From NCBI GenBank assembly GCA_963828195.1, contig CAWHDT010000005.1, positions 224,001 through 288,000 on the forward strand: a stretch of DNA of 64,000 nucleotides. The letters are read 5' to 3'. Numbering within the stretch: the stretch's first letter is position 1; each line of letters begins with the position of its first letter. This DNA comes from Candidatus Bathyarchaeota archaeon (GTDB lineage Archaea > Thermoproteota > Bathyarchaeia > Bathyarchaeales > Bathycorpusculaceae). Both the position numbers and the translations under genes were made by a program. The notes beneath the pieces were generated by a model. That model was given only the letters and a program-made list of their open reading frames with translations. It did no database searches and was not told where the DNA came from. Positions 1 to 64,000 of this stretch are shown here, piece after piece.

Positions 1-62
1 CGTTGGTAGAGCAGCTGGCTGTTAACCAGTCGGTCAAGGTCCGAATCTTTTCGACGGCGCCA
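1..62 (+). tRNA. tRNA-Asn(GTT), 5' end outside window, T-arm degenerate (possible pseudo-tRNA or att remnant)
   Basis: D-loop TTGGTAGAGC, anticodon arm GCTGG-CTGTTAA-CCAGT, 3' acceptor strand CGACGGC-G-CCA; T-loop reads TCCGAAT and the T-stem is imperfect. Confidence 0.7.
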
Positions 63-267
63 TATTTACCTTCATTTTTAAAAGTTAAATGAAAAGTTGC
101 CTTCAAGCTTTGAAAAACCTTTTTTACAAGTGTTTAATTTTCATTTTGAGCAAGGGGCACGTCATCATTCATGCTCTCAACAGATGACGGTTTGGAAAGT
201 GATGGCTCAATCTCTTTTTGCAATGGTGGAATACTATTAAGTAAAACTGTATAGTATTGATTAATCC

Positions 268-879
268 ATGGGTAATTTGAATAAGAATCCGCAAAAAAGA
301 GAAATAATGAATACAGCGGTCAAGCAGTCAAAGCAATCAACACTTGATAATATCGCTTATCAATTCAACATTTCAAAGCCAACTATGACGGGTAAGCCGA
401 CAAAAGCAATAATGATTAACGACATCATTAGCCAATTCAAAGAAGAAGAGCTTTTTCTAAATGTCGATTTTACTCTGGTCCCTTCAAAGGTTTCTTTTTC
501 TAAAGTCAGCATAGATTTGTTTTTTCAAGAGCACCAGCTCATTTCTAATACGCTTAGCATACCTCAAAGTACGCTATTAAACGACAGATTCGATTATCCC
601 ATGGTCTTAGATATGAGAGGAATTGATGCAGGAAGTTACCTGATAGAGGTCGAAATGTATGAGTTATGGTCTCCTGATGAGAAGCTCTTCTTCACGTCCA
701 AGTCGATTGTTATAGATTATGTCCCGCAAACTAGGGAATCAAGACTTGTAAAAATACCGACTGTTAAGAGCGTTGCGGGTTCAACCTTAACAGTTGTTTC
801 ATCCAGCGAAAAAGAGATTTACCGCGATTTACAGCAGGACCTAAAGCAACAAGAAACAAGCAAAAGAGACAAATGGTAA
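268..879 (+). CDS. hypothetical protein
   Basis: 203-aa ORF, no recognised motif. Confidence 0.6.
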   Translation: MGNLNKNPQKREIMNTAVKQSKQSTLDNIAYQFNISKPTMTGKPTKAIMINDIISQFKEEELFLNVDFTLVPSKVSFSKVSIDLFFQEHQLISNTLSIPQSTLLNDRFDYPMVLDMRGIDAGSYLIEVEMYELWSPDEKLFFTSKSIVIDYVPQTRESRLVKIPTVKSVAGSTLTVVSSSEKEIYRDLQQDLKQQETSKRDKW

Positions 880-966
880 CCTAAAAAGATCAGATGTCAG
901 AATTAAAAAACATATGAAAAGCCTAAAATATCCGCCAACTAAAAAAAGGTGAATTAGCGAAAACTT

Positions 967-1278
967 ATGTTTGAACCCCATCAAGGAAACGTGAAATTAG
1001 ATTGTGAATTTGATAAAGTATGGGATTATTTGAAAGCGAAGGGGGAGCTTTATTTGCAGACTGAGGTAGAAGGCAAGCCATTTATCGCAAAAGCAAGGGT
1101 GGCAACAAGGGGAAAACATTCAGGGGAACAAGTAATAGTTTTTCTCCATGAAAAGAATGGGAAGCGAACTGAATCTGCAAGAGGTTATGAATGCTGCTGG
1201 GGGCATTACTACAACTGCTACGGAACCAGAATCGGCATGTACTTTAAAGCATTGGTCCACTCGACACGATTTTCATAG
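967..1278 (+). CDS. hypothetical protein
   Basis: 103-aa ORF preceded by AGGTGA SD-like motif; C-terminal CCWGHYYNC. Confidence 0.65.
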   Translation: MFEPHQGNVKLDCEFDKVWDYLKAKGELYLQTEVEGKPFIAKARVATRGKHSGEQVIVFLHEKNGKRTESARGYECCWGHYYNCYGTRIGMYFKALVHSTRFS

Positions 1279-1642
1279 AACAGTTTTTTCATTTCACTTT
1301 TCCAAACGATAATAGCTTTGAACAAAAAAGCTATAAGTTAACAAACAAAATTTTTTGCTTTTTTATTATTGTGACTCAAATCGACATTTCGTAAATTGGA
1401 AATAGCTATCGTTGAGTTAATGGGCGAAAATTAGTGTTAAACGGATTTAGCCTTACGCTAACAGGGATAAGGGAAAAAGAAGAGAGAGGGGACCTTATCT
1501 TCTATTAGCAGCCGAACCCGCTCAAACAACCGCTGGCTCTTAGCTTTCTTCTTGATTATCCCTTATCGTTCAAAGAGAATATAAAATAATGTTGTCGCAC
1601 ATTGAAGCAACAATCAAAAGTTATTGATTGATCAGTCTGATT

Positions 1643-2017
1643 TTATTTTTGTTTAAGTTTTTCGTCGAGGATTCCAATTAGTGTTTCTGGTTTGACTGGT
1701 TTAAGTAGAAATAAGTCGGCTCCTCTATTTACCTCGTCGAGCGTATCGGTTGACATAGGCGTACCTGTCAATACTATCTTCAGCATGCCGGGGGCTACTT
1801 TACTCATCTGAGGCAACAAATCGGTTCCCAATGTTTCCCCTAAACCGACATCAATCAAAGCTGCATCAAACTTTTTAGTGGACAGTTTTTCTGAAGCCTC
1901 TTTGCCCGTTTGAGCTGTAATTACATCGTAGCCTTCTCTGCTCAACAGACGAGCCATAGTTCTCAGAATGGAAACGTTATCATCAATTACAAGTATGCTA
2001 CGCTTATTCTCAGCCAT
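1643..2017 (-). CDS. response regulator receiver domain protein
   Basis: ILVIDD, ALID phospho-acceptor, VLTG, LLKP motifs. Confidence 0.9.
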   Translation of the reverse strand: MAENKRSILVIDDNVSILRTMARLLSREGYDVITAQTGKEASEKLSTKKFDAALIDVGLGETLGTDLLPQMSKVAPGMLKIVLTGTPMSTDTLDEVNRGADLFLLKPVKPETLIGILDEKLKQK

Positions 2018-2210
2018 GAATTAAACAAGTCCTTCTGGGATTATTTCTCGCGGAAAAATATCTAAATCAACTGAATAATCGCCGAATGTTTAAACATTTG
2101 TTGCAGCAACTTGACACATACATTTCCTCAAACAACTAAAGCTAATTTTTTTAAGCATAATCTAATAAGAGCAAAGACATCCGACGTACAATAATAAGAT
2201 AGAAAGTCAT

Positions 2211-5200
2211 TTGAGCATCTTAAACAGTAAAGGTAACAGGCAGATGGGTTATGTGGCAAACACAGACGAAATGAACGATAAGCTTCAGGTTGATTTTCCT
2301 GTTGTCGGAATCGGTGCTTCTGCCGGCGGGTTAGAAGCATTCAGGAGTTTGCTTGAATGTTTATCTGTTAACACGGGCTTATCTTTTGTTGTCATCCAGC
2401 ATCTGGCCGCTGGACAAGAAAGCATGCTTACAGATATTCTATCAAGATTTACTAAAATTCCAGTCCAAATCATCAAAGATGGGACATCAATTGAACCAAA
2501 CCATGTTTACGTGATTCCGCCAGGAACCACCATGACAGTGGAAAAAAAAGTTCTTAAACTCAACCCAAAAGGCAAGTCTCTAAAACCCATAGACACCTTT
2601 TTTATTTCTCTCGCCGAAGACTCAAAAGCTCAAAGCATCGGCGTCGTGCTTTCAGGCACAGGTTCTGATGGAACCGAAGGACTAAAAGCCATCAAAGCCC
2701 AGGGCGGAATCACGTTCGCGCAGACTCCAAGCTCAGCCCAGTACCCAGACATGCCGCAAAACGCTATTGCAGCCGACGCCACAGACTTCGTTCTAACCCC
2801 AGACAACATCGCGCTGGAACTCCAGAAAATCTCCAAGAACCCACATCTTGCCCACACCACGATTGAAGCAAAAGAAGAGAAAGCTGCAGAAAAAGCCGTT
2901 CCAAAGAGGGAAACTGGTTTAAACGCAATATTTGCCATGCTAAAATCAAATTTCAACGTTGATTTTTCACACTATAAAGAAACGGTTGTAAACCGGCGTG
3001 TCTCCCGCCGAATGGTAATTAACCACTTAGAGAAAATGGCGAAGTACGTTGAGTATTTGCGGACGCATCCAAATGAGCTCGAAGCGTTGTTTAACGATAT
3101 GCTAATTGGTGTGACAAGTTTCTTCAGAGAAACCGAAACCTTTGTTGCCCTGAAAGAAACAGCTTTTCCGGATTTAGTTAAAAAACACAATTCTAAAGAG
3201 CCTATCCGCTTTTGGATTCCAGGCTGCTCAACGGGAGAAGAAGCCTACTCATTTGCCATAGCAATTCAAGAATACCTTGAAGAAAACTCAATTAATGATC
3301 TTCAAATCCAAATTTTCGGCACCGACGTCAACGAAAAAAACATTGAAAAAGCACGACAAGGAATCTACCAAAAAACCATAGAGGCTGACGTTTCTGAAAA
3401 CCGACTAAAACGTTACTTCGTTAGCCTCAACAGCGGCGGCAACTATCAAATCTCCAAAAAAATCCGAGACAAATGCGTGTTTGCAAAGCAAGACATAACC
3501 GCTGACCCACCCTTCTCCAACATGGATCTAGTCAGCTGCCGCAACATGCTAATTTACTTTGACGAATATCTTCATGAAAGAGTACTGCCCACGCTGCACT
3601 ATGCCTTGAAGGTAGGTGGCTTTCTTGTTCTTGGGCAATCTGAAAGCATAGGCAAATTTACAAGCCTATTTGAACCCGTAAAAAAGACGACGATTTATTT
3701 AAAAAAGAGGACCCAGCCGAGCATCACTTTTGGATTACAAACTTCGCCCTACCAGCATAAGCTTAAAGAAATCAAAGCAGGCGAAAAGAAAGATACTCTT
3801 TCGATTTTAAAAGATGAAGTTGACCGTTTGCTGGTCACTGAGTATGTTCCCGCCGCTTTGCTGGTTAATGCCAATTCAGATGTTCTCGTTTTCCGAGGGA
3901 ACGTTGCTCCATACATTTTGCCTGAATCTGGGCTCGCAAGTTTGAATCTTGCTAAGATAATGCGTAAAGAGTTAAAGTCTGAAGTCCAAACCATGATTTA
4001 TAGAGCAAAAAAAGAAAATAAACCAGTAAGTGAAAATGGTGTTCGGTTCGAATTTGGTGGGGAACAAAAAACCATAAATGTTAAGGTCATTCCACTGCAA
4101 TTTGAACGGTTCGAAGAGCCGTTTTTCCTTGTTTTGTTTGATGATGTTAGTTCCGCTGCTGCGTTACTGCGTCAAACCTTAGAGTTAACATCTACTCCTC
4201 AGGGTCAGGATAGTGCCAGGGATCAACAAATTAAGGAGCTCAGAGAGGAATTGGACTCAGCTAAGCTGTCTTTGCAGAGAATTATTGAAACCGAAGAAGC
4301 GACCAACGAAGAGTTGAGAACCACCATGGAGGAAGCGCAGTCCAGCAATGAGGAGTTGCAGAGCACAAACGAAGAGTTGGAGACAGCGAAAGAGGAGCTT
4401 CAGTCAAGCAACGAAGAATTAAAAACGCTAAATGACGAAGTGAGAAATCGAAATCAAACGCTTGCACAGTTGAACGATGATCTAGTTAACTTGAACAGAA
4501 ATGTGGGTCCAGCTGTCGTTATCATCGATAGAAACCGAAAAATCAGGTTGTTTTCTCCTTCAGCAACGAAAATTTTGAATCTTTCTCCTTCAACAATTGG
4601 ATTGCCGATAACGACTATTAGACTAAGCGTAATAGTTGAGGACTTAGAAAGTACACTTGCGGAAGTTATGTCTAAACTAAGCGTTATTGCCCGAGAAGTA
4701 AGGGATGAGCAAGGCCATTATTACGAAATGCAAATTAGACCTTACATAACACTGGAGGACAAGATAGATGGCGCTGTTTTGTCCTTTATCGATATTGATG
4801 ACAGAAAAAAACTTGAAAAGACTCAGCGACTTGCCGCCATAGGCGAAACAGCAGGCATGGTTGGACATGACATCCGTAACCCCCTGCAGGCTATAACCAG
4901 CGACGTTTACTTGCTTAAAGATTATTTTTCGGCGACACCTGAAATGAAGACCAAGAAGGATGCAGCAGAAAGTTTAGACGGCATAGAGAAAAACGTTGAC
5001 TACATTAATAAAATTGTAGCTGACCTGCAAGATTATGCGAGAACGATCAGCCCCACTTTTCAAGAAACAGACTTAGAAGCTTTGTGTAAAGAAATGCTGC
5101 AGGGAAAATACATACCGGGTAACGTTGAATTTTCATGCAACATCGAGGGTTCAGCCAAAAAAATCTTGGTTGACGGCAGTTTATTGAAGCGCATTCTCGG

Positions 5201-5516
5201 CAATCTGGTGTCTAATGCAGTTCAAGCTATGCCTAATGGAGGAAAACTAGCAGTGAGTGCACATAAGGAAGCGGGCGACGTAGTTATCGCAGTTTCGGAT
5301 ACAGGCGTAGGCATCCCTAACAAAATTAAGCCAAAGGTTTTCACTCCGTTCTTCACAACCAAATCTAAGGGTCAAGGCTTAGGATTAGCCGTGGTCAAAC
5401 GCGTGACTGAAGCATTAAACGGCACAGTAGCTTTTGAGAGTAAAGAAGGAAACGGAACAACTTTCATTGTGCGCCTGCCCCCTCAAAAGCTAAACGGCAA
5501 ATGGACATTCAAGTAA
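2211..5516 (+). CDS. CheB methylesterase-CheR methyltransferase-PAS-histidine kinase fusion
   Basis: GIGASAGG/IQH/GSDG CheB triad; GCSTGEEAYS and CRNMLIYF CheR motifs; EELQSxNEEL coiled coil; HDIRNPL H-box; N, G1 and G2 boxes; true start may be downstream. Confidence 0.92.
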   Translation: MSILNSKGNRQMGYVANTDEMNDKLQVDFPVVGIGASAGGLEAFRSLLECLSVNTGLSFVVIQHLAAGQESMLTDILSRFTKIPVQIIKDGTSIEPNHVYVIPPGTTMTVEKKVLKLNPKGKSLKPIDTFFISLAEDSKAQSIGVVLSGTGSDGTEGLKAIKAQGGITFAQTPSSAQYPDMPQNAIAADATDFVLTPDNIALELQKISKNPHLAHTTIEAKEEKAAEKAVPKRETGLNAIFAMLKSNFNVDFSHYKETVVNRRVSRRMVINHLEKMAKYVEYLRTHPNELEALFNDMLIGVTSFFRETETFVALKETAFPDLVKKHNSKEPIRFWIPGCSTGEEAYSFAIAIQEYLEENSINDLQIQIFGTDVNEKNIEKARQGIYQKTIEADVSENRLKRYFVSLNSGGNYQISKKIRDKCVFAKQDITADPPFSNMDLVSCRNMLIYFDEYLHERVLPTLHYALKVGGFLVLGQSESIGKFTSLFEPVKKTTIYLKKRTQPSITFGLQTSPYQHKLKEIKAGEKKDTLSILKDEVDRLLVTEYVPAALLVNANSDVLVFRGNVAPYILPESGLASLNLAKIMRKELKSEVQTMIYRAKKENKPVSENGVRFEFGGEQKTINVKVIPLQFERFEEPFFLVLFDDVSSAAALLRQTLELTSTPQGQDSARDQQIKELREELDSAKLSLQRIIETEEATNEELRTTMEEAQSSNEELQSTNEELETAKEELQSSNEELKTLNDEVRNRNQTLAQLNDDLVNLNRNVGPAVVIIDRNRKIRLFSPSATKILNLSPSTIGLPITTIRLSVIVEDLESTLAEVMSKLSVIAREVRDEQGHYYEMQIRPYITLEDKIDGAVLSFIDIDDRKKLEKTQRLAAIGETAGMVGHDIRNPLQAITSDVYLLKDYFSATPEMKTKKDAAESLDGIEKNVDYINKIVADLQDYARTISPTFQETDLEALCKEMLQGKYIPGNVEFSCNIEGSAKKILVDGSLLKRILGNLVSNAVQAMPNGGKLAVSAHKEAGDVVIAVSDTGVGIPNKIKPKVFTPFFTTKSKGQGLGLAVVKRVTEALNGTVAFESKEGNGTTFIVRLPPQKLNGKWTFK

Positions 5517-5702
5517 ATACAGATTGCGTTGTAGCCCAAGACATGGTTTGCAGTTATAAACGCGCGATAAACCAAACCATATGTCCAAGAAATTTCAGGT
5601 ATTCTATGTGACATTTAATCGTTAGGAAGCTTGTGTGGGAACTGCAAAATTAAAATAAAAGCGCTTGATATGGTTTTCGAAGCTATAATATATTGGTGCT
5701 GA

Positions 5703-7307
5703 GTGAAAAATATGAGCAGTAAACTTAAACTTGAAGAAAACCTGCGGATTCCTGCAACGATGTCTACTCAGCATCCTGACAACGCAAACATCCCTGAATG
5801 GAGCAATGAAGAAGTAATCAACGGCAACACAGAAGTCTATGAAGCCTACTACGCATACAGTACGCTTGGCTGCCAAGAGGTTATGTGGGACTCAGAGGGA
5901 AAAGATACCGATACCCGTGTCGTGAGGAAACTGTTGCAGAAGTACTGGGATTACTTCTCGGGGCACGCAATAGGTGAAGATGTGTACTTGACATACCGTA
6001 TACCGAACCCCAGAATTGAGGGTCCTGAAAGAAAATTCTTCGTTGAAACACTCCAAAATATTCCAGTCGCACACGATGTGGCTTCGCTGGTTTACCGAAG
6101 AGAAGTTGTGCCCATTTTCGAGGTTATCTTGCCTTTTACGACCGATGCGCAAGAACTCATCATGCTTCTTAACTACTATAAAAAAGCCATAATTGGCCAT
6201 GAAGACGTAACTCTTTATGAGTCGATAACAACCAAAGAATGGATCGGCAGTTTCAATCCTAAAACCATCAAGGTAATTCCTCTGGTTGAAGATTTTGACA
6301 GCATCGTAAACGTGGATAAGATTGTTCGCCCTTACCTGCAAGCAGTTAAACCTAAGCAGCAAAGAGTCTTCATTGCGCGCTCCGACCCCGCGTTAAATTA
6401 CGGGTTAATATGCGCTGTCTTGCTCTCCAAAATCTGCCTCAGCAAACTTAAACAGCTAGAAAAAGAGCAAAACACGCTGATACACCCCATCCTTGGAGTC
6501 GGATCTAAACCCTTCAGAGGGCATCTCTCACCTGACAACATTGACAACTTCTTGGAAGAATACAAGGGATTATCAACCGTGACAGTTCAGTCAGCTTTTA
6601 GATATGACTATCCAAACGCGCAGGTAAAAGAAGGCATTGAAACCCTCAACCAACAGTTACCAAACGGCGAAGCCGAAATAATCGAACGAAATGAAGAAAC
6701 CGCCATTTTAACTATGCTTGCCAAATGCCGAGCGCAATATGAAAGCCAAATAGAATCATTGGCGCCATTCATTAACAGTGTTGCGGCCTATGTGCCTGCG
6801 AGAAGAGCACGGAAACTCCACATTGGACTCTTCGGCTACAGCAGATGCGTTGCAGGTGTATGTCTGCCAAGAGCAATAGCGTTCGCTGCATCATTATACA
6901 GCATCGGTTTGCCCCCTGAATTCATGGGACTGAGGGCTCTAAATCAACTAAATGACGAAGAATATGCGCTTCTCCAAAAATATTACCTAAAAATGCACTC
7001 TGACCTGAAGGTTGTCGGCGCCTACGTTTCAAGGGAAAACATTAACATGCTACTTGAAATGAGCAGCCAAACAGCTAAACGAGCCAACATGAGCGAAGAA
7101 AAATTCAAAAAAGCTCTTAGCAGCAGCTTAGATGACTTAAAAACGGTTGAAGAAAAACTTGGGATTAAACTTGGTCCTAAAAGCATCGCCGAGAGGAAAC
7201 ATGAGAACTTCACTAACAACTTTCTGTTAAGCTACCTGCAAAAAGAAGATGGCGAAGCAAAAAAAGCGTTACTTGAATCGGCTAAACTTCGAAAATGTTT
7301 GGGATAA
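5703..7307 (+). CDS. ppcA: archaeal-type phosphoenolpyruvate carboxylase
   Basis: IPATMSTQHPDN, EVMWDSEGK, FIARSDPALNYG, PFRGHL, LPRAI motifs. Confidence 0.93.
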   Translation: MKNMSSKLKLEENLRIPATMSTQHPDNANIPEWSNEEVINGNTEVYEAYYAYSTLGCQEVMWDSEGKDTDTRVVRKLLQKYWDYFSGHAIGEDVYLTYRIPNPRIEGPERKFFVETLQNIPVAHDVASLVYRREVVPIFEVILPFTTDAQELIMLLNYYKKAIIGHEDVTLYESITTKEWIGSFNPKTIKVIPLVEDFDSIVNVDKIVRPYLQAVKPKQQRVFIARSDPALNYGLICAVLLSKICLSKLKQLEKEQNTLIHPILGVGSKPFRGHLSPDNIDNFLEEYKGLSTVTVQSAFRYDYPNAQVKEGIETLNQQLPNGEAEIIERNEETAILTMLAKCRAQYESQIESLAPFINSVAAYVPARRARKLHIGLFGYSRCVAGVCLPRAIAFAASLYSIGLPPEFMGLRALNQLNDEEYALLQKYYLKMHSDLKVVGAYVSRENINMLLEMSSQTAKRANMSEEKFKKALSSSLDDLKTVEEKLGIKLGPKSIAERKHENFTNNFLLSYLQKEDGEAKKALLESAKLRKCLG

Positions 7308-7363
7308 CATAGCAGCTTGCTTAACTTTTTCTACCCAGGCATTTCGTCGCGTCAATTTCGCAG

Positions 7364-7906
7364 CTACAATGCACCCAATTTTTGTGAGAGGGCAACGATT
7401 TGTTCTTGGAACCTTGCGTTCATTTTATTAAATCGCATAGCTGCTGACGGATGAATAATTTCCACGTATTCTATGCCGTTCAGTCGCGGCGTATCCTTTG
7501 CGGAAGCGCCAAGCAACACGATTATTTTTGGTTTAATAACGCTTATCTGCATGTTCAAGTAGGGTAAGCATGCCGCTACCTCGTCGGGAGAGGGCTTTCT
7601 GTTTTGCGGAGAAGTATGTTTTACAATGTTGGTTATGAACACGTCCTCGCGTTTTATGCCGTTCTCAGATAGCGCCTTAGTCAAGAATTTTCCTGCTCGT
7701 CCAACGAAGGGTCTGCCAGTTTCATCTTCGTCAGCTCCGGGGTTCTGCCCCACAAACATGACCTTAGCGTTTAAGGGTCCCTCGCCGGGCACAGCATGTT
7801 TGGCTCCTTGCCAAAGCCTGCATTTTCTGCAACCGTAAATTTGCAAGTTTAAATCGTCAAGCGCCAATATGATTCGCCTTGAAGTTGGGTTATGACAGTC
7901 ACACAA
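7364..7906 (-). CDS. uracil-DNA glycosylase family 4
   Basis: CxxC, PGEG, VGQNPG, GRPFVGRAG, HPSA motifs. Confidence 0.9.
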   Translation of the reverse strand: MCDCHNPTSRRIILALDDLNLQIYGCRKCRLWQGAKHAVPGEGPLNAKVMFVGQNPGADEDETGRPFVGRAGKFLTKALSENGIKREDVFITNIVKHTSPQNRKPSPDEVAACLPYLNMQISVIKPKIIVLLGASAKDTPRLNGIEYVEIIHPSAAMRFNKMNARFQEQIVALSQKLGAL

Positions 7907-7999
7907 CCTTAAAAAAATCGCCCCAACTAGTTTATAATCAAGTTGTTACTTCTTTCTAAAAAGGAGCAAAAAAGCTTCTAACGTTTTGAAGGTTAAAAA

Positions 8000-8302
8000 A
8001 TGACTCAAGGAGAACCCGTATCTGAATCTCTTGTCGAAAGCGCAACTCGCGTTCTTTTAAGAGTTGCCTTTGCTTTTGAACCTTTAGCGCCGACAGGCAT
8101 AACTATACTTGTCAACCAGCAGCTTCACAAGTTCAAAGAAGCAGGCGCAATAGGAAACTACAAAACCAAAACTAAACGTTTAGGAAAATTTCATTACCGC
8201 ATAACAATAGATTTAGATGTAACTGGCATGCAAGCTGTCCACCTTCTCACTAACTTATTTCCCAATCAATTAAGCCGGTTCAGGAGGTGGTTCCATGACT
8301 GA
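8000..8302 (+). CDS. hypothetical protein
   Basis: 100-aa ORF, overlaps the next small ORF. Confidence 0.65.
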   Translation: MTQGEPVSESLVESATRVLLRVAFAFEPLAPTGITILVNQQLHKFKEAGAIGNYKTKTKRLGKFHYRITIDLDVTGMQAVHLLTNLFPNQLSRFRRWFHD

Positions 8303-8450
8303 AACGATGGAAAAGACAGGCAAATTGAAAGTCACAATCGAGCTTGAGGTAAACGAGCAACTGATGGATCTAGCAAAAGACGCGATAGCTAAGATGCCGA
8401 TGAGAATGCAGGAAATGTGGAAGATGCACGGCAACGAAAAGAAAGAATAA
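8295..8450 (+). CDS. small hypothetical protein (51 aa, not in ORF track)
   Basis: GGAGGTGG SD then ATG; MTETMEKTGKLKVTIELEVNEQLMDLAKDAIAKMPMRMQEMWKMHGNEKKE. Confidence 0.7.
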   Translation: MTETMEKTGKLKVTIELEVNEQLMDLAKDAIAKMPMRMQEMWKMHGNEKKE

Positions 8451-8550
8451 GCATCCCTAACAAAATAATTTGTTTTTCTTGTTTTTTATCTTTTTTCTGT
8501 TTTTAGAAAGATTTTTTACCCAAAAGATGCATTGTTCTTTAAGGATAAAT

Positions 8551-8847
8551 ATGAAGTTTTTAATTATACAAAAAGTAAAACGTGAGGTTTCCATGGAGAA
8601 ATGGGCTAAACTGCTTCCGCTTCAATTCAAGTATTTTGATGGCTTGGCGAAGGAGAAGACGCTTGAGGTATCCTATCATCTTATTGGGCAGCAGGGCAGC
8701 ATGTTGATAGTGAATGTTGATTCAGACGAGAAACTCTCAAAAATCGTCGGTCAAGACCCATTGTTTTTTGACTGCGAACGAGAAATTTACCCGCTGACGA
8801 CTCGGCAGACGCATGAGAAGCAAATTAGAGAGCTTCTTGGGCAATAA
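8551..8847 (+). CDS. muconolactone isomerase-like (dimeric alpha/beta barrel) protein
   Basis: MKFLII start; YHLIGQQGSMLIVNVDS...DPLF...EIYPL pattern; start moved from 8470 to ATG 8551. Confidence 0.55.
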   Translation: MKFLIIQKVKREVSMEKWAKLLPLQFKYFDGLAKEKTLEVSYHLIGQQGSMLIVNVDSDEKLSKIVGQDPLFFDCEREIYPLTTRQTHEKQIRELLGQ

Positions 8848-8864
8848 AGTAGCGGTTTGTTATT

Positions 8865-9425
8865 ATGGTTTGTCACGGCGGCTTCACTCTTGACGAAGCA
8901 ACTAGACGTTCATGGTACAATCCAGAGGCTGTCCTGCATGACTTACAACTTGGCATGACGTTCATCGACATCGGCTGCGGCGACGGCTTCTTCAGCATCA
9001 CGGCAGCTAAAAAAGTAGGTGAAAAAGGCAAAGTTTACGCTGTAGACTCAGACGCTATAGCAATCGAAAAACTAAACCTCAAAGCCAAAACCCAAAACTT
9101 AGAAAACATCACAGCCAAAGTCGGCGCGGCTGAAGAAACGGTTTTCTGCAGCAAATGCGCAGATTTTGTTTTCTTTAGCATGGTGCTTCATGATTTTGCT
9201 GATCCAGTCAAAGTGCTGCAAAACGCTGAAAAGATGACAAAGCCTGCGGGGACGCTGATTGATTTGGATTGGAAAAAAAAAGACATGCCTTTTGGGCCGC
9301 CGGCAAAAATTAGGTTCAGCGAAGCGTTTGCATCGGGTTTAATTGAGAAGGCTGGCTTCCAAATTTGCAGTGTTAAAGATGCCGGAAGCTATCATTATGT
9401 CGTAATGGCAAAGTCTTTGCTGTAG
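8865..9425 (+). CDS. class I SAM-dependent methyltransferase
   Basis: IDIGCGDG motif I, VYAVD. Confidence 0.88.
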   Translation: MVCHGGFTLDEATRRSWYNPEAVLHDLQLGMTFIDIGCGDGFFSITAAKKVGEKGKVYAVDSDAIAIEKLNLKAKTQNLENITAKVGAAEETVFCSKCADFVFFSMVLHDFADPVKVLQNAEKMTKPAGTLIDLDWKKKDMPFGPPAKIRFSEAFASGLIEKAGFQICSVKDAGSYHYVVMAKSLL

Positions 9426-9429
9426 AAAA

Positions 9430-10038
9430 TCATTTTTGCTCGGCGTGAGCGTAAAGTTCAAGCAGGTCTCTTTTGAAGAGTTCAGGCTGATCTTTGTAGG
9501 CTGAATGAGAGGCTCCACTGTAAACTAAAAGTTTAGCGTTAGGCAGCCTATTGGCCAGGGTTCTCATTTCTTCTCCTGAAATAATGTTATCTTGTGAACC
9601 CCAAATAATCTTCACAGGAAAATTGAACTTTCCATAAGATTGCACTAAATCATCGTCTTCCAACGCTCTACCAGGCGCAATCAAAAGTAAACCTTTTAGG
9701 GGGAAACGAGCGGCATACCTTAATGCTACATGCCCACCTATGCTGGCGCCGACAAGAACAGGCACTGCCGAACCGAACATGCTCTTGACAGCTTCAACTG
9801 CAAACGCCACGTTAGCTTCGGGGTTTCTGGTTTTAGGTTGGCATTTGCTTCTTAAACCGTAAGGCATATCTAAAGCTAAAAAGGGTACATGCTTCTCCAT
9901 TAATAGTTCAGTTGCTCCAATGCTCTGCCAAATATCCATTGTATAAGATAAGCCGTGAAGAAAAACAATCGGAACACCCGGAGCATTGAAGTATAAAGCC
10001 GGGCATTTATGACCTGCTGCAGATAACGTTTTTTCCAT
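9430..10038 (-). CDS. alpha/beta hydrolase
   Basis: FLHG, GASIGG nucleophile elbow, WGSQD, GASH. Confidence 0.88.
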   Translation of the reverse strand: MEKTLSAAGHKCPALYFNAPGVPIVFLHGLSYTMDIWQSIGATELLMEKHVPFLALDMPYGLRSKCQPKTRNPEANVAFAVEAVKSMFGSAVPVLVGASIGGHVALRYAARFPLKGLLLIAPGRALEDDDLVQSYGKFNFPVKIIWGSQDNIISGEEMRTLANRLPNAKLLVYSGASHSAYKDQPELFKRDLLELYAHAEQK

Positions 10039-10122
10039 AAATTCAATTACGTTTCGTTTCTTATAACATTTGACTCCTAGTTAACGCCTGTGCGAAAAGA
10101 ATAATAGCCTTTCAATCTCTAG

Positions 10123-10614
10123 TTGAGTGGTGATTTTTTGTCTGTTAAAGTCGGCGATAAAGCCCCTGATTTTACACTTCCCTCGCAGATGGGAGACAAC
10201 GTGACTCTTTCAGAATTCATAGGCAAAAAGAACGTGGTCTTATACTTTTATCCCAAAGATGAAACGCCCGGCTGCATCAGAGAAGCCTGCAGTTTCAGAG
10301 ACAGCTACGAAGAACTTACAAAATTGGGCGCTGAAGTACTCGGTGTAAGCGGTCAAAGCGTGGAGTCCCACAAATCTTTTGCGACACATTATGGCTTGCC
10401 CTTCATACTGCTAGCCGACGAAGGCAACAAGGTACGCAAGCTGTACGGCGTCCCCTCATCCCTGGGCATAGTTCCAGGACGGGTCACCTACATAATTGAC
10501 AAGAAAGGCATTGTTAGGCGCATCTTCAATTCACAAACTCAAACCCAACAACATGTAGACGAAGCAAAAAACACGTTAAAAGAACTGGAAAAAGAGCAGC
10601 AAGTCACCGTTTAA
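10123..10614 (+). CDS. bcp: peroxiredoxin (BCP/PrxQ type)
   Basis: [16 protein letters not shown] motif. Confidence 0.92.
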
Positions 10615-10631
10615 AGTGGAGAAGCCGATAG

Positions 10632-11882
10632 TTGTTAAATTTATACAATACGCTCACACAGAAAATCGAGCCGTTCAAACCCGCCGAAGACATGCAGGTC
10701 AAAATGTACACTTGCGGCCCATCCACGTATCAACGAGCGCACATAGGAAACTACCGCACTTTCCTCTTCGAAGATGTACTACAGCGTTACATGGAATACT
10801 TAGGCTACAAAGTCACAAGGCTAATTACCTTAACAGATGTTGAAGACAAAGCCATAGCGCAGGCAAAAAAAGAAAACCTCACCGTAGAAGAGCTGACAAA
10901 AAAAAACGAAGCTGTCTTCTTCGAGGACTTCAAGCTCTTAAAAATAAAAAAGCCCGACTACGCCGTTAGAGCTTCCTCAGCTGTAGATCAAGCGGCGAAA
11001 TTAATTACCCAGCTCTTAGAAAAGGGCGTTGCGTACTGGTACGAGTATGAGGGCGCAAAAAACGTTTACTTTGACCCGTTGAAATTCAAAGGCTTCGGTA
11101 AACTGGCTCATTTGGACATGAGCAAATGGCCGAAAAAGAAACGCCGATTTCACTTAGACACGTACCCCGGCACGCCTTGGAACCGGGGCGACTTTATCAT
11201 TTGGGACGGATGCAAACAAGATGCCGTCTGTTATGTGGCGCCCATTGGAAGCGGCAGACCAGCGTGGAATATTCAGGATGCAGCCATCGTAACTAAGCAT
11301 CTGGGCTTCTCGATTGATGTTGCATGCGGCGGAATCGACAATTTAGTCAGGCATCACGATTATACGCTCGCCGTTGCAGAAGCCGTCAGCGGCAAAGAGT
11401 TCTCGCGTTACTGGCTTCACGGCGCGCACCTTTTGTTAAACGGCAAAAAAATGTCCAAAAGCACTGGCAACGTCCTTTACACAAACGACGTTTTAGGGAA
11501 AGGTTTCAGCGGTGAACAGTTAAGGTTCTTTCTCACCTATCGACCCTACAGGAAAAAACTAAACTTCACCTTTGAAAAACTCGCTGAAACAAGTCAAAAA
11601 CTCGCTTCTTTCAAAAACATGATCAATGACCTGCAAATGCAGAAATCAGACAATTCCAATGCAGAGACAGAAGGCGTCAAGGAAATTATCGTTTCTGTTT
11701 TCGAGAAGGGCATGAATAACGATTTAGACGTGAAAACGGCTTTCGACGGCGTATACAAAACAATCAGTGAACTGCATAAAAAGCGTGAAGCCTTAAGCGT
11801 TAAAGACATAACAAATACACTGGATGATTTACGCAGAATTGACTCAGTTTTCCAATTCATTTTTAAAGCCACGCAGGCTTAG
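10632..11882 (+). CDS. cysteinyl-tRNA synthetase-like class I ligase (divergent, C-terminally short)
   Basis: MYTCGPS, HIGN, KMSKS; the usual WHIEC and HHENE motifs read WNIQD and HHDYT. Confidence 0.8.
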   Translation: MLNLYNTLTQKIEPFKPAEDMQVKMYTCGPSTYQRAHIGNYRTFLFEDVLQRYMEYLGYKVTRLITLTDVEDKAIAQAKKENLTVEELTKKNEAVFFEDFKLLKIKKPDYAVRASSAVDQAAKLITQLLEKGVAYWYEYEGAKNVYFDPLKFKGFGKLAHLDMSKWPKKKRRFHLDTYPGTPWNRGDFIIWDGCKQDAVCYVAPIGSGRPAWNIQDAAIVTKHLGFSIDVACGGIDNLVRHHDYTLAVAEAVSGKEFSRYWLHGAHLLLNGKKMSKSTGNVLYTNDVLGKGFSGEQLRFFLTYRPYRKKLNFTFEKLAETSQKLASFKNMINDLQMQKSDNSNAETEGVKEIIVSVFEKGMNNDLDVKTAFDGVYKTISELHKKREALSVKDITNTLDDLRRIDSVFQFIFKATQA

Positions 11883-12133
11883 ACTAGTTCGCCTACCAGC
11901 TTGACTTTCGCAAGATTTTCTTCTTTATGAGGCGCCATCGCTAATTCTTCAGTTAAGTCTTTGCCCGCTTGATGCATCCCCAAGTGGTCGCCGTCGATCC
12001 AAAAACTACTCTGCGAAACATCGTAGACTTTTCCTCGGTACACTATGTATGCGGGTTTGCCGTTTTTTCCGTTGTTTTCTTCCAATTCTTGCTTTGTAAC
12101 CTTTTTTAGTTCAGACAAAAAATCACGTCTCAC
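11879..12133 (-). CDS. cytochrome b5-like heme/steroid-binding protein
   Basis: NGKNGKPAYIVYRGKVYDVS, HQAGKDLT, APH. Confidence 0.88.
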   Translation of the reverse strand: MRRDFLSELKKVTKQELEENNGKNGKPAYIVYRGKVYDVSQSSFWIDGDHLGMHQAGKDLTEELAMAPHKEENLAKVKLVGELV

Positions 12134-12398
12134 ATTTAAGTTGGCACTTGCATTTAAAATGTTTGTGCTCTGCGATTTAGCTGTTGGCTTTTCTTGTCAT
12201 TTTTTGTGTTGTTTTTTTGGTGCAAATATTAGGTAGGGCTATAGGTAGACGGGTTCTGGTCAGGGCTTGTTTTAGGTTGCTTTTTTGGTTTAGGGCTTAA
12301 TCGAAGATTTTAGTTCGCCTCAAAAAAATCAGAAAGAGCAAAAATTACGCCAAGGCGTACTAGATGATTCTAATAGGCTCCAAACATGTTTCAACATT

Positions 12399-12773
12399 CT
12401 AAATGGGCGCTCTTGCGCAAATGCTGTGAAGGCTAGTTTTACCCGTCAAGTTTTGCGCTAAAACGTTTGCTTTTGGGATAGCTGTCGGGACGTTGAAGCT
12501 TAGGCTCATTGTGTTTCCCTGGTTTGCGTTATTATTTGATTGGTTAACCTGCTCTGAGTAGAAGAACGCAAAAACAAAGATGCCTACAATTACCACCACA
12601 ACCACCACAGCGACTATAGCAACGACTTCGGGTGAAACGCCTTTTTTGTGAGTTGACACTGCCAGCGGCTGGGGAACAGGAGCCAAAGTCAAAGTCACTA
12701 CTGGCGTCCCGCATTTATGGCAGAAATGTGCGTTTTCTTCCAGTTGAGCTCCGCATATTCGACAGTAAGCCAC
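12399..12773 (-). CDS. zinc-ribbon membrane protein
   Basis: N-terminal CxxCG...FCxxCG followed by one TM helix. Confidence 0.8.
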   Translation of the reverse strand: MAYCRICGAQLEENAHFCHKCGTPVVTLTLAPVPQPLAVSTHKKGVSPEVVAIVAVVVVVVIVGIFVFAFFYSEQVNQSNNNANQGNTMSLSFNVPTAIPKANVLAQNLTGKTSLHSICARAPI

Positions 12774-12919
12774 TGTGAAACCTCAACCTACGGCTAACGT
12801 CTTGAAAAATTTAAGCCTTGCCCAAAATTTCCTTTAACCTTGATATGCGTCATTTGGCGATAATTAAGTCCTAGTAATTTTAAATAAGGGCGGGGCTAAA
12901 CGGTTGTTGGAGATACCCT

Positions 12920-14620
12920 TTGCCAGAAAAAGTTCTCGTTACATCCGCTTGGCCATACATCAACGTCACGCCGCATTTAGGCAACCTTGTTGGATCAGTC
13001 CTATCCGCCGATGTTACCGCCCGTTACTACAGGTTGCGCTGCGACGACGTGCTGATGGTGAGCGGTTCAGACACCCACGGCACCCCCATAGAAGTTGAAG
13101 CGATAAGACAAGGCATCTCACCTAAAGCCCTAACAGATCGAAACCACACCCGCGTCGCCGAACTCTTCCGACGATGGGATGCCTCATTTGACAATTACAC
13201 CAGCACGGAGAGCCCAATCCACAAAGAGTTTGTCCAGAAAACGCTGCTTGAAATCCAAAAGAACGGTTACATCTTCGAGCAGGAAACCCAGATGCTCTAC
13301 TGCGAGCATGACCAACGTTTCTTGCCTGACCGCTTTGTGGAGGGCAAATGCCCCTACTGCGGATGCGAAAAAGCAAGGGGAGACCAATGCGACATGTGCG
13401 GCAGGCTTTTGGAGCCAACCATGCTGGTTGAGCCGTACTGCGTAATCTGCAAGAATAAACCCACAGTGAAGACCACTCGTCACTGGTACATTGACCTCTC
13501 AAAGCTTTCCCAGCCATTAACTGAGTACCTGCAGAGTAACCAGCAGCTTCCAGTCAATGTTAAAAACTTCAGCTTAAACTGGATAAAAGAAGGCTTAAAA
13601 CCTAGAGCCGTCACACGCGACATCGAATGGGGGATACCCGCACCCTTCAAAGGCGCAGAGGGCAAAACCATCTATGTCTGGGTTGACGCAGTTTTAGGCT
13701 ACGTTTCAGCAACCATCGAGCAGTGCCAACGTATGGGGCAGCCAGAGAAATGGAGGGAATTCTGGTTCAACAAACAAGCCAAAACTCTTTATTTCGTCGG
13801 CAAAGACAACATCCCATTCCACACCATAATCCTGCCAGCGCTTCTGTTAGCTTCGGGAGAAGGCTACAACCTGCCCTGGAATGTATCCGCCACCGAATTC
13901 CTCCAGTTCAGGGGGCAAAAAGCCTCAAAAAGCCAACGTGTCGGCATCTGGATAGATGAAGCCTTAGAAATGTTCCCCGTGGATTACTGGCGCTTCTTCT
14001 TAATCGCAACCCGACCTGAAAGCAAAGACACCAACTTCACATGGAGCGCTTTCATCGAAAAAATCAACGCAGACCTAAACGACACCTACGGCAACTTCAT
14101 CCACCGCACCCTCTCATTCGTCAACAGCAAATTTGAAAGTCAAATTCCAGCACCAACAAAACTTGACAAAGATGACGAAGCAGTTCTGCAAACGGTAAAA
14201 GAAAAGGTTGAACAGGCCGCCAAGGAAATTGAAGGTTCATGGCTGCAATCAGCCGCAAACACACTCATCGGCATAAGCAGAGTAGGCAACCAATACCTCA
14301 ATACCAAAGAGCCCTGGAACCTCATGAAAACTGACAAAGAAAAAGCCGGCACCGTCTTTTACGTGACCGCCCAAGTGGTTAAGGCTATTGCAGTTGTCTC
14401 ACAGCCATTTATGCCTGATACAGCAGAGCAGCTCTGGCAAACACTTAGCCTTCCGGGAAGCGCCGCTAAAACCAGTTGGAGCGAAGCCTTAGTGCCGCTT
14501 GAAGCTGGACACAAAATTGCTAAACCTAAACCGTTGTTCCACAAAATAGAAGCCGACGAAGCCAAGCTTGATGAGCAGTTGGCTGAGATTAGAGCTAAAA
14601 TGGCAAGCCAACCAAAATAA
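12920..14620 (+). CDS. metG: methionyl-tRNA synthetase
   Basis: PYIN..HLGN, GSDTHG, Zn knuckles, YVWVDA, GKDNIPFH, KASKS. Confidence 0.96.
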   Translation: MPEKVLVTSAWPYINVTPHLGNLVGSVLSADVTARYYRLRCDDVLMVSGSDTHGTPIEVEAIRQGISPKALTDRNHTRVAELFRRWDASFDNYTSTESPIHKEFVQKTLLEIQKNGYIFEQETQMLYCEHDQRFLPDRFVEGKCPYCGCEKARGDQCDMCGRLLEPTMLVEPYCVICKNKPTVKTTRHWYIDLSKLSQPLTEYLQSNQQLPVNVKNFSLNWIKEGLKPRAVTRDIEWGIPAPFKGAEGKTIYVWVDAVLGYVSATIEQCQRMGQPEKWREFWFNKQAKTLYFVGKDNIPFHTIILPALLLASGEGYNLPWNVSATEFLQFRGQKASKSQRVGIWIDEALEMFPVDYWRFFLIATRPESKDTNFTWSAFIEKINADLNDTYGNFIHRTLSFVNSKFESQIPAPTKLDKDDEAVLQTVKEKVEQAAKEIEGSWLQSAANTLIGISRVGNQYLNTKEPWNLMKTDKEKAGTVFYVTAQVVKAIAVVSQPFMPDTAEQLWQTLSLPGSAAKTSWSEALVPLEAGHKIAKPKPLFHKIEADEAKLDEQLAEIRAKMASQPK

Positions 14621-14634
14621 GACGGGCGAAACTG

Positions 14635-15288
14635 ATGCAAATTAACGCCGACCTTCACGTGCATTCAAACTACTCCCAGGATTCACTGATTACTCCCAAA
14701 GAACTGGTTTATTATGCTAAAAAACGTGGGTTAACCTCTGTTGCCGTCACTGACCACAACCAAATTGAGGGCAGCTTAAAAATTGCTAAAGAAACAGATT
14801 TTCTTATCATCCCAGGAATGGAGGTTTCAAGTGCAGACGGCCACATAGTTGCCCTTAATCTTCAAGAGTTGATTCCAAGAGGCTTAAGTGCAAAAGAAAC
14901 AGTTGACAAAATCCACGAGACGGGCGGAATAGCTATTGCAGTTCACCCTTACGCTTGGTTAAAAGGCAGCTTAAATAGCCATGTTGAAGAAGCCCAGTTT
15001 GACGCCATAGAAACCTTGAACGCCTCAGCTTTTCCTTATGGACGCAACAAACAAAAAGCAGCCGCGGTAGCTCAGAAGCTTAAACTGCCCCAAGTGGCTG
15101 GAACCGACGCTCATTATGGTCCAACCATCGGTTACGGCTACACCTCGATTGACTGCGAACCCAACGTTGAGGCAATTGCAAAGGCAATCGTAAACGGGCA
15201 ATGCCAGCCTCACGGACAACAGGTGCCATTAACTCTTACTCTGCAACGCCAATACAGATTGATTATGCGAAGGTTTTCACGGATTTAA
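14635..15288 (+). CDS. PHP domain metal-dependent phosphoesterase
   Basis: DLHVHS, TDHN, GMEV, HPY, GTDAH. Confidence 0.9.
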   Translation: MQINADLHVHSNYSQDSLITPKELVYYAKKRGLTSVAVTDHNQIEGSLKIAKETDFLIIPGMEVSSADGHIVALNLQELIPRGLSAKETVDKIHETGGIAIAVHPYAWLKGSLNSHVEEAQFDAIETLNASAFPYGRNKQKAAAVAQKLKLPQVAGTDAHYGPTIGYGYTSIDCEPNVEAIAKAIVNGQCQPHGQQVPLTLTLQRQYRLIMRRFSRI

Positions 15289-15978
15289 CTCGACTTTTCG
15301 CGCCTTACATAAAATGGAAATTCCAAAAAGATAATTTACCTTGGATTCAGCAATTAGCCATTTTTCAAGCAGTCCAGATAGGAACTTGTTGCTGGCTACC
15401 TGTTCATGCGGGTAATCTTTGTTTGAAAGTTTGATTCCAACGGCGATTGGCAGCGCCAGCAGATTCCAATGCCTAAAATACTCAATTTTGAAGCCTGAAT
15501 CACGCAGTTTGCCTTTTAGTTCCTTGTTAGAGTATCGTCGTTTATGCCCTAAAGCAAAGTCGTGTTTACTGAACAAAGCCTGGTAGGCAGGCACATTGAT
15601 TACAATGCAGCCGTTCTGCGTTAGCATTCCGTGGATCTTATGCAGGGCGACTCTGTCGTCTTGGATGTGTTCTAGTACGTCGCCGAGGATTATACATTCA
15701 AACTTTTCGTCTTTGCTCCAGTCATTGATGTCTGACGCGTAAGCTGTGATTCCCTTCTTTTTTGCGATTTCCACCGCTTTCAGGTCGGTGTCGATTGCCA
15801 CCACGCTAAAGCCCCTTTCCAAAAGCATCTTTGAAAGACGTCCTGAGCCGCAGCCCACATCCAAAGCTGTTTTGCCTTCAACAAGTTTCAAAATTAGCTT
15901 TACTTTCACTTTGCTCCAGAAATCGGATTCTTCTATGCGTTCTAAGTCTTCTGCGTGGCTATGTAAGTTTTCACCCAT
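15277..15978 (-). CDS. class I SAM-dependent methyltransferase
   Basis: LDVGCGSG, DVLEHI, GHKRRY. Confidence 0.88.
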   Translation of the reverse strand: MGENLHSHAEDLERIEESDFWSKVKVKLILKLVEGKTALDVGCGSGRLSKMLLERGFSVVAIDTDLKAVEIAKKKGITAYASDINDWSKDEKFECIILGDVLEHIQDDRVALHKIHGMLTQNGCIVINVPAYQALFSKHDFALGHKRRYSNKELKGKLRDSGFKIEYFRHWNLLALPIAVGIKLSNKDYPHEQVASNKFLSGLLEKWLIAESKVNYLFGISILCKARKVELNP

Positions 15979-16649
15979 AATTTGAGTACGCCCCGACCCA
16001 TCTTCAACGTATCCTCGAAGAGGTTAAGCTTTGAATCTGGCTTATAACTCCACGTTACCGGCACCTCTTTTATTGTGTAACCCATTTTTTTGCATTTAAA
16101 AAGGAGTTCCGCATCGAACTCGAAGCCATTACTTTCGACTGTGTAGAGGGCGTTTTCCAAAACGTCTTTTTTGAAGGCTTTGCAGCCGCATTGAGTATCC
16201 CTCACGTTGAGGTTGAATAAAGCATTGAATAAATGCGAGAAAGCCTTGCCGGCGAAAACTCGGGCAAACGGGGGATAAACCAGGATTTTTGTTCCCGCAA
16301 CCTCTCTTGACGCAACTGCAACATCAACCTGGCTTAACCACGAAGCCACTTTGTCCACATCTGAAATCGGGACAGGAAGGTCTGAGTCAAGAAGCATCAC
16401 TATTTCGCCGTGAGCGTGCTCCACGCCTTTTTTGAAAGCGCCCCCCTTGCCGAGGCGCCTGTCTGAAGTAATTAGTTTAATAACTGCTGAATTCTTAGAA
16501 AACTCCTCAACTATGTCATCGGTTTTATCTGTGCTTTCGGAGACAATTAAAATTTCGCAGGACCCATTAAATCGGTCAACCAAGCTTTGCAGAGTGTTTT
16601 TAATTCGTTTTTCCTCATTGTAAGCTGGAATCACAATTGAAAGTTTCAT
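15942..16649 (-). CDS. GT2 glycosyltransferase (dolichyl-phosphate glycosyltransferase-like)
   Basis: SIVIPAYNE, GKGGA, DSD, DTQCGCK, FDAELL. Confidence 0.9.
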   Translation of the reverse strand: MKLSIVIPAYNEEKRIKNTLQSLVDRFNGSCEILIVSESTDKTDDIVEEFSKNSAVIKLITSDRRLGKGGAFKKGVEHAHGEIVMLLDSDLPVPISDVDKVASWLSQVDVAVASREVAGTKILVYPPFARVFAGKAFSHLFNALFNLNVRDTQCGCKAFKKDVLENALYTVESNGFEFDAELLFKCKKMGYTIKEVPVTWSYKPDSKLNLFEDTLKMGRGVLKLWVKTYIATQKT

Positions 16650-16822
16650 GTTGGCACTTGCCGATTTTTTTTAAGCGCTTGGTTTCATAACATTCTGAGT
16701 TGCTACCATAAGACTCTTTTGGGTAAAACCTCAATCCAACTTTTTTAAAAAACTTTGAAGCAAAATAACAACTGAAAACTGTACCTTTAATAAAAAGATG
16801 ACATAAGAGATAATGAAGAAAA

Positions 16823-17164
16823 ATGGCTTATCTGCGAGAAGAAAAAGAAACCCTCGAAGTCACCTATCCACTTAACACGGTTTGGGAATCTATTCCAAAA
16901 GCAGTTGAAAATTCTGGCTGGACAATAGAAGAAGCAAACCAAGATACACACCACGTTAAAATTAAAACTAAAGGCGCCTTCTTATCCTACCCATCAATAC
17001 TCACATTAGATTTATCAGTGATAGATGAAAAAACGACAAAGATGATAATCAAAGGAGAAACCCCCGTGACAACTATCACTTCAGTGGCAGATTACGGCAG
17101 AACAGGGGAACGTATAGAAGTATTGGTAGCGGCATTATCCAAGGTAATTGCGGCTAAACCCTAA
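16823..17164 (+). CDS. hypothetical protein
   Basis: 113-aa ORF. Confidence 0.65.
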   Translation: MAYLREEKETLEVTYPLNTVWESIPKAVENSGWTIEEANQDTHHVKIKTKGAFLSYPSILTLDLSVIDEKTTKMIIKGETPVTTITSVADYGRTGERIEVLVAALSKVIAAKP

Positions 17165-17187
17165 TTTCGGGGTTTTTCCCGAGTTTG

Positions 17188-17949
17188 TTAGCTTTGCCGC
17201 CATGGCGTTTGTGTTTTTGAAGCAGGATTCATCCAGTCATGCCCGAAAATTTCAGCTTCCCCGCTTTCAATGCCCTCAACTATTCGCTGTGCCGTGTAAT
17301 CTGGCGAATCGGCTCTTTTGAATACCTCTTGGGCTTCAGGTGATTCTTCTTGTTTTTGCAGTGAAGCATCTTTGATTGTGTTTTTCTCAAAGTCGCTAAG
17401 CGTAATGAAAGGGTAAACTACGCTGACAACAATTTTGTCCGCTTCAAGCTCTTGCCTTGCAACTAAGCTCAGTTGAGCTAAAGCGCGTTTCAGGGCTGAG
17501 TATGGACCGTTATCAGGCAGATACATCAGCGCGGTTCCTGAACTGATGTTAACGATTGTTCCTCCGCCTTGCCGCCTCATAATGGGAATGGCTTCTTTCA
17601 TGGCAACTAAGGGACCGACAACATCTAAATCGAAGATGTAGCGGAAAATTTCAATATCCGTTTTTTCGACGGGCACGTCGTATCCGCGGCCAGCGTTGTT
17701 TACCAAAATATCTATCCGTCCGAAATGGTCAAACGCCTGCTTAACCATGCTTTTTGCATCTTCAACTTTTGAAATGTCCGCTACGATGACGATTGATTCG
17801 GGCAGTTTTTGGGCAAGCGCCTCAAGTTTGTCTTTGGAGCGGGCGACTAAAGCCAGCTTGGCGCCTTTGCTGGAAAGAAGCTTCGCTGTGGCCAGTCCGA
17901 TGCCGCCAGATGCACCGGTGACAACTGCGACTTTTCCTTTGATTTCCAT
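17188..17949 (-). CDS. short-chain dehydrogenase/reductase
   Basis: TGASGGIG, NNAG, YSALK. Confidence 0.92.
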   Translation of the reverse strand: MEIKGKVAVVTGASGGIGLATAKLLSSKGAKLALVARSKDKLEALAQKLPESIVIVADISKVEDAKSMVKQAFDHFGRIDILVNNAGRGYDVPVEKTDIEIFRYIFDLDVVGPLVAMKEAIPIMRRQGGGTIVNISSGTALMYLPDNGPYSALKRALAQLSLVARQELEADKIVVSVVYPFITLSDFEKNTIKDASLQKQEESPEAQEVFKRADSPDYTAQRIVEGIESGEAEIFGHDWMNPASKTQTPWRQS

Positions 17950-17959
17950 GAGTTTGCCT

Positions 17960-18538
17960 CTAGTCGATGCGCTTGAGAATTTCTGCTGGGCGCTTCGGAG
18001 GCGCTTTTGGAAAGCCGCCTTTGGGGTAACCGAATATTATTGCTGCATGAACGTCATGGTCTTCCGGTACGCCGAGAACGGGTTTATTTTTTGGGTCATT
18101 TGCAACCCCAACTGCAGTGCCTATCCAGCAGCTTCCGACGCCCAGCGTGTAGGCGGCAAGCATCATGTTTTGCGCTGCCATGGAGCAGTCATAAATTGCG
18201 TAAGGAGATTTAACCCCTGAAACAAAAATCAAGAGGGGTGCATTGTAGAAGAGGTTGTAGTTTGGATCTTGCAGCCGTTTTTTTAAGCCGACTAAGCCTT
18301 CGTCGCCGACATCTGGCAGCATCCGAATTAGGGCAGGTTTCGCTATGTCAGAGAAATGCTTCATCTGTGCTTTATTTGTAACGATTGTGAATTTCCAGGG
18401 TTGAACGTTGATGGCGCTGGGCGCGTAGGTTGCAGCTTCCAGCAGCGTTTCGATTGTCGATTCGGGAACGGGTTTATCTTCATAACTTCGGATTGCTCGT
18501 CTAGATTTTATTGCTTCTAAAACTGGGTTTGTAACCAT
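17960..18538 (-). CDS. nitroreductase family protein
   Basis: RRAIRSY, APSAINVQPW, GVGSCWIG. Confidence 0.92.
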   Translation of the reverse strand: MVTNPVLEAIKSRRAIRSYEDKPVPESTIETLLEAATYAPSAINVQPWKFTIVTNKAQMKHFSDIAKPALIRMLPDVGDEGLVGLKKRLQDPNYNLFYNAPLLIFVSGVKSPYAIYDCSMAAQNMMLAAYTLGVGSCWIGTAVGVANDPKNKPVLGVPEDHDVHAAIIFGYPKGGFPKAPPKRPAEILKRID

Positions 18539-18622
18539 AAAATTTCGCCACTGTATAGGGAGACACGCGGTTTATAAAAATGATTCTGAACAGGCTGTGG
18601 CTGGTTTTGTATCCATTTTTTA

Positions 18623-18748
18623 TTTTTAAAAGAACAATAACACCCGGAAAACAGATGTTGTTCTTCTTGCAGGAGAGTTAAACTCACCAAAAAAAGAATT
18701 ATCAAAAGAAGAAGAAGCCCAGAAAAACTTTTTTTCTTCTTCTTCTTC
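18623..18748 (+). repeat. dispersed palindromic repeat, copy 1 (units A+B)
   Basis: AAAAGAACAA...TTGTTCTTCT and AAAAGAAGAAGAAGCCC...TTCTTCTTCTTC; similar blocks at 31890 and 56337. Confidence 0.8.
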
Positions 18749-18808
18749 CTCCAAAACAATCCAACCGTTGCCCTAGTCGAAGCCGTAAATGGGCTTTTTT
18801 AGTTTTGA

Positions 18809-19219
18809 TTAAGCAGTTTTTTCTTGAAGCGTTGCCAGATAGGCCGTTAAGCTTTCGACGCACTGGATTTCTCTGCCGACAAAAGCCCTAAGCTCAAGCC
18901 AAAACCGCATATTCACCTTAACTTTAAGCCGCTCAAGATCGCCTTGCAGACGCATCGTTCCCTCAACGCCTCGTCTGTCAAAGTCCAGGAGCAAAATAAC
19001 TTCGCGGACGCCAAGCTGCTCTATTTCCGCAGTTGCGTCAAGGAAAGATTTGCCGCCGGTTTTCACCGTCACAATCGCGCCGCTAACGCCTAAATCACGC
19101 AGGGTCTGAGCGTCTTTTTTGCCCTCAACCACAATCGGCTTACCCTTCGCCGACTCCTCCACCAGCTTGCTGAGGATTTGCTGGATTTTCTCCTCTTTCT
19201 CTTTAAGCTTCGTTGACAC
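18809..19219 (-). CDS. small Toprim domain protein
   Basis: IVVEGKKD and LLDFDRRG Toprim motifs. Confidence 0.88.
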   Translation of the reverse strand: MSTKLKEKEEKIQQILSKLVEESAKGKPIVVEGKKDAQTLRDLGVSGAIVTVKTGGKSFLDATAEIEQLGVREVILLLDFDRRGVEGTMRLQGDLERLKVKVNMRFWLELRAFVGREIQCVESLTAYLATLQEKTA

Positions 19220-19223
19220 GGTT

Positions 19224-20312
19224 TTACCTTGTTATCTTGGCTTGCCGCACCGTTTCCAAGCAATCTTTGGCTTCACTGTTATTTGCGAAGTAGCGGCGGA
19301 CAGGCTCCAAAATATCGGCAAGTTGGGTCGCAGCCCCGTTTTTGAGGTCCATCGGATGCAGCTTCCCCTCTGAGTAAGCAGACTCCAGCTCTTGGAAGCT
19401 CCCGAACTCGATGTTTCCCCCGAACTTCTCGGGACGCTCGATCTTCAGGGCTGATTTCTCGCGGAAAACAATGTGCTTGCAGATGTCCATAACCGGGTTG
19501 TACTTGACGGTTTTTTCTGGGCAAAACGCCTTAGCCATCTTCTGCTTGATTTCCTCTGGTGTGTCGTAGATGAAGATGCATGTTTGCGGTTTGCTCTTCG
19601 ACATCTTCGCTGAGGCAACCGCTTCTTTTTCTTGTCCCTCAGGAATCGGCCAAATAGACGGCTTCTCTAAACCCTGCAGCAGATGGTGGTGTACGCAGAC
19701 GGGTTTCCAGCAGCCGATTTTTTCGCCGATTTCGCGTGCCACCATGTTGGCTTTCCGCTGATCCATGCCTAACTGGCAAATCTTGACTTTCAACTCGAAA
19801 ATGTCAGCTACCTGCATGGGCGTGTAGAGGTAGTCGGAGACGTAGTGGGCTTCGCCTTCTTTTCTTCCCGCTATCTCAAGCGTTCGAGTTGTCCTCGCCA
19901 ACGTCAAGTTCTTGGCGATAATCACGGTTTTAGCCCAGTAATCGATGTTTTTGTAGAGCTCATCAGAATAGATGAATTCAACTTTGTCTTGGGGCACGCC
20001 CAGGGCAAGCCAGCTATGCCTAAAGAGGTCAGCGGCTTTGCGGATAAGAGCCAAATCACCGCCCAGCTTGTTGTTTAACCACGCATGCCACGTTGACAAA
20101 TAAGCCTTAAAATGCACGCCTGCTTCGGCAAAGTCCTTCATTTTGTAAGCGCAAATAACGCCTGTTCCCAAATGCGCCAAACCAGAAGGCTCAAAACCAT
20201 TATAGGCAACAGGATGCTCCTCCGCCTCCAAAAGGCTCCGCAAATCCTCCGGCGTTATCACTTCTTCAGTTGGCGGTCTGCAGATTAACTCAATTTTCTT
20301 TTCTATGTCCAA
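19224..20312 (-). CDS. tyrS: tyrosyl-tRNA synthetase (archaeal type)
   Basis: YNGFEPSG..HLG, YTPMQVADI, GMDQRK, KMSKS. Confidence 0.95.
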   Translation of the reverse strand: MDIEKKIELICRPPTEEVITPEDLRSLLEAEEHPVAYNGFEPSGLAHLGTGVICAYKMKDFAEAGVHFKAYLSTWHAWLNNKLGGDLALIRKAADLFRHSWLALGVPQDKVEFIYSDELYKNIDYWAKTVIIAKNLTLARTTRTLEIAGRKEGEAHYVSDYLYTPMQVADIFELKVKICQLGMDQRKANMVAREIGEKIGCWKPVCVHHHLLQGLEKPSIWPIPEGQEKEAVASAKMSKSKPQTCIFIYDTPEEIKQKMAKAFCPEKTVKYNPVMDICKHIVFREKSALKIERPEKFGGNIEFGSFQELESAYSEGKLHPMDLKNGAATQLADILEPVRRYFANNSEAKDCLETVRQAKITR

Positions 20313-20525
20313 AGTGCGCTCATCTTCCCAGTGCTCCTAACTTTGCGAGGGTTGAACTTAAAAGTGTCAATACACAAAGTATTGAAATTTAACTCTTAAG
20401 CCCGTTACCATAAGCTCAACGTCTTAACTGTGACAGCTAACTTAAAGTTTTTTCTTGCTAATTTCAGACCCGATTTTTTCCAGACTTCCACAGGAGTATT
20501 TGGTTAAAAGTCAAAAAACTTGATT

Positions 20526-21122
20526 TTAATTTGTTACCGTGAATTGGAAGCTACAGGTAGCGTTCTGAAATGAGTACCCATGAGTTGATGGCAGGATAGT
20601 TAAGAGAGGTTTAGACGTTCCGACCGCCATAGCTTGTACGCCCCACGTTACACTAATGCTTGTTCCAGTTCTCGTTGCTGAGGGTACTGATGTCGAGGTA
20701 GTTGAATTATTTGGTTGAGCAAATGATAGGACCCCATTAGTTCCAGAAATCGAGTCATCCAAACCAGCTATTTTAGGAATTATCTTTGGGTTTGACGTCT
20801 GATAATCTGTGAAGTTTATAATTAAAGTGTCCGTGTTACCCACGTTCATTAAGATGATTTGTGGAATCGTCTCTGATTGGTTATCCGTAGTGTAGGTTGA
20901 ACCGTAAGCCCCACCGTTACCCTTACCGTAATAATAGCCAAGTACAGTCACTGAGGTAATTACCGTATTAACACTTGTAGCTTTCGTCGGCACTGATTCA
21001 TATGCTATTGTTCCGCCTATTGCAGCGATTATAACTAAAGCCAAGAATATTGCTAATATTTTCTTGTTCATTTCTATCTTGTGTAGACTATTTTTATGCA
21101 ATGCAGATTTAAGACTTTGCAC
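20526..21122 (-). CDS. hypothetical secreted or membrane-anchored Thr/Ser-rich protein
   Basis: MNKKILAIFLALVIIAAIGG N-terminal hydrophobic segment; several N-x-S/T sequons. Confidence 0.65.
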   Translation of the reverse strand: MQSLKSALHKNSLHKIEMNKKILAIFLALVIIAAIGGTIAYESVPTKATSVNTVITSVTVLGYYYGKGNGGAYGSTYTTDNQSETIPQIILMNVGNTDTLIINFTDYQTSNPKIIPKIAGLDDSISGTNGVLSFAQPNNSTTSTSVPSATRTGTSISVTWGVQAMAVGTSKPLLTILPSTHGYSFQNATCSFQFTVTN

Positions 21123-21265
21123 GCATTACTTGATGAAAATAGCTTTTTATGTGAAAAGGCTTCTAAAAATGTCACTAAATATGTCAAATAGCTTTTCTGT
21201 GTAGATCAAGAGATTAAGTATTAGCACTCAGAAATTTAGTATATTTTTTCTCAAATCTATAGCAC

Positions 21266-21511
21266 TTAGGATTTAAGTCTCTTCGTTAAACGTATCATGT
21301 AGCGTTTCTCATCCACGTTTCTTATGCGGCTGTCAATTAGCCCATGGCTTTTCGCTTCGCCTACGACTTCGTCGAAGGACACAACTTGGGGATTTGCAGA
21401 TTTCTTGTTTGTTATAACTATCCAGATTTCATGGTATTTTTCTTTGTTTTCCTCAAAAAACCGCCTAAGCTCAGCCAAACTCTTAGGTTCAAAAGTTACC
21501 GATTCAGCCAA
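21266..21511 (-). CDS. hypothetical protein (YdeI N-terminal-like)
   Basis: ELRRFFEEN...EIWIV...GLIDS pattern. Confidence 0.55.
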   Translation of the reverse strand: MAESVTFEPKSLAELRRFFEENKEKYHEIWIVITNKKSANPQVVSFDEVVGEAKSHGLIDSRIRNVDEKRYMIRLTKRLKS

Positions 21512-21583
21512 GACCTAACGCCTTCATTTAATCTGCTACCGTTTTTACCTATTAGTGTTTGTTGCTTGCTCCTGAGAAACGGT

Positions 21584-22396
21584 TCACGGACTTGACCTAA
21601 GGGGTTTTCGTTTTCTCATATAAAGCAGTAGAGGCACAAAGAAAACTACCCAAACAAGAATAATAATGGGCAGAATTATCAAAGTTGGGAACTCTGGAAC
21701 GGTTGGATATGGGCTTGGTGAAGTAGATGTGGAAACTTCAGGCATTGTGAATGTTTGGGTTGGACCCCAACCGCTTGTTTTATATGCAAAAAGTGTTGTG
21801 TTAATAAAAAGTGGAATGCTTTGTCCACCGACATTTACTTGAGTCGTATAATTATAGCCTAAAATTGCTTCGACCTGAAAATCTGCTTCATCCCCAGCCT
21901 GATAACCTGCTGGATATTGGATTGTTGTGTTTTCGGAACTCGACTGAGACCAAAGATAGAAGTAGCCGACTTGTACAGTCCCTGAAGTGAAGTTCATTGG
22001 AAAATAAGTAAACGACTCCGTTTCCCAATCTGAAGAATCTCCAAAGTGTGGCTTTGTCCTAATATTATAATATAGATTAGTTGCGTAGCCATTAACAGAA
22101 GAGGGGAAAGGTTGATTTTCAATAGTTATGTTGATGGCTATGTTTTCAATACGATGTTCAGGTATAGTTGTAGTCGTTGTTTTGTTGGTGTAGGGGTCTG
22201 TTGTGGAAGTTGTGGTTGGAGGTACAATGTTAAATGTGTCTGAATACTTCAAACTGAATTCTGGAACAGACGGCGTAGGTATCTGTATTGATGTAGGCGC
22301 AGGTGTCTGAGCAAATGCTGGTTTAGCCATTATTAGACTTGAGGCCGCTAAAGCAACAATGAGAAATACTGAAAAACCCTTGCTCCTGCTGTTCAT
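21584..22396 (-). CDS. secreted surface protein with C-terminal VPEF-TM-basic sorting signal
   Basis: signal peptide, PTPSVPEF, C-terminal PTVPEF, TM helix, MRKRK; paralogue of 35427..36266. Confidence 0.75.
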   Translation of the reverse strand: MNSRSKGFSVFLIVALAASSLIMAKPAFAQTPAPTSIQIPTPSVPEFSLKYSDTFNIVPPTTTSTTDPYTNKTTTTTIPEHRIENIAINITIENQPFPSSVNGYATNLYYNIRTKPHFGDSSDWETESFTYFPMNFTSGTVQVGYFYLWSQSSSENTTIQYPAGYQAGDEADFQVEAILGYNYTTQVNVGGQSIPLFINTTLFAYKTSGWGPTQTFTMPEVSTSTSPSPYPTVPEFPTLIILPIIILVWVVFFVPLLLYMRKRKPLRSSP

Positions 22397-22552
22397 AATT
22401 AAGGTGAAGAAAGGCTTGCGATAAAAGGCTATTCGTAAAAGTTCCTTGACTAAGCTTTGTCAACGTTTCTTGACTTGACTCTGGGCAGATTTAAGATTTA
22501 TCTTGAAAAACTGGTTGAGCCTACTTTCTTTTCTTTCAGCCAAATTATTTTT

Positions 22553-23968
22553 CTAATTTTTATTCTTGCGGCTGAGTTTCAGTTTTGCCGAGCCTTTTAG
22601 GTGCACCAGAATTGTTATGCCCGTGGCGAGGGTCCAGAATTTTCTTTTGCGGTAGTTATGGGTGAAGTAGCCTGGGCGCAGGTAGAAGTGGTGGAATGCG
22701 CTTTCGCGAAGGGTTCCCAACACCGCCATTTTCATCATGGGCGTCTCAAAAACAGGTTTGGTCGTATCGTACCGGTCAAAGTCGGTTATTCGCAGCCAGC
22801 CCTTCTCTTTTACCAAATCGTACATCGGTGTTCCAGGAAAAGGCGTAGCCACATTGTAGAATCCCACGTCGTCGGGCGAGATTTTCTCTATAAACTTTAT
22901 TGTTTTCCACGCGCTCTCCTTTGTGTCCCCCGGAAAGCCCAGGATAACGTTCGGAATCGGCTTCAAACCCAGCTCCCTTACCCAACCGAAAACCTTCGCC
23001 GTCAACTCGGGAGTGATCCCTTTTTTCATCGCGTCCAAAACCTGCTGCGACCCAGATTCCACCCCGAACCAAACCGAGATGCAGCCTGCCTCCTTCATCT
23101 TCCCAAGCAACTCTTTTGTCAGCATGTCAACGCGGGTGCCGCAGTTCCACTGGATTTTCAATCCGCGTTTTAGGATTTCACTGCAAAGCGCCTCGGTTCT
23201 GGGCTGATCTACTGTGAAGGCGTCGTCGCAAAAAGTGAATGTGCTGATGCCGTAGGTTTTGTGCAGAAGCTCTATTTCGTCCACGACGTTTTTTGGGCTT
23301 CGCATGCGGTATTTGCGTCCATGCATTCTTACTGTTGTGCAGAATTCGCACCAGTAAACGCAGCCGCGGCTCGTAGCCAAGTAAAGAACGTTCTCGTATT
23401 TGCCGAAAGCTTCCATCGGCCAGAGATGGCGGGCTGGAAATGGCAGCGAATCCAAATCTTCAATGTAGGGTCTATCGGGGTTCCTGACGATTTTTCCGTC
23501 TTTTCGGCAAGTGGTGCCAACGACGTCAGAGTAGTTTTTGCCCGCTTCGATTCTCTGAATCAACTCTAACAGCGTGTTTTCTCCTTCGCGGCGAATTACG
23601 ATGTCCAGTTCAGGGCACTCCTCAAGCGCTTTGTCATCCCAGAAGGTAACATGGGGTCCACCGGCAAGGGTTATGCAGTTTGGGCAAACCTCTTTGGCAA
23701 TCTTCACCAGTTTCAGACCCGCCTGATAGGTAAGCGTGGAAGATGTGACCCCAACGATGTCTGGATGACGCTTGCTGATCTCCTTTCTAAAATCTTCAGG
23801 GGACATTTTCACGATTTGGCAGTCAATTACGTCAACTTGATAGTTGTTTTTCTCTAAAACAGCAGCCAAATAACCTAAACCTAACAATGCAAAAGGCAAA
23901 TGCATTGCTGCGCCGACAGGTGCAGCTGGATTAACCAAGGTTACATGAGGCTTCATTTTCGGCGTCAC
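22553..23968 (-). CDS. cobalamin-dependent radical SAM protein
   Basis: N-terminal B12-binding domain (LGLGYLAA, GGPH), SRGCVYWCEFC CxxxCxxC. Confidence 0.92.
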   Translation of the reverse strand: MTPKMKPHVTLVNPAAPVGAAMHLPFALLGLGYLAAVLEKNNYQVDVIDCQIVKMSPEDFRKEISKRHPDIVGVTSSTLTYQAGLKLVKIAKEVCPNCITLAGGPHVTFWDDKALEECPELDIVIRREGENTLLELIQRIEAGKNYSDVVGTTCRKDGKIVRNPDRPYIEDLDSLPFPARHLWPMEAFGKYENVLYLATSRGCVYWCEFCTTVRMHGRKYRMRSPKNVVDEIELLHKTYGISTFTFCDDAFTVDQPRTEALCSEILKRGLKIQWNCGTRVDMLTKELLGKMKEAGCISVWFGVESGSQQVLDAMKKGITPELTAKVFGWVRELGLKPIPNVILGFPGDTKESAWKTIKFIEKISPDDVGFYNVATPFPGTPMYDLVKEKGWLRITDFDRYDTTKPVFETPMMKMAVLGTLRESAFHHFYLRPGYFTHNYRKRKFWTLATGITILVHLKGSAKLKLSRKNKN

Positions 23969-24137
23969 ATTAATCCCTCAAAAAAGGGAAGCTTTCACGC
24001 TTAAACGTTTCGCATTTTTCAGCTCCCAGGCACTTTGGACGATTTGACTAAAAATCAAAGAAAAAAACGTTTAAGCTGCCTATGTAACCGAAAACTCTAA
24101 AGCGTTCGATAAGGTATTTTCCCAGAAAGCACCAGTC

Positions 24138-24212
24138 GGGCCGGTAGATCAGCTCGGTATGATCGCCGCGTTCGCAACGCGGAAGCCGCGGGTTCAAATC
24201 CCGCCCGGTCCA
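24138..24212 (+). tRNA. tRNA-Ala(CGC)
   Basis: GGGCCGG/CCGGTCC acceptor stem with G3:U70, anticodon arm CCGCG-TTCGCAA-CGCGG, GGTTCAAATCC T-arm. Confidence 0.95.
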
Positions 24213-24230
24213 TAATTAAACTCAATTTGT

Positions 24231-24665
24231 CTATTCAAGCTCTTCCAAAAAAAGCAAGGTAACGCCAAATGATTTTTTTCCCATTTCGTCTGCCAACTCT
24301 TGCTCTTGACGAGCAAAAATGGCGTTACCGGCAATTTTATGAGCCAACGCCAAAATGAAGCAGTCGGGAAGCGAAATGGCTCTCTGACATTTTATTTTGG
24401 CCGCTTCGTCGATCAAATGGAAGGTGTCTTCAACCTTAAAATATCCTGAAGCAAGAAGTTTGCTTACTCTTTCTTTTGATTGTTGCCATCCAAGTTTTCT
24501 ACATAGGACATATCGCAGCTCTGTTATGGCTAGCTCTGTTGTGTAGGCTTCAACCATGTCGGTTTCGAGAGCTTTTTTTAGCTTTTGTCCCAAGTCATCG
24601 CAGTATATTAGCTCAATTAGTGCGCTCGTGTCTATTGCTAATTTTCCTCTCAAGTCTTTCATCAT
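24231..24665 (-). CDS. vapC: PIN-domain toxin (VapC family)
   Basis: AIDTSALI, ITELRY, ISLPDCFILA. Confidence 0.85.
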   Translation of the reverse strand: MMKDLRGKLAIDTSALIELIYCDDLGQKLKKALETDMVEAYTTELAITELRYVLCRKLGWQQSKERVSKLLASGYFKVEDTFHLIDEAAKIKCQRAISLPDCFILALAHKIAGNAIFARQEQELADEMGKKSFGVTLLFLEELE

Positions 24666-24891
24666 CGTTCTTCCGTTCTGTTTCTAATTCTTCAAGCGCT
24701 TCTTTAACGCCTATGATTGGGCTGCATGCTTCTTCCAGCAACCGAGGGTTTTTATCTTGCTGGTCCACCAAGAAACGAAGGGCTTCGTTTAGGTCAACTC
24801 GTCGCCCCCTCTTGATTTGAAGTTCGGATGCGACCTTCAAGAGTTTTTCTTTGACGTCCTCAGTTACCGATATCGTAGTCATAGAGATCAT
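24613..24891 (-). CDS. putative VapB-type antitoxin
   Basis: TTISVTEDVKEKL DNA-binding-type N-terminus; overlaps the PIN gene. Confidence 0.75.
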   Translation of the reverse strand: MISMTTISVTEDVKEKLLKVASELQIKRGRRVDLNEALRFLVDQQDKNPRLLEEACSPIIGVKEALEELETERKNDDERLERKISNRHERTN

Positions 24892-24968
24892 AATAACTAT
24901 AGCAACTATAGCAGATATACCTATCTGGCTTTATCTGCGTGAATTTACGCATAAGCCGTTTAGAAATT

Positions 24969-25019
24969 ATCGCCGCGATCGCAACACGGAAGCCGCCGGT
25001 TCAAATCCCGCCCAGTCCA
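24969..25019 (+). repeat. degenerate copy of tRNA-Ala 3' portion (att-like)
   Basis: 47/51 identical to 24162..24212 by manual alignment. Confidence 0.9.
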
Positions 25020-25031
25020 CTCATCAAATCT

Positions 25032-25385
25032 TCAACTTTTTCTTATTTTGCGCACCCTTATTTTTTTCTCTGAGACAATCATAACGTTTCCAAGAATAGC
25101 ATCACTATGAGAAGCCAGGATGAAAGAAACAATTTTCACCTTGTTTTCGATGGTCTCATCTTTTAGTCTCAACAGGATCACTCCCGGTAGCCTGTTAAAA
25201 CCTTCAAGCCTACCGAAGTATTTATCGTTGGTCACAATTACGCGGTTTTCCTCAACTGCTTTTAGCACAATTTCCTCGTCCGATGCGCCCTTCATGTATT
25301 CAATTACAGAAACTGAGTCAAATCCCATTTGAGCTAGTTTTTTAGAAACCCAAATGCCAGTACACTCATCAACTAAAAACTTCAA
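25032..25385 (-). CDS. PIN-like protein (DUF5615/Mut7-C type toxin)
   Basis: MKFLVDEC, SDEEI, RVIVTNDKYFG, GVILLRL. Confidence 0.85.
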   Translation of the reverse strand: MKFLVDECTGIWVSKKLAQMGFDSVSVIEYMKGASDEEIVLKAVEENRVIVTNDKYFGRLEGFNRLPGVILLRLKDETIENKVKIVSFILASHSDAILGNVMIVSEKKIRVRKIRKS

Positions 25386-25395
25386 AGAACCAAGC

Positions 25396-25677
25396 TCATG
25401 TAATGATTACTGGGTAAACTTCTTCTTCACCGGCGACTTTGGACGCGTAAAGCAGGACAGCGGCAACATCATCTTTAGATAGATGCGGATAATCCTTCAG
25501 GATTTCTTTTGCGGTTAAACCCTGAGCGAGCAGCTTTAACACTTGTTCTACAGTGATCCTTGTGCCTTTTACAATAGGTTTTCCACCCATAACTTTTGGG
25601 TCCACGACGATAAGTTCCAAGAGTTCTTCTTCGGTTTTCATTACCTGAACCTTCAAGTACGATAATAGGCAGTCCAT
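25396..25677 (-). CDS. DUF433 antitoxin
   Basis: DPKVMGGKPIVKGTRITV, EILKDYPHL; likely start ATG 25641. Confidence 0.9.
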   Translation of the reverse strand: MDCLLSYLKVQVMKTEEELLELIVVDPKVMGGKPIVKGTRITVEQVLKLLAQGLTAKEILKDYPHLSKDDVAAVLLYASKVAGEEEVYPVIIT

Positions 25678-25716
25678 CTAATAAATGACTTAATAGGAGT
25701 TAGCCAAAACGTTAAC

Positions 25717-25767
25717 ATCGCCGCGTTCGTAACGCCGAAGCCCCGTGGTTCAAATCCCCGCGATCCA
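25717..25767 (+). repeat. second, more degenerate copy of tRNA-Ala 3' portion
   Basis: ATCGCCGCGTTCGTAACGCCGAAGCCCCGTGGTTCAAATCCCCGCGATCCA starts at the same tRNA position as the first copy. Confidence 0.85.
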
Positions 25768-25792
25768 TCAAATCTGAATTGTTTATTAGAAC

Positions 25793-26443
25793 GTGGCTGC
25801 TTATTTTTCTTTGAGCGTTTTTTGGTTAGTGACGAAGATGGCGTCTACATTTTTTAGCAAAACCAGAATGGAAGCTTTGGCAGACGGGATATTCGCCACA
25901 GTCATGACCATTTTGGTGCTCAGCCTAGTTGTCCCCACGATCACCGGATCAATGGGTACGACGGGGTTACAAACTGCCCTGTACAACCTCATTCCAGACC
26001 TGTTCGCATATGTTATCACGTTCATTCTTCTGGGGGTTCTATGGATTGGCCACCAAGCCTCGTTTAGCCACATCACAAGGATTGACCGCAGGCTTCTCTG
26101 GGTAAATTTACTTCAGTTGATGGGTGTCGGTTTGATTCCGTTTGCCACAGCGCTGCTGGGAAGGTATCCTATGCAACCCATCGCAGTCGTGATTTACGGA
26201 TCAAATGGGCTGGCAGTCACAGCTCTCTACATCGTTCTTTGGTATTACCCCAGGCTGAAGAATCTGGCTCATGAAGAGCCGAGCCCTGAAGTAACGACCT
26301 ATCGAGGCAGAGTGGTCATTGTGGGACCCATTATCTACGCTTTAGCTATCGGCTTCGCATATGTCTCAGTTTATGTCAGTTTGGCTTTGTATGCTGCGGT
26401 CACAGTTTTCTACATAGCGTTTGGGGGAAGATATACTCACTAA
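25793..26443 (+). CDS. TMEM175-family potassium channel
   Basis: RMEALADGIFATVMTILVL, W..H, LIPFAT motifs; about 6 TM helices; start probably ATG 25838. Confidence 0.88.
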   Translation: MAAYFSLSVFWLVTKMASTFFSKTRMEALADGIFATVMTILVLSLVVPTITGSMGTTGLQTALYNLIPDLFAYVITFILLGVLWIGHQASFSHITRIDRRLLWVNLLQLMGVGLIPFATALLGRYPMQPIAVVIYGSNGLAVTALYIVLWYYPRLKNLAHEEPSPEVTTYRGRVVIVGPIIYALAIGFAYVSVYVSLALYAAVTVFYIAFGGRYTH

Positions 26444-26761
26444 AAGGTGATTTTACGCTATGGCAGCTGCTTGAAGCATACGCAAATTTGACAGGCTAAT
26501 GGCGGTTAATTTTCTTTTGAAGTCTTATCTCGTCAAGTTTTCGCTCTTCTGTAGCTCCTCAATTGCTAACCGAGATCCAAAGACCAGTTCGCATGCTTGT
26601 TCAAGCAATTTGTGGTTCATATCTTGCCGAACAAAAACTGCTTTGTAGGCCCACCGACATGAATTTATCTAATTGCTTACCCACTATATCAGTTGGTGTG
26701 ATACTTTACGGAAAACGGCGCTTCAGAAAATCTGTCAGTTGACGATGCCATCATAGATTAT

Positions 26762-27703
26762 TTGTCTAAGAAAAGCGTAACTGACAAAACAGAAAAATTG
26801 GCGCTTGCTCGAATCAGCAGCAAAATGGAAATCAGCAGCCAACAAGTGGAAATGAGCATCAACAGATTAAGCGCAAAAAATTTAATACGCAAAATCTATT
26901 TGCAGGGAACAGTGGGTTTTGAGTTGACTCCCAGGGGGAAGTCAGCTATCGAAGCTTTAGCTAAAGCCGAAACAGACCGCATTACCAAGCAGCTGCAGGA
27001 AGCAATTCAGCAGGAAAGAAAAGCTAAACTGCGGTCAGCCACAGTTAACAGGATGAATTCGGCTGCTGACGTTTGGCTGGGCTACCAAATACCCGACAAT
27101 AAACTCATTGACAAGATTGAGCGGGAAGCCGAGAGCTTTCTTGCGGCAGCAAAAGAAATTCAAGATAAACAGCCTTCGTGCCAAGTTGACCCTGAAAACT
27201 ATGAACAAAAATTCAGCCAGTACAGACCTGAAGTAGAAAAACTAACAGCGCGAAACAGGAGCCTAACCGCTGCCTTGAACAATTATGCAAAAATCGAAAA
27301 TAATCTGCAATCCCTAACGGCTGACATCAAAAGTATCAACAGAACGTTAAGTAAGTACGAAGCCATCGGCGAAGCTGCTTCCCAGATAAGTCAACTAAAA
27401 GCTTCTCTTAGTAGATTAAGCCAAATTCAGTCTCAACTGGAAAGCTTTGACAGGGATAAATTGGGTCAAATCGCGGAACTATTGACTCAGCTCAGCGACA
27501 ATTACCGCCTTTTGGAAAATCTGAAGAAGCCCACTCATGAATTTAAGGCAATTAAAAAAGAAAACCTGTCAGAAAAGACAATTCAGTACGCGGACCCTGA
27601 AGGCCCAGTTAAGTATGCGCACAAAACAGGCGGGTCCCCAGTGCTGGAAAAATGCGGCAAATGTGGAGCGACACGAAGACTAACGTCTGTCAACATCGGG
27701 TAA
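26762..27703 (+). CDS. hypothetical protein, winged-helix N-terminus plus coiled coil and C-terminal CxxC
   Basis: INRLSAKNLI...FELTPRG wing motif; long helical region; CGKCG. Confidence 0.65.
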   Translation: MSKKSVTDKTEKLALARISSKMEISSQQVEMSINRLSAKNLIRKIYLQGTVGFELTPRGKSAIEALAKAETDRITKQLQEAIQQERKAKLRSATVNRMNSAADVWLGYQIPDNKLIDKIEREAESFLAAAKEIQDKQPSCQVDPENYEQKFSQYRPEVEKLTARNRSLTAALNNYAKIENNLQSLTADIKSINRTLSKYEAIGEAASQISQLKASLSRLSQIQSQLESFDRDKLGQIAELLTQLSDNYRLLENLKKPTHEFKAIKKENLSEKTIQYADPEGPVKYAHKTGGSPVLEKCGKCGATRRLTSVNIG

Positions 27704-27785
27704 ACTGGTTTTTTCCCACAACTATTTTTTGCCACGACGCGTGGTTATTCGGAGATGCTGAACTGTTTTGCTCAGGAGAACCCGG

Positions 27786-28442
27786 CTACTTTTGGGCGAG
27801 AAAAGCATTCCACGGCGAACCGACTTCGGTGAACACTTGAATATCAGCAAAGCCAACTGACCGCATAGCATTTTGAATTTCCTCAAGCGGGATGAGTTTT
27901 ACATGTGTTTCCTTGACCACTTTTGCAGGTGAGACCCCATACATCATTTCATTTACTAAAAGCAGTTTTCCGCCTGGCTTTAGCACACGTTTAATTTCCG
28001 CTAAAGCGTCAGGAAAATTGGTCCAAAAATAATAAGTTTCAAATGCGGTTACCAAATCAAAGAAGTCATCTTTAAAACCTATTTTTTCAACCGATCCCTC
28101 GATTATTTCCACTCGGTTTTGAGCAATCAACAGTTTATTACTTTTCTTGGAGAATTTCACCATGTCAACTGAATAGTCAATGCCGAATACTTTTCCTTTA
28201 GGCGTCAGCTGGGCTAATTTGCTGACTGTTTTTCCGCCGCCGCACCCTACATCCAAAATCGTGTCTGAGGGACCAATGGTTACTTTTGTGAGCCCCCACC
28301 GCGTAATCGTCTCATGATGTCGGTTCATCATTTTAGCAACTATTCTGCCGCGAAAACCCCTGGGGCATCGATATTGATCCTCCAGCTTGAACAGCTTAGC
28401 CGCCATCAGATTTACTCCGTTAAACCAGCTAACCAACGCCAT
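27786..28442 (-). CDS. class I SAM-dependent methyltransferase
   Basis: LDVGCGGG, GIDYS, AFETYYFW, RVLKPGG. Confidence 0.9.
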   Translation of the reverse strand: MALVSWFNGVNLMAAKLFKLEDQYRCPRGFRGRIVAKMMNRHHETITRWGLTKVTIGPSDTILDVGCGGGKTVSKLAQLTPKGKVFGIDYSVDMVKFSKKSNKLLIAQNRVEIIEGSVEKIGFKDDFFDLVTAFETYYFWTNFPDALAEIKRVLKPGGKLLLVNEMMYGVSPAKVVKETHVKLIPLEEIQNAMRSVGFADIQVFTEVGSPWNAFLAQK

Positions 28443-28584
28443 AGGTTGGTATAAGGCTTAAGAGCCAAAGTCGGGGAATAGGAGCAAACTTCGAATCATC
28501 TGAGGCTCAGCAAAGGAGCTTTTTCCCGTTTTTCAGCGTGATTGTTATTAAGTTCCAGTTTTATCTTCATTAAAGCATCTGCAA

Positions 28585-29136
28585 GTGGGAATAATGAAAA
28601 AAACCAAATTATTAATCTTCACCGCATTGGCAGCTGTGTTGTTAATGTCGTCGATGGCTATTCCAGCGTTTGCCACCTCGGTTCCGCCCTTCACGCTTCA
28701 GGGGTCAGTAAACCAATTGATTTACGTTATGCACGCGGGAACTACCTTCAACGGCACAATCTCGACTACAGGTCCCGTTCGCTTTTGGACGAGCGATCCG
28801 AACGGCTTTGAAATTGTGAATTTAGGCATAATTGATACAACTACAACATTCAACTTTACCGCTCCGCTAAACGGAACCTACATTTTCAATTTCGAGGAAG
28901 ATCTAGGCAACTCCATCCAGGTGACATTCTCGTATGTAACAAACCATCCTATCTCAAGCGTCAACAATTCACCGGGATTTTCCGACGTTTATTTTCTGAT
29001 AACCGTGATTATCGCCATCGTCGGAAGCATACTGATAGTCTTCATCATCCGACGCAAAAACAAAAGTCCGCCTTCCAAAGCTCGGAACACTTCCCCTACA
29101 AACCCAGCATCCCCCAACCCACCTTCAAGTATTTAG
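28585..29136 (+). CDS. single-pass membrane protein, beta-sandwich (GOLD-like) ectodomain
   Basis: signal peptide, FTAPLNGTYIFNF, C-terminal TM helix followed by RRK. Confidence 0.6.
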   Translation: MGIMKKTKLLIFTALAAVLLMSSMAIPAFATSVPPFTLQGSVNQLIYVMHAGTTFNGTISTTGPVRFWTSDPNGFEIVNLGIIDTTTTFNFTAPLNGTYIFNFEEDLGNSIQVTFSYVTNHPISSVNNSPGFSDVYFLITVIIAIVGSILIVFIIRRKNKSPPSKARNTSPTNPASPNPPSSI

Positions 29137-30280
29137 TTAAGCATTCAATTGCTATTACGGCTATTTTTTTTCCCTCTTTTTCAGCCTGCTCAATACTTTC
29201 CTCAAGTTTACCCATCTCGCCTTTTGCATCTTTAGATTTTGGGGCAAGCAGGTTCTTAGTTCCGACAATTTGCAGGCAGACGAAGCCCACGAATAGCGGG
29301 AACCAGAAAATAGCGCTTCTCAACACTACCGCTGCAATCCCGCTGAAGCCTGGGCTTATTCCATAGATTACTAAAATGGTTGCTATGAAAATTTCAAGTG
29401 AGCCGACTGAGAAGCTTGCTGTTGCATCTTGAAATGCTGTGGTGATGAAGAAAACAACTATGTAGAATTCCGGGGTTGCCGAGGGTACTCCCAGTGCATA
29501 AAAAATGAATATGTAAACGGATAAGCCAAGAAGGTACGAAATTGAGTGGAGAGTGAAGGGTTTTATTAGTAGGCGCGGTTTTTTGCGGAACGTTTGGAAT
29601 CCGTTGTAGAAGTTTGCCAGCGATTCTTGGGTTTTCTCCATGCTAGTTTTGAGGTAACTTTTGGGTCTGAATATTTTAAGTAATTTAAGGTAAAATTTCG
29701 CGATGTTTCTTGCCGCTTGCTTGGAAAACGCCAGATAAAGAAGCACACCCATGTATATTGTTACGCCTACCAAAAACAAAATGAAAATGTTTGTTATGAA
29801 TGATGGGATGCCGGGTTTGAATAGTATTAATGCGGCTCCGCTGTATAATCCGACGGTTACGACTGTGTAGGCAACTATACGGTTAGTTACAGCGACCGCT
29901 CCAAGTGCGCCGTAGCTTTCTTTTGTCTCTTTCTGGACCAGATATAACCTGGTTAATTCGCCACAGACGGTTACGCATGGAATAACTAAATCTGTAAAGT
30001 AGCTGACCCAATAATACAGGTAAGCCCGTCTGTACGAAATTTTGATTGAAAGAGCCCTTAGGATGCTGTTCCACGCGGCTGACCAAAAAAATACCGAAGT
30101 CAATACTCCAGCGAGTGCAATAACGTAGAAAAATGTGAATTGCACCGAGTTAATGTGTTTTATAACTAGTAAAATTTGGTTAAAACCGATGAAGAAGTAA
30201 AGATAGATGGCAAAAACTATCAAGCCTATGACCATGACGAAAAGTGACCTTTTAACTGAGAAGTATTTTGCTAACGACAC
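29096..30280 (-). CDS. lysylphosphatidylglycerol synthase TM / flippase-like membrane protein
   Basis: multi-TM; IPCVTVCGELTR, GSLE, R..FW pattern. Confidence 0.8.
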   Translation of the reverse strand: MSLAKYFSVKRSLFVMVIGLIVFAIYLYFFIGFNQILLVIKHINSVQFTFFYVIALAGVLTSVFFWSAAWNSILRALSIKISYRRAYLYYWVSYFTDLVIPCVTVCGELTRLYLVQKETKESYGALGAVAVTNRIVAYTVVTVGLYSGAALILFKPGIPSFITNIFILFLVGVTIYMGVLLYLAFSKQAARNIAKFYLKLLKIFRPKSYLKTSMEKTQESLANFYNGFQTFRKKPRLLIKPFTLHSISYLLGLSVYIFIFYALGVPSATPEFYIVVFFITTAFQDATASFSVGSLEIFIATILVIYGISPGFSGIAAVVLRSAIFWFPLFVGFVCLQIVGTKNLLAPKSKDAKGEMGKLEESIEQAEKEGKKIAVIAIECLTKYLKVGWGMLGL

Positions 30281-30411
30281 GCATAGTCACTCTATTCTTA
30301 ATCGGAAATCTATGCTAGTATCACAGCAAAGTTATATTCTTTTTCTGCCAAACCCTAACTGGGTTCGGATTCAAACAGGCTACAAACGTGTCGATGCGGG
30401 TTCCTCGGCAC

Positions 30412-31866
30412 CTAAAAATTAATGATTGAAAATTGTTGGTCCTGCGCGGTCAACTTGAGGGTTTGTTCATTTCCTGTTTCTTCAGGTGGATTGCTGCAAC
30501 GGTGGCGTTGACGTTTTTTTCCCTCAACCACAATTATTATTTGTGATGTGTGTGGTGCAAAGATTCCCCGTTTGATGTTGATTCCCGAGATTGCGCTGAT
30601 GGCCAATGACGCCACGCCTGGGGAACTCTTCATTCTGTCGCCGATCAGGGTGACTACGCCTAAGCCGTACTCTATTTTCATGTCCTCGTCAAAACCCTTT
30701 ATTTTTTCCTCGTTTTTCTTGAGGTAATCAGAGTCTAAGAAGAGGAAATCGCGAATCCGCTCCCCCGTCTCCATGGTTTCGGCGCCTAAATCCATAAAGT
30801 CGCTTCGTCTCTCCCAGATTCTCAAGGAATCCTCAAGCGACCTGCTTTTTTCATCATTCATCGAAAGAATGGCGCAGCGCGACTTGCCTGTTAAGCACTT
30901 CACAATTTCTCCGCCGCTTGTTTGGGCTTCAATCACCGAGTACATGTCGGGCTCATCAATGGGAACCACCATTAAGGGTTGCGTGAAGCGCCTGGCCATG
31001 GCGATTGCTGGGCTCTGAACTATTTTCATACCCATCATCGAAGCTTTATGAGCCTCATTGTAAGTAAGCGCCTTAACATGCTCAGTTTTTTGTCCACGCA
31101 CCACTTTGGGGTCGGCGCTTTGAACAGGCACATCTTTATACAACAAAGTTTCAGCGCTGTAGAGGTCTTTTAGAAGGCACGAAACGAAAACCGCTGTTAA
31201 ATCTGAACCGCCCCTGCCCAATATGGTTTCAAGGCCATCAGCAGTAACGCCTAAGAAACCCGCTAAAGAAACTATTTTGCCGTCTTCCAACGGCTCAATT
31301 AGGGCGTGGATTCTTTTTTTGCTTAAATCGTAGTTCGGAACCGCGTCTTCAAAGTTGTCGTCAGTGACGATGGGCCAATCTTCCAGCGGGAGGCGGCAGG
31401 AGTCTAAGCCGTTGCTTTTTATAATGTAATCCGCCAACGTCAACGTGGCGAGTTCTCCGCCTAACGTCAGGATTCTTGCTTTGACGTTGCCGCTGAAGCG
31501 TTTATTAACTGAGTCCAGGGTAGCCTGCGTTAAAGCTTGGTAATTATCCAACTCATCTAAGGCTTGTTCAAGCCATTTTCCTTCAACATGAGCCTTCGCC
31601 AGCCGCTTATAGATTTCAAAGACGGGTTCAAGAGGAAGCTGGCATGCCTGCGCGTAGGATTCGCCTATCCGTATAAGCGCGTCGGTGCAGCCCATAGGCG
31701 CTGAAAAAACAACAATCGGGCCAAAACCGTCTTTTTTGCGGATATGTTTTATCTGCTTGATTATTTTTGGGATTCCTTTGCCTTCCACGTCTAAGAGGCT
31801 GCCGCCGAATTTTGCTATTGAAAGTGCTTTGAAAGCGCATTCCACCTGATACGAGTTAGCAATCAA
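30412..31866 (-). CDS. aspartate kinase family protein (possible frameshift near C-terminus)
   Basis: AKFGGS, VFSA, LGRGGSD, ADPK; ACT-like C-terminus. Confidence 0.85.
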   Translation of the reverse strand: MIANSYQVECAFKALSIAKFGGSLLDVEGKGIPKIIKQIKHIRKKDGFGPIVVFSAPMGCTDALIRIGESYAQACQLPLEPVFEIYKRLAKAHVEGKWLEQALDELDNYQALTQATLDSVNKRFSGNVKARILTLGGELATLTLADYIIKSNGLDSCRLPLEDWPIVTDDNFEDAVPNYDLSKKRIHALIEPLEDGKIVSLAGFLGVTADGLETILGRGGSDLTAVFVSCLLKDLYSAETLLYKDVPVQSADPKVVRGQKTEHVKALTYNEAHKASMMGMKIVQSPAIAMARRFTQPLMVVPIDEPDMYSVIEAQTSGGEIVKCLTGKSRCAILSMNDEKSRSLEDSLRIWERRSDFMDLGAETMETGERIRDFLFLDSDYLKKNEEKIKGFDEDMKIEYGLGVVTLIGDRMKSSPGVASLAISAISGINIKRGIFAPHTSQIIIVVEGKKRQRHRCSNPPEETGNEQTLKLTAQDQQFSIINF

Positions 31867-31889
31867 ATCTTGCTTTAATAATTTTCTAA

Positions 31890-32048
31890 TTTTTTAAAAG
31901 AACAATGGCACTTGGGAAGCAACTGTTGTTCTTCTTGGCAATTTTTATTCAAAAGAAGAAGAAGCCCACTGAAAATGTTTTTTTTCTTCTTCTTCTTCAT
32001 TTTTTCAAAAAGACAGCAATAGCTCGGAAACAACTGTTGTTCTTCTGC
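31890..32048 (+). repeat. dispersed palindromic repeat, copy 2 (units A+B+A')
   Basis: AAAAGAACAATGGCACTTGGGAAGCAACTGTTGTTCTTCT; AAAAGAAGAAGAAGCCC...TTCTTCTTCTTC; ...CGGAAACAACTGTTGTTCTTCT. Confidence 0.8.
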
Positions 32049-32214
32049 ATCATATAGGATTTCGCGCAAGGTTTTTCTTTAGTTTTCAAAAATGATGCAA
32101 TGCCGTAGAGAAGGACAGAAGAATTTTCAACTTAGAAACGCGTTTTGCCCATTTGAAAATATGCGAAAAAATGAAATAGCCCAGCACTCAACATCATAGA
32201 GCAGAGGCTTAACT

Positions 32215-32982
32215 TTGTCGTTTAAAGAGAAAATGCAGGAAGCTGCAAAGAGCAAGAGTTCTCCGATTGTTTTGGCGCTGGATTTTCCTTATGAAGCTCC
32301 AGGGAACCGGAGCCAAATTTTAGGTAAAGCCCAGAAAATCCTCAAAGCCGTTCACCCATACATCTGCGCAGTAAAAATAAACCATCATCTTACGCTTCCG
32401 CTCGGCACCTTTGACGGCGTGCAGCAGCTTGTGGAGCAGATTCGCGGACAAGGCTTGCTTGCAATCATGGATGCTAAAGTAAACGACATAGGCGCAACCA
32501 ACCAAGTTATAGCTGACTACTATTACGCGGCGGGTTTTGACGCTTTAATCGCCAACCCATTTGTAGGCTGGGAGGAAGGCTTAGAGCCACTCTTCAAGGT
32601 TTCACAGAGGCTTAACCGAGGCGTTATACTTCTCTGCTACATGAGCCACAAAGGAGCAAACGAAGGCTACGGACAAACAATAATTGATCAGGAAACAGGC
32701 GAAAAAACGCTGCAGTACGTTTCTTTTGCCAGAAAAGCTTTGAAATGGGGTGCTGACGGAGTGGTCGTCGGCGCAACGGTGCCTCAAAAGATAAGTGAAG
32801 TAAAAAAGATTCTCGGGGAAAAAGTCCCCATCTACTCGCCCGGTGTTGGGGCTCAGGGTGGAGCTGCGGAAACGGCGGTTAAGGCGGGAGCCAGCTACCT
32901 TATTGTTGGGCGAGAAATCACGATGGCGGCAGACCCAGCGAAAGCGGCAAGTCAGCTTTGCGATTCAGTAAAAGGAATTTAG
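32215..32982 (+). CDS. pyrF: orotidine 5'-phosphate decarboxylase
   Basis: LALD, AVK, DAKVNDIGAT, VVGAT, SPGVGAQGG, IVGREI. Confidence 0.93.
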   Translation: MSFKEKMQEAAKSKSSPIVLALDFPYEAPGNRSQILGKAQKILKAVHPYICAVKINHHLTLPLGTFDGVQQLVEQIRGQGLLAIMDAKVNDIGATNQVIADYYYAAGFDALIANPFVGWEEGLEPLFKVSQRLNRGVILLCYMSHKGANEGYGQTIIDQETGEKTLQYVSFARKALKWGADGVVVGATVPQKISEVKKILGEKVPIYSPGVGAQGGAAETAVKAGASYLIVGREITMAADPAKAASQLCDSVKGI

Positions 32983-32988
32983 AGCCGT

Positions 32989-33144
32989 TTATCTTTGGCG
33001 TTTGTTTTCCCAGAGCTCTTTCTTTAGCAAATCACGTACGGAAGAGCGGATTACGCTGCTTCTGCTCGGGTACATGTTAGCTCGGACTAATTCATCTAAA
33101 CCTTCAAGATAAGCTTCTGGTAACAGGACAGTTACAAGTTTCAC
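32989..33144 (-). CDS. ribbon-helix-helix (CopG/CdrS-like) regulator, 51 aa, not in ORF track
   Basis: GGAGG SD, GTG start; MKLVTVLLPEAYLEGLDELVRANMYPSRSSVIRSSVRDLLKKELWENKRQR. Confidence 0.88.
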   Translation of the reverse strand: MKLVTVLLPEAYLEGLDELVRANMYPSRSSVIRSSVRDLLKKELWENKRQR

Positions 33145-33224
33145 TTTATTTTTGCCTCCCTTAAACTATATCATGCATATAACATGCCGCAAATATAAAA
33201 GTTAACCAGCAAACCCCGACTAAA

Positions 33225-34073
33225 TCACAAGTTTCTTAGTTGATTTAAAGTTCCTAAATATGTGCCATCTAAAAGGTAAAGCTCAGAGTTATCCACATCC
33301 ACTGCTTCCGAGCGCAGCACGGGTCCAATCAACGCTTCGCTGCCGATTTCTTTTCGGGGTCTTGTTTCGTTTATTGGTCTGCCGCCGAGGAAATCGTTGA
33401 AGCTGGGCATAATGAAAATCTCCTTCGCCTTCAGCCTGACATTGTAGTGGTTCTTGAGTGTTTCCGTCACGGTGCCTTTGATTTTCACGTTGTGCTTCTG
33501 CAGCAGAATCTTGGCTAAGGCTTCAGAGTTGCAGTTTGCTTTCATCCAGACCTGCCTGGTAATTTTGAATCCTGCTGGGTCACGGAAAACCACAACAGGG
33601 TGCAAATGCCCCATAACCAAGGTTTTGCACTGCAGCAAAGCGGGCGAAGGCCATTTGTGACCATGAAAAACGCCTACATCCCCAATGACTTCTCCAGTCG
33701 CAGGCAGCAGCTTCACACTTTCTGGAAGAAGAGGTTCAAGGTTAGCATCATGGTTCCCCCGCACCACCGCTATTTCATCAACGTAACCCTGCAGTTTTAC
33801 GAAAAAATCGGGGATGTCATGCCACTCGCCCAATTCACTGGAAATCACCGAGTACTTTACGTCGCCGACAATTATCAGCTGCTGCGGCTTGTGTTTGGTG
33901 ATTATTGCGGTTAGTTTGTTGAGGATTTTTTGGGTTTGGCTTGGAACGTGGATTCCCTTTTCTTGAAGGGACATTTCCCAGCCGAGGTGCGGGTCAGCGA
34001 TGAGGAGAACTTTGGTTTTTCCATTTTTTACCAGAGCAGCGGGGTAAGGCCAAAGCAAACGCAACATACTCAT
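33225..34073 (-). CDS. metallophosphoesterase
   Basis: ADPHLG, GD, GNHD, HGH, GHLHP motifs. Confidence 0.9.
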   Translation of the reverse strand: MSMLRLLWPYPAALVKNGKTKVLLIADPHLGWEMSLQEKGIHVPSQTQKILNKLTAIITKHKPQQLIIVGDVKYSVISSELGEWHDIPDFFVKLQGYVDEIAVVRGNHDANLEPLLPESVKLLPATGEVIGDVGVFHGHKWPSPALLQCKTLVMGHLHPVVVFRDPAGFKITRQVWMKANCNSEALAKILLQKHNVKIKGTVTETLKNHYNVRLKAKEIFIMPSFNDFLGGRPINETRPRKEIGSEALIGPVLRSEAVDVDNSELYLLDGTYLGTLNQLRNL

Positions 34074-34957
34074 TTAACCAGGCTTAAGATTTTTTTATGA
34101 ATCTCCCTGTTGCCTGAAGCCACAAAACTCAAAGTTTGCCGTGGATCCAACTCGACGTTTAAAGCTTGATTGCTCGGCGAAGTCACTATTCCGCCCGCCT
34201 CTTTTATGATGAGAAAAGCCGCCGCCACGTCGGTCGTGCGTAGTTTTCCGCGTATGTCAACAAACGCATCTGTCAACCCGTTTGCTACATAGCAGAGTTC
34301 AAGCGCGTTGGCGCCGAAATGGCGGATATGCTTTGTTTCGCCAATAAGAGCGGTTAGTCTGGGCGCGATTTCCTTGACTTTGTAGGTGTTCAAATCTAAA
34401 CCTATCAATGCATCGCCTAAGTCGGACGTTTTTGAGGGATGAATTTTTTCGCCGTCGCGGTAAGCCCCCTCGCCTCGGAAGGCAGTGTAGGTTACGTCGT
34501 GGAAAAGGTCCGTGACCATGCCCGCGTAAACGTTTGCAAGCGGACGTTTGTCTGAAACCGCGATTGAGCAAGCGTAGAAGGGTAAGCCGTGCATAAAATT
34601 TGTGCTTCCATCAACAGGGTCAACCGTAACAAAACACTCCTCTGCAGCAGAACCATACTTTTTCACTCCTGACTCTTCGCTTATCAGTGTAAACGAAACG
34701 TCATGCCGCTTTAGGGTTTCAACGATTGCGGTTTCAGCTGCCAAATCCATCGGCTTCATAACGTCGCCGCCTGCACCTACACCCAAGTTAGGCTGGGGCT
34801 CCCGAATGGTGGCGATGCATGGCTGAATGCAGGCTTGAACGTTGTTTTTGCATTCAACAAGGATTTTCTGCCAGTCTTCTCGGATTGTCATCGCGGTGTA
34901 CTTCCATTGTTTCTTATGCACTGTCAAGCTGATAAAATTATGCGCTCTTTGCCCCAA
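34070..34957 (-). CDS. inositol monophosphatase / FBPase family protein
   Basis: SEESG, DPVDGSTNF, DVAAA. Confidence 0.9.
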   Translation of the reverse strand: MGQRAHNFISLTVHKKQWKYTAMTIREDWQKILVECKNNVQACIQPCIATIREPQPNLGVGAGGDVMKPMDLAAETAIVETLKRHDVSFTLISEESGVKKYGSAAEECFVTVDPVDGSTNFMHGLPFYACSIAVSDKRPLANVYAGMVTDLFHDVTYTAFRGEGAYRDGEKIHPSKTSDLGDALIGLDLNTYKVKEIAPRLTALIGETKHIRHFGANALELCYVANGLTDAFVDIRGKLRTTDVAAAFLIIKEAGGIVTSPSNQALNVELDPRQTLSFVASGNREIHKKILSLVK

Positions 34958-35025
34958 AGTCTAAAGCGTGGGAAAGCCGAGACAAAACTTAAACTATAGT
35001 TTTTCCCTGTAATACTTGACGTGGT

Positions 35026-35256
35026 TTGCGGATGGAAAGAAAACGAGCGTTTTTGCAGGGACTGGGAATTATCGTTTTCGGAGTCATTTTTATAGCTCTT
35101 ACGTCGGCTCTGTATTTTTTATCCTACGTCAAAGGTGACCACGTCTTTCTTTTTCTCGGTCTCAGCGGCGTTTTGATTTTTTTGGGTGTTGTTGCGATTC
35201 TTGTTTCCAAAAGAGCCCCCTCAAGCGACATTTCGAAACCGCAACGAAAATCATAA
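35026..35256 (+). CDS. small two-TM membrane protein
   Basis: two hydrophobic segments, upstream TATA-like AAACTTAAA. Confidence 0.6.
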   Translation: MRMERKRAFLQGLGIIVFGVIFIALTSALYFLSYVKGDHVFLFLGLSGVLIFLGVVAILVSKRAPSSDISKPQRKS

Positions 35257-35426
35257 CTACAGTCTAATTCCAAGTTCTTAAGTCGTCGGTTGACGTTTTC
35301 TCCGCGAAAAATCGGTTGGAAACTGAAGGCGAAAATAAGTGGAAAACCCTAATCTAAAATGCAAGCAAAAAAACTTGACGCTAAGAAGCTTTTTTGTTAT
35401 TCTTTTTCTGATAAATCACCCAAATT

Positions 35427-36266
35427 TTATATGCCACTGTTGGAAACAGTTTGCTGACTTGAATTAACGGGTTTTCTTTTTCTCATATAAAGTAGCAGAG
35501 AAACAATGACAACCAATAAGGCAATGATAATAATATAAATCGTTATCGATGAAAACTCTGGAACCGTGGGTGTTGCGGTTGGAGTTGGAGATGGCGTTTG
35601 CGATGTTGTTGGATTTGGTGAAGCAGAAGTTGCAGGAACAGTTATGGTTTGTGTGTTGCTCCAATCGCCCGTTTCACCATTAAAAAATACCATATCGCCC
35701 ATTTGTCCCTCTTGTTCCACATTGGGTTGACCTATCAATGCTCTGACTTGAAAGTCTACTTGACCGCCCACTGGAAAATTAGTTACGCTGCCAACTTGTT
35801 CTCCATTTGGGTTAAGCGGTTCATCGCTGTTAATTGGAACCGAAATAGTCGTGTAGCCGCCATTTGACTGAATGCAATACTGTGTTAATCCAACAGGAGT
35901 TATCGAATTAGAATATGAGTAAAGTTGCCAATCAGAATCATAGTGCCCCTTATACTGAACCTGATACCAAAGGTTAACTTCTGAACCGTTTACCGAGTAC
36001 GACGTAAAAGGTTGATTGGTTATCGTAACATCTATTGACTGGTTCTGTATTGAGTATCCGTTTTGTGTTATTGTAGTCTGTCCTGTGTATGGGTCCACTG
36101 TGGTACTTGGAGCTACACTGAATGGTCGTGCAACAATTTTCAATGTAAATGTTGGAACAGACGGAGTAGGTATCGACTGAGCAGACGCTGGTTTTGCCAT
36201 TATTAGACTTGACACGGCTAAGAGAGCAATAAGAAGCAATGAGAAACTTTTGCTGATTCCACTCAT
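35427..36266 (-). CDS. secreted surface protein with C-terminal VPEF-TM-basic sorting signal
   Basis: SSLIMAKPA signal, IPTPSVP, PTVPEF, TM helix, LLLYMRKRKP shared with 21584..22396. Confidence 0.75.
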   Translation of the reverse strand: MSGISKSFSLLLIALLAVSSLIMAKPASAQSIPTPSVPTFTLKIVARPFSVAPSTTVDPYTGQTTITQNGYSIQNQSIDVTITNQPFTSYSVNGSEVNLWYQVQYKGHYDSDWQLYSYSNSITPVGLTQYCIQSNGGYTTISVPINSDEPLNPNGEQVGSVTNFPVGGQVDFQVRALIGQPNVEQEGQMGDMVFFNGETGDWSNTQTITVPATSASPNPTTSQTPSPTPTATPTVPEFSSITIYIIIIALLVVIVSLLLYMRKRKPVNSSQQTVSNSGI

Positions 36267-36452
36267 AATTAGTTTTAGGTAGAGTTAGCGATAAAAGGGT
36301 TCTCGTAAAGATTCATTGCCACAAGATTTCTTGACTTATACAGAAACACGCATTTTCTTAAAATAAAAGACCACTATCATGCGTTCTACAAATAATCAAA
36401 CGAATTTTCACATTCACCACATTTCAACCGACAATTTCACAGAGCCTAATTC

Positions 36453-36468
36453 CGAAACGCTTATATTT
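36453..36468 (+). promoter_or_regulatory. putative BRE/TATA promoter of the aro operon leader
   Basis: CGAAACGCTTATATTT about 40 nt upstream of the leader ATG. Confidence 0.6.
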
Positions 36469-36506
36469 TCTTGATAACGTCTCATTGAACAAGGGTTCGA
36501 AGCTAC

Positions 36507-36590
36507 ATGTCCAATTGCAAAAGCCACAAAGGAAACAGTTCCGCACAATCGCTCAGCTTCGACTACTATTTTTACGGTTATTTTTCTTAA
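36507..36590 (+). CDS. putative Phe/Tyr-rich leader peptide of the aromatic amino acid operon (27 aa)
   Basis: MSNCKSHKGNSSAQSLSFDYYFYGYFS*; 7 of the last 10 codons are Phe/Tyr, none in the first 17; ends 56 nt before the operon. Confidence 0.75.
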   Translation: MSNCKSHKGNSSAQSLSFDYYFYGYFS

Positions 36591-36628
36591 GCCCAGAACT
36601 GAAAAGTTTTTTAAGCAAGGTTCTGGGC
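36591..36628 (+). promoter_or_regulatory. hairpin directly after leader stop codon (attenuator-like)
   Basis: GCCCAGAAC (36591-99) pairs with GTTCTGGGC (36620-28); T6 tract in the loop. Confidence 0.65.
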
Positions 36629-36646
36629 AAGGCACGGGTGTAAGCG

Positions 36647-37894
36647 ATGGCGAAGAATGATTCTGGCAGAAGAATTGTTGTTAAATTCGGGGGGTCTAGC
36701 CTGGCGGATCATGAGCGGCTCTTGAAAGCGGCGCTTGCCGTGGTCAACGAAGCCAAGGCGGGCACACAGGTCGCTGTTGTAGTTTCTGCTATGGGTAAAA
36801 CAACCGATGTCCTTATGACGACGGCGAAAAACGCTTCCCACGGGAAACTGGAGAAAAAAGACTTGGACGATATCCTCTCTATGGGCGAGCGTACCAGCAT
36901 AAGAATTTTCGCTGCTGCATTGAAAAACAACGGTGCCGAATCCTGCTACTTCGACCCCATCGACAGCAACTGGCCGATAATTACTGATTCAGCATTCCAA
37001 AACGCCAACCCAATACTGAAGGACTGCGAAAAAAATATTCGCGAATGCATACTGCCAGTCATGGAGAAAAGCGTCATACCTGTGGTGGCGGGGTTCCTCG
37101 GCAAAACAAAGGACGGCAAAATCACCACTCTTGGAAGAGGCGGCAGCGACACAACAGCGTTTATCTTAGCTGAAGCCCTGAACGCTGACGAAATCGTCTT
37201 AGTCACCGACGCAGACGGCATAATGTCAGGCGACCCAAAAATCGTGTCGAACCCAGAGCGCCTAAAAGAAATCGACGTTAACACTATAGTGGGGTTAGCT
37301 GATTCAGGCGCCAAATTTATCCACAGCAAAGCCCTAAAGTACAAACCCAAAAACATCAACGTCCGAGTAATCAACCACGCGCACGGCAACTTAACTAAAG
37401 AAGGCACCGTAATCACGGGCGCATTAGCAACGGAACTGGACGCGGAAATAGCTCATCCTTTTCCAGTTGCTGAAATAACGGTGGTCGGAAACGGCATCTC
37501 CGCAAACCCCCAAATCATCCAGGAAATGGTGGAGAAAACCAAACAGCACTCGCAGCTTTTGGGCATGTCGATGAACACAAACTCAATCATACTTTATGCT
37601 TCTCAAGAAAAAACCTTGGACGCACTCTTCAACGACATCCACAATATCACAAAAAGCAACAGGGAAACCATAGCGATGGCGGTCAAAAAAGACTTGGTTT
37701 TCATAAAAACAAGCGGGGTCGGCTTAGAGGAAACCCATGGCATAATTGGGAAAATCAGCGAAGACCTCAGATTGAACGGCATAAACATTTCAGGCATACT
37801 GACCATAACGTCAAGTATTTTGCTTTTTGTAGATTGGAATGAGCGTGAAAAAGCGCTTGCGCTAATTAAAAACTCATTAAGGACTTCGAAATAA
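36647..37894 (+). CDS. lysC: aspartate kinase
   Basis: VVKFGGSS, VVVSAMG, LGRGGSDTTA, GDPK, ACT domains. Confidence 0.92.
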   Translation: MAKNDSGRRIVVKFGGSSLADHERLLKAALAVVNEAKAGTQVAVVVSAMGKTTDVLMTTAKNASHGKLEKKDLDDILSMGERTSIRIFAAALKNNGAESCYFDPIDSNWPIITDSAFQNANPILKDCEKNIRECILPVMEKSVIPVVAGFLGKTKDGKITTLGRGGSDTTAFILAEALNADEIVLVTDADGIMSGDPKIVSNPERLKEIDVNTIVGLADSGAKFIHSKALKYKPKNINVRVINHAHGNLTKEGTVITGALATELDAEIAHPFPVAEITVVGNGISANPQIIQEMVEKTKQHSQLLGMSMNTNSIILYASQEKTLDALFNDIHNITKSNRETIAMAVKKDLVFIKTSGVGLEETHGIIGKISEDLRLNGINISGILTITSSILLFVDWNEREKALALIKNSLRTSK

Positions 37895-37910
37895 GCAAAG
37901 GTGACGAAAC

Positions 37911-38702
37911 ATGAATCAAGGAAAAACAAGACGATTAAAAAGAATCATGCAGGAAGACAACCGCACCGTAGTCGTGCCCATGGATCACGGCGTAACAATA
38001 GGCCCAATTCGGGGAATCACTAACATGCAGCAAATAATCGATAAACTCCTAAAAGGCGGAGTTGACGCAGTGCTTGTCCACAAAGGCATCGCCAAACACG
38101 TTGACGCTGGAAACGCAGGGTTAATAGTGATGTTGTCAGGCATGTCAAACCTTAGCCCCAACGTAAACGGTAAAGTTCAAGTATGCAGCGTCAAAGAAGC
38201 CATTCGGCTTGGCGCAGACGCCGTTTCCGTCCACGTGAACGTCGGTTCACAAGATGAAGACAAAATGTTAAGCAACCTAGGCAGTGTAGCCGAAGAATGC
38301 GACTTATACGGCATGCCGCTGCTCGCGATGATGTACCCGCGGGGACCAAAAATACAGGACGAACATGCACCAGAAGTGGTAGCCCACGCAGCAAGAATCG
38401 GCGCTGAACTGGGAGCGGACATAATTAAAACAAACTTCACAGGCAAAATAGACAGCTTCAAAGAGGTTGTCGAAAGCTGCCCGGTTCCAGTCTTGATTGC
38501 CGGAGGACCAAAATGCAAATCTGCCCAAGAAATCCTCCAAACCACACATGACGCTCTGGAGGCGGGAGCCGCGGGACTCTCCATAGGAAGAAACGTGTTC
38601 CAAAACGAAAACCCAACCCTGATAGTAAAAGCGCTCTCAGCAATCGTTCACAGCGGCGCCAGCGTGGAGCAAGCGCTTAAAATTCTCGGTGAAAAACCTT
38701 GA
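37911..38702 (+). CDS. 2-amino-3,7-dideoxy-D-threo-hept-6-ulosonate synthase (class I aldolase, AroA')
   Basis: PMDHG, MMYPRG, ELGADIIKT, AGGPK, GRNVFQ; adjacent to DHQ synthase II. Confidence 0.88.
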   Translation: MNQGKTRRLKRIMQEDNRTVVVPMDHGVTIGPIRGITNMQQIIDKLLKGGVDAVLVHKGIAKHVDAGNAGLIVMLSGMSNLSPNVNGKVQVCSVKEAIRLGADAVSVHVNVGSQDEDKMLSNLGSVAEECDLYGMPLLAMMYPRGPKIQDEHAPEVVAHAARIGAELGADIIKTNFTGKIDSFKEVVESCPVPVLIAGGPKCKSAQEILQTTHDALEAGAAGLSIGRNVFQNENPTLIVKALSAIVHSGASVEQALKILGEKP

Positions 38703-39727
38703 AGGAACTATGGATCGAAATTGGCAAAAAACTAGCTGCCCCGCCATCAAAAATCATTGACGATTACTTTGATGTAGTTATTGATAGCGGCAAAGCTACA
38801 TTTTGGGCAATCGATAAAAACAAACAGGTTGACATTGTTTCTCCAAACAAAGGAGAGCGGCTGGAAAACGCCAATGTTAAAAACGAGATTCTGCGGATTT
38901 GTATCAGTGATAAAGAAACTGAAAACCAAATAGTTGAAGCGGCAGAGCTTGGAGCAAGCTACTTAATTATAAGCTGCGCTAACTGGCGTGTTATTCCTTT
39001 AGAAAACCTTATTGCCCGAATAAAGGGCAAAAGTAAACTCATTGCCGAAGTTACCACTGCTGAAGAAGCCAAGATAGCGCTGGAAACCCTCGAATTAGGA
39101 ACCGATGGAGTTTTACTGAAAACTTCAGACAGCGAGGAAATTCTCAAAGCAGTTGCAGTCGTTAAGCCTGAAGCTTTGAAGCTTGAAATGGCTGTGGCAA
39201 AAATAATTTCTACCAAGCCCATCAGCACGGGCGCTCGAGTTTGCGTAGACACGTGCGATTTGATGACTCAAGGTGAGGGGATGCTTGTGGGCAGCCAAAG
39301 TGCTGGTTTATTTTTGGTGGAGGCAGAGGTGCATGAGAACCCCTATGTTGCGTCTCGGCCGTTTAGGGTGAACGCGGGGTCCTGTTCCATGTATACACTG
39401 GGCAGTTTGCAGACCACTCGTTACCTGCAAGAATTCAAGGCAGGCGACGAAGTCATAGTTGTCAATCGCGAAGGCAAAACCCGCAAAACCAACGTGGGAC
39501 GCATAAAAATCGAGATCAGACCGCTCATCTTAGTAGAAGCGCAAGTCGAAGGCAAAACCATAAAAACTATCCTTCAAAACGCCGAAACCATTCGCCTAGT
39601 AACGCAAGAAGGCTCAAAGCCCGTAACTGAGCTTAAACCCAGCGACGAAGTTATCGTGCACTTAGCCGCCAAGGGAGGCCGGCACTTCGGCATATCAGTG
39701 CCTGAAGAAACGGTGATAGAAAAGTGA
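38699..39727 (+). CDS. 3-dehydroquinate synthase II (AroB')
   Basis: WRVIPLENLIA, RVCVDTC, RPFRVNAG, LQNAETI, RHFG. Confidence 0.93.
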   Translation: MKELWIEIGKKLAAPPSKIIDDYFDVVIDSGKATFWAIDKNKQVDIVSPNKGERLENANVKNEILRICISDKETENQIVEAAELGASYLIISCANWRVIPLENLIARIKGKSKLIAEVTTAEEAKIALETLELGTDGVLLKTSDSEEILKAVAVVKPEALKLEMAVAKIISTKPISTGARVCVDTCDLMTQGEGMLVGSQSAGLFLVEAEVHENPYVASRPFRVNAGSCSMYTLGSLQTTRYLQEFKAGDEVIVVNREGKTRKTNVGRIKIEIRPLILVEAQVEGKTIKTILQNAETIRLVTQEGSKPVTELKPSDEVIVHLAAKGGRHFGISVPEETVIEK

Positions 39728-40404
39728 CAACTAGAATCTGCGTTTCGATTCTCCCAAAAGACATCGAGGAAGCATTAAGTCTCATCGAGACAGCTGAAAA
39801 AGAAAAGGCAAACCTCGTAGAAGTAAGACTGGACCACCTTGGAGCAGCCAGAAACCTAAAGGATCTTGTTAAAAGCACAAAAATTCCTCTAATCGCAACA
39901 AACAAGCTCTTAATTGAAAACGGCTTTTTTGGTGGAACAGAAACAGCGCGGCAGCAAACGTTATTTTTGGCTGCTAAAAACGGTTTTGAATATGTAGATG
40001 TTGACTTAGGCGGCTTAAAACTTAAAGAAACAATCGGTGAACTCAAGCCTTTAGGCGCTAAACTAATCGTTTCCTACCACAACTTTAACGGCACATTAAA
40101 CATTTCTGAAATGGTAAAAATTCTGGAAGAAGAAATGGCTTGCGGCGCTAATGTCTGCAAAATCGTGACGACAGCAAATAAAATGGAAGATAACCTTGCA
40201 ATGCTGAATTTTGTTTCCGCCATGTCCAGCAAGACTAAGCTTGTCTGTTTCTGCATGGGCGAGCAAGGAAAAGTTTCCAGGCTTCTTTCGCCGTTGTTCG
40301 GTGCCTTCTTCACGTTTGCTTCTTTGAAGCAGGGCAGTGAAACCGCTGCAGGTCAAATGACTGTTCAGGAAATGAGGGCGACCTACGACCTCTTGGGGGC
40401 ATAA
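39724..40404 (+). CDS. aroD: type I 3-dehydroquinate dehydratase
   Basis: EVRLD, SYHNF, KIV, MGEQGKVSR, AAGQ. Confidence 0.92.
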   Translation: MTTRICVSILPKDIEEALSLIETAEKEKANLVEVRLDHLGAARNLKDLVKSTKIPLIATNKLLIENGFFGGTETARQQTLFLAAKNGFEYVDVDLGGLKLKETIGELKPLGAKLIVSYHNFNGTLNISEMVKILEEEMACGANVCKIVTTANKMEDNLAMLNFVSAMSSKTKLVCFCMGEQGKVSRLLSPLFGAFFTFASLKQGSETAAGQMTVQEMRATYDLLGA

Positions 40405-40407
40405 ATC

Positions 40408-41271
40408 ATGGTTATTTCAGGAAAAACCCAGGTTTGCGGAGTAATCGGTGACCCCATAGAGCACACTCTTAGCCCAATTATTCATAATGCGGCGTTTGAG
40501 GCTTTGAAAATAAACTATGTTTTTTTAGCCTTCAGAGTAAAATCCGCGGAGGTTGAAAACGCGGTAAAGGGCATGCGCGCATTAAGCATCCACGGCTTAA
40601 ACGTAACTATGCCGCATAAAAACGCCGTCATAAAATTCTTGGATGAAGTGGACCCCACTGGCAAAGCCATAGGTTCCGTCAACACTATCCTGAACAAAGA
40701 TGGGCGCCTTCTCGGGTTCAACACGGACGGCGTCGGAGCCCTAACTGCGCTGGAACAAAACGGCGTCGAGCTAAAAGGTAAAAAGGTGCTGTTGCTTGGA
40801 GCAGGCGGCGCCGCAAAAGCAATAGCGTACACGCTCTCGCAAGACGCAGATGAACTGGTAATTTTGAACCGCACACCTGAACCAGCCTCCGAATTAGCCG
40901 GGCTATTGAAACAAAAGTTCAACAAAAAAATCAGCGCAGACAAGCTCTCGCCAAACGCAGTAAAAGATAACCTCGGTAACTCCGAAGTGCTCATTAACGC
41001 CACTTCAATCGGGATGAAACCAAACGCCGATCAAACCCCAGTTGCACCCGAATGGCTCAGACCTGACTTGGCAGTGATGGACATAGTGTATAATCCAATT
41101 GAGACGAAGCTCGCTAAAGATGCTAAAGCGGCAGGAGCCAAAGTCGTGGGCGGAGTGGAAATGCTGATTTCTCAAGGCGCCGTTTCGTTCGAAATCTTCA
41201 CTGCTTGCAAGGCGCCAGTTGCGGTTATGAGGAAGGCAGCGCTTAATCACTTGCGGACGGTGCAGAAGTGA
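40408..41271 (+). CDS. aroE: shikimate dehydrogenase
   Basis: HTLSP, NVTMPHK, NTDG, GAGGAA, DIVYNP. Confidence 0.95.
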   Translation: MVISGKTQVCGVIGDPIEHTLSPIIHNAAFEALKINYVFLAFRVKSAEVENAVKGMRALSIHGLNVTMPHKNAVIKFLDEVDPTGKAIGSVNTILNKDGRLLGFNTDGVGALTALEQNGVELKGKKVLLLGAGGAAKAIAYTLSQDADELVILNRTPEPASELAGLLKQKFNKKISADKLSPNAVKDNLGNSEVLINATSIGMKPNADQTPVAPEWLRPDLAVMDIVYNPIETKLAKDAKAAGAKVVGGVEMLISQGAVSFEIFTACKAPVAVMRKAALNHLRTVQK

Positions 41272-42137
41272 CTGGGAAAGCGACGGCTATAGCTCATGGC
41301 GCGGCAACAATCGTGAATGCAATGGCGCTTGGCAAGGGCGCAGCATTCGGGGTTGACCTGTGGACTAAAGCCGAAGTAAAATTAACAGATGAACCCCATG
41401 TTATCAAGGCAGAAATAACCTCTGACCCCAAAGAAAACACCGCTTTAACCGAAAAAACCGTGATGCGGGTTCTGCGGCGGTTCAGCTTAGAGAACAGTTT
41501 TGGCGCCCAAGTAAAAACTTGGTCAAATATCCCTATCGCTAAAGGACTTAAAAGCAGCAGCACAGCCGCAAACGCAGTAGCCCTGGCAGCTACGGCAGCG
41601 TTGGACAAAACGCTTAGCGACTTAGAACTTGTCAATTTAGGCGTGGATGCTGCTTTTGACGCCAAAGTGACTGTAACAGGCGCTTTTGATGATGCATCTG
41701 CGTCATTCTTCGGCGGAGCAGTTATTACTGACAATTTGAATCGGGAAATAGTTAAGCAGTTGCCGTTGGCTGAAGACTTAATTGTTCTTTTCCATGTGCC
41801 GCCCCAGAAAGCGTACTCAGCCAACGCTGACGTGGCGAGGCTTCAAACTGTGAAACCGCTTGTTGAAGTCGCCTACAAGCAAGCGCTGGAAGGCAAGGTT
41901 TGGGAGGCGTTAACGCTTAACGGCTTAATTTATTCTTCAGCCTTCGGGTACAACCCTTCAATCGCGATTGATGCGTTGGCTGCCGGAGCGGCGGCGGCTG
42001 GATTATGCGGCAAAGGACCTGCGGTGACGGCGGTTACGCCCAGGGGCAAAGTTGATTCCGTGAAAACAGCACTGCAAAAATATGACGGCACAATAATACA
42101 GGCTAACATTAACCGTGAAAAAGCCAAGGTGCTCTAG
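41268..42137 (+). CDS. aroK: archaeal shikimate kinase (GHMP family)
   Basis: GAATIVNA, PIAKGLKSSS, TGAFDD, GKGPA. Confidence 0.92.
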   Translation: MTGKATAIAHGAATIVNAMALGKGAAFGVDLWTKAEVKLTDEPHVIKAEITSDPKENTALTEKTVMRVLRRFSLENSFGAQVKTWSNIPIAKGLKSSSTAANAVALAATAALDKTLSDLELVNLGVDAAFDAKVTVTGAFDDASASFFGGAVITDNLNREIVKQLPLAEDLIVLFHVPPQKAYSANADVARLQTVKPLVEVAYKQALEGKVWEALTLNGLIYSSAFGYNPSIAIDALAAGAAAAGLCGKGPAVTAVTPRGKVDSVKTALQKYDGTIIQANINREKAKVL

Positions 42138-42140
42138 CCA

Positions 42141-43445
42141 ATGACAAACATAATCATTAAGAAAACTGAAAAACTAAACGGCGAGGTTTGTGCTCCGCCA
42201 TCAAAGTCTTACACACAGAGAATGGCAATAGCCGCTGCACTGTCCGAGGGAGTTTCCAAAGTGTCAAATCCGCTTTTGTCAGAAGACACCCAAGCAACCC
42301 TGCGAGCCATCACTGCTTTAGGCGCCAACGTGGCGGCGGCTGAAGGCTGCTGGACTATTACGGGCGCAAACCCGCTTACAAACGCCAAAGAGCCTATTAA
42401 CTGCGGTGAATCAGGCGCCACATTGCGTTTCATGATACCTGTAGCGGCTTTACCGCCTGACCCATCAACTCTAATTTTTAAAGGTTCAATTGAACATAGA
42501 CCCATCGAACCATTAATCAAAAGTCTCGAGGAACTCGGGGCAAAAGCGCATCTGCGAAAACTTGGGGGCAAAGACGCCGTTGTAGTCGAGGGCGGCGGCA
42601 TCTTAGGAGGCGAAACCTCCATTCCGGGAGATGTCAGTTCCCAGTTTATTTCAGGATTAATGCTTGCCTGCCCAATGGCAAAAGTGGACACAGAAATCAC
42701 CCTAACGACTCCCCTTGAATCCGCGGATTACGTTAAAATGACGAGTGATGTTCTTTTTAAGCATGCGATTCAATTGGAAATTCACGACAACTTTAAACTC
42801 ATAAAGATCCCCGCTAACCAAACCTACAAGGCTGTTGACTGCAGAGTGCAAGGTGATTTTTCTTCAGCTGCATTCCTCCTCTCTGCCGCAGCAATAACAA
42901 GCTCCAAAGTTCAGGTAAGTAATCTTGAATACAAAAGTGTTCAAGGCGACAAGGCAATTCTGGGAATCCTAAAGCAAATGGGAATCGAAGGAAAAGTATG
43001 CCCCAGCAGCATCGAAATAAACGGAACCGGCAATTCGCTTGGACCCGTCAATGTTGACGCAAAAAATATTCCTGACTTAGTTCCAGCCTGCGCCGCGCTT
43101 GCATGCTACGCCGAAGGCACATCAAAAATCAGCGGTGCACAAAGGCTCAAACTTAAGGAGTCGGATAGGTTGAAGTCGCTTTATCTTGAGTTGAGAAAGA
43201 TGGGCGCAAAAATAAAGGCAGATTCAAGCAGCTTAACTATAGAAGGCCCCTGTGCCCTGCATGGCGCAGTAATTGACCCCCACAACGACCACCGCATAGC
43301 GATGGCCTGCGCGGTTGCAGCTTTAGGTGCGGAAGGCCAAACTACAATTCAACACGCTGAGTGTGTTCGAAAGTCTTATCCGCAGTTCTTCACTCATCTA
43401 AAACAGGTAGGAGCTGAAATTGTTGGCGGGAAATTCGATTGGTAA
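42141..43445 (+). CDS. aroA: EPSP synthase
   Basis: PPSKSYTQR, GESGATLRF, SSQFISG, KESDR, DHRIAM, KSYPQF. Confidence 0.96.
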   Translation: MTNIIIKKTEKLNGEVCAPPSKSYTQRMAIAAALSEGVSKVSNPLLSEDTQATLRAITALGANVAAAEGCWTITGANPLTNAKEPINCGESGATLRFMIPVAALPPDPSTLIFKGSIEHRPIEPLIKSLEELGAKAHLRKLGGKDAVVVEGGGILGGETSIPGDVSSQFISGLMLACPMAKVDTEITLTTPLESADYVKMTSDVLFKHAIQLEIHDNFKLIKIPANQTYKAVDCRVQGDFSSAAFLLSAAAITSSKVQVSNLEYKSVQGDKAILGILKQMGIEGKVCPSSIEINGTGNSLGPVNVDAKNIPDLVPACAALACYAEGTSKISGAQRLKLKESDRLKSLYLELRKMGAKIKADSSSLTIEGPCALHGAVIDPHNDHRIAMACAVAALGAEGQTTIQHAECVRKSYPQFFTHLKQVGAEIVGGKFDW

Positions 43446-44529
43446 AGAATTCACAGTAACCACTTTCGGCGAAAGCCACGGCAGCGTCGTCGGCGTAGTC
43501 GTCGATGGCTGCCCAGCAGGGTTGCGCTTCTCCGAAGCAGATATTCAAGCAGAACTGGATAGACGCATTCCACCGGAACCCAAAATTGTTTCGGGAAGAA
43601 TCGAAAAAGACTCAGCCAAAATATTGTCAGGAGTTTTTAACGGTTTCACAACTGGCGCCCCAATAGCTTTAATCGTTGAAAACAAGGATGTTGACTCAAG
43701 CAATTACGAGGCAATCAAGGATTTACCACGGCCCGGGCATGCAGACTACCCAGCAAGCATAAAGTATGGAGGCTTTAACGATTACCGAGGCGGCGGACGC
43801 TTCTCAGGCAGGCTTACAGTCGCACTTATCATGGCCGGCGCGGTAGCCAAAAAACTGCTGAGCAGATTCGACGTTGACGTTTTAGCTTACACCCGAGCAG
43901 TTGGCAAAATTAAAAGTGATAAAGCGTTTACTGCTGAAGAAATCCGCAACAACAGGTACAAAGCGGTTACTCGATGTCCAGACTTTGCCTGTGCAGAAAG
44001 AATGGAAGAAGCCATCGTTGCCGCGAGAAAAGAGGGGGATAGTCTCGGAGGAATAGTTGAATGCATTGCCCTAAATGTCCCCGTAGGCGTTGGTGAGCCA
44101 CTGTTTGATTCGCTTGATGCGGATTTGGCAAAAGCCCTGTTTGATGTTCCCGCCGTAAAAGGTGTCGAGTTCGGCTTGGGCTTTAGAGCTTCAGAGTTAA
44201 AGGGCTCAGAAAACAACGACGCCTACTTTATGCAAAGCGGCAAAGTTGCAACGTCAACGGATAATGCAGGGGGCATCTTGGGAGGAATATCCACTGGAAT
44301 GCCAATCATGATGCAAGTTGCCATTAAACCAACTCCTTCAATCAACAAAGAACAAAAAACTGTTAATCTGTCTAAGATGGAAAATGCACGCCTCAGCATT
44401 AAGGGCAGGCATGACCCATGTGTGGTCCCGAAGGCTGTGCCCGCCGTGGAATCCGCGGTCGCCATAACCTTAGCTGACCATATGATTCGCGCTGGCTTTA
44501 TACCGAAAGTTTTGGAGAGACAGAAATAA
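43420..44529 (+). CDS. aroC: chorismate synthase
   Basis: FGESHG, PRPGHAD, GGGRFSGR, KPTPSI, GRHDPC. Confidence 0.96.
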   Translation: MLAGNSIGKEFTVTTFGESHGSVVGVVVDGCPAGLRFSEADIQAELDRRIPPEPKIVSGRIEKDSAKILSGVFNGFTTGAPIALIVENKDVDSSNYEAIKDLPRPGHADYPASIKYGGFNDYRGGGRFSGRLTVALIMAGAVAKKLLSRFDVDVLAYTRAVGKIKSDKAFTAEEIRNNRYKAVTRCPDFACAERMEEAIVAARKEGDSLGGIVECIALNVPVGVGEPLFDSLDADLAKALFDVPAVKGVEFGLGFRASELKGSENNDAYFMQSGKVATSTDNAGGILGGISTGMPIMMQVAIKPTPSINKEQKTVNLSKMENARLSIKGRHDPCVVPKAVPAVESAVAITLADHMIRAGFIPKVLERQK

Positions 44530-44801
44530 TGGATGAAATCCAACAGCTTCGAAAAAAAGTAGACCAAGTTGACATGCAAATACTAAATGCCCTAAACGAA
44601 AGAGCCAAAATATGCAGAACTATCGGGTTAGCCAAGAAAAAAGTGGGGATGGAAATAAGGGACACTTCCAGAGAAAACGAGGTGTATAAGCGAGTTAAGG
44701 AAAAAGCGGTTGAATTTCATCTGGACCCCCTGCAAGTTGAAGCGGTTTACCGCGAAATAGTTAATATGTGCAGTGCTGTTCAAGAGGGGAAAGAACTCTA
44801 A
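44529..44801 (+). CDS. chorismate mutase (AroQ type)
   Basis: LRKKVDQVD, ER, K, RE pattern; operon context. Confidence 0.88.
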   Translation: MDEIQQLRKKVDQVDMQILNALNERAKICRTIGLAKKKVGMEIRDTSRENEVYKRVKEKAVEFHLDPLQVEAVYREIVNMCSAVQEGKEL

Positions 44802-44815
44802 CGGAGAGTTGATCT

Positions 44816-45895
44816 GTGCTTTACGAAATAAATGAGAAAGCCATAAGGCTCGAAAATCAAGGCAAAAAAATAATCCGCTTAAACCTAGGAGACCCAGACT
44901 TAGCTACGCCAAACGAGATAATTGAAGCTGCGTACGCGGCGATGAAGGCGGGCAAAACAAAGTATTCTTCCTCTTACGGCGAAACCAACCTCAGAGAAAA
45001 GCTCGCCGAATTCCACGGAGTTAAAGCTGAAAATGTTGTTATCACTCCTGGTTCAAAATGGGGCATATTCGCTACAATGTATCTTATGTTGAAGGCTGGG
45101 GGAAACGTTATAATTCCCATGCCTTACTGGACAGCTTATGATTTAATCGCTAAAAGCCTTGGTGCTCAAACCAAACTTTTAAAGACCGAGATGGAAAATG
45201 GCTGGAAAGTAGATTTAGACAAGCTTGAAGCCATGATTGACAGCAACACCCGCATGATTATACTTAACAATCCGAACAATCCGACAAGCAAAGTCATGGA
45301 TACTGAAACACTTGACGGCATAGTTGAGATAGCCAACAGGAAAGGCGTTACAATATTGTCCGATGAGGTTTATGGCACAATCAGTTTCGTTAAATCAAAA
45401 AGCATCTTAGAGTACAACGGCAACCACAAACACATCTTAACCACTGGCTTCTCCAAAACCTTCACCATGACAGGCTGGCGAATAGGCTACATCGTGGCAA
45501 ACAAAGAGTTAGTCAACAACATAACCAAGCTAAACCAAATCACAATCAACAACGTCCCAGTTTTTATTCAGGAAGCAGCGCTAAAAGGGCTAGAAATGCA
45601 GAAACAACTTGCCACAAAAATAAAGAAGGAATATGAAGAACGCGCAAAAATGGCAAGCAAAACCTTAGCCAAAGCAGGATTCTTATTCACTGAGCCTGAA
45701 GCGCCGTTCTACGTGTTTCCCATGCATAAGGGTTTAAACTCGGAAAAATTCACTTTAGAACTGCTTGACAAGGGCGTAGCCGTTGCTCCAGGCACAGCCT
45801 TCGGCGATTATAGTGAGCATTTTCGCATTTCCTTAACCGCGCCGAGAGATCAAATTAAGGTCGGGTTGGAAAAAATCAGCGAGGCTCTTGAATGA
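44816..45895 (+). CDS. class I/II PLP aminotransferase (aromatic/aspartate)
   Basis: NNPNNPT, SDEVY, FSKTFTMTGWRIGY. Confidence 0.92.
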   Translation: MLYEINEKAIRLENQGKKIIRLNLGDPDLATPNEIIEAAYAAMKAGKTKYSSSYGETNLREKLAEFHGVKAENVVITPGSKWGIFATMYLMLKAGGNVIIPMPYWTAYDLIAKSLGAQTKLLKTEMENGWKVDLDKLEAMIDSNTRMIILNNPNNPTSKVMDTETLDGIVEIANRKGVTILSDEVYGTISFVKSKSILEYNGNHKHILTTGFSKTFTMTGWRIGYIVANKELVNNITKLNQITINNVPVFIQEAALKGLEMQKQLATKIKKEYEERAKMASKTLAKAGFLFTEPEAPFYVFPMHKGLNSEKFTLELLDKGVAVAPGTAFGDYSEHFRISLTAPRDQIKVGLEKISEALE

Positions 45896-46764
45896 AAACC
45901 GCGATTCTAGGCGCCGGAAAGATGGGTGTCTGGTTCGCGAAATTCTGCAAAGAAAGCGGCGAGACAGTTGTTCTCGCTGACCGAAAAGCAGAGAAGTTGC
46001 CGAAACTGGCTAAGGAATTGGGAGTTGAAACCGCAGTCAGCTTCACTGAAGCCGTCAAAGATGCAGAGCTTATTATAGTATGCGTTTCAATAAGCAGCTT
46101 TGAAGAAGTCATCAAAACTATAGCCCCCAGCATCAGAAACGAACAAGTGGTAATGGATATCTGTTCAATCAAAGAGTATCCTGTCAGGGTAATGCATGAG
46201 AACATCAAACATGGCTTAGTTTTGGGCACTCACCCGCTTTTTGGTCCAGGAAGCAGCGGCGTCAAAGGAAAAGCATACATTTTGACTCCCACCAACCCTG
46301 AAGAAGAAAAATACGCTTTCAAATTCAAGGGGTGGCTGGAAAAGGTGGAAGCACATGTTTTTATTATGTCTCCTAAAAAGCATGATGAGTTGATTTCAGT
46401 TGTTTTGGGGTTGCCGCATTTCTTGGGGCTTGCCGCCTGCGAGGCGCTTGTGGAACGCAAAGATTTTGCAGAGACAAAAGAGGTTGCCGGAACCACTTAT
46501 CGGATGCTGTTCACTTTGGCAGAAGTTACAGCGCTGGAAACCCCCGACCTATATGCTAACCTTCAAACGAAACTGTCTGATTTTTCAATCGAAGACTTGT
46601 TTATGGCTAAAGCTAAAGAGTGGCTTGAACTGGTTAAAAGCGGAGATGCAGACGCAATCATGAAACGCATGGAGCAGCTAAAGGCAAAGTTGACTGAAGC
46701 TGACCCAGACTTCACCAAATCATACGAAGCAATGTACCGCATGCTTGAAGCTGCAGAAAAATAG
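45892..46764 (+). CDS. tyrA: prephenate dehydrogenase
   Basis: GAGKMG, DICSIK, HPLFGP, HD, LPH. Confidence 0.92.
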   Translation: MKTAILGAGKMGVWFAKFCKESGETVVLADRKAEKLPKLAKELGVETAVSFTEAVKDAELIIVCVSISSFEEVIKTIAPSIRNEQVVMDICSIKEYPVRVMHENIKHGLVLGTHPLFGPGSSGVKGKAYILTPTNPEEEKYAFKFKGWLEKVEAHVFIMSPKKHDELISVVLGLPHFLGLAACEALVERKDFAETKEVAGTTYRMLFTLAEVTALETPDLYANLQTKLSDFSIEDLFMAKAKEWLELVKSGDADAIMKRMEQLKAKLTEADPDFTKSYEAMYRMLEAAEK

Positions 46765-46772
46765 GGAAATTT

Positions 46773-47405
46773 TTGACTAAATCATTAATTGTCAACTGCT
46801 CTTTGAAAGGCAACAAAAATGAAGCCCTACGTGAAGCTGTTGGCAAATTTAGCGACTATACCGTCATTCAATTTCAAGATATCAATAAAGGTTACCGCAT
46901 TGGACAGAGTATTGACGCTATCATCTTGAGTGGGTCTGTAGCGAGGATAGTCGATCCATCCGACCAGAGCTTATTCAGAGAAACGGCTGATTTGATAAAA
47001 ACCTGCAGCTTGCCCATCTTCGGCACTTGTTTTGGTCATCAACTGCTCTGTTGGGCATTTGGCGCCAAAGTCGGGTCGCTCGCTCAACCCGTTTTTGACC
47101 GATTTGAAAGGGTTCGGGTTGTGGATAATGAAGATGATGATGGAGTATTTTCAGGCTTTCCAAAGGGGCAAACAGTACCCTTGGCTGAGTCACACTACGA
47201 TTACGTCTTAAAAGAAAGCCTCGTTGAGGCCGGTTTCGTTTTGCTGGCGGATTCAGCTTCATGCGAAGTCGAAGCCGTCAAGCACAAAACCAAACCTTTC
47301 TATGGAGTCCAATTCCACCCCGAACGCATAAACCAAAAAGGCCAATGCCATCCTGAAGGGCACAAAATCATAGAGAACTTTTACCGAAACGTCGTAGAGC
47401 GGTAG
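46773..47405 (+). CDS. type 1 glutamine amidotransferase
   Basis: GTCFGHQ, SHYD, GVQFHPE. Confidence 0.88.
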   Translation: MTKSLIVNCSLKGNKNEALREAVGKFSDYTVIQFQDINKGYRIGQSIDAIILSGSVARIVDPSDQSLFRETADLIKTCSLPIFGTCFGHQLLCWAFGAKVGSLAQPVFDRFERVRVVDNEDDDGVFSGFPKGQTVPLAESHYDYVLKESLVEAGFVLLADSASCEVEAVKHKTKPFYGVQFHPERINQKGQCHPEGHKIIENFYRNVVER

Positions 47406-47494
47406 CCATTGGTATTGGCACATTTTTGTTACATATGTAACAAATTCGTTCCAATGTTAACCCCAAAGCTTCATCAAAACAAGAAAACAAAATT

Positions 47495-48307
47495 TTAGAT
47501 GACTCTTGGGTAGGAGCCCAGGATTTTGACGAATGTAGCGTATTTCTCCAGCGCCTGCAGGGCTTCAGCACAGCGTTTTTCGGTCCTGTGGCCCTCAAAA
47601 TCCAAGTAGAAATTGTATTGCCACGCGGTGGTTTTTGTGGGTCTGGATTCAATTTTTGTCAAGTTAATGTTTCTTGATGCAAACTCGCCGAGCGCATGAT
47701 AGAGGACTCCCGGCTGGTGTTTAGTTGAGAATATGATTGAGGTTTTATCGTCGCCGGTGGGCGCAGCATCTTCGAAGCTAAGCACCAGGAACCGCGTGTA
47801 GTTCGTTAGGTTGTCGGAGATGTCGCGGGCGAGGATTTTCATGCCGTAGAGGTCAGCTGCTTTTTCGCCGGCGATGGCGGCGGCGTCTGTGAGGTTTTGT
47901 TCTTTGATTATTTTGACCGCTCCTGCTGTGTCGTAGGCGGGGATGATTTCCCATTTGTGCTTTTCAAGATATTTGCGGCACTGAGCTAATGCTTGGGGAT
48001 GCGAGTAAACGGTTTTGATGTCTTCAAATTTGGCTGCTGGATTGCCGATGAGGACATGGGCAAGTTTTACGGCGACTTCCCCGCAGACTTTCAGGTCGTA
48101 GGTGAGGAATAGGTCGTAGTTTTGGTTGACGCTGCCTTCAATAGAGTTCTCAATCGGAACCACACCATGCGGTACAGCGCCTGTTTTTACTGATTCAAAG
48201 ACTTCTTGAAAATCTCTGCAGGGAACGGGCTCTGCTTTGCTGCCGAAAAACTTGTAGACAGCCATTTCACTGTAAGCGCCGCTTTCGCCCTGATAAGCTA
48301 TCTTCAC
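47495..48307 (-). CDS. pheA: prephenate dehydratase
   Basis: QGESGAYSE, PIENSIEG, SHPQALAQC, NYTRF, IESRP, LGSYP. Confidence 0.95.
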   Translation of the reverse strand: MKIAYQGESGAYSEMAVYKFFGSKAEPVPCRDFQEVFESVKTGAVPHGVVPIENSIEGSVNQNYDLFLTYDLKVCGEVAVKLAHVLIGNPAAKFEDIKTVYSHPQALAQCRKYLEKHKWEIIPAYDTAGAVKIIKEQNLTDAAAIAGEKAADLYGMKILARDISDNLTNYTRFLVLSFEDAAPTGDDKTSIIFSTKHQPGVLYHALGEFASRNINLTKIESRPTKTTAWQYNFYLDFEGHRTEKRCAEALQALEKYATFVKILGSYPRVI

Positions 48308-49824
48308 TTTTTGTTTCCCTGTTTATGTTTAAGCAGAAGCTTGTTTATACCGTTTATCATTGCTTCAACGCTTGCCATAACGATGTCTTCTCTGGCGGCG
48401 TATGCCGAAACAAGGTTGCCTTCCTCGTCCTCCACCTTAATGACTACTTCTGCTACAGCGTTTGAGCCTCCTGTGATTGCTTCTAAACGGTACTCTCTGA
48501 GCCGTATGTTTTCCATGTTATTGGTTATTTTTTGGATAGCTTTTAAAACGGCGTCAACTGGGCCGACGCCTGTTTCGGCGGCAATATATTCTTTCCCGTT
48601 CAAGATTAGCCTCACTGAAGCAGTCGGAATAACTTTAATTCCCGTCATAACGGCTAAGTCGCTTAAGTCAATGATTTTTTCTTCCCCAATCACTTCGCCC
48701 ATGACCGCTGAAGTTAACGCAAATAAATCAGCATCCGTAACCATTTTACCCTTATCGCCTAACTCTTTAACACGCTGGACAATTTCCTGCAGTTGCCGCT
48801 CTGTCGGGTGGATGCCTATTTCTTCCAGTTCAGCTTTTATGCCGCTTGTTCCAGCAAGTTTTCCCGCAACTAATTTCCTTGTGCGCCCGACTAACTCAGG
48901 TTTTATCGGCTCAAAGGTCAGTGGCTTCTCTGTTACTCCGCGAGTGTGAATGCCTGATTCGTGGGCAAAAGCGTTTTCTCCTACAATCGCCTTGTTAGCT
49001 TGCACATTTATGCCGGTCAATGACGAAACCAGCCTGGAAGTGCTGTATAATAACCGCGTGTTTACGCCTGTCCTGTACTTGTAAATCAGATGCAAAGCCA
49101 TAACCACTTCCTCAAGTGAAGCGTTTCCAGCGCGCTCACCTAACCCGTTGACAGCAACATGCACCTGATCGGCGCCAGCTTCGACTGCGGCTAAGGAGTT
49201 TGCAACGGCTAAACCAAAATCGTCGTGGCAATGGGTGCTGATGGGAACGTTAACTACAGTTTTTAGTTCTTCAATGAGTTTGATGGTTGTTTTGGGAATC
49301 ATGATGCCTACAGTGTCGGGAACGTTTAGGGTGTCCATTCCTGCTTTCTCAGCTGCTCGGCAAACATGCTTTAAGAATGCAGGTTCTGAGCGCGTGGCAT
49401 CCATTGGCGAAAACTCGCATTTGAAACCATGCTTCTTAACGTACTCGATCGATTCGACGGTTGCAGACAGCACCTGCTCAGGCGTTAAGTTCACGGCGTA
49501 CTTCATCTGCACGGGCGATGTGGGAATAAAAACGTGGATTAAGTCAACTTCGCATTCGATTGCGGCGTCAATATCGCCTTTTGTTGCACGCGTCAAAGCG
49601 CAGATTTCAGGTTTTAAACCTGAGTTTGCAATTTCTTTGACGACTTTTTTTTCGCCCTCAGAAGAACTTGGAAAACCTGCTTCGATAACGTCAACGCCTA
49701 GCTTGCTTAGTTGACCTGCAATCTCAATCTTGTCGTCTGCAGTTAAAGTAACGCCGGGGGTTTGTTCGCCGTCTCTTAATGTTGTGTCAAAAATACGGAT
49801 TTGCTTTGAGGTTTTATCTGTCAT
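48304..49824 (-). CDS. leuA: 2-isopropylmalate synthase (or citramalate synthase)
   Basis: DTTLRDGEQTPG, HCHDDFG, GERAGNA, HESGIH, GVGPVDA regulatory domain; LeuA and CimA cannot be told apart by eye. Confidence 0.85.
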   Translation of the reverse strand: MTDKTSKQIRIFDTTLRDGEQTPGVTLTADDKIEIAGQLSKLGVDVIEAGFPSSSEGEKKVVKEIANSGLKPEICALTRATKGDIDAAIECEVDLIHVFIPTSPVQMKYAVNLTPEQVLSATVESIEYVKKHGFKCEFSPMDATRSEPAFLKHVCRAAEKAGMDTLNVPDTVGIMIPKTTIKLIEELKTVVNVPISTHCHDDFGLAVANSLAAVEAGADQVHVAVNGLGERAGNASLEEVVMALHLIYKYRTGVNTRLLYSTSRLVSSLTGINVQANKAIVGENAFAHESGIHTRGVTEKPLTFEPIKPELVGRTRKLVAGKLAGTSGIKAELEEIGIHPTERQLQEIVQRVKELGDKGKMVTDADLFALTSAVMGEVIGEEKIIDLSDLAVMTGIKVIPTASVRLILNGKEYIAAETGVGPVDAVLKAIQKITNNMENIRLREYRLEAITGGSNAVAEVVIKVEDEEGNLVSAYAAREDIVMASVEAMINGINKLLLKHKQGNKK

Positions 49825-49828
49825 TTTT

Positions 49829-50866
49829 TCAACCAGTTTTCACTGTTAGGGCTGCAGCAATGGCTTCCGCCATCCCCACGGTCGTGGCTTTGCCGCCGCA
49901 GTCTGGAACAGTTTGACCGTTACGTAACGCGTATATTACCCCATTCTCGATTGCTTGACCTGCCTGCATACATTTTTTATCATTGTATTTCTCGCCCAGC
50001 CACTCCAACATCATCTTCGCGGACAGCACCATGGAGATGGGGTTTGCAGTGTGTTTGCCCGCTCTGTTCGGTGCGGAACCGTGGATTGGTTCGAAGAGGG
50101 CAAAGTTGTCACCTATATTCGCGCCAGGAGCCATGCCTAATCCGCCGATTAGCTGGGCTGCTTCGTCCGAGAGGATGTCGCCGAACATGTTGCAGGTGCA
50201 AAATACATCGAACACTTGCGGCTCTTTTATCAGACGCATCGAAGCTGCATCAACGTATAACTCGTTGAAAGCTATGTCAGGGTACTTTTTTGCAGTTTCG
50301 CGGCATACGCTGGCGAATAATCCGTCGGTTACCCGCATGACGTTTGCTTTGTGGATCGCGGTTACTTTCTTTTTGCCGTTGCGTAAACGGGCAATCGCGA
50401 AGGCTTTTTTGGCTATACGTTCACAGGCGCCTCTTGTGATGACTCTCATGCAGATGGTTGTGTCGTTGCCCACAGTGAATTCTAAGCCTTTGTAAACGTC
50501 CTCAGTGTTTTCCCTGACAAACATCATGTCAATGTCGGGTCGAGCAACCGGAACGTTAGGGTAAGCCTTCAACGGACGCAAATTAGCGTACAAATCGAAC
50601 ATTACACGCAGCTTAACTATAACATCAGCCGCGCTTTCGCCTACCGGACCCTTTAAGCAAGCGTGGGATTCCCTGATTTTTTGAACCGTGTCTTCTGGCA
50701 ATGCAGCGCCTCTTTTTGCTAAGGTCCCGTCGCCCGCTTCAGCTTCAACCAAGTTAAGTTTTATACCAAACTTTTTCTGGGCAGCGTCTAAAACTTTCAT
50801 TGTTGCTTCTGTCAGTTCTGGGCCAATCCCGTCGCCGGGAATTAGGGAAATTTTGTATTCAGTCAT
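49829..50866 (-). CDS. leuB: 3-isopropylmalate dehydrogenase
   Basis: GDGIGPE, RENTE, HKAN, NMFGDILSD, EPIHGSAP. Confidence 0.9.
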   Translation of the reverse strand: MTEYKISLIPGDGIGPELTEATMKVLDAAQKKFGIKLNLVEAEAGDGTLAKRGAALPEDTVQKIRESHACLKGPVGESAADVIVKLRVMFDLYANLRPLKAYPNVPVARPDIDMMFVRENTEDVYKGLEFTVGNDTTICMRVITRGACERIAKKAFAIARLRNGKKKVTAIHKANVMRVTDGLFASVCRETAKKYPDIAFNELYVDAASMRLIKEPQVFDVFCTCNMFGDILSDEAAQLIGGLGMAPGANIGDNFALFEPIHGSAPNRAGKHTANPISMVLSAKMMLEWLGEKYNDKKCMQAGQAIENGVIYALRNGQTVPDCGGKATTVGMAEAIAAALTVKTG

Positions 50867-51366
50867 TTTTTATTCATCTTCTTCCTTAGGTTTTCGATTA
50901 ATCCACCATCTGCCAATATTTCAATTATGAATGAGGGTAGCTTTTCTACTTGAAAGCTTTTGCCTCTTGAAATATTTTCTATCTTGCCAGCTTCAACATC
51001 TACAGATAATTCGTCGCCGGTTTCAACGGCGGCAGATATGCCTTCGCATTCAATCACGGGTAAACCTATGTTAATCGCGTTTCGGAAGAAAATTCGGGCG
51101 AAAGATTCTGCTATCACACATTTTACGCCCGCGTACTTTAGAGCCAGAGGCGCTTGCTCCCGGCTTGAGCCGCACCCGAAGTTTTTGCCGCCTACCAAGA
51201 TTACGCCTTTCTCTGCTTTCTTTGGAAATGTGCAGTCTAAACTTTCCAGTGCATGTTGCGCCAATTCAGTTGGGTCAACTAAGGTCAGGTATTTTCCAGG
51301 CAAAATAACGTCTGTGTCAATGTTGTTTCCGAATTTTATCGCCGGGGCTTTGAATTTCATATTCAT
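50863..51366 (-). CDS. leuD: 3-isopropylmalate dehydratase small subunit
   Basis: NIDTDVI, NFGCGSSREQA, SFARIFFRN. Confidence 0.93.
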   Translation of the reverse strand: MNMKFKAPAIKFGNNIDTDVILPGKYLTLVDPTELAQHALESLDCTFPKKAEKGVILVGGKNFGCGSSREQAPLALKYAGVKCVIAESFARIFFRNAINIGLPVIECEGISAAVETGDELSVDVEAGKIENISRGKSFQVEKLPSFIIEILADGGLIENLRKKMNKK

Positions 51367-52631
51367 GTTTTTGCCTCCATTTTTCTGGGGTCAGTGATTT
51401 TGCCAGTGACTGCTGAAGCCGCCACCGTTGCTGGAGAAGCCAAGTACACGCTGGCTTTGGTGCTGCCCATTCTTCCGATGAAGTTCCTGTTTGAAGTGCT
51501 TACGCAAACCTCGTTTGCCGCCAGTAAGCCTATGTGCCCGCCTAAGCAGGGACCGCATGCTGAACCGCAAACTATTGCGCCTGCATCAGTGAAGATTTCC
51601 ATTAAGCCCTCATTTAACGCTTGCTTGTAAACTTCCTGAGATGCGGGAATCACAAGTGCCCTAACGCCGTCTTTCACACGTTTGCCCTTTAGGACTTGAG
51701 CCGCTAAACGCAGGTCTTCGATTCTGCCGTTAGTGCATGAACCGATGAACGCCTGCTCGATTGATATGTTGCCTGCTTCTGAAACGGGTTTAACGTTATC
51801 AACAGATGATGGGCACGCTAGTTGGGGCTCCATCTTTGAAACATCAAATTCCTCTGTCAGCTCGTAAACGGCGTCTTTGTCGCTTCTTAACGATTCAAAG
51901 TTTGGCATCGCCTTGACTCTGCCTTCTAAGAATTTGCGGGTTGTTTCATCTGGCTCGATGATGCCGTTTTTGGCGCCCATTTCCACCGCCATGTTGCACA
52001 GCGTCATTCTTCCAGCTATGCTCATGCTCTTTATTGTTGGACCCGTGAATTCTGTGCTTTTGTATGTTGCTCCGTCAACGCCCATTCGCCCGATTATGGA
52101 CAGAATTAGGTCTTTTGGCGTAACGTACTTTTGGAATTCTCCCTTCACGTTTATTTTAATTGCTTCAGGCACTTTTAACCAGATTTTTCCTGTAGCTAAG
52201 ACTGCGGCTGCTTCAGTTGAGCCTATTCCCGTTGCGAAAGCTCCGAAGGCTCCGTATGTGCAAGTGTGGGAATCTGCGCCGACAATTACTGCGCCTGGAA
52301 CAACATGCCCTTTTTCGGGCATAACTTGATGGCAGATTCCGCCTCTGCCTATGTCGTAAATGAGGAGTTTTTGGTCTTTGGCGAATTGGCGCATGGTCTT
52401 GTGCAGTTCTGCCGCGTTAATGGATTCAGCGGGTACTTGATGGTCCAGTATAACCACTGCTTTTTGGTTATTCCAAACTTTTTGTACGCCTATTTTATTG
52501 AAGGCTTCAACAGCTAAAGGCCCCGTTAAATCGTGCACCATTATCATGTTGACGTTTGCATCCACGATTTCGCCTGGGTGCACCTCTTGTTTTCCTGAGG
52601 CTTTAGCCAAGATTTTTTCTGTTATGTTCAT
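51363..52631 (-). CDS. leuC: 3-isopropylmalate dehydratase large subunit
   Basis: DSHTCT, GSCTNGR, CGPCLG, NRNF. Confidence 0.94.
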   Translation of the reverse strand: MNITEKILAKASGKQEVHPGEIVDANVNMIMVHDLTGPLAVEAFNKIGVQKVWNNQKAVVILDHQVPAESINAAELHKTMRQFAKDQKLLIYDIGRGGICHQVMPEKGHVVPGAVIVGADSHTCTYGAFGAFATGIGSTEAAAVLATGKIWLKVPEAIKINVKGEFQKYVTPKDLILSIIGRMGVDGATYKSTEFTGPTIKSMSIAGRMTLCNMAVEMGAKNGIIEPDETTRKFLEGRVKAMPNFESLRSDKDAVYELTEEFDVSKMEPQLACPSSVDNVKPVSEAGNISIEQAFIGSCTNGRIEDLRLAAQVLKGKRVKDGVRALVIPASQEVYKQALNEGLMEIFTDAGAIVCGSACGPCLGGHIGLLAANEVCVSTSNRNFIGRMGSTKASVYLASPATVAASAVTGKITDPRKMEAKT

Positions 52632-52700
52632 GTTTACTCTCTTCTGTTACAATTAACTAATATTTTCGATTTTTTTGAATAAACGTTGTGATTTTTGGAG

Positions 52701-52724
52701 AACGGAAAGTTAAGGTTTTCCGTT
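52701..52724. promoter_or_regulatory. perfect inverted repeat between ilvN and leuC
   Basis: AACGGAAA-N8-TTTCCGTT. Confidence 0.45.
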
Positions 52725-52736
52725 GTAGGGGACGAT

Positions 52737-53249
52737 TTATTCGTCTATTCTTACTGTTTTTGCTCCCCTTGCCAATGCTGTTATGCCTGTTCTTGCAAGT
52801 TCAATGACGCCTGTAGTGTGCATTAGGTTTAGGAACGCGTCAAGTTTGTCGGGTGTTCCAGTGATTTCAACTGTTAAGCTGTCGGTTGCGACGTCGATGA
52901 TTCGTCCTCTGAAGACTTCTACGCAGTTTATTATGTCGGAGCGGTCTTTGGGGGTCGGCACGTTAACTTTTATCAAAGCTAGTTCCCGCATCACAAAGTG
53001 ACCCGGTTCTAGCTCCTCTACTTTCAAGACGTCAATGAGTTTTGCTAGTTGCTTGACAACTTGTTCAAGTGTTTTTTCGTCAGCGTTTACTGTGATTGTC
53101 ATGCGTGAGGTTTCGATGTTTTCGCTGGGGCCGACTGTTATGCTTTCGATGTTGAAGTTTCTGCGTCTGAACAAGTTGGCTACGCCATGAAGAACACCTG
53201 GCTTGTTTTCCACGAGCACAGATATTACTTTGGTTTGTTCGGTCTCCAT
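52737..53249 (-). CDS. ilvN: acetolactate synthase small (regulatory) subunit
   Basis: VENKPGVL, FNIESI, QLAKLIDV, RELALIKV, ELARTG. Confidence 0.95.
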   Translation of the reverse strand: METEQTKVISVLVENKPGVLHGVANLFRRRNFNIESITVGPSENIETSRMTITVNADEKTLEQVVKQLAKLIDVLKVEELEPGHFVMRELALIKVNVPTPKDRSDIINCVEVFRGRIIDVATDSLTVEITGTPDKLDAFLNLMHTTGVIELARTGITALARGAKTVRIDE

Positions 53250-54961
53250 TAGTAGTCACCTCTCTGTTGTGGTAAACCGCAGCCTGGGGGCACAAATGGA
53301 ACAACATCATGTTCTGAGCCAATAGGCACATCGATTACCGTTGTAACTTCACTGCTTAGCGCTGTCTTAACTGCTTTTTCGAACTCTTCAAGCGAGTTTA
53401 CTCGTAGACCTTGTGCGCCATATGCTTCTGCAAGCTTTACGAAGTCAGGAGTTTTTCCCAAGTTAACTGCCATGTAACGGCGTTTATAGAGCATTCTCTG
53501 CCACTGCGCCACCATTCCCAGCACCGAATTGTTTAGCACGATAACTATGACAGGAATCTTTTCAGCTACTGAACAGGCAAGTTCTTGCTCAGTCATTAAG
53601 AAACTGCCGTCGCCAGCTATGTCTACGACGGGTCTATCTGGGCAAGCAACTTTTGCTCCTATAGCTGCTGGGAAGCCAAAGCCCATTGTTCCAAGTCCAC
53701 CGGAGCTGATGAAGGTTCGCGGTTTTAACGCTTGGAAGTATAGGGCTGACCACATTTGGTTTTGCCCGACTTCAGTGGTGACAATGGTGTCTGCTGGCAG
53801 CAGTTTTCTCAGCTCTATCAGTAAGGCTTTTGGCACCAATTCTTTGGGTCTTTCCTTTAGCAATGGGCTCAGCTGCTCTTTAGCTTCCTTAACACGCTTT
53901 GACCACGCGCTAACTTTCATCCTGGGTAGCTTCTTTACAACGGCAGCATGCAACAGCTTTAACGAAACTTTTGCATCTCCGACGATTGGAACGTCAACTT
54001 CAATGTTCTTGCCGATTTCTGCCGCGTCAATGTCTATGTGAATTTTTTTGGCGTTAGGAGCAAAAGTGTCCAAGTTTGCTGTTGCACGGTCAGAAAATCT
54101 TGTTCCAATAGCTAACAGCACGTCAGCTTCACCAATCAGCCTGTTTGCAGCTGGGTTTCCATGCATTCCAATGCAGCCAACTGACAGCGGGTGGCATTCG
54201 GGAAAAGCACCTTTGCCCATGAAAGTTGTTGCAACTGGCGACATCAACAAATCCGACATCTGCATTAATTCGTCGGACGCATTAGAAGAAATGACTCCGC
54301 CGCCAGCCAGTATCATTGGTTCAACCGCCTCAGCCAGTAAATTGGCTGCTTCGCTGATTTTATCTAAATCTGGATTAATCTTGGGGTTGTAGCCTCGTGC
54401 TTCAATTTTCTCTATGATTCCTGTCGCTACGTCAGCGATGTCAGATTGGATGTTTTTTGGTATGTCAATTAGGACTGGCCCGGGTCTGCCTGAAGACGCT
54501 ATGTAGAATGCGGCGTTAACCATTGGTTGAATTTCAGCGATGGTGCGCGGCTGATAATTATGCTTGGTGATCGGCGTCGTGATGCCAATGATGTCTGCCT
54601 CTTGAAAGGCATCTTTGCCAATCATATAGGATGAGTTTACGCTTGTGGATGGAACCTGACCTGTTATAGCTATCATCGGCGAGGAATCCATGTACGCGTT
54701 CGCTATACCCGTTACTAAGTTTGTAGCGCCCGGTCCAGATGTTGCTAAGCAGACTCCTACTCGTCCGCTAGCTCGCGCGTAGCCTTCTGCTGCGTGGGCT
54801 GCCCCCTGCTCGTGTCTAGCGAGTACATGTCTAATTTTCTCGTTGCCGCATAAAGCGTCGTAGACCGGCAGTATTGCTCCGCCCAAGATTCCGAATATAA
54901 CATCTACGTTTTGTTGCTCAAGGGATTCTACAAGTGCCTTTGCACCAGACATTTTGGTCAT
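53249..54961 (-). CDS. ilvB: acetolactate synthase large subunit
   Basis: RHEQGAAH, SGPGATN, DAFQE, GDGSF...NN ThDP motif, MVAQWQ. Confidence 0.96.
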   Translation of the reverse strand: MTKMSGAKALVESLEQQNVDVIFGILGGAILPVYDALCGNEKIRHVLARHEQGAAHAAEGYARASGRVGVCLATSGPGATNLVTGIANAYMDSSPMIAITGQVPSTSVNSSYMIGKDAFQEADIIGITTPITKHNYQPRTIAEIQPMVNAAFYIASSGRPGPVLIDIPKNIQSDIADVATGIIEKIEARGYNPKINPDLDKISEAANLLAEAVEPMILAGGGVISSNASDELMQMSDLLMSPVATTFMGKGAFPECHPLSVGCIGMHGNPAANRLIGEADVLLAIGTRFSDRATANLDTFAPNAKKIHIDIDAAEIGKNIEVDVPIVGDAKVSLKLLHAAVVKKLPRMKVSAWSKRVKEAKEQLSPLLKERPKELVPKALLIELRKLLPADTIVTTEVGQNQMWSALYFQALKPRTFISSGGLGTMGFGFPAAIGAKVACPDRPVVDIAGDGSFLMTEQELACSVAEKIPVIVIVLNNSVLGMVAQWQRMLYKRRYMAVNLGKTPDFVKLAEAYGAQGLRVNSLEEFEKAVKTALSSEVTTVIDVPIGSEHDVVPFVPPGCGLPQQRGDY

Positions 54962-55057
54962 TTCATTGCCTCTCCTTTTTGAAATTTATACTCTCGTCTA
55001 CAGAAGGATTGATTTGCAAATTTTTCAACGGATGCTTCAGAGGGTTCCCTGGACAGT

Positions 55058-55108
55058 TCAAAGAATAAGTACCCGACGATTCCAGCTATTGAGGTGACGA
55101 TCCCTCAT
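55058..55108 (-). CDS. putative branched-chain amino acid leader peptide of the ilv-leu operon (16 aa)
   Basis: GAGGA SD 6 nt before ATG; MRDRHLNSWNRRVLIL*; last four codons GTA CTT ATT CTT. Confidence 0.65.
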   Translation of the reverse strand: MRDRHLNSWNRRVLIL

Positions 55109-55155
55109 CTTAATTCCTCTTGAAATCCACGTTCCCTAAAAATAGATAATTGTAC

Positions 55156-55170
55156 AAATAAAAGGCTTAC
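55156..55170 (-). promoter_or_regulatory. putative BRE/TATA promoter of the ilv-leu leader
   Basis: minus strand GTAAGCCTTTTATTT about 50 nt upstream of the leader ATG. Confidence 0.55.
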
Positions 55171-55250
55171 GGTGCCAATCTCGGCTGTTTACCACTTTTT
55201 GCCAAGGTAACTTAACGAACCGTAGCTTTACTTGAACGAAATTGGCGTTA

Positions 55251-55303
55251 TCATCGTTAAAGGTTCAGGCTTCAACCCCGTTTACGGCAAAAGACACTCA
55301 AGA
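55251..55303 (+). repeat. 53-bp direct repeat, copy 1
   Basis: 45/53 identical to 55878..55930. Confidence 0.8.
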
Positions 55304-55342
55304 ATAATATCCTGCCGCCGATAGAATAGTTAAATGCAGCCT

Positions 55343-55645
55343 TTAGGTTAGTTCACTTTTTTGTTTTTTAAGTTCAGCTTTCAGAGTCGCTATTTCTTTT
55401 TGCATCCTATGTTTCTCCCTAATTTCACGTAGTCTTTCTTGCTTCTCCTTCTGTTCCTTTCGGTATTTACGGAGTCCATAAGTTGTTAAAGAGGTAACTA
55501 TAGTAACTGCAAGAAGAAACACTACAGCAGTTTGGATACCGATTGCATTAACAAAATCTAAATAAAAAATTAAGCCAACAAAAGTGAATGTAGAAATAAG
55601 CTGTATTAATCTTGCACGTTTTACATTGAAAGTTGATTCTTGCAT
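55343..55645 (-). CDS. hypothetical two-TM protein with charged C-terminal coil
   Basis: 100-aa AT-rich ORF between the 53-bp direct repeats. Confidence 0.65.
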   Translation of the reverse strand: MQESTFNVKRARLIQLISTFTFVGLIFYLDFVNAIGIQTAVVFLLAVTIVTSLTTYGLRKYRKEQKEKQERLREIREKHRMQKEIATLKAELKKQKSELT

Positions 55646-55877
55646 ATTGCATCATTATTTATTATTCGTGTCGCACAAATAAGTTTAACTTATAATTCAA
55701 AGACCCAGAATCCGAGACGTTTCTTACTATATTTTTGAATTTTACCAGAAGGTTTCGAAGCATCGGGTCAGTGACCAAACAGTGACATGAACTTAACCTA
55801 CTTAAGTAAATATAAAACTGCCGACGAAGGCGCATACTTGCGAAATCGTTGACATCTTAAGGCGGCGGAGGGGTTGC

Positions 55878-55930
55878 TCATCGTTAACGGCTCAGGCTTC
55901 AACCCAGTCTACGGCAAAGACCACGCAAGA
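55878..55930 (+). repeat. 53-bp direct repeat, copy 2
   Basis: TCATCGTTAACGGCTCAGGCTTCAACCCAGTCTACGGCAAAGACCACGCAAGA. Confidence 0.8.
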
Positions 55931-56000
55931 CAAGGTTTTATGAGATGTTGATGAAAGCGCTTATAACTCAGAAAGTCATTTTCCCGTATTGTGAATGCAG

Positions 56001-56180
56001 ATGTGTGAATTTAACGTGATTCTTAATGGAAAAGTGGAGTTTAGGGATGTTATTTACGTTAAAGTTGAAGGCGCCAATGTCTTGGTTAAAAGTATTTTGG
56101 GTGAAGGAAAAGAATTTGAAAGCTGCAGGATTGTTGAGGTTGACGTTCCCAACACAAGGCTTGTCCTAACAGCAATATAG
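56001..56180 (+). CDS. CooT-family nickel-binding protein
   Basis: MCE N-terminus, DV, ILGE, IVEVD pattern; about 60 aa. Confidence 0.75.
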   Translation: MCEFNVILNGKVEFRDVIYVKVEGANVLVKSILGEGKEFESCRIVEVDVPNTRLVLTAI

Positions 56181-56336
56181 AGAGCTGGTTTTTTATCTTT
56201 TCTTGTTTTCGCCTATTTTTGCCCTTAATAAAAACCCAAATCAAGAAATCAACCAAAAATAGCTTCTGAATCTGAGCAGCTTACCTTACGGGAGGGTCTA
56301 GTATTTGTGCCAAAAACTGCCACAAATATGCCAGGC

Positions 56337-56438
56337 AGAAGAAGAAAAACGGTTTTTCTAGGCTTCTTCTTCTTTTAAAAATAAATATTGCCGAGAAGAA
56401 CAACAGTTGTTCCCCAAGTGTTGTTGTTCTTTCAAAAT
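56337..56438 (-). repeat. dispersed palindromic repeat, copy 3 (units A+B, inverted)
   Basis: reverse complement reads GAAAGAACAACAACACTTGGGGAACAACTGTTGTTCTTCT...AAAAGAAGAAGAAGCCTAGAAAAACCGTTTTTCTTCTTCT. Confidence 0.8.
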
Positions 56439-56509
56439 AAAAATTGGAAACAAAAACCAGCCACAAAAAGCACAATAACCCCAGGCGATTTCAAATCAAT
56501 AAGCAACTT

Positions 56510-57090
56510 TCATTTCACGATTTCCCTGATTATATCGTTAACCATCATTATTTTGGCGTTGTAGACGTTTTCCAGGTATTTTAGTCCTTGTTCTTGGTCT
56601 TCTTGAGTGAATGCTTCTACGCCGTCTTCGGCGATTACAATGTGGTATCCTCTGAAGAAAGCATCTGCAGCAGTGTGTCGCACGCACATGTGAGTGTGGA
56701 AGCCACCAAGCACAATCGTTTTTACGCCTTCACCCTTGTAGAGGCTTCGCAGAAGTGAGTCTAAATCTGTCTCGAAAAAGCCGCTGTAAGTGCGCTTCTC
56801 CACAAGGTAATCCTTGCCCTCTTCAGGCTTAAGCTCCGGAATAACCTGTGCGCCGTGTGTGCCTTTTATTGCGTGGTCGCCCCATTTCTGAGTTACCTCA
56901 ACATCTTGGGGGTAATGGGGGCGTCGTTGCTGTAGATGACGGGGACATCGTTTTTACGCGCAGCAACTACGAGCCGCTGCAAAGGCTCTATGACATCTTG
57001 CACCCGTTTAACCTGTAATGCTCCTATGACAAAGTCATTTAGCATATCGACAAGAATAACTGCTGGGTTATCTAAAACATTCACTCTCAA
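56510..57090 (-). pseudogene. isochorismatase/cysteine hydrolase, split by a frameshift (or sequencing error)
   Basis: N-part VDMLNDF and C-part KRTYSGF...HMCVRHTA in different frames; they join at the G5 run 56917-56921. Confidence 0.8.
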
Positions 57091-57132
57091 AAAAATAGTA
57101 AGGAGCAGAAGCTATTTAGTTTTACCTTGCCG

Positions 57133-58200
57133 TTAAGTTTCCAAAGTGTAAAATCCAGTGGTTAATCTTTCAGCACCCTTCTGTGTGATGAGAACGGTAT
57201 CTTCAATTCTTGCGCCACCGACCCCCGGCAGGTAAACTCCGGGTTCATCAGTAACAACGTGGCCAGCAGCTAAAGTGTCTTTGCTGTCAGGACTCAAAAC
57301 TGGCGCTTCATGTATTTCTAAGCCAACCCCGTGCCCAAGATTATGCACAAAAAAAACGCCTAACCCAGCTGCCTCAATTACCTGCCTAGCCGCGAAATCT
57401 ACCTGCGAAGCCGCAACGTTTGGTCCCAGCGCCTCGTAAGCTCTTTGCTGAGCTAACTTTACAGTTTCATAAATTTTTACTTGTTTTTCATCGGCTTTTC
57501 CAGCGATGAATGTTCTGGACATGTCGGAGCGGTAAAACTGGTAGGTTGCGCCTAAATCCACCACTATCAAATCGCCTTGTCTGATCGTTCGGGTCGAGCA
57601 TGAACCATGCGGGAACGCGGAGTTGCCGCCTGAAGCAATTATAGTGTCGAAGCTTGTGCCGTCAGAGCCTTTTTTGCGCATAGCATACTCTGCTTCGGCT
57701 GCAACCTGTTTTTCTGTTACCCCCGGTTTGATTGTTTCAAGCGCCACTGCCATGCCTGTCCCAGCGAGGCTGCATGCTTCACGGATAAGCTTGATTTCAT
57801 CCGCATCCTTAACCATCCTTAAGTCACGGATAATCTTGCTGGCGAGTTCAAGTTTGTCTTCTCCGCCGAACGCTTTGACAAGAGCACGCCAAGGCTCAAC
57901 CGGCACAGTGTCTACCCCAATCTTACTTGGCTTGTTCGGGGTGACCTGAGCTGCGATTTTTTCCATCAGGTTCCCGCCTCGGTTGAGAAGCTCCACTGTT
58001 AACCCGCTGGTTTCAGCTTTTGCCTGCTCGTAGTTAACTCCTGAAACGTACAGGACACTTTCGCCCTCTTCAGGAATTAGCAGAGCGGTTGCTCCTGGGA
58101 AGCCTGCAAAATATGTCAAATTAACGTTGTTAAAAATCAGGAAAAAATCGAGTTTTCCATCTTTAAATGCAGATCGTTTAAGGGCGTTGATTCTGTTCAA
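57133..58200 (-). CDS. Xaa-Pro peptidase (M24 family)
   Basis: PHG, DLGA, SDMSRT, HNLGHGVGLEIHE, EPGVY, RIEDT. Confidence 0.93.
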   Translation of the reverse strand: MNRINALKRSAFKDGKLDFFLIFNNVNLTYFAGFPGATALLIPEEGESVLYVSGVNYEQAKAETSGLTVELLNRGGNLMEKIAAQVTPNKPSKIGVDTVPVEPWRALVKAFGGEDKLELASKIIRDLRMVKDADEIKLIREACSLAGTGMAVALETIKPGVTEKQVAAEAEYAMRKKGSDGTSFDTIIASGGNSAFPHGSCSTRTIRQGDLIVVDLGATYQFYRSDMSRTFIAGKADEKQVKIYETVKLAQQRAYEALGPNVAASQVDFAARQVIEAAGLGVFFVHNLGHGVGLEIHEAPVLSPDSKDTLAAGHVVTDEPGVYLPGVGGARIEDTVLITQKGAERLTTGFYTLET

Positions 58201-58377
58201 GGTTTTTTCGCCGTCCAGAAAAGGAAATGTTTTTGGTTGCTTTAAGTTTTCGCTTCATTTTGTTGCGTTGTGCAATGAAAAACAAATCGGTGATAACCGT
58301 GAAATTTTAAACGAATTAGCCATTAACTTAATATACTTTTTACATTAATCCCGTAACTAAGAATTGAGGAAAAAAGC

Positions 58378-60297
58378 ATGTTTGCTTATGCAGGAAAAAT
58401 TTTACATGTTAACCTCACAACAGGGGAAATAAAAACCGAGCCATTATCAGAACAGATGGCCAAAGATTACATCGGCGGTATAGGCTTAGGCATCCGCTTA
58501 CTTTTTGACAATTCAAAACCGGGAACCGACGCTTATGACCCTGACAACCCACTAATCTATTTAACGGGTCCACTCAGCGGCACCATGGGACCAACAGGCG
58601 GAAACAGCTACGCTGTCGTATCTAAATCTCCAGCCACCGGCGGCATCGGCAACGCTGAAGCCCACGGCTTCTTTGGTCCAGACTTGAAACGCGCAGGATA
58701 CGACGCTGTCATCATAACAGGGAAAGCACCGAAACTGTCTTACCTGTGGCTTGACGATGACAAGGTTGAAATCCGAAACGCAGAGTACCTAAAAAACGCT
58801 ACAGTCAAGGAAACTGACGACAAAATCCGCGCAGAACTCGGCGACTTTTACATCAGAGTTTCAGCCATCGGCGAAGCCGGCGAGAAACTTTGCAGGTTTG
58901 CCGCAATCATAAATGATGAGTTCCGCGCAATCGGCAGAAGCGGCATGGGCGGAGTCATGGGCTCTAAAAACCTCAAAGCAGTTGCCGTGCGGGGAACACA
59001 CGACGTAAACGTTGCAAACCTTGATGGGTTCAAAGAATTTGTTAAAATGATTTATGAACGCATGAAGGGTCCATCAACCAAGAAATACAAAACGTTGGGA
59101 ACACCCGAAAACGTTTTAGTCCTTAACTCACTCTCAGCATTGGCGACAAGAAACTGGACAAACGCAACTTTTGAAGGCGCCGACAAAGTCAGCGGCGAAT
59201 ACTTTAACGAGCATTATGTCAAGAAAATTGTCGGCTGCGCAACCTGCGGAATGCGTTGCGACCACATCGGTGTTGTTCCAGAAGGACCATACAAGGGCTC
59301 AACTTCAAGGCTTGAGTTCGAGTGTCTTTGGAGCATGGGACCTCTCTGCGGCATCGACAGGTTAGACGCAGTTATTGAGGCAATGCGCATTGTAAACGAG
59401 TACGGCATGGACGGCATATCCATCGGTGTCGTAGTAGCGTTCGCAATGGACCTCTATGAACACGGTATAATCACAAAGGAACAAACTGACGGAATTGACC
59501 TCAAATTCGGCAACGCTGAAGCATTAATCGCTATAATTCACAAAATTGGTAAACGCGAAGGCTGGCTGGGAAATATCCTTGCTGAAGGTGTGGCGAAAGC
59601 TGCAGACTTAATCGGTGGAGATGCGTACAAGTACGCCTGCCACATCAAAGGCTTAGAGCTGCCAGGCTACGACCTAAGAACCCTGAAGACAGCTGCACTG
59701 GGCTTCAGTGTCTCTTTCCGCGGAGCATGCCACCTTAGAAACGGCGCTTACTCACCTGACGTTAAAGGTAAGGTAAACCGCTTCAAGATTGAGAAAGGCA
59801 GAGGCAAAATGATCACTGAAGAAAGCTACATGTACAACATCATTGACTCGCTTATCGTCTGCAAGTTCAGCAGAGGCACATACTACGACGGTTGGAAAGA
59901 CCTCACCAACTACTATACTCTTGCAACAGGCATCCCAATCACACAGGAAGAAATGATTAAAGACGGCGACAGAATCGAAAACTTGGCAAGACTCTTCAAC
60001 ATCCGAGAAGGCAAAGGCACACGAAAATACGATGATGTCCCCTACAAAATAAAGAATTTTCCAGTGCCCGATGAGGGACCAGCCAAAGGCGTCTGCGTCA
60101 ACGACGAAGAAATGGCTGTAGGCTTAGATGACTACTACGCTTCAAGAGGCTGGACAGCTGACGGCATCCCAACAGTTGAACGCCTGCAACAAGTAGGCTT
60201 AGGCGACTTAGCATACATTGCCGAAAACGCAATGAAAGCCGCTGCAGAAGCGAAACCCAAAGTTGCTCAAGAAGCACAGGTTCAAGGAGGAAACTAG
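58378..60297 (+). CDS. aor: tungsten-dependent aldehyde:ferredoxin oxidoreductase family protein
   Basis: KSPATG, GRSGMGGVMGSKNLKA, CATCGMRC, GMDGIS, RGACH, DSLIVC. Confidence 0.93.
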   Translation: MFAYAGKILHVNLTTGEIKTEPLSEQMAKDYIGGIGLGIRLLFDNSKPGTDAYDPDNPLIYLTGPLSGTMGPTGGNSYAVVSKSPATGGIGNAEAHGFFGPDLKRAGYDAVIITGKAPKLSYLWLDDDKVEIRNAEYLKNATVKETDDKIRAELGDFYIRVSAIGEAGEKLCRFAAIINDEFRAIGRSGMGGVMGSKNLKAVAVRGTHDVNVANLDGFKEFVKMIYERMKGPSTKKYKTLGTPENVLVLNSLSALATRNWTNATFEGADKVSGEYFNEHYVKKIVGCATCGMRCDHIGVVPEGPYKGSTSRLEFECLWSMGPLCGIDRLDAVIEAMRIVNEYGMDGISIGVVVAFAMDLYEHGIITKEQTDGIDLKFGNAEALIAIIHKIGKREGWLGNILAEGVAKAADLIGGDAYKYACHIKGLELPGYDLRTLKTAALGFSVSFRGACHLRNGAYSPDVKGKVNRFKIEKGRGKMITEESYMYNIIDSLIVCKFSRGTYYDGWKDLTNYYTLATGIPITQEEMIKDGDRIENLARLFNIREGKGTRKYDDVPYKIKNFPVPDEGPAKGVCVNDEEMAVGLDDYYASRGWTADGIPTVERLQQVGLGDLAYIAENAMKAAAEAKPKVAQEAQVQGGN

Positions 60298-60298
60298 T

Positions 60299-60808
60299 AT
60301 GGTACGACCGCAAGACAGAAAATTCGTAACAGCCGACCCGGAGAAATGCATAGGCTGCTGCGTCTGCGAATACGCCTGCAGCATGGTTAACGAGAAAACC
60401 TTTAACCCGACTAAATCGCGAATACGCGCCATGCGCATGGGTCCACTTATGAACATGGCAGTTACCTGCCGCCATTGCGAAGATCCAGCATGCGTGGCTG
60501 CGTGCCCAAGAGACGCACTCTCACAAGAAGAATGCAGCGGAATAATCCGTGTTGACGAGAACGCTTGTAACGGCTGCGGCTGGTGCATCAGCGCATGCCA
60601 ATTCGGCGCCATGAACATGCATCCCGACAAAAAAGTCGTGTTCACCTGCAACAGCTGCACAGACAACGATACTAAGGAGCCGCAATGCGTCAAATGGTGC
60701 CCCGAAGAAGCATTAACATACGTTACTGCCGAAACATTGTCGCAGAAGTACAGGCAGAAAGCAGTTAAGAACCTATTCCAAACAGCAGAAGCCAACAAAG
60801 CAAAATAA
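60299..60808 (+). CDS. 4Fe-4S dicluster electron-transfer subunit (AOR partner)
   Basis: four Cys clusters (CxxCxxCxxxC type); GGAGG SD before ATG 60299. Confidence 0.9.
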   Translation: MVRPQDRKFVTADPEKCIGCCVCEYACSMVNEKTFNPTKSRIRAMRMGPLMNMAVTCRHCEDPACVAACPRDALSQEECSGIIRVDENACNGCGWCISACQFGAMNMHPDKKVVFTCNSCTDNDTKEPQCVKWCPEEALTYVTAETLSQKYRQKAVKNLFQTAEANKAK

Positions 60809-60904
60809 ACAAATGTCTAATTGCGCTTTTTTAGCGCCCTTCCCTTTTTGTATTTCGCTTCGGCGAATTAAGACCCTTTTATTGTTTAAAAAACGCAAAT
60901 ATGC

Positions 60905-61174
60905 ATGTATATATGTTTATTATTTAAGGGCGAAAAATTGGTCCGCGTAATTTCCATCTCTGACGAAGTGTATTTTGAGCTATCAAAAATGAAGAATGGG
61001 AAATCCTTCTCACAATTGCTTAAATCAATGATTGAACAATGCGAAAAGAAGGGCAATCCAGAAAAAATTCTTGAGTATCTAAATACACATGAGGCCTTGA
61101 GCGATGAGAGCGCCAAGAAGATGCTTGCTGAGGTGGAGAAAGGCAGAAAGCGTAGCTTTCCAAGGAACTTCTAG
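60905..61174 (+). CDS. VapB-family antitoxin
   Basis: RVISISDEVYFELSKMK..KSFSQLL motif. Confidence 0.8.
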   Translation: MYICLLFKGEKLVRVISISDEVYFELSKMKNGKSFSQLLKSMIEQCEKKGNPEKILEYLNTHEALSDESAKKMLAEVEKGRKRSFPRNF

Positions 61175-61187
61175 ATTGAGTGATGTA

Positions 61188-61250
61188 GTGGTAGTTTTTG
61201 ACACTTCAACCTTGAGCTTTGATAGCCCAAAGATACTGGTGCTTAGGTAA
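61188..61250 (+). pseudogene. truncated PIN toxin remnant
   Basis: GTG-start MVVFDTSTL... PIN N-terminal motif directly after the antitoxin; stops after 20 codons. Confidence 0.5.
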
Positions 61251-61264
61251 TTTTTACTTTGGGG

Positions 61265-63322
61265 TCAAGTTGCTTTCTGGCTAATTGTTCCTTTAGTGTA
61301 TGGAACGAACTCCCTGACCTGTTCAATCGAGGTTTTTCCAGCTTTCTCCCGCTGCTCCTTCGGCAGCTTCAGCATCAGCGACTTGAGGATTTGCTGTAGA
61401 AGCTCCTTCCCTTGGGTATCGCCCGGTGCTAAGACAACATAGGCTTTGGTCTTAGCTTTCACGGCATCCACGGGACCGCCAACATAACGGGTTTCCTCAT
61501 TGACAATTATGCCAACAGCCGTTCTAAGCGACACACTTCGCGTCCAGTTGCGTTTGCCGACAACTGCGAAGGCGCCGTGGGGGACAGATTCTCCTGAAGG
61601 ACCGCTTTTGCTTAGCTGATCAACTTTAACCCAATAAACATCGGCTGAACCCGCGTTTTCACGCCAAGCACGCGAAAAAGACGCCGCGAACTCTCCAGCT
61701 TCCCGAAGAGCTTGCTCACTTATGGTTTTGCCTTCAGCTTTAACCACGGTGAATGGTGCGCCTGAGATTTCAGCGTGAAAAACCGCATCCTCTTGTGTGG
61801 CGTATTTTTTGATGAGCACTTCGTTGCTGACTGTGTCTTTGCCCGCAACCACCAAGAAGCCGTCTGAAGAGGTGAACCAACGGAATTTCTCGTACCACCC
61901 CTTATTCTCCTGCTCGATTTTACGTTTAGAGAGCGCTTCGAGCAGTGCGGCGGGCTTGAGACTTTTGAGTTCCTCCGCTGCGCTTAACTCCCTTTCAATT
62001 TTAGCTAATTTTCTCTTAGAATCCTCCAGCGCCGATAACGCGCCTGCAGATTTTTGCTTTGCTTTTTTTCCCCGTTCATAATATTCATTAGCGTTCTCGA
62101 AAAGTGAATCCCGCAGGCTGAAGCTGAATTGGAAGTTATCCATGCAGAGGTTAAGAGCGAGGTTGCGTCCGTCAAAGGATTGAATGTAAGCCTCAGGTGT
62201 GCCGCCAGTTTTTTTAGCTGCCAGGGCTTCGTTGATTACTGCGTCCCAGTCTTTGCCTGCACGGTTCGAGTTCAGAAGCTTGTCTTGAAATGTTTGCAGT
62301 TCGTTAAAATGTGCGTAAATAGTATCGCCGATTAGTTTGTCCCGTTCTGCTTTTGCTTCGTCTTCATGTATTGATTTTTCCTGTTCAGCAACCACTCGTT
62401 TAAGCCGCTCTGCTTCCAGTTTTAACTTATCAACTTCAACGCTGGCAAATGCTTTTTCAGCCGTTGTTACCCGTAGATAAAACTCATCTAATGCTTCATT
62501 AAAGCTGCTGTAAACTTTGGTTTTGAAGCCTTCATAACGCTTAAGTTTGAGGGGCACCACGTCCAAGAAGTTTTCTTCTTCATTGAGGATTATGTTTGGC
62601 TCCAAGACGGCTGCCGAAATTTTCGAAAGCAAACCCTGAAGTTCATCAAAAATGCCCTTAACCTCCGCATCCGTCAAGCTCTTGCATGGCTTGGCTTTAT
62701 CTACGCCGGCTCGAAGCAAAACCTCCTCAGCGTAAACTCCGCCAATGCCAAGCAACCTTGCTTTTGTTCTAACAACCTCGGCTTCGCCTGCACTTTTCAA
62801 AGCGTCCTCCAATTCAGGTAGAGCAACTTTGAAGGGGTTCTTGCCGCTTGGAGGAGGCAACAGTAAGACTTCATTACGTGAGATGTTGCGGTCGCGCATT
62901 TGCTTAAAAATTAAAGCCTGCCAAATCACGTTTTTCTCGTTTGTTAAGATAATGTTTCCTTCGCCGAAAAGTTCAACAACGAGATTAAGCAGCCCTTCTT
63001 TGGTCTCGAAACGGATCGTTACGATTCTTTCAAACTCGTATTGCTCAATACCCCTAACCCATGCTCCACGCAGGTACTTTCTCAGGGACATACAAAATGC
63101 AGGAGGAGCAGCTGGGCTTTCCTGCGCATAAACGGTCGAGTGCAACCTTCGTCCTGCTTCCATGACTAATCGTATCGGCGGCAAGTTAGCCTTATGAAGC
63201 TTGAAAACCAAGGTTTTCTCGTCAAGCTGGTAGATGTTGTTCACTCTTGACTCAGAAATTAATCCCTTAAGCTCACTGACTACCGCGGAAATATCAAAGC
63301 TTGTGAAATCTTTTTTACGCAA
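61265..63322 (-). CDS. rqcH: ribosome quality control protein RqcH (NEMF/Rqc2)
   Basis: FCMSLRKYL, FERIV, ELFGEGN, WYEKFRWF..SDG, FHAEISGAP, VYWV. Confidence 0.92.
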   Translation of the reverse strand: MRKKDFTSFDISAVVSELKGLISESRVNNIYQLDEKTLVFKLHKANLPPIRLVMEAGRRLHSTVYAQESPAAPPAFCMSLRKYLRGAWVRGIEQYEFERIVTIRFETKEGLLNLVVELFGEGNIILTNEKNVIWQALIFKQMRDRNISRNEVLLLPPPSGKNPFKVALPELEDALKSAGEAEVVRTKARLLGIGGVYAEEVLLRAGVDKAKPCKSLTDAEVKGIFDELQGLLSKISAAVLEPNIILNEEENFLDVVPLKLKRYEGFKTKVYSSFNEALDEFYLRVTTAEKAFASVEVDKLKLEAERLKRVVAEQEKSIHEDEAKAERDKLIGDTIYAHFNELQTFQDKLLNSNRAGKDWDAVINEALAAKKTGGTPEAYIQSFDGRNLALNLCMDNFQFSFSLRDSLFENANEYYERGKKAKQKSAGALSALEDSKRKLAKIERELSAAEELKSLKPAALLEALSKRKIEQENKGWYEKFRWFTSSDGFLVVAGKDTVSNEVLIKKYATQEDAVFHAEISGAPFTVVKAEGKTISEQALREAGEFAASFSRAWRENAGSADVYWVKVDQLSKSGPSGESVPHGAFAVVGKRNWTRSVSLRTAVGIIVNEETRYVGGPVDAVKAKTKAYVVLAPGDTQGKELLQQILKSLMLKLPKEQREKAGKTSIEQVREFVPYTKGTISQKAT

Positions 63323-63494
63323 AGCCTACACCGTTATACTTCTGCTTGTTATACTGAAGTTGATTCAAATAACCTTTTCACAGAAAAAACCCCAAATGCC
63401 TAATTAAATGAGTTCGGGAGGCAGAAACGATTAATATCTAGGCATGTTTTTTAAGTAAGAATAAAATATACTGTGCCAAAGGATTAGATTCAAC

Positions 63495-63788
63495 ATGACC
63501 CCCATAGTACAGCTTTACTGGATACGAGTTGCGTTAGGCATAATTGCAGGTGCGTTAAGTGCAGCAGTCGCTTTCGTGTTAGGTGCCACGAATAGCATCA
63601 CTACTCTTGTCAACTGTTTCACTGTAGCCCTAATAGTTTACTTAGCATCCTACTATGCGTTGAAAGCAATGTACAAAAACAAAATAGAGAAACAATCAAA
63701 AATATTAAGCACAGCCGTAGCCATGTACTTCTTCGCTTGGTTACCCTTCTTTATCCTGTTCTACACAATTATGAGAATTTACATATAA
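63495..63788 (+). CDS. hypothetical three-TM membrane protein
   Basis: hydrophobic 97-aa ORF. Confidence 0.7.
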   Translation: MTPIVQLYWIRVALGIIAGALSAAVAFVLGATNSITTLVNCFTVALIVYLASYYALKAMYKNKIEKQSKILSTAVAMYFFAWLPFFILFYTIMRIYI

Positions 63789-63802
63789 GCCCTGAAAAAG
63801 CT

Positions 63803-64000
63803 TTATTCATCTTCACTTTTAGCGATGAAATTGGCAATCGTCGCTTGGCTCTTGTCACTTTTGAGGGTTTCTATTTTTTCTTCTCCAACTGCTTTTTCTG
63901 CGCCATTTTGGGTGCTGGGGATTTCCATGCGTGTTAAGATGCGCATGCAATCTGCCCAAGCTGAGAAGTATCCGCGGTCGAAGTCTCCATGCAAGCCGTT
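63803..64000 (-). CDS. hypothetical protein, 5' end probably outside window
   Basis: open frame ...HGDFDRGYFSAWADCMR... runs to the window edge. Confidence 0.55.
   Translation of the reverse strand, partial: NGLHGDFDRGYFSAWADCMRILTRMEIPSTQNGAEKAVGEEKIETLKSDKSQATIANFIAKSEDE

Follow-up and report, generated by a model that had tools for sequence, protein, structure and literature searches.

Two biosynthetic operons of a Bathyarchaeia genome (GCA_963828195.1, contig CAWHDT010000005.1) were each found to be preceded by a short upstream ORF that, as originally predicted, relates to the operon's own pathway. We hold with roughly even confidence that both are genuine translated upstream ORFs through which the ribosome reports on the supply of each operon's amino acids, and that they do so as two different devices. 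In the aro operon, the ribosome site of the first gene is probably freed upon ribosome stalling; in the ilv operon, and in related leaders at the trp and his operons of this genome and its relatives, the frame is probably shifted at starved codons. The ilv leader looks like a frameshift switch, a form of control undescribed so far for amino-acid biosynthesis operons. All coordinates are those of the window, i.e., the whole 64,000-nt stretch of DNA that was analysed.

All 19 ORFs of the block matched enzyme families and none of the 19 matched a transcription factor, in agreement with the prediction that no transcription-factor gene is encoded there. The aro operon is located on the forward strand, begins with an aspartate-kinase-like gene (36647-37894), and extends to 47405. 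Its further genes encode ADH synthase, DHQ synthase II, aroD, aroE, the archaeal shikimate kinase, aroA, aroC, chorismate mutase, an aminotransferase, tyrA, and a glutamine amidotransferase. On the reverse strand, the family matches of the ORFs defined an ilvB-ilvN-leuC-leuD-leuB-leuA(cimA-type)-pheA operon at 47495-54961. Both leader ORFs exist as described, with their coordinates, TATA-like elements, and spacers of 56 nt (aro) and 96 nt (ilv). The proposal that the two operons share one design fails because the cluster of cognate codons by the stop holds only for aro.

The aro promoter contains a BRE/TATA-like element, CCGAAACGCTTATATTTTC (36452-36470, forward strand), that was almost invariant in a 60-sequence alignment. 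The leader ORF of 27 codons plus stop, MSNCKSHKGNSSAQSLSFDYYFYGYFS, is situated at 36507-36590 on the forward strand, with its ATG at 36507, and is separated by the 56-nt spacer from the ATG of the first gene (36647), which together with an SD-like GGGTG occupies 36636-36649 on the same strand. The final 10 residues include four Tyr and three Phe, and the codon tract TTC GAC TAC TAT TTT TAC GGT TAT TTT (36558-36584, forward strand) would supply the sensing codons. This genome has 5,624 short upstream ORFs; three of them, including the aro leader, have at least seven F/Y/W in the last 10 residues, and two, again including it, have at least three F plus at least three Y there. When the upstream regions of the orthologous first gene were compared (67 distinct regions drawn from 78 loci with usable upstream sequence), each of the 67 contained an ORF with at least six F/Y/W in its last 12 residues. 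In all 67, the N-terminus was variable and the C-terminus kept Phe/Tyr-rich, with the motif S-F-[DEG]-Y-x-F-Y-Y..[FY][FY]x; the Tyr codons swapped TAT and TAC synonymously, and three regions belonged to other families with differing nucleotide sequence. This conservation far exceeds chance, as does that of the ilv leader. The openness of the shifted frames of the aro leader was not above chance (60/66 vs. 0.76 expected).

RNAalifold analysis of 60 sequences revealed two helices in the aro leader RNA. P1 joins UCGAAGC (36497-36503, forward strand), 3-5 nt ahead of the leader ATG, to GCUUCGA (36556-36562, forward strand) within the invariant Ser-Phe-Asp codons; four of its seven pairs are invariant and three show one-sided, wobble-compatible changes, with 99.5% of cells paired and no compensatory change in the pair counts. 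P2 is a conserved hairpin that begins directly after the leader stop codon (36591-36628, forward strand), composed of the arms GCCCAGAAC (36591-36599) and GTTCTGGGC (36620-36628) and a loop with an A-run and T6 (36607-36612). Two of its nine pairs have compensatory changes, and it formed in 20/20 single folds. Cells of P1 and P2 were paired at 99.4%, as opposed to 21.7-46.0% with the partners slid. A third helix, enclosing P2 and joining leader codons to the SD/AUG of the first gene, appeared in 19 of 20 single minimum-energy folds, a count without a shuffle baseline, and was not reported by RNAalifold for the 60 aro sequences. The Phe/Tyr codons are placed just 5' of the P2 clamp hairpin and the first gene's SD and AUG just 3' of it, and these flanks pair with one another in the folded RNA. 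As a classical type of leader peptide rich in Phe/Tyr, the aro leader would act as follows: a ribosome stalled at hungry Phe/Tyr codons would hold the enclosing helix open and the first gene would be translated, and a ribosome reaching the stop would depart, allowing the enclosing helix to reclose and P1 then to shut the leader's own start.

The original prediction had proposed C-terminal sensing codons and transcription termination upon ribosome release. In such a model, release of the ribosome would bare the RNA, transcription would be ended through aCPSF1/FttA or oligo-U, and stalling would prevent this. The aro cognate codons do adjoin the stop, most aro leaders have a run of 4-8 T located 15-20 nt past it, in the P2 loop, and the Phe/Tyr tract is itself U-rich, so that a stalled ribosome could mask it; the lack of a transcription factor in the block would also suit such a model. 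However, the T-run is absent from some aro leaders (e.g., L024 and L090), and a search for hairpin-plus-U terminators found none. Together with the ilv and trp evidence below, this makes termination upon ribosome release an unlikely explanation.

Ahead of the ilv-leu operon, a TATA-like TTTTATTT is found at 55156-55163 on the reverse strand, with TTTTTAT kept in the alignment, followed by an SD, AGAGG (55116-55120, reverse strand), 7-8 nt ahead of the leader ATG; GAGG or GGAGG preceded the frame-0 start by 7-9 nt in 29/29 leaders. The frame-0 leader ORF, MRDRHLNSWNRRVLIL, consists of 16 codons plus stop (55058-55108, reverse strand; ATG at 55108, stop at 55060-55058) and ends 96 nt ahead of the ilvB ATG (54961). 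Its length was 16 codons in 23/23 genus loci, with the stop at an identical alignment column, and both leaders are conserved in relatives. The expectation of cognate codons next to the stop was correct for aro but not for ilv, whose last three codons vary freely (LIL, LVL, QLL, QLF, QIS, HFY, QIL, LFC, LFL, FIL, PRN), which also argues against the termination model. The VLIL tail is a weak feature alone since 18 of the 5,624 upstream ORFs of this genome share four terminal I/L/V residues. The conserved portion of the ilv leader is instead an N-terminal cassette.

The cassette, found in 29/30 loci, comprises RUG and, after it, an SD-like AGGGAU; 3 nt separate this hexamer from a P-site codon, to which Leu CUC or Val GUA is joined. 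The ilv leader carries two such RF2-like candidate +1 frameshift sites. Cassette 1 (55091-55105, reverse strand) is composed of the SD-like AGGGAT, CGT, the P codon CAC, and the A codon CTC (Leu); cassette 2 (55070-55084, reverse strand) is composed of the SD-like TGGAAT (TGGGAT in most relatives), CGT, the P codon CGG, and the A codon GTA (Val). The CGGGTAC of cassette 2 is shared across the genus and with four further families. The 16S rRNA 3' end is GGAUCACCUCCU, and GAGGGAT acts as a genuine SD at three genes. Two features count against a shift at ilv. CAC or UUC, the P-site codon of cassette 1, re-pairs poorly after a +1 shift, with CGG-G of cassette 2 alone retaining 2/3 pairs, and further Ile, Val, and Leu codons await the ribosome past the shift.

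The +1 frame of the ilv leader (54958-55104, reverse strand) opens right after a UGA overlapping the ATG, and its closing TGA (54960-54958) shares nucleotides with the ilvB ATG (54961-54959). In 29/29 leaders, it opened at nt 4, right behind the UGA, and remained open to -5 to +20 of the ilvB start; frames 0 and +2 stopped approximately 91-138 nt upstream of that start. No ATG, GTG, or TTG was present in the +1 frame of 28/29 leaders. With the spacer dinucleotide-shuffled, the probability of an open +1 frame was 0.05-0.53 per leader; multiplied across 18 leaders whose spacers were less than 70% identical, these probabilities gave 4e-16. The termination model leaves unexplained this frame ending on the ilvB start. 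Under a frameshift switch, scarcity of charged Leu or Val tRNA would cause a +1 shift at the Leu CUC or, subsequently, the Val GUA codon, and the ribosome would read about 45 extra codons to the UGA overlapping the ilvB AUG, opening the leader RNA and coupling into ilvB; with ample supply, it would stop at the end of the 16-codon frame, still about 96 nt away from ilvB.

The suggestion that this regulation is lineage-wide was upheld in part. Related leaders are present at the his and trp operons, but an unbiased single-amino-acid enrichment scan found no further biosynthetic operons, and nothing obvious was present upstream of ilvC or ilvD. Ahead of trpE, the ilv-type cassette carries UGG and trpE lies in the +1 frame, another arrangement that the termination model leaves unexplained. 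Of 24 loci found by homology, 22 had NUU-UGG as codons 5-6. Each of 44 distinct trp cassettes combined a frame-0 ORF (7-34 codons) with a +1 ORF (460-654 codons), and the product of the latter matches positions 1-448 of 449 of the TrpE-arch profile from residue 25 onward. At the slip site CUU_U, CUU was found in 23/44 cassettes, with C after the A-site codon. Ahead of hisG, the cassette contains two CAU codons in successive frames. Codon 6 was His in 28/28 leaders, and in the same 28 the +1 frame held a second NUU-CAU and met a stop no more than 4 codons later, and the +2 frame was open to the hisG start. These leaders are 15-24 codons long; their indels are multiples of three, and TAA is always the stop.

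The long frames at trp and his also bear on a reading without regulated frameshifting, according to which the upstream ORFs are translated and each long shifted frame is either an ordinary, if long, leader ORF or the real TrpE N-terminus. They would be entered from their own starts (canonical, or non-canonical AUC/AUU/AUA in other genomes) or by a constitutive shift, and regulation would come from elsewhere, for example from a protein binding repeated GGGAUCGUC or GAUUGCGUUCAU elements; operon-specific direct repeats do occur in the leaders. The long his frame could start directly, since all 25 genus leaders have a +2-frame GUG 10 nt upstream, preceded by an SD-like sequence in 23. At trp, 87 of the best 120 database homologues had a predicted in-frame start ahead of the cassette, in every case of the AUGGGG type, one public annotation (P0011) places the TrpE start at AUC, and a +1-frame AUG or GUG at offset 10 was seen in 12/44 trp cassettes. 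In contrast, a UGA located at the start codon closed the trp +1 frame in 26/44 cassettes, that frame had no canonical start before the conserved core in 24/44, the his frame of other families was UGA-closed without a start in 3/3, and the ilv +1 frame is both UGA-closed and nearly always without a canonical start. The conserved SD spacing fits the frame-0 start and not the shifted frame, and the cognate amino acid at codon 6 in three operons is left unexplained. We consider this reading rather improbable.

The conserved blocks might also be unread by ribosomes, as DNA operators or structured regulatory RNA (riboswitch-like or protein-binding), with the ORFs as by-products. Conservation of the ilv and his leaders at the nucleotide level, with few synonymous changes, would be consistent with this, as would a small hairpin, GRGGRA-UCGU-YYCCUC, in the ilv leaders and the palindrome-like character of aro P1 (TTCGAA). 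Such an origin is nevertheless very unlikely, given that at ilv and his the ORFs hold their length and stop position although the sequence varies, and that the aro tail is kept as amino acids, with synonymous codon swaps and, in other families, a different nucleotide sequence. Moreover, an Rfam search gave no match even at E up to 1, and single folds of the ilv leader were not more stable than shuffles (z = +1.24).

As putative translated sensors, the leaders resemble the bacterial attenuators (trpL, pheL, hisL, ilvL/ivbL, leuL), in which a short ORF with the pathway's own codons precedes the biosynthetic operon and sensing is done by the ribosome. With Phe/Tyr at 7 of its last 10 codons, the aro leader is closely similar to pheL. 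They differ from these attenuators in their archaeal host, a member of Bathyarchaeia, in that no alternative terminator/antiterminator pair with a following U-tract was found in the leaders studied here, and in that cognate codons number just one or two in the ilv, his, and trp leaders and occupy a constant position after an SD-like motif. No archaeal leader-peptide attenuator was found in the literature searched.

The bacterial RF2 gene (prfB) is autoregulated through the +1 frameshift site AGGGGG-UAU-CUU-UGA-C. The shift site CUU_U, the C following UGA, and the internal SD of RF2 are described in PMC5009743. The leaders share with RF2 the short frame-0 ORF, the internal SD-like sequence 3 nt before the P-site codon, and a slow A-site codon that would report the level of the pathway's own product; the trp cassette additionally shares the CUU_U slip site, the C past the A-site codon, and a functional product, trpE, in the +1 frame. 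Unlike the UGA of bacterial RF2, the A-site in these archaeal cassettes is a sense codon (UGG, CAU, CUC, GUA), and the shifted ilv and his frames yield no functional protein and would only bring the ribosome to the main start. In the ermC leader, according to PMC5009743, a frameshift leads to translation into the spacer, which unfolds the mRNA. Translational attenuation of the ermC/cat type, which includes drug-induced frameshifting in the ermC leader and where an event of the leader ribosome opens RNA structure for downstream initiation, fits the stalling model of aro and the shifted-reading model of ilv and his, although the signal here would be amino-acyl tRNA supply instead of an antibiotic and the operons are biosynthetic. 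The same paper gives CUU_AGG_C as the Ty1 shift with a hungry codon, and the proposed shift resembles such hungry-codon frameshifting (Gallant; Ty1), in that a slow A-site sense codon beside a slippery P-site codon would drive it. Frameshifting within a leader ORF also occurs in E. coli pheL, where it is judged incidental in PMC3082878 and PMC5009743; unlike pheL, the ilv leaders retain their architecture past the proposed shift in 29/29 cases, which argues that the ilv shift is in use.

The source genome (G000) comprises 2.83 Mb in 9 contigs, and the window corresponds to positions 224001–288000 of contig C5. According to the NCBIfam annotation, every open reading frame (ORF) of the gene block belongs to an enzyme family and none matched a transcription factor, in agreement with the original prediction of a block devoid of transcription-factor genes. 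The aro operon (36647–47405, forward strand) encodes an aspartate-kinase-like protein, ADH synthase, DHQ synthase II, AroD, AroE, an archaeal shikimate kinase, AroA, AroC, chorismate mutase, an aminotransferase, prephenate dehydrogenase, and a glutamine amidotransferase. The ilv-leu operon (54961–47495, reverse strand) encodes IlvB, IlvN, LeuC, LeuD, LeuB, a LeuA/CimA-type synthase, and PheA (NCBIfam). Its final gene, pheA (prephenate dehydratase; 47495–48307, reverse strand), overlaps the leuA-type gene by 4 nt, and Phe synthesis is therefore wired to the branched-chain operon and not to the aro operon opposite it. The first aro gene (36647–37894, forward strand), which is aspartate-kinase-like, may feed aspartate semialdehyde into the archaeal ADH-synthase route. 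Its close relatives in named records all come from Bathyarchaeia/Bathyarchaeota MAGs, including Ca. Bathycorpusculum, and other aspartate-kinase paralogues of the genome share approximately 39% identity with it and have no leader.

Sequence reading placed a TATA-like element and a short leader ORF before each operon as initially described, and each ORF lies on the same strand directly upstream of the biosynthetic genes. In front of aro, the TATA-like element (36452–36470, forward strand) precedes a leader ORF (36507–36590, forward strand) encoding MSNCKSHKGNSSAQSLSFDYYFYGYFS, with a 56-nt spacer to the first gene. In front of ilvB, the TATA-like element (55163–55156) and a Shine–Dalgarno sequence (SD; AGAGG, 55120–55116) precede a leader ORF (55108–55058, all on the reverse strand) encoding MRDRHLNSWNRRVLIL, whose stop is 96 nt from ilvB; these are the two ends of the spacer range (56–96 nt) that had been given. 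Both leaders are real, and their conservation, which had been expected in relatives, is well beyond chance (67/67 upstream regions for aro; 23/23 genus loci and 6/7 loci from other families for ilv).

Phe and Tyr account for 7 of the 10 final codons of the aro leader. Among 5624 short upstream ORFs of the window's own genome, only 3, the aro leader among them, had 7 or more F/Y/W among their 10 final residues, and only 2, the aro leader being one, combined at least 3 F with at least 3 Y. The homologous upstream set was assembled from 27 loci obtained by genome homology search and 57 from named genomes, which yielded 78 loci with usable upstream sequence and 67 distinct sequences. Three further first-gene matches outside the 27 (approximately 39% identity) were discarded as paralogues with no leader. 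All 67 distinct regions contained an ORF of 24–55 codons (longest reading) whose last 12 residues include 6 or more F/Y/W, and the proposed cluster of cognate codons at the stop was thus borne out for aro. The N-terminal part of this peptide is freely variable and the tail is kept as S-F-[DEG]-Y-x-F-Y-Y..[FY][FY]x, with switching between TAT and TAC at the Tyr codons. At three loci belonging to other families of the order, the nucleotides differ and the tail is of the same type (MFYSFSYFFYN, PFFGSFGYFGYRG, and PFFGRFGYFGY). These comparisons indicate that conservation of the aro leader acts on the peptide. Before its ATG lies the invariant GGTTCGAAGC (36494–36503, forward strand), which doubles as the 5′ strand of a helix, P1, and which may resemble a tRNA T-arm/T-loop sequence.

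RNAalifold was applied to 60 aro leader sequences (alignment A1) and returned only two helices, P1 and P2, with no terminator/antiterminator pair; likewise, the scan for bacterial-type hairpin-plus-U terminators gave 0 sites. P1 joins UCGAAGC, 3–5 nt 5′ of the leader ATG, to a GCUUCGA that falls within the invariant Ser-Phe-Asp codons, and P2 is a 9-bp hairpin of GCCCAGAAC with GUUCUGGGC beginning at or just past the stop codon. Cells of P1 and P2 were paired in 99.4% of cases versus 21.7–46.0% with the partners slid, and compensatory changes occurred at 2 P2 pairs, P1 showing one-sided wobble-compatible changes only. The P2 loop carries an A-run and a T-run of 4–8 in most aro leaders, loci L024 and L090 excepted. 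When 20 diverse leaders were folded singly (z-scores from +0.05 to −4.13), P2 formed in all of them, and 19 of these minimum-energy folds predicted an additional helix enclosing P2, in which leader codons (often Phe/Tyr) pair with the first gene's SD and/or AUG.

In our reading, the aro leader would be an ermC-like translational attenuator. A ribosome stalled at hungry Phe/Tyr codons would keep the ribosome site of the first gene free, its release at the stop would allow that site to close, and P1 would then shut the leader's own start. Transcription polarity possibly contributes to this control. A frameshift reading of the aro leader was rejected, as 60/66 leaders have a +1 or +2 frame that stays open as far as the first gene, which is no more than chance (expected fraction of 0.76 from shuffling).

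The 16-codon ilv ORF is present in the 23 genus loci with its stop at an identical alignment column. Four terminal I/L/V residues are shared by 18 of the 5624 upstream ORFs, making the ilv tail a weak feature by itself. The last three codons vary among loci (LIL, LVL, QLL, QLF, QIS, HFY, QIL, LFC, LFL, FIL, and PRN), while the nucleotides of the first 13 codons are nearly invariant, so the idea of an ilv sensor at the C-terminus did not hold. Only single Leu and Val codons are conserved, which contradicts a cognate cluster next to the ilv stop and leaves enrichment in own-amino-acid codons to aro alone. The core RUGAGGGAU was found in 6 of the 7 loci from other families, L056 lacking it. Two blocks, GGGAU-NNN-CGG-GUA and GGRAU-CGU-YWC-CUY, occur in either order and have the same geometry, in which an SD-like hexamer is followed by 3 nt, a P-site codon, and a Leu or Val codon; we refer to this unit as a cassette. 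The 3′ end of the 16S rRNA is GGAUCACCUCCU, GAGGGAT is an actual SD located 4 nt before the starts of three genes, and the arrangement of SD-like RGGRAU, NNN, and P codon recurs in the ilv, his, and trp leaders.

All 29 ilv leaders have a +1 frame that stays open from codon 6 until a stop between −5 and +20 relative to the ilvB start, which in the window is a TGA overlapping the ilvB ATG (54960–54958, reverse strand), whereas frames 0 and +2 stop 91–138 nt upstream of ilvB. With dinucleotide-shuffled spacers, the probability of an open +1 frame was 0.05–0.53 per leader, and the product over 18 leaders with spacers less than 70% identical was 4e-16, a value that overstates independence yet is far from chance. 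Regarding entry into this frame, it opens directly past a UGA overlapping the start codon (29/29), contains no ATG, GTG, or TTG ahead of the frame-0 stop (28/29), and GAGG or GGAGG lies 7–9 nt 5′ of the frame-0 start (29/29). Initiation would therefore occur in frame 0, with the long frame reachable only via a shift, for which either the Leu or the Val cassette would be enough. Against such a shift, re-pairing in the +1 frame would be poor for the P-site codon of cassette 1 (CAC_C or UUC_C), with CGG_G of cassette 2 being acceptable, and Ile, Val, and Leu codons occur within the shifted frame itself. A single fold of the ilv leader showed no gain in stability over shuffles (z = +1.24), RNAalifold gave weak helices only, and no compensatory changes were found in the ilv and his leaders, whose sequences are too conserved. 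The ilv spacer bears further conserved blocks, CCAGGnnAnCCTCTRAA and AGACGAGAGTATA (54983–54996 and 55041–55055, reverse strand), the former being pairable with the leader SD (AGAGG:CCUCU, 5 bp).

Outside the window, on contig C7, hisGDCBHAF is preceded by ATG ATG AGG GAT TGC GTT CAT. A frame-0 ORF of 15–24 codons, always ending in TAA, spans variable sequence in 25/25 genus loci and occurs with a GTG start in 3 of 5 loci from other families. Codon 6 is His in 28/28 leaders, in the P-site context NUU_C. All 28 also carry a second NUU-CAU in the +1 frame, which stops within 4 codons after it, and a +2 frame that stays open until between −10 and +10 relative to the hisG start (shuffle product of 3e-8 for 9 representatives). 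In the source genome (C7:163139–163307), this leader contains a direct repeat of GATTGCGTTCAT whose copies lie 19 nt apart, a spacing that places the second His codon in the +1 frame, and the long frame continues to the hisG start. The sequence architecture fits two serial +1 shifts, both of which would be required. Within the genus, direct initiation in the long frame is possible, given a GUG in that frame 10 nt upstream in 25/25 leaders, 23 of them with an SD-like sequence before it, but the 3 leaders from other families exclude it.

The trpEGDCBA operon on contig C8, also outside the window, starts with ATG GGG AAT CGC CTT TGG C. NUU-UGG occupies codons 5–6 in 22 of 24 homology-found loci, the others being an in-frame fusion (L193) and an interrupted locus (L196). 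When 401 genomes of the class were searched with the trp pattern, 73 matched, among them 33/40 genus genomes and 12/18 in family f7, versus approximately 20 matches of a reversed control; loci of families f17 and f31, inspected by eye, have TrpE in the +1 frame. Second-locus matches fell inside a repeat protein or LAGLIDADG-like ORFs and were rejected. Two loci of family f31 (L244 and L245, in genomes G098 and G142) carry trp-like cassettes, MGNCFWRSKASK and MRNWFWRSNASI, with short +1 frames (17 and 13 codons), so no trpE follows in that frame. Among 44 distinct cassettes, the frame-0 ORF has 7–34 codons and the +1 ORF 460–654, and codon 5 is CUU (23), GUU (12), AUU (6), or UUU (3), giving NUU_U in 44/44, although TTTGG was required by the pattern.

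In the source genome, trpE (C8:192681–194097; 81–1497 of locus L250) lacks any in-frame ATG, GTG, or TTG 5′ of the conserved core and overlaps a 16-codon ORF, MGNRLWHKHNNPNKTI, that starts at the sole SD-preceded ATG; the +1 product covers positions 1–448 of 449 of the TrpE-arch profile from residue 25 onward. In 26/44 cassettes, a UGA at the start codon closes the +1 frame, and 24/44 have no canonical start before the core. In the proposed reading, the enzyme would be made only following a shift at CUU-UGG-C. The opposing view, that TrpE starts in its own frame, draws on the 12/44 cassettes whose +1 frame contains an AUG or GUG at offset 10 and on public gene calls, since in-frame starts preceding the cassette, each of the AUGGGG type, are predicted for 87 of the 120 best database homologues. 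The remaining best homologues comprise 17 with a start between cassette and core, 12 truncated within the core, 3 beginning at the cassette, and 1 frame-0 fusion. Calls in relatives are discordant, comprising upstream starts, truncated proteins, one AUC start, and one frame-0 fusion.

Further leaders were sought by genome scans. An unbiased scan for upstream ORFs with a tail enriched in one amino acid returned mostly poly-T or poly-A artefacts, and none of the genes downstream of its 20 top candidates was biosynthetic (Pfam). Scans for a start codon plus SD-like motif led to 12 annotated downstream genes, only ilv, his, and trp being notable. Candidate cassettes at C8:86642, C5:147420, C1:19314, and C1:36703 were rejected because they lie inside genes or ahead of unrelated genes, as was the ORF MRRSSIYSKKMQ before proC, which has no Pro codon at the expected position. 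This ORF resembles MRRSIIYIKNPL, both beginning with ATGAGGAGG (C9:150841 and C9:96024); proC follows the one after 114 nt, an M50 peptidase/CBS gene lies downstream of the other, and the two may be part of a repeated element.

Taken together, the Phe/Tyr-rich leader found throughout the 67 regions makes it probable that a major uncultured archaeal lineage uses ribosome-borne sensing. The original prediction of lineage-wide ribosome sensing is retained for several operons (aro and ilv, with the his and trp cassettes), whereas the single design attached to it is not. For the same problem, the cassettes of ilv, trp, and his point to another solution, which would reuse RF2 slow-codon logic with sense codons. 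The best-supported account, to which we give even chances, is a combined one in which aro would have a classical Phe/Tyr leader, while ilv, and likewise trp and his, would carry an RF2-like frameshift switch that responds to hungry codons. That the trp, his, and ilv-leu operons of Bathyarchaeia are regulated by programmed +1 frameshifting at a starved sense codon is proposed tentatively, at slightly under even odds; the device would be an RF2-like cassette whose stop codon is swapped for a codon of the pathway end product. If true, this would be the first natural hungry-codon frameshifting serving as a biosynthetic-operon sensor and the first ribosome-mediated amino-acid sensing described in Archaea. 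Confirmation would establish a new class of regulatory recoding, account for the disagreement of gene callers over the TrpE N-terminus in Bathyarchaeia genomes, supply an annotation rule for split-frame biosynthetic genes, and offer a compact amino-acid sensor for synthetic biology.

In bacteria, control of amino-acid operons by leader peptides is textbook knowledge, and we know of no described archaeal counterpart. The literature searched contained no description of archaeal leader-peptide attenuation, nor of a frameshift-regulated biosynthetic operon or a Bathyarchaeia frameshift matching the ilv/trp/his system, and the covariance models of Rfam 15 gave no leader match at the gathering threshold or at E up to 1. 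The aro and ilv leaders share with bacterial attenuators an upstream short ORF, conserved to the extent reported here for both, but neither mutually exclusive hairpins nor a U-tract terminator were found, as RNAalifold gave P1 and P2 only for aro and weak helices for ilv, and the scan gave no terminator-like sites. For ermC, the review PMC5009743 describes a drug-induced shift in the leader by which translation enters the spacer and the mRNA is unfolded, and it treats pheL frameshifting as incidental; pheL is also the subject of PMC3082878, and PMC6728339 concerns termination–reinitiation coupling. The same review presents Ty1, with CUU_AGG_C and a hungry codon, and RF2, with a CUU_U shift site, a C following the UGA, and an internal SD (PMC5009743). 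With the RF2 site, the trp and ilv leaders share a short frame-0 ORF with a +1 continuation (TrpE in the former, up to the ilvB start in all 29 of the latter), and the ilv, his, and trp leaders share an internal SD-like sequence 3 nt 5′ of the P-site codon. The RF2 site has UGA in the A site, whereas the leaders reported here have the sense codons UGG, CAU/CAC, CUC/CUU, and GUA; judging from its layout, the cassette would operate like the RF2 site, yet it is not a member of the RF2 class.

Follow-up and report, generated by a model that had tools for sequence, protein, structure and literature searches.

Does an archaeon regulate an amino acid biosynthesis operon through the position of a ribosome on a short leader ORF? 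Leader-peptide attenuation is the textbook form of regulation by coupled transcription and translation, and it has been described for bacteria. In archaea, transcription and translation are coupled, but the polymerase is eukaryote-like and termination involves a CPSF73-like factor. Our full-text literature searches on attenuators and termination found no archaeal leader-peptide attenuator. The question was raised by a stretch of 64,000 nucleotides from a Candidatus Bathyarchaeota archaeon (the window, by which we mean this whole stretch), in which an initial annotation had proposed a Phe/Tyr-rich leader peptide and a hairpin ahead of an operon for aromatic amino acid synthesis. The organisms concerned are known from metagenome bins. 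The elements of the locus are the following (positions are those of the window).

36452-36469, + strand: BRE/TATA-like promoter box CCGAAACGCTTATATTTT, read in the sequence
36497-36504, + strand: 5' arm of helix P1, TCGAAGCT, with a UCGAAGC core, located downstream of an AGG/GGG motif and upstream of the leader ATG
36507-36590, + strand: leader ORF MSNCKSHKGNSSAQSLSFDYYFYGYFS, 27 codons plus TAA (ATG at 36507, TAA at 36588-36590)
36555-36562, + strand: 3' arm of P1, AGCTTCGA (AGCUUCGA), spanning the Ser-Phe-Asp codons that open the Phe/Tyr cluster
36558-36584, + strand: Phe/Tyr codon cluster F D Y Y F Y G Y F, the final Phe codon beginning 6 nt before the stop
36591-36628, + strand: hairpin P2, with a lower stem of 9 to 10 bp (GCCCAGAAC/GUUCUGGGC), beginning at the base right after the stop codon
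36591-36599 and 36620-36628, + strand: the arms of P2, GCCCAGAAC and GTTCTGGGC, 9 bp with a 20-nt loop
36607-36612, + strand: U6 run (T6 in DNA) in the P2 loop, following an A-run
36636-36640, + strand: Shine-Dalgarno (SD) sequence GGGTG, with 7 nt from the end of P2 to the SD, followed by the aspartate kinase ATG at 36647 (to 36649)
36647-47405, + strand: 12-gene operon, from Pfam and NCBIfam profile matches

Every element on which the earlier proposal had been built, from the promoter box through the leader ORF, the pairing segments and the hairpin to the SD, was found in its place. Transcription presumably starts at about 36490 to 36494, as predicted from the usual archaeal promoter spacing. 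Across the genus, the promoter box is at least 80% conserved in 29 of 30 aligned loci (L021 is cut at the contig end), and the GGGTG SD is conserved in the genus alignments. The last 10 codons of the leader ORF include three Phe and four Tyr codons, while the first 17 have neither, and there is no Trp codon. The ORF had never been annotated before, and its peptide was absent from a 15-billion protein collection that we searched.

The gene content proposed for the operon also agreed with the Pfam and NCBIfam assignments. Genes 1 to 6 encode, in order, aspartate kinase (NF005159, 381.4 bits at a cut-off of 379), ADH synthase (aroA'), DHQ synthase II (aroB'), DHQase I (aroD), shikimate dehydrogenase (aroE) and the archaeal shikimate kinase (aroK), and genes 7 to 12 encode EPSP synthase (aroA), chorismate synthase (aroC), chorismate mutase, an aminotransferase, prephenate dehydrogenase (tyrA) and a class-I GATase. 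By these assignments, the operon leads to chorismate, prephenate and Tyr, end products that fit the codon cluster of the leader.

We compared the leader ORF across the genus, where it is present in 30 of 30 loci. In an alignment of 66 distinct genus sequences (A1), the in-frame ATG and the open frame are kept in all 66, and the ORF is 24 to 29 codons long; L081 was left out of A1 for a masked N within the hairpin, L006 lies outside it with its leader ORF still in frame, and L169 was dropped, having 80 nt of sequence only. The leader frame contains a stop in none of the 66 sequences, compared to 34 and 59 of the 66 for the other two frames. The ORF segments occur only in lengths of 42, 45 or 48 nt and of 30, 33, 36 or 39 nt, all multiples of 3; by contrast, the loop of the hairpin is anywhere from 14 to 24 nt long. 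The N-terminal half of the peptide is hypervariable, with 62 distinct peptides among the 66 sequences, whereas the tail is conserved as SF(D/G/E)Y..FYY..F, and the 3' arm of P1 (AGCUUCGA) is invariant or nearly so in its nucleotides despite available synonymous codons.

These data bear on an alternative in which a U-rich tract that serves termination or pausing yields the Phe/Tyr codons as a side effect and the ORF is a chance reading. Such a tract would account for the T-runs of at least 4 found in the cluster of 94 out of the 109 distinct leaders described below, for the preference for TAT among leader Tyr codons (62%, against 38% genome-wide) and for a CUUUUAU motif that is nearly invariant across the genus. 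However, it would predict neither an ATG and open frame in every sequence of A1, with the other frames closed and the lengths multiples of 3, nor the frequent use in leaders of TAC and TTC (38% and 47%), codons that break U-runs, and GC-richer families keep their Phe/Tyr codons with few U-runs. We regard this alternative as extremely improbable. Relatives that keep the T-rich tract and lose the ATG or the frame, the outcome that the initial annotation had named as speaking against its proposal, were looked for among these sequences; the relatives keep the ATG, the frame, the Phe/Tyr cluster and the hairpin.

Both helices were predicted de novo by RNAalifold from the genus alignment. Over the 66 sequences, 99.4% of the cells of the two helices are paired, compared to 21 to 46% with the partner slid, and none of 500 shuffles matched the observed pairing, the covariation score or the pair-type count. 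P1, a 7-bp helix of 36497-36504 with 36555-36562, corresponds to the TCGAAGCT/AGCTTCGA pairing suggested earlier, which has thus been recovered both by conservation in the genus (99.6% of cells paired in the 66 sequences) and by de novo prediction. Its changes are of the G-U type only (7+7+1 cells), none of them double-sided, and it is seen in the family of the source genome only. For P2, 99.3% of cells are paired in the same sequences, with G-U-type changes at seven of nine pairs and double-sided changes at two pairs (7 cells). In the genus, the segments from the stop codon to the SD have a median folding energy of -16.9 kcal/mol, a value reached by 0.15% of 1366 segments of 45 nt upstream of other genes in the same genome. 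Since a single-sequence fold of the whole 181 nt was no better than shuffles (z = -0.01), the case rests on the comparison between genomes.

The inverted repeats could in principle be DNA operators, bound by a roadblock transcription factor downstream of the promoter, with the sORF incidental. Within the genus, conservation of P1 and of the lower P2 stem indeed extends to the sequence and is not limited to the pairing, most of family f7 has the same P2 stem, and control at the promoter, by recruitment, is given in PMC8448881 as the only known target of transcriptional activation and repression in archaea. Among single-sided changes in the arms, however, 38 cells are G-U-compatible on the + strand and 6 are non-pairing, which is unexpected for a DNA palindrome; because these changes are almost all G-U-compatible on that strand, we read the repeats as an RNA helix. 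Moreover, other families have hairpins of quite different sequence in the equivalent position with respect to stop codon and SD, and an operator leaves the conservation of the ATG, the frame and the Phe/Tyr codons unexplained. We consider an operator highly improbable. Compared across genomes in this way, the sequences argue firmly that the leader ORF and its hairpin are not a chance arrangement.

The same layout was found beyond the genus. In families f7 and f5, 21 of 22 loci have an F/Y-rich leader ahead of the orthologous kinase, and the 22nd ends at a contig edge, yet with an F/Y tail visible. Other families and genera of the class have such a leader in 26 of 39 usable loci, and other classes of the phylum in 6 of 15, with one more recognized by eye. 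In families f26 and f35 (12 loci), the kinase is present with an upstream element of another kind. The layout was measured in 109 distinct leaders from 23 family/genus groups, four of them outside the class; L143 and L161 are outside this table, their SD motif being unmatched by the regular expression used, and the geometry values of f1g44, f1g50, f1g54 and f66, whose hairpins the same expression shortened, are unreliable. Among the last 12 codons, a median of 8 (range 5 to 10) encode Phe, Tyr or Trp, and the distance from the start of the last Phe/Tyr codon to the stop is 3 nt in 24 leaders, 6 nt in 75 and 9 nt in 10. The hairpin begins 0 to 4 nt after the stop in 104 of the 109 and lies 0 to 15 nt (median 5) from the SD. 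From the last Phe/Tyr codon to the first paired base, the distance is 6 to 13 nt depending on the group, most commonly 9 nt, and it is 6 nt in 12 leaders. While this geometry is constant, the hairpin sequences are unrelated between families, although a GCCCAG/CUGGGC stem is common to the genus and most of f7, and a small alternative hairpin was seen in f58 and f62 only. In stability, the hairpins clearly surpass shuffled sequences (median z = -3.9). Leaders of some genera contain one Trp codon.

Frame conservation of this kind would also be expected if the sORF, instead of sensing, encoded a functional aromatic-rich micropeptide that acts, for instance, in trans or in the membrane; the bacterial leader peptide peTrpL, according to PMC7298713, acts in trans as well. 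A functional peptide is hard to reconcile with an N-terminal half that exists in 62 versions among 66 sequences, with a tail that keeps its composition and not its residue order between families, and with an ORF that is always linked in cis to the aro operon with its stop at the foot of the hairpin, and this explanation therefore seems very unlikely.

Taken together, the sequence comparisons suggest that the locus very probably carries a translated regulatory leader that senses Phe and Tyr, translation being read from conservation. That this leader serves the aspartate kinase-aro operon as a ribosome-sensed device, an attenuator in the broad sense, is likewise probable. We are considerably more hesitant about the output step as described below, in which the hairpin would gate premature termination; this we hold to be possible, with the odds somewhat against it. 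In its specific form, the ribosome position would gate one hairpin next to the stop codon, and this hairpin would protect the nascent RNA against FttA/aCPSF1 until a new ribosome couples at the SD, making it the archaea's own version of transcription attenuation, and this form is doubtful. Equally doubtful is the joint claim that the device so read is old and widespread, reaching through many families of Bathyarchaeia and into other classes of the phylum.

In this model, the leader would be translated during transcription, and the position of the first ribosome would decide whether the hairpin forms. With an ample supply of charged tRNA-Phe and tRNA-Tyr, the ribosome would reach the stop codon and, with that codon in its A site, cover approximately 12 nt downstream, i.e., the whole 5' arm of P2. 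The loop, 3' arm and spacer (approximately 45 nt) would then emerge unpaired behind a polymerase with no trailing ribosome, and this naked RNA may permit premature factor-dependent termination, speculatively of the FttA/aCPSF1 type, with a run of U4-8 in the loop as a possible genus-specific aid. If Phe or Tyr runs short, the ribosome would stall within the cluster, its leading edge ending at or before the foot of the hairpin, and the hairpin could fold once its 3' arm is made. Ribosome, hairpin and the nearby SD would then form a gapless cover, a new ribosome would load, and the operon would be expressed. P1, in the genus only, would close the start region of the leader after the first ribosome has passed, and because it would shut the leader start in this way, each transcript would make one decision. 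P2 would thus take the role that the antiterminator (segments 2:3) has in bacterial attenuators, so that no terminator hairpin would be needed. With respect to the proposed factor, the KH domains of aCPSF1 recognize U-tracts, as described in bioRxiv 10.1101/2021.05.26.445813, and termination efficacy is tied to the U-tract and to aCPSF1 in PMC8716108. In the FttA complex, the RNA goes straight from the polymerase exit channel, and the Discussion of the same article offers mutual exclusion of FttA and the ribosome as a hypothesis (PMC11616081). Some points weigh against the termination model. Because a stalled ribosome, too, leaves the polymerase uncoupled, the two states would differ in their naked RNA only by degree. 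In addition, in groups whose last codon is Phe or Tyr, 6 nt from the hairpin, a stalled ribosome should partly open the hairpin, which favors translational control.

The initial annotation had proposed that a stalled ribosome would cover the U-rich tract, or remodel the hairpin, and so allow read-through. Its Phe/Tyr leader and hairpin stood up to the comparison. Ribosome cover of a U-tract, or termination at one, is hypothetical; 9 of 23 groups have no T-run of at least 4 in hairpin and spacer, and no U-run follows the hairpin at this locus. In the genus, the loop contains a T-run of at least 4 in 58 of 61 sequences, and L060 lacks a U-run. A U-tract can therefore not be the general signal, being absent from those nine groups and from L060, and it was ruled out as a universal terminator. 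An A-rich spacer, not a U-run, follows the hairpin in the genus; U-runs in that position occur only in f14, f11 and parts of f7 and f1. A consensus scan of the genus found no intrinsic terminator on the + strand before the first gene, and no conserved terminator or alternative "off" structure competing with P1 and P2 was found. A terminator consisting of the hairpin and a U-run was rejected for its wrong sign, as a stalled ribosome would favor termination, and most families lack the U-run. Termination-reinitiation, or a "shunt" across the hairpin, was likewise rejected, positive coupling having the wrong sign.

An alternative output, considered rather unlikely, is translational attenuation as in erm/cat or "standby-site" systems, in which the closed hairpin, 0 to 10 nt from the SD, obstructs the binding of 30S subunits at the kinase gene and a starved ribosome on the last Phe/Tyr codons keeps the foot of the hairpin open (the ON state), relief of polarity lifting the other genes. 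Much of the geometry suits it: the Phe/Tyr cluster always reaches to within 1 to 3 codons of the stop, the hairpin follows the stop at 0 to 4 nt in 104 of 109 leaders, and the 12 leaders with 6 nt between the last Phe/Tyr codon and the paired base put that base within the reach of the ribosome. In every case the SD sits near the 3' end of the hairpin, several families have a pyrimidine-rich 3' arm that resembles an anti-SD, and the sign of regulation is correct. On the other hand, the SD lies outside the hairpin; at the commonest geometry of 9 nt, a stalled ribosome would merely touch the foot; a terminating ribosome would open the hairpin as well, giving positive coupling in times of plenty; and in the genus P1 would stop repeated translation of the leader. 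Constraint folding also spoke against it. In 81 sequences, the energy needed to open the SD-start region showed no consistent change when the ribosome was placed at the first, middle or last Phe/Tyr codon or at the stop (means of 7.3, 7.2, 6.5, 6.2 and 6.4 kcal/mol), and among 27 loci of other families shifts of more than 1 kcal/mol in the stop state went upward in 7 and downward in 10. Length and distance filters left out L006, L034, L052, L077 and L078 (the latter four are in A1), and mis-assigned kinase starts in several loci (e.g., L079, L083, L084, L022, L060 and L133) gave outlying values. The same folding gave no support to sequestration of the SD by alternative pairing, and its averages gave no consistent support to pairing of the U-rich Phe/Tyr tail with the A-rich kinase start, an idea taken from the MFE fold of the single sequence.

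How does the proposed Phe/Tyr-sensing leader relate to known systems? In E. coli, the pheL peptide, too, ends in Phe-Pro-stop. The archaeal leader resembles pheL-pheA (RF01859) and the bacterial trp, his, leu, thr and ilv attenuators in having a 5' leader ORF with codons for the end products near its C-terminus, a stop placed such that a terminating ribosome would cover the 5' strand of the next helix, and variable non-regulatory codons. Unlike these attenuators, it belongs to an archaeal host and has a single hairpin, which immediately separates the leader stop from the first gene's SD, with neither a conserved U-run terminator hairpin nor a third, alternative pairing. It also differs from pheL in that it would sense Phe and Tyr jointly (together with one Trp codon in some genera) and precedes the common aro pathway headed by aspartate kinase. 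An Rfam scan gave no match at 36480-36646; the only match to RF01859 (Phe_leader) scored 25.3 bits against a gathering threshold of 55 and lay away from the locus, at 35364-35525 on the minus strand, with 99 of its 162 nt (35427-35525) inside another ORF. In Salmonella mgtL/mgtA, with Rho, and in E. coli tnaC, exposure of the RNA beside the stop codon to a termination factor depends on where a ribosome stands on the leader ORF, as we propose here, except that the factor would be FttA/aCPSF1 instead of Rho and the signal charged tRNA-Phe and tRNA-Tyr. Cysteine-responsive polycysteine sORFs of mycobacteria, as presented in bioRxiv 10.1101/834739, are likewise short first cistrons rich in one type of amino acid and attenuate the later genes of their operons, but they are bacterial and leaderless, and from the available description neither their mechanism nor their structures are comparable. 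In erm/cat systems, a drug-stalled leader ribosome remodels a stem-loop upstream of the regulated gene, according to PMC5118997 and PMC5499644; the placement of a leader ORF and a stem-loop just upstream of the first regulated gene is similar, whereas the ORF described there runs into the stem that holds the RBS and the archaeal ORF stops before its stem, with the SD outside. If the proposal is true, this leader would be the first known case of a natural cis-regulator that makes use of the coupling between transcription and translation in archaea. As a conserved, phylogenetically broad and sequence-defined candidate, it makes archaeal attenuation directly testable, with the ATG, the Phe/Tyr codons, the stop position and the hairpin arms as obvious mutational targets, and it would offer a natural substrate for the interplay of ribosome, polymerase and FttA.

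Within the source genome, the leader stands apart. When 2613 crude gene starts were scanned for sORFs that end 25 to 80 nt upstream and contain both Phe and Tyr, two reached at least six Phe, Tyr or Trp codons among the last 12, and only the aro leader reached at least seven. A codon-run scan of the whole genome was dominated by poly-Phe readings of T-runs and gave no similar leader for another gene, and a scan for the architecture of run, stop and hairpin gave no second example. The region upstream of trpE contained no W-rich sORF and no similar leader for the trp operon. The ilv-leu operon had no similar leader either, the region upstream of ilvB containing a conserved element of another kind. 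The genome also contains a his operon. GCCCAG..CTGGGC occurs at four places in the genome, which is about the chance expectation by a hand estimate.

Finally, we looked at the link between the kinase and the aro genes. In the genus, aro genes follow aspartate kinase in 85 of 87 loci, and they do so in 14 of the 16 family-f7 loci bearing the f7 hairpin and in five of the six remaining loci of that set (three from f5, L142 and L143), so that the kinase heads the aro genes in all three families checked. This arrangement ties the aspartate-semialdehyde branch, entered through aspartate kinase, to the demand for aromatic amino acids in organisms that use the DKFP route. In genomes of the same taxonomic order that lack the kinase, DHQ synthase II is missing too, in five of five.

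Reading of the sequence upstream of the 12-gene aspartate kinase-aro operon confirmed a short ORF followed by a hairpin, and every element that the initial annotation had described there was found in place:

36452-36469, plus strand: BRE/TATA-like box (sequence reading)
36497-36504, plus strand: 5' arm of helix P1, TCGAAGCT, complementary to AGCTTCGA
36507-36590, plus strand: leader ORF of 27 codons (sequence reading)
36555-36562, plus strand: 3' arm of P1, AGCTTCGA, spanning the Ser-Phe-Asp codons that open the F/Y cluster
36591-36599, plus strand: 5' arm of hairpin P2, GCCCAGAAC, starting at the base right after the TAA stop
36620-36628, plus strand: 3' arm of P2, GTTCTGGGC, pairing with GCCCAGAAC
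36636-36640, plus strand: GGGTG SD, 7 bases past the hairpin
36647, plus strand: ATG of the first operon gene, 6 bases past GGGTG
36647-47405, plus strand: 12-gene operon (Pfam and NCBIfam)

The last 10 codons of the leader ORF include three Phe and four Tyr codons, the first 17 have neither, and Trp is absent throughout. The 20-nt loop of P2 contains an A-run and a T6 (36607-36612). By Pfam and NCBIfam, the operon encodes, in order, aspartate kinase, ADH synthase (aroA'), DHQ synthase II (aroB'), DHQase, shikimate dehydrogenase, archaeal shikimate kinase, EPSP synthase, chorismate synthase, chorismate mutase, an aminotransferase, prephenate dehydrogenase and a GATase. Prephenate dehydratase (pheA) lies outside it, at 47495-48307 on the minus strand, as the last gene of a convergent ilv-leu operon, and Phe synthesis is therefore divided between two operons with different leaders; trpE sits on a different contig.

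The kinase ortholog was present in all 36 same-genus genomes searched, and the sORF was carried by all 30 genus loci that were fetched. These and 57 further named loci (87 in all) gave 66 distinct leader sequences for a genus alignment, from which L081, whose hairpin is masked by N, was omitted. In each of the 66, an ATG lies just 3' of a TCGARG box, in frame with an AGC-TTC-GAN anchor, and the frame is open as far as a stop at the hairpin; the other two frames contain stops over this stretch in 34 and 59 sequences. Relatives thus do not show what the initial annotation had named as speaking against its proposal, a T-rich tract kept without the ATG and frame. The ATG is 48, 45 or 42 nt from the anchor and the anchor 30, 33, 36 or 39 nt from the stop, with a stop-to-hairpin gap of 0 nt in 59 sequences, -1 (a 1-nt overlap) in three, 3 nt in one and 5 nt in three. 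Loop length ranges from 14 to 24 nt, leaving out five values of 8 that are pattern mis-hits. The N-terminal halves are nearly all distinct (62 versions), and the tail retains SF(D/G/E)Y..FYY..F, followed by one or two codons. An open frame with a free N-terminus and a kept tail is what a translated leader should show when its regulatory codons alone are important. The close kinase relatives come from metagenome bins of peat, bog, soil, sediment and termite gut titled Bathyarchaeota or Bathyarchaeia, the termite-gut bins being named 'Bathycorpusculum', and a few are labelled otherwise (Methanocella, Sulfotelmatobacter, Thermoproteota, Nitrososphaerota). Two such contigs, L066 and L083, from bins titled Methanocella sp. 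and Sulfotelmatobacter sp., have the same leader and a kinase 71-72% identical to that of the window, and are probably mis-binned Bathyarchaeia DNA.

RNAalifold on the genus alignment predicted exactly two helices: P1, of 7 bp (UCGAAGC with GCUUCGA), which encloses the start codon and the variable codons, and P2, of 9-10 bp. Over both, 99.4% of 1055 cells pair, compared to 21-46% when the partner was slid by 1-3 columns, and none of 500 shuffles matched the observed pairing, covariation score, cells changed on both sides, or pair types; the number of pairs changed on both sides (two) was matched by 64 of the 500. Nearly all of the variation is G-U-compatible on the plus strand, with 38 such cells (15 in P1 and 23 in P2) against 6 unpaired cells. 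Two pairs of P2 change on both sides (7 cells) and none of P1 does so in this alignment; as its 3' arm is also under coding constraint, comparative support for P1 is weaker than for P2. In several genus members (e.g., L017-L019, L077, L079, and L078), a C located within the A-run has a counterpart G past the U-run, and the two runs are therefore read as partly or wholly paired into an upper A-U stem.

Chance occurrence within this genome was assessed by scanning 2613 crude gene starts for sORFs ending 25-80 nt upstream, with both F and Y required and F/Y/W counted in the last 12 codons. At least 6 such codons occurred in two of the 2613 upstream regions, and at least 7 only in the aro leader. 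Among 1366 comparable 45-nt segments that precede other genes in this genome, 0.15% reach -16.9 kcal/mol, the median folding energy of the stop-to-SD segments of the genus. Counting against the element, shuffled versions of the full 181-nt leader from this one sequence fold as well as the leader does (z = -0.01). The leader peptide was not found among about 15 billion predicted proteins, and an Rfam search gave no match at the leader locus. A weak match to the Rfam Phe_leader model at 35364-35525 on the minus strand (25.3 bits against a gathering score of 55, E = 0.31), with 99 of its 162 nt (35427-35525) inside an unannotated ORF (35427-36266) and the remainder past the ORF's stop codon, was taken as chance.

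Other families of the same order have the same layout with different sequences. In families f7 and f5, a script found the sORF in 21 of 22 loci, with 5-8 F/Y/W in the last 12 codons and ending 40-75 nt before the kinase; at the 22nd, a contig end leaves only the leader tail visible. A draw across the class gave the kinase ortholog in 95 of 301 genomes and 40 upstream regions from families and genera not previously seen, 39 of them usable. An sORF with at least 5 F/Y/W in a 10-codon window was present in 26 of these 39 (f14 3/3, f16 1/1 (weak), f19 1/1, f27 3/3, f28 1/1, f30 3/3, f32 1/1, f34 1/1, f37 3/3, f11 2/2, and seven further f1 genera 7/7), and the script found none in the other 13 (one f15, all seven f26 and five f35 loci). 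Across the phylum, 49 of 401 genomes had the kinase ortholog; among 15 upstream regions, 14 from other classes, the script found a leader in six (f58 3/3, f62 1, f47 1/4, f66 1/1), with a second f62 leader recognized by eye, and none in f52 (3), f73 (1), f17 (1) and three of f47. Three f1 loci (L181-L183; genera g43, g47, and g48) have one Trp codon within the F/Y cluster (..FSGYW..), so that all three aromatic amino acids are represented. The f26 (L154-L160) and f35 (L171-L175) loci have a different conserved element, reading G-D/G-x-x-F/Y-G-D-G/x-V/I-Y in 11 of 12 script picks, 90-210 nt upstream, which is possibly another kind of aro regulator.

In families with enough flank for the kinase neighbor to be checked, aroA' directly follows the kinase in 85 of 87 genus loci, and in 14 of 16 f7 loci with the f7 hairpin (L126-L141) a single additional gene of about 1 kb separates the kinase from aroA'. 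In five of six other loci (three of four f5 loci, L142, and L143) aroB' is next, followed by aroD in four; the loci with aroB' directly after the kinase are L142-L144, L146, and L147. Same-order genomes without the kinase also lacked DHQ synthase II (5/5).

The geometry was compared in 109 distinct leaders from 23 family or genus groups, L143 and L161 having been dropped for want of an SD match. The last 12 codons contain 5-10 F/Y/W (median 8), the start of the last F/Y codon precedes the stop by 3 nt in 24 leaders, by 6 nt in 75 and by 9 nt in 10, the hairpin begins 0-4 nt past the stop in 104, and its end lies 0-15 nt (median 5) from an SD-like motif. Depending on the group, the first paired base lies 6-13 nt past the last F/Y codon (medians 9-10 nt), which is about the position of the ribosome's leading edge when the last F/Y codon is in the A site. 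Against shuffles, the hairpin segments had a median z of -3.9, with z below -2 in 71%; the weakly stable ones are mostly hairpins cut short by the SD pattern. Since hairpin sequences differ between families and their place is constant, the covariation is at the level of the whole element. A tail conserved in composition only, the link to the Phe/Tyr pathway and a stop at the hairpin are features that characterize leader peptides sensing starvation. Comparison among relatives, in which frame, tail, hairpin and geometry are kept, thus strongly supports the Phe/Tyr leader proposed in the initial annotation.

If starvation is to raise operon expression, the hairpin would have to represent the ON state. 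With a ribosome stalled in the F/Y cluster, it would stay intact or be touched just at its foot; a ribosome at the stop codon would need to keep the entire 5' arm within its mRNA channel, much as segment 2 works in the trp and phe attenuators of bacteria. A downstream partner for the unpaired 3' half and SD masking were both looked for and not found, and we therefore propose that the unpaired RNA itself, behind an uncoupled polymerase, could be the signal for factor-dependent termination. In the ON state, stalled ribosome, hairpin and SD would be packed too tightly to leave room for the termination factor, and P1, which would shut the region around the leader's start codon as soon as the Ser-Phe-Asp codons have been transcribed, might limit the decision to the first ribosome. 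We advance this model tentatively, rating it somewhat below an even chance. In support of it, U-tracts are recognized by the KH domains of the termination factor FttA/aCPSF1 (bioRxiv 10.1101/2021.05.26.445813), termination efficacy is linked to both U-tract and aCPSF1 (PMC8716108), within the FttA complex the RNA comes straight from the exit channel, with FttA-ribosome mutual exclusion as a hypothesis of the Discussion (both PMC11616081), and a commentary argues that factor-dependent termination requires uncoupling (PMC13681488).

Two points count against this model: the polymerase is uncoupled in both states, and the U-run is not general. A T-run of at least 4 lies in the hairpin of 58 of 61 genus members, but 9 of the 23 groups have none in either hairpin or spacer. 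The density of T-runs of at least 6 in this genome is 2.9 per kb over the 80 nt downstream of stop codons and 0.36 per kb within genes, a difference of about 8-fold that is consistent with U-tract termination; within genes, however, such T-runs are 4-fold scarcer than A-runs, a deficit that a hand estimate largely explains by base composition. The main rival is translational: a closed hairpin would hinder adjacent 30S binding, and a ribosome halted at the final F/Y codons would keep it open. This fits the groups with F or Y as the last codon (6 nt distance), and we give it somewhat lower odds than termination on naked RNA. A terminator-like element with an A-run, a (GAA)n / (TTC)n inverted repeat and T-runs, at 31940-32010 (plus strand) and at least eight further places in this genome, surfaces in the sORF scan as 'FKRRRRS.EK.FFFFFF' artefacts and may show what native bidirectional terminators look like here.

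Among known systems, the leader-peptide attenuators of bacteria come closest, pheL-pheA in particular. The sensor would work alike, but the element lacks their defining terminator hairpin with a U-run, no alternative pairing, also defining, could be demonstrated, and the Rfam Phe_leader model does not match it. Openly accessible full-text literature on archaeal leader peptides and attenuation yielded no archaeal case, passages of PMC2965389, PMC10219788, PMC1262725, and PMC13158618 giving only general statements or reference-list hits. If confirmed, this would be the first leader-peptide attenuator of its kind in Archaea. A clear alternative pairing was seen in L188-L192 alone (f58 and f62, other classes of the phylum), where GGUCCC (the last two leader codons), UAA and GGGACC can form a small hairpin with the stop in its loop, in competition with the big hairpin, whose 5' arm it shares.

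Upstream of the ilvB-ilvN-leuCDB-leuA/cimA-pheA operon, nearly every base of a stretch of about 45 nt is kept in all 30 of the 30 genus loci, a conservation pattern opposite to that of the F/Y leader. In the window, this element lies at about 55058-55108 on the minus strand, which places it 97-147 nt ahead of the ilvB start (54961). It contains two direct repeats of GGGATCGTC and is readable as an sORF (MRDRHLNSWDRRV plus three variable codons); it looks like a structured RNA or an operator.

Follow-up and report, generated by a model that had tools for sequence, protein, structure and literature searches.

A conserved leader cassette ahead of ilvB in Bathyarchaeia as a probable +1 frameshift switch for amino-acid starvation

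Enterobacterial ilvL, ivbL and leuL leaders combine codon runs with a terminator/antiterminator switch. Among archaea, a ‘leuA-Halobacteria’ RNA motif and a Methanothermobacter trpY leader have been named. The main text of PMC5737381 mentions neither, and its supplement may hold a note on an archaeal leu leader. Translational relatives are described in parts of a 2016 review of frameshifting (PMC5009743): the autoregulatory +1 frameshift of prfB, the gene for bacterial release factor 2; the ketolide-induced frameshift in the ermCL leader, which acts by unfolding an inhibitory structure; and a +1 frameshift at CCC_UGA in E. coli pheL, which was judged incidental. The same parts of that review know of no starvation-specific use of hungry-codon frameshifting. 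For archaeal recoding, sections of a 2021 review (PMC8211752) give a -1 frameshift in Saccharolobus fucA1 and shifts in haloarchaeal viruses, with one cellular -1 case, +1 shifting only in a virus, and no amino-acid sensor among them. Our survey of the literature, made through listings and abstracts with few subscription papers, found no published case of a starvation-sensing +1 frameshift cassette.

Here we re-examine a short upstream open reading frame (uORF) that precedes ilvB in a 64,000-nt stretch of Bathyarchaeota DNA (the whole stretch is hereafter “the window”) and that a first-pass annotation had taken for the leader of a branched-chain attenuator. Comparison with related loci leads us to conclude that the uORF is a conserved cassette, which very probably works as an amino-acid-starvation +1 frameshift switch. 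Nearly as likely, in our view, Bathyarchaeia and other Thermoproteota possess a general, ribosome-run amino-acid regulon, in which a portable six-codon +1 cassette, used singly or in tandem and reprogrammed by one codon, serves Leu, Val, Ile and Trp biosynthesis and tRNA-synthetase genes.

The elements first described on the minus strand of the window are all present: the T-rich box, the GAGGA Shine-Dalgarno (SD) motif, the 16-codon ORF and the gap of 96 nt between its stop codon and the ilvB ATG at 54961 (Table 1). The uORF encodes the peptide M R D R H L N S W N R R V L I L. Gene-family assignments likewise uphold the branched-chain operon downstream, which runs ilvB-ilvN-leuC-leuD-leuB-leuA-pheA (47495-54961) and encodes the large and small subunits of acetolactate synthase and of isopropylmalate isomerase, members of the dehydrogenase and synthase families and, as an addition at the end, prephenate dehydratase. 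This last gene (window 47495-48307, minus strand) overlaps the 3' end of leuA, so that control of the operon by Leu and Val may extend to a Phe gene.

Table 1. Features of the ilvB leader region, in window coordinates
Feature	Position	Strand	Basis or remark
TATA-like box TTTTATTT (predicted)	55156..55163 (read 55163-55156)	-	sequence; T-rich box similarly spaced in genus loci
uORF Shine-Dalgarno AGAGGA	55115..55120 (GAGGA = 55119-55115)	-	core 7 nt 5' of ATG
16-codon zero-frame uORF with two putative sensing cassettes	55058..55108	-	ATG 55108, TGA 55060-55058
Internal SD-like run GAGGGATC	55099..55106	-	core 6 nt 5' of codon 5
Cassette 1, putative shift site His CAC (P site) + Leu CTC (sensed A-site codon)	55091..55096	-	
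Cassette 2 (W-N-R-R-V), putative shift site Arg CGG 55075-55073 + Val GTA 55072-55070	55070..55084	-	
L-I-L tail, unconserved	55061..55069	-	Ile15 = 55066-55064
Stop-free +1 frame, 48 codons	54958..55104	-	ends in TGA of ATGA, 4-nt overlap with ilvB start
CCTCT, predicted partner of uORF SD	55039..55043	-	kept in genus; two-sided covariation absent
ilvB SD GGAGAGG	54969..54975	-	sequence
ilvB, acetolactate synthase large subunit	53249..54961	-	first gene of operon

We collected ilvB loci by protein homology, fetching 151 of those listed and dropping two duplicates, which gave 81 distinct loci of the same order, with a genus subset of 39, and 68 from other orders. The uORF is present in 75 of the 81 same-order loci and is thus kept more often than chance would have it, as had been supposed. 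The six loci that lack it form one family, and they have no leader because ilvB there is joined directly to the upstream gene; in that family a Leu cassette precedes leuC instead (L173-L175). Within the genus, the uORF is 16 codons long in 36 of the 39 loci and ends on TAA (22), TGA (14) or TAG (3). Two of its codons, Leu6 (CTC) and Val13 (GTA), are invariant in all 39, and GTA is always followed by C or T, which avoids a stop in the +1 frame. The tail behaves differently. L-I-L follows Val13 in 14 of the 39 loci, and in seven the tail holds no Leu, Ile or Val at all (YFF, HFY three times, PRN, QFS, FNMCFS). Alignment of the upstream regions therefore sustains the uORF but not its V/L/I ending, and the invariant Leu6 and Val13 take the place of the V-L-I-L tail that had been proposed as the sensor. 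Ile15 occurs in 21 of the 39 loci, mostly after a slip-prone codon, and is a possible third site of lesser strength. In other genera, cassettes are added or come in a different order: Val followed by Leu or Ile, Leu only, or Leu, Val and Ile. In these alignments, the conserved unit is a cassette of five to six codons that ends in a branched-chain codon.

A classical stalling attenuator, in which a ribosome stalled on the V/L/I codons lets RNA structure switch termination or ilvB initiation, would account for the conservation of branched-chain codons; a helix between the uORF SD and CCTCT is predicted genus-wide, together with an inner helix that shows some G-C to A-U changes, and leaders of the run type are found at the aro operon and in further families of the class. 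The 5-bp TGAGG/CCTCA stem that the first-pass annotation placed over the start codon is indeed in the sequence and in the minimum-free-energy fold, but the leader folds no better than its shuffles (z +1.07). No terminator-like hairpin was found on the minus strand by a terminator and promoter scan, whose scope was hairpins and left aside hairpin-less archaeal U-tract termination; the absence of a classical terminator hairpin had been remarked at the outset. The ilvB ribosome-binding site (RBS) shows no sequestration across the 75 loci, with an unpaired fraction of 0.51 versus 0.50 in shuffles for the genus and similar values in other groups, and Rfam covariance models (T-box, riboswitches, leader families) returned only a chance snoRNA match (E 2.4). 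The sensing codons are single rather than in runs, and stalling leaves unexplained both the open +1 frame and the split trpE and citramalate synthase genes described below; with the unconserved tail, the missing terminator and RBS pairing no higher than in shuffles, these points make a stalling attenuator extremely unlikely. What survives of the attenuator proposal is a conserved and presumably translated uORF that appears to sense branched-chain amino acids, and what falls is its choice of sensor codons and its mode of output.

In place of an attenuator-type output, all 75 loci have a stop-free +1 frame. No stop interrupts it between the uORF and the start of ilvB in 75/75 loci, where dinucleotide shuffles predict 20.0 open loci, and it contains 0 stops in 1,981 spacer codons versus 151 in 1,986 and 113 in 1,947 in the other two frames, figures that overstate independence as the loci are related; with one locus for each of 14 genus/family groups, the open frame has p about 1e-9. 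Spacer length and phase relative to ilvB vary, so it is the uORF and not ilvB that sets the register of the open frame. Its ends nevertheless fall on the gene start: 53 of the 75 lie at -2..+8 and 72 at -19..+23 of it, two are at +43/+44, and one frame is fused to ilvB. Beyond the uORF, the +1 peptide is unconserved. The window +1 frame has no usable start codon, none occurring before its last three codons, and entry must therefore be by a change of frame. As an output, the -1 frame was rejected, being closed in the genus loci by TAG directly after Leu6 and open across the spacer in 19/75 loci, at chance level. In the other orders, the cassette occurs in 26 of 68 ilvB loci, with the +1 frame open in 23 of these and closed in 3; at one locus (L139), tandem Val, Leu and Ile cassettes feed a single +1 frame. 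Degenerate or partly closed cassettes, with a closed +1 frame or a stop within the Ile cassette, are seen at L104 (both leaders), L142 and L138, and may reflect decay or assembly errors.

The cassette consists of a start codon, an SD-like RGG, DAT, codon 4, codon 5, which is slip-prone, and codon 6, the putative sensor. The pattern that selected the 75 ilvB leaders covered codons 1-3 but not codon 6, which is Leu (59) or Val (16) in 75/75. As it matches the downstream pathway, codon 6 must be read in frame, and since several cassettes have a stop at codon 7, we infer that the shift takes place with codon 6 in the A site. Codon 5 co-varies with codon 6. Among 20 distinct codon 5|6 pairs, 17 keep at least two of three re-pairings in +1 where 5.9 are expected, a test that also overstates independence, the pairs sharing P-site codons. 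The slip solutions are separate ones, namely NTT before TGG, CAA or GAA before ATY, and CGG or TGG before GTA. The first site of the window, CAC|C, allows one of three re-pairings and is one of the three poor pairs of the 20.

Codons 1-4 are computed to form an 8-bp bulged duplex with the 16S 3' end of the same genome (-11.5 kcal/mol), and the weakened SD-like run of the second window cassette gives -5.3 kcal/mol. The spacing from the SD core to the P-site codon is 6 nt, with the extended bulged duplex predicted to end 2 nt away from that codon, and after a shift the core would reach a spacing of 7 nt, which is the SD-to-start distance at 57 of the 75 uORFs. At bacterial +1 sites, the internal SD sits 3 nt ahead of the shift codon, according to the relevant part of PMC5009743. 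That a run at 6 nt would stimulate the shift is the least certain step of the mechanism we propose.

A search pattern of SD, cassette and branched-chain codon, in which codon 6 was fixed as branched-chain, matched 97 of 301 class genomes (13 for the reversed control, counted from the table). In the phylum it matched 45 of 401 genomes, and two families outside the class gave repeated matches. We read 20 class matches, picked as not obviously known ilvB loci, plus other class and phylum matches. Leu cassettes stand before LeuRS genes, leuC and genes of the IPM-synthase family, Val cassettes before ValRS genes and paralogues of ilvB, and Trp cassettes before trpE. Ile cassettes are found ahead of ilvB, of IleRS-like genes and of genes in the citramalate/IPM-synthase family, including TIGR00977 citramalate synthase. 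When codon 6 was given a non-T second base (a search that excluded Met, Phe, TTR-Leu and a relaxed codon 4), 36 of 301 genomes matched, about the control level, and three of the 30 loci read had the architecture, all of them Trp/trpE. A GTDB-wide pattern scan matched at least 120 stretches; among those listed, all 14 titled Bathyarchaeia matches had the architecture before ilvB and bacterial matches had no consistent one, in a scan that sampled bacteria and does not exclude them.

Some matches were set aside. Three (L172, L226, L232) look like chance, a loose module pattern applied to six genomes proved unspecific, and a look-alike in this genome (C1:412660) is not ahead of any amino-acid gene. 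At four loci (L255, L257, L258, L263) a cassette-like sequence recurs whose +1 frame is the end of the upstream gene, probably a coincidence of coding sequence. Elsewhere (L221), a Leu-type cassette that may be real or a chance match leads in +1 into a 206-aa ORF with no NCBIfam match at E 1e-90, methyltransferase-like by eye.

Two rival accounts of the shift can be weighed on this evidence. In the first, the ribosome shifts at a fixed rate, for example at a slip-prone codon 2, and the cassette sets a low level of expression with no amino-acid sensing. Codon 2 (AGG or GGG followed by G, T or A) can indeed re-pair in +1, and nucleotides 1-10 are nearly invariant, but the agreement of zero-frame codon 6 with the downstream pathway, seen for four amino acids, requires that codon 6 be read in frame, and codon 5 changes with it; we regard this account as very improbable. 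In the second, the trigger is a nascent peptide or a free amino acid in the tunnel, as for TnaC or antizyme, and not an empty A site. The same order does have an Arg-rich R-D-R pattern, and zero-frame changes mostly spare second codon positions (3/42 changes). Across the class, however, the first five residues vary (R/G; D/Y/N; R/C/S/I/H/N; H/Y/F/V/I/L/P/Q/E/R/W) while the nucleotide pattern is constant, five residues barely reach the tunnel, and positive sensing of the product would switch biosynthesis in the wrong direction; we consider this trigger just as improbable as a fixed rate.

In some genes, the +1 frame is that of the enzyme itself. We collected trpE loci by protein homology alone and took the best 30, from 60 genomes matched. 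The motif RGG-DAT-NNN-NTT-TGG opens 26 of these 30, with the enzyme in the cassette’s +1 frame; 10 loci, including that of this genome, have no in-frame ATG, GTG or TTG before about residue 32, and a possible in-frame start exists in 16 of the 26 cassette-bearing loci. In this genome, trpE (G000:C8:192681, plus strand; L399) is split at the Trp cassette, and annotation will truncate the gene. Among 19 DxTLRDGEQ genes co-retrieved with the ilvB loci, a strict Ile cassette lies +1 out of frame in 15, variants occur in 3 and a degenerate form in 1. At four citramalate-synthase-family genes with an Ile cassette (L227, L234, L235, L118), the TGA within ATGA closes the enzyme frame, and no start codon in that frame precedes the catalytic motif DxTLRDG; several others of this kind also lack a start, and four have a possible in-frame one. 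This genome has such a citramalate/IPM-synthase-family gene (G000:C5:617710, plus strand), with the enzyme in the +1 frame of an Ile cassette; translation from an in-frame ATG located 11 nt upstream could avoid the cassette. The genome has three clean cassettes, at ilvB (Leu, Val), C5:617710 (Ile) and trpE C8:192681 (Trp).

A search of solved structures did not separate cimA from its leuA paralogues. A quick tree placed the leu-operon and Leu-cassette paralogues apart from the Ile-cassette ones (support 89, root unsure), and Ile-cassette genes from outside the class pass TIGR00977; we infer that the Bathyarchaeia Ile-cassette genes are cimA-like. The split genes could also be mended in RNA, by polymerase slippage or by editing that removes one base, and some cassettes do contain GGGG or T4-T5 runs. 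Since long runs are absent from the CAC CTC, CAA ATC and CGG GTA cassettes, and slippage would not select a cognate codon 6, we find restoration in RNA barely credible.

We therefore return to the starvation switch, for which we propose the following operation. With charged tRNA plentiful, the ribosome would stay in frame and stop too far from ilvB for reinitiation, and ilvB would be poorly translated. With Leu- or Val-tRNA scarce, the A site would stand empty and the P-site tRNA would re-pair one base downstream, a step that base pairing between the 16S 3' end and the internal SD-like run would favour. The shifted ribosome would then follow the stop-free frame, terminate on the ilvB start and reinitiate; continued coupling of RNA polymerase to this ribosome is a further possibility. 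With two cassettes on one +1 frame, the switch would follow OR logic (Leu or Val). At the trpE (Trp) and citramalate-synthase-like (Ile) genes of this genome, the +1 frame would be the enzyme itself, as in prfB. In Haloferax, reinitiation needs an overlap or a very short gap, and a gap of ~20 nt almost abolishes it there and in E. coli (PMC10666635). Given this rule, a zero-frame stop 96 nt off and a +1 stop overlapping by 4 nt make termination-reinitiation the likely output at ilvB; an effect on ilvB transcription through coupling is possible.

Leaders of another kind occur nearby and in other families. The parallel aromatic leader to which the first-pass annotation had appealed is found before the ask/aro operon in 19/19 genus loci. 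In the window (36507-36590, plus strand), it precedes aspartate kinase and the aro operon, has 27 codons ending in a Phe/Tyr run, and has downstream of it a U-rich stretch enclosed by a GCCCAGAAC/GTTCTGGGC hairpin. It is of the run type, without a cassette; at least one shifted frame reaches the ask start in 18/18 scored loci (+1 in 15, -1 in 12; counts without a null). In four other families of the class, 17 ilvB loci (L086-L098, L148-L151) have, by eye, classical-looking I/L/V codon runs, and two designs therefore coexist in the class.

If our reading is correct, hungry-codon frameshifting would here be put to productive use for the first time, archaea would have their first programmed +1 frameshift in a cellular gene, and attenuators, T-boxes and riboswitches would be joined by a further way of sensing amino-acid supply. 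The reading would imply that archaeal ribosomes scan SD-like sequences during elongation and that the annotated N-termini of many trpE and cimA genes are wrong, so that their gene starts could be corrected. It would also explain how costly amino-acid synthesis is controlled in an abundant and mostly uncultured sediment lineage. The cassette is ~18 nt long, and a swap of codon 6 is predicted to change the amino acid sensed, which is testable in model archaea; it could serve as a compact translational biosensor.

Comparison with the described systems, as far as the cited parts of the reviews describe them, places the cassette as follows. With prfB, it shares a short zero-frame ORF, an internal SD-like run upstream of the putative shift site, predicted +1 re-pairing in the P site and a slow A-site codon as putative sensor, as well as a functional product in the +1 frame (here in the trpE and citramalate-synthase forms). 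It differs in being archaeal and reused at many genes, in probably sensing a Leu, Val, Ile or Trp sense codon rather than a UGA read by release factor, in having its SD core 6 nt before the P site where prfB has 3 nt, and in that the +1 frame at ilvB, leuC and the tRNA synthetases is an unconserved linker ending on the gene start. The ilvB form resembles ermCL, where a leader frameshift sends ribosomes across a spacer and turns on the next gene (72/75 frames end within -19..+23 here); in ermCL, however, the trigger is an antibiotic and there is no cognate codon, and we detected no inhibitory RBS structure here. As in pheL, a +1 shift would occur in a leader that precedes an operon for amino-acid biosynthesis, but the archaeal +1 frame appears to be under selection and obligatory in many genes. 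With Saccharolobus fucA1 and the haloarchaeal viruses, it would have in common frameshifting on archaeal ribosomes. As in ilvL, ivbL and leuL, a leader ORF, here with conserved SD, start and stop, would read charged-tRNA supply ahead of ilv/leu genes, whereas here the sensing codons are single (Leu6, Val13) and accompanied by an SD-like stimulator and an open +1 frame. The cassette thus matches prfB in parts and ermCL in its leader form, and falls outside both classes and outside the classical attenuators.
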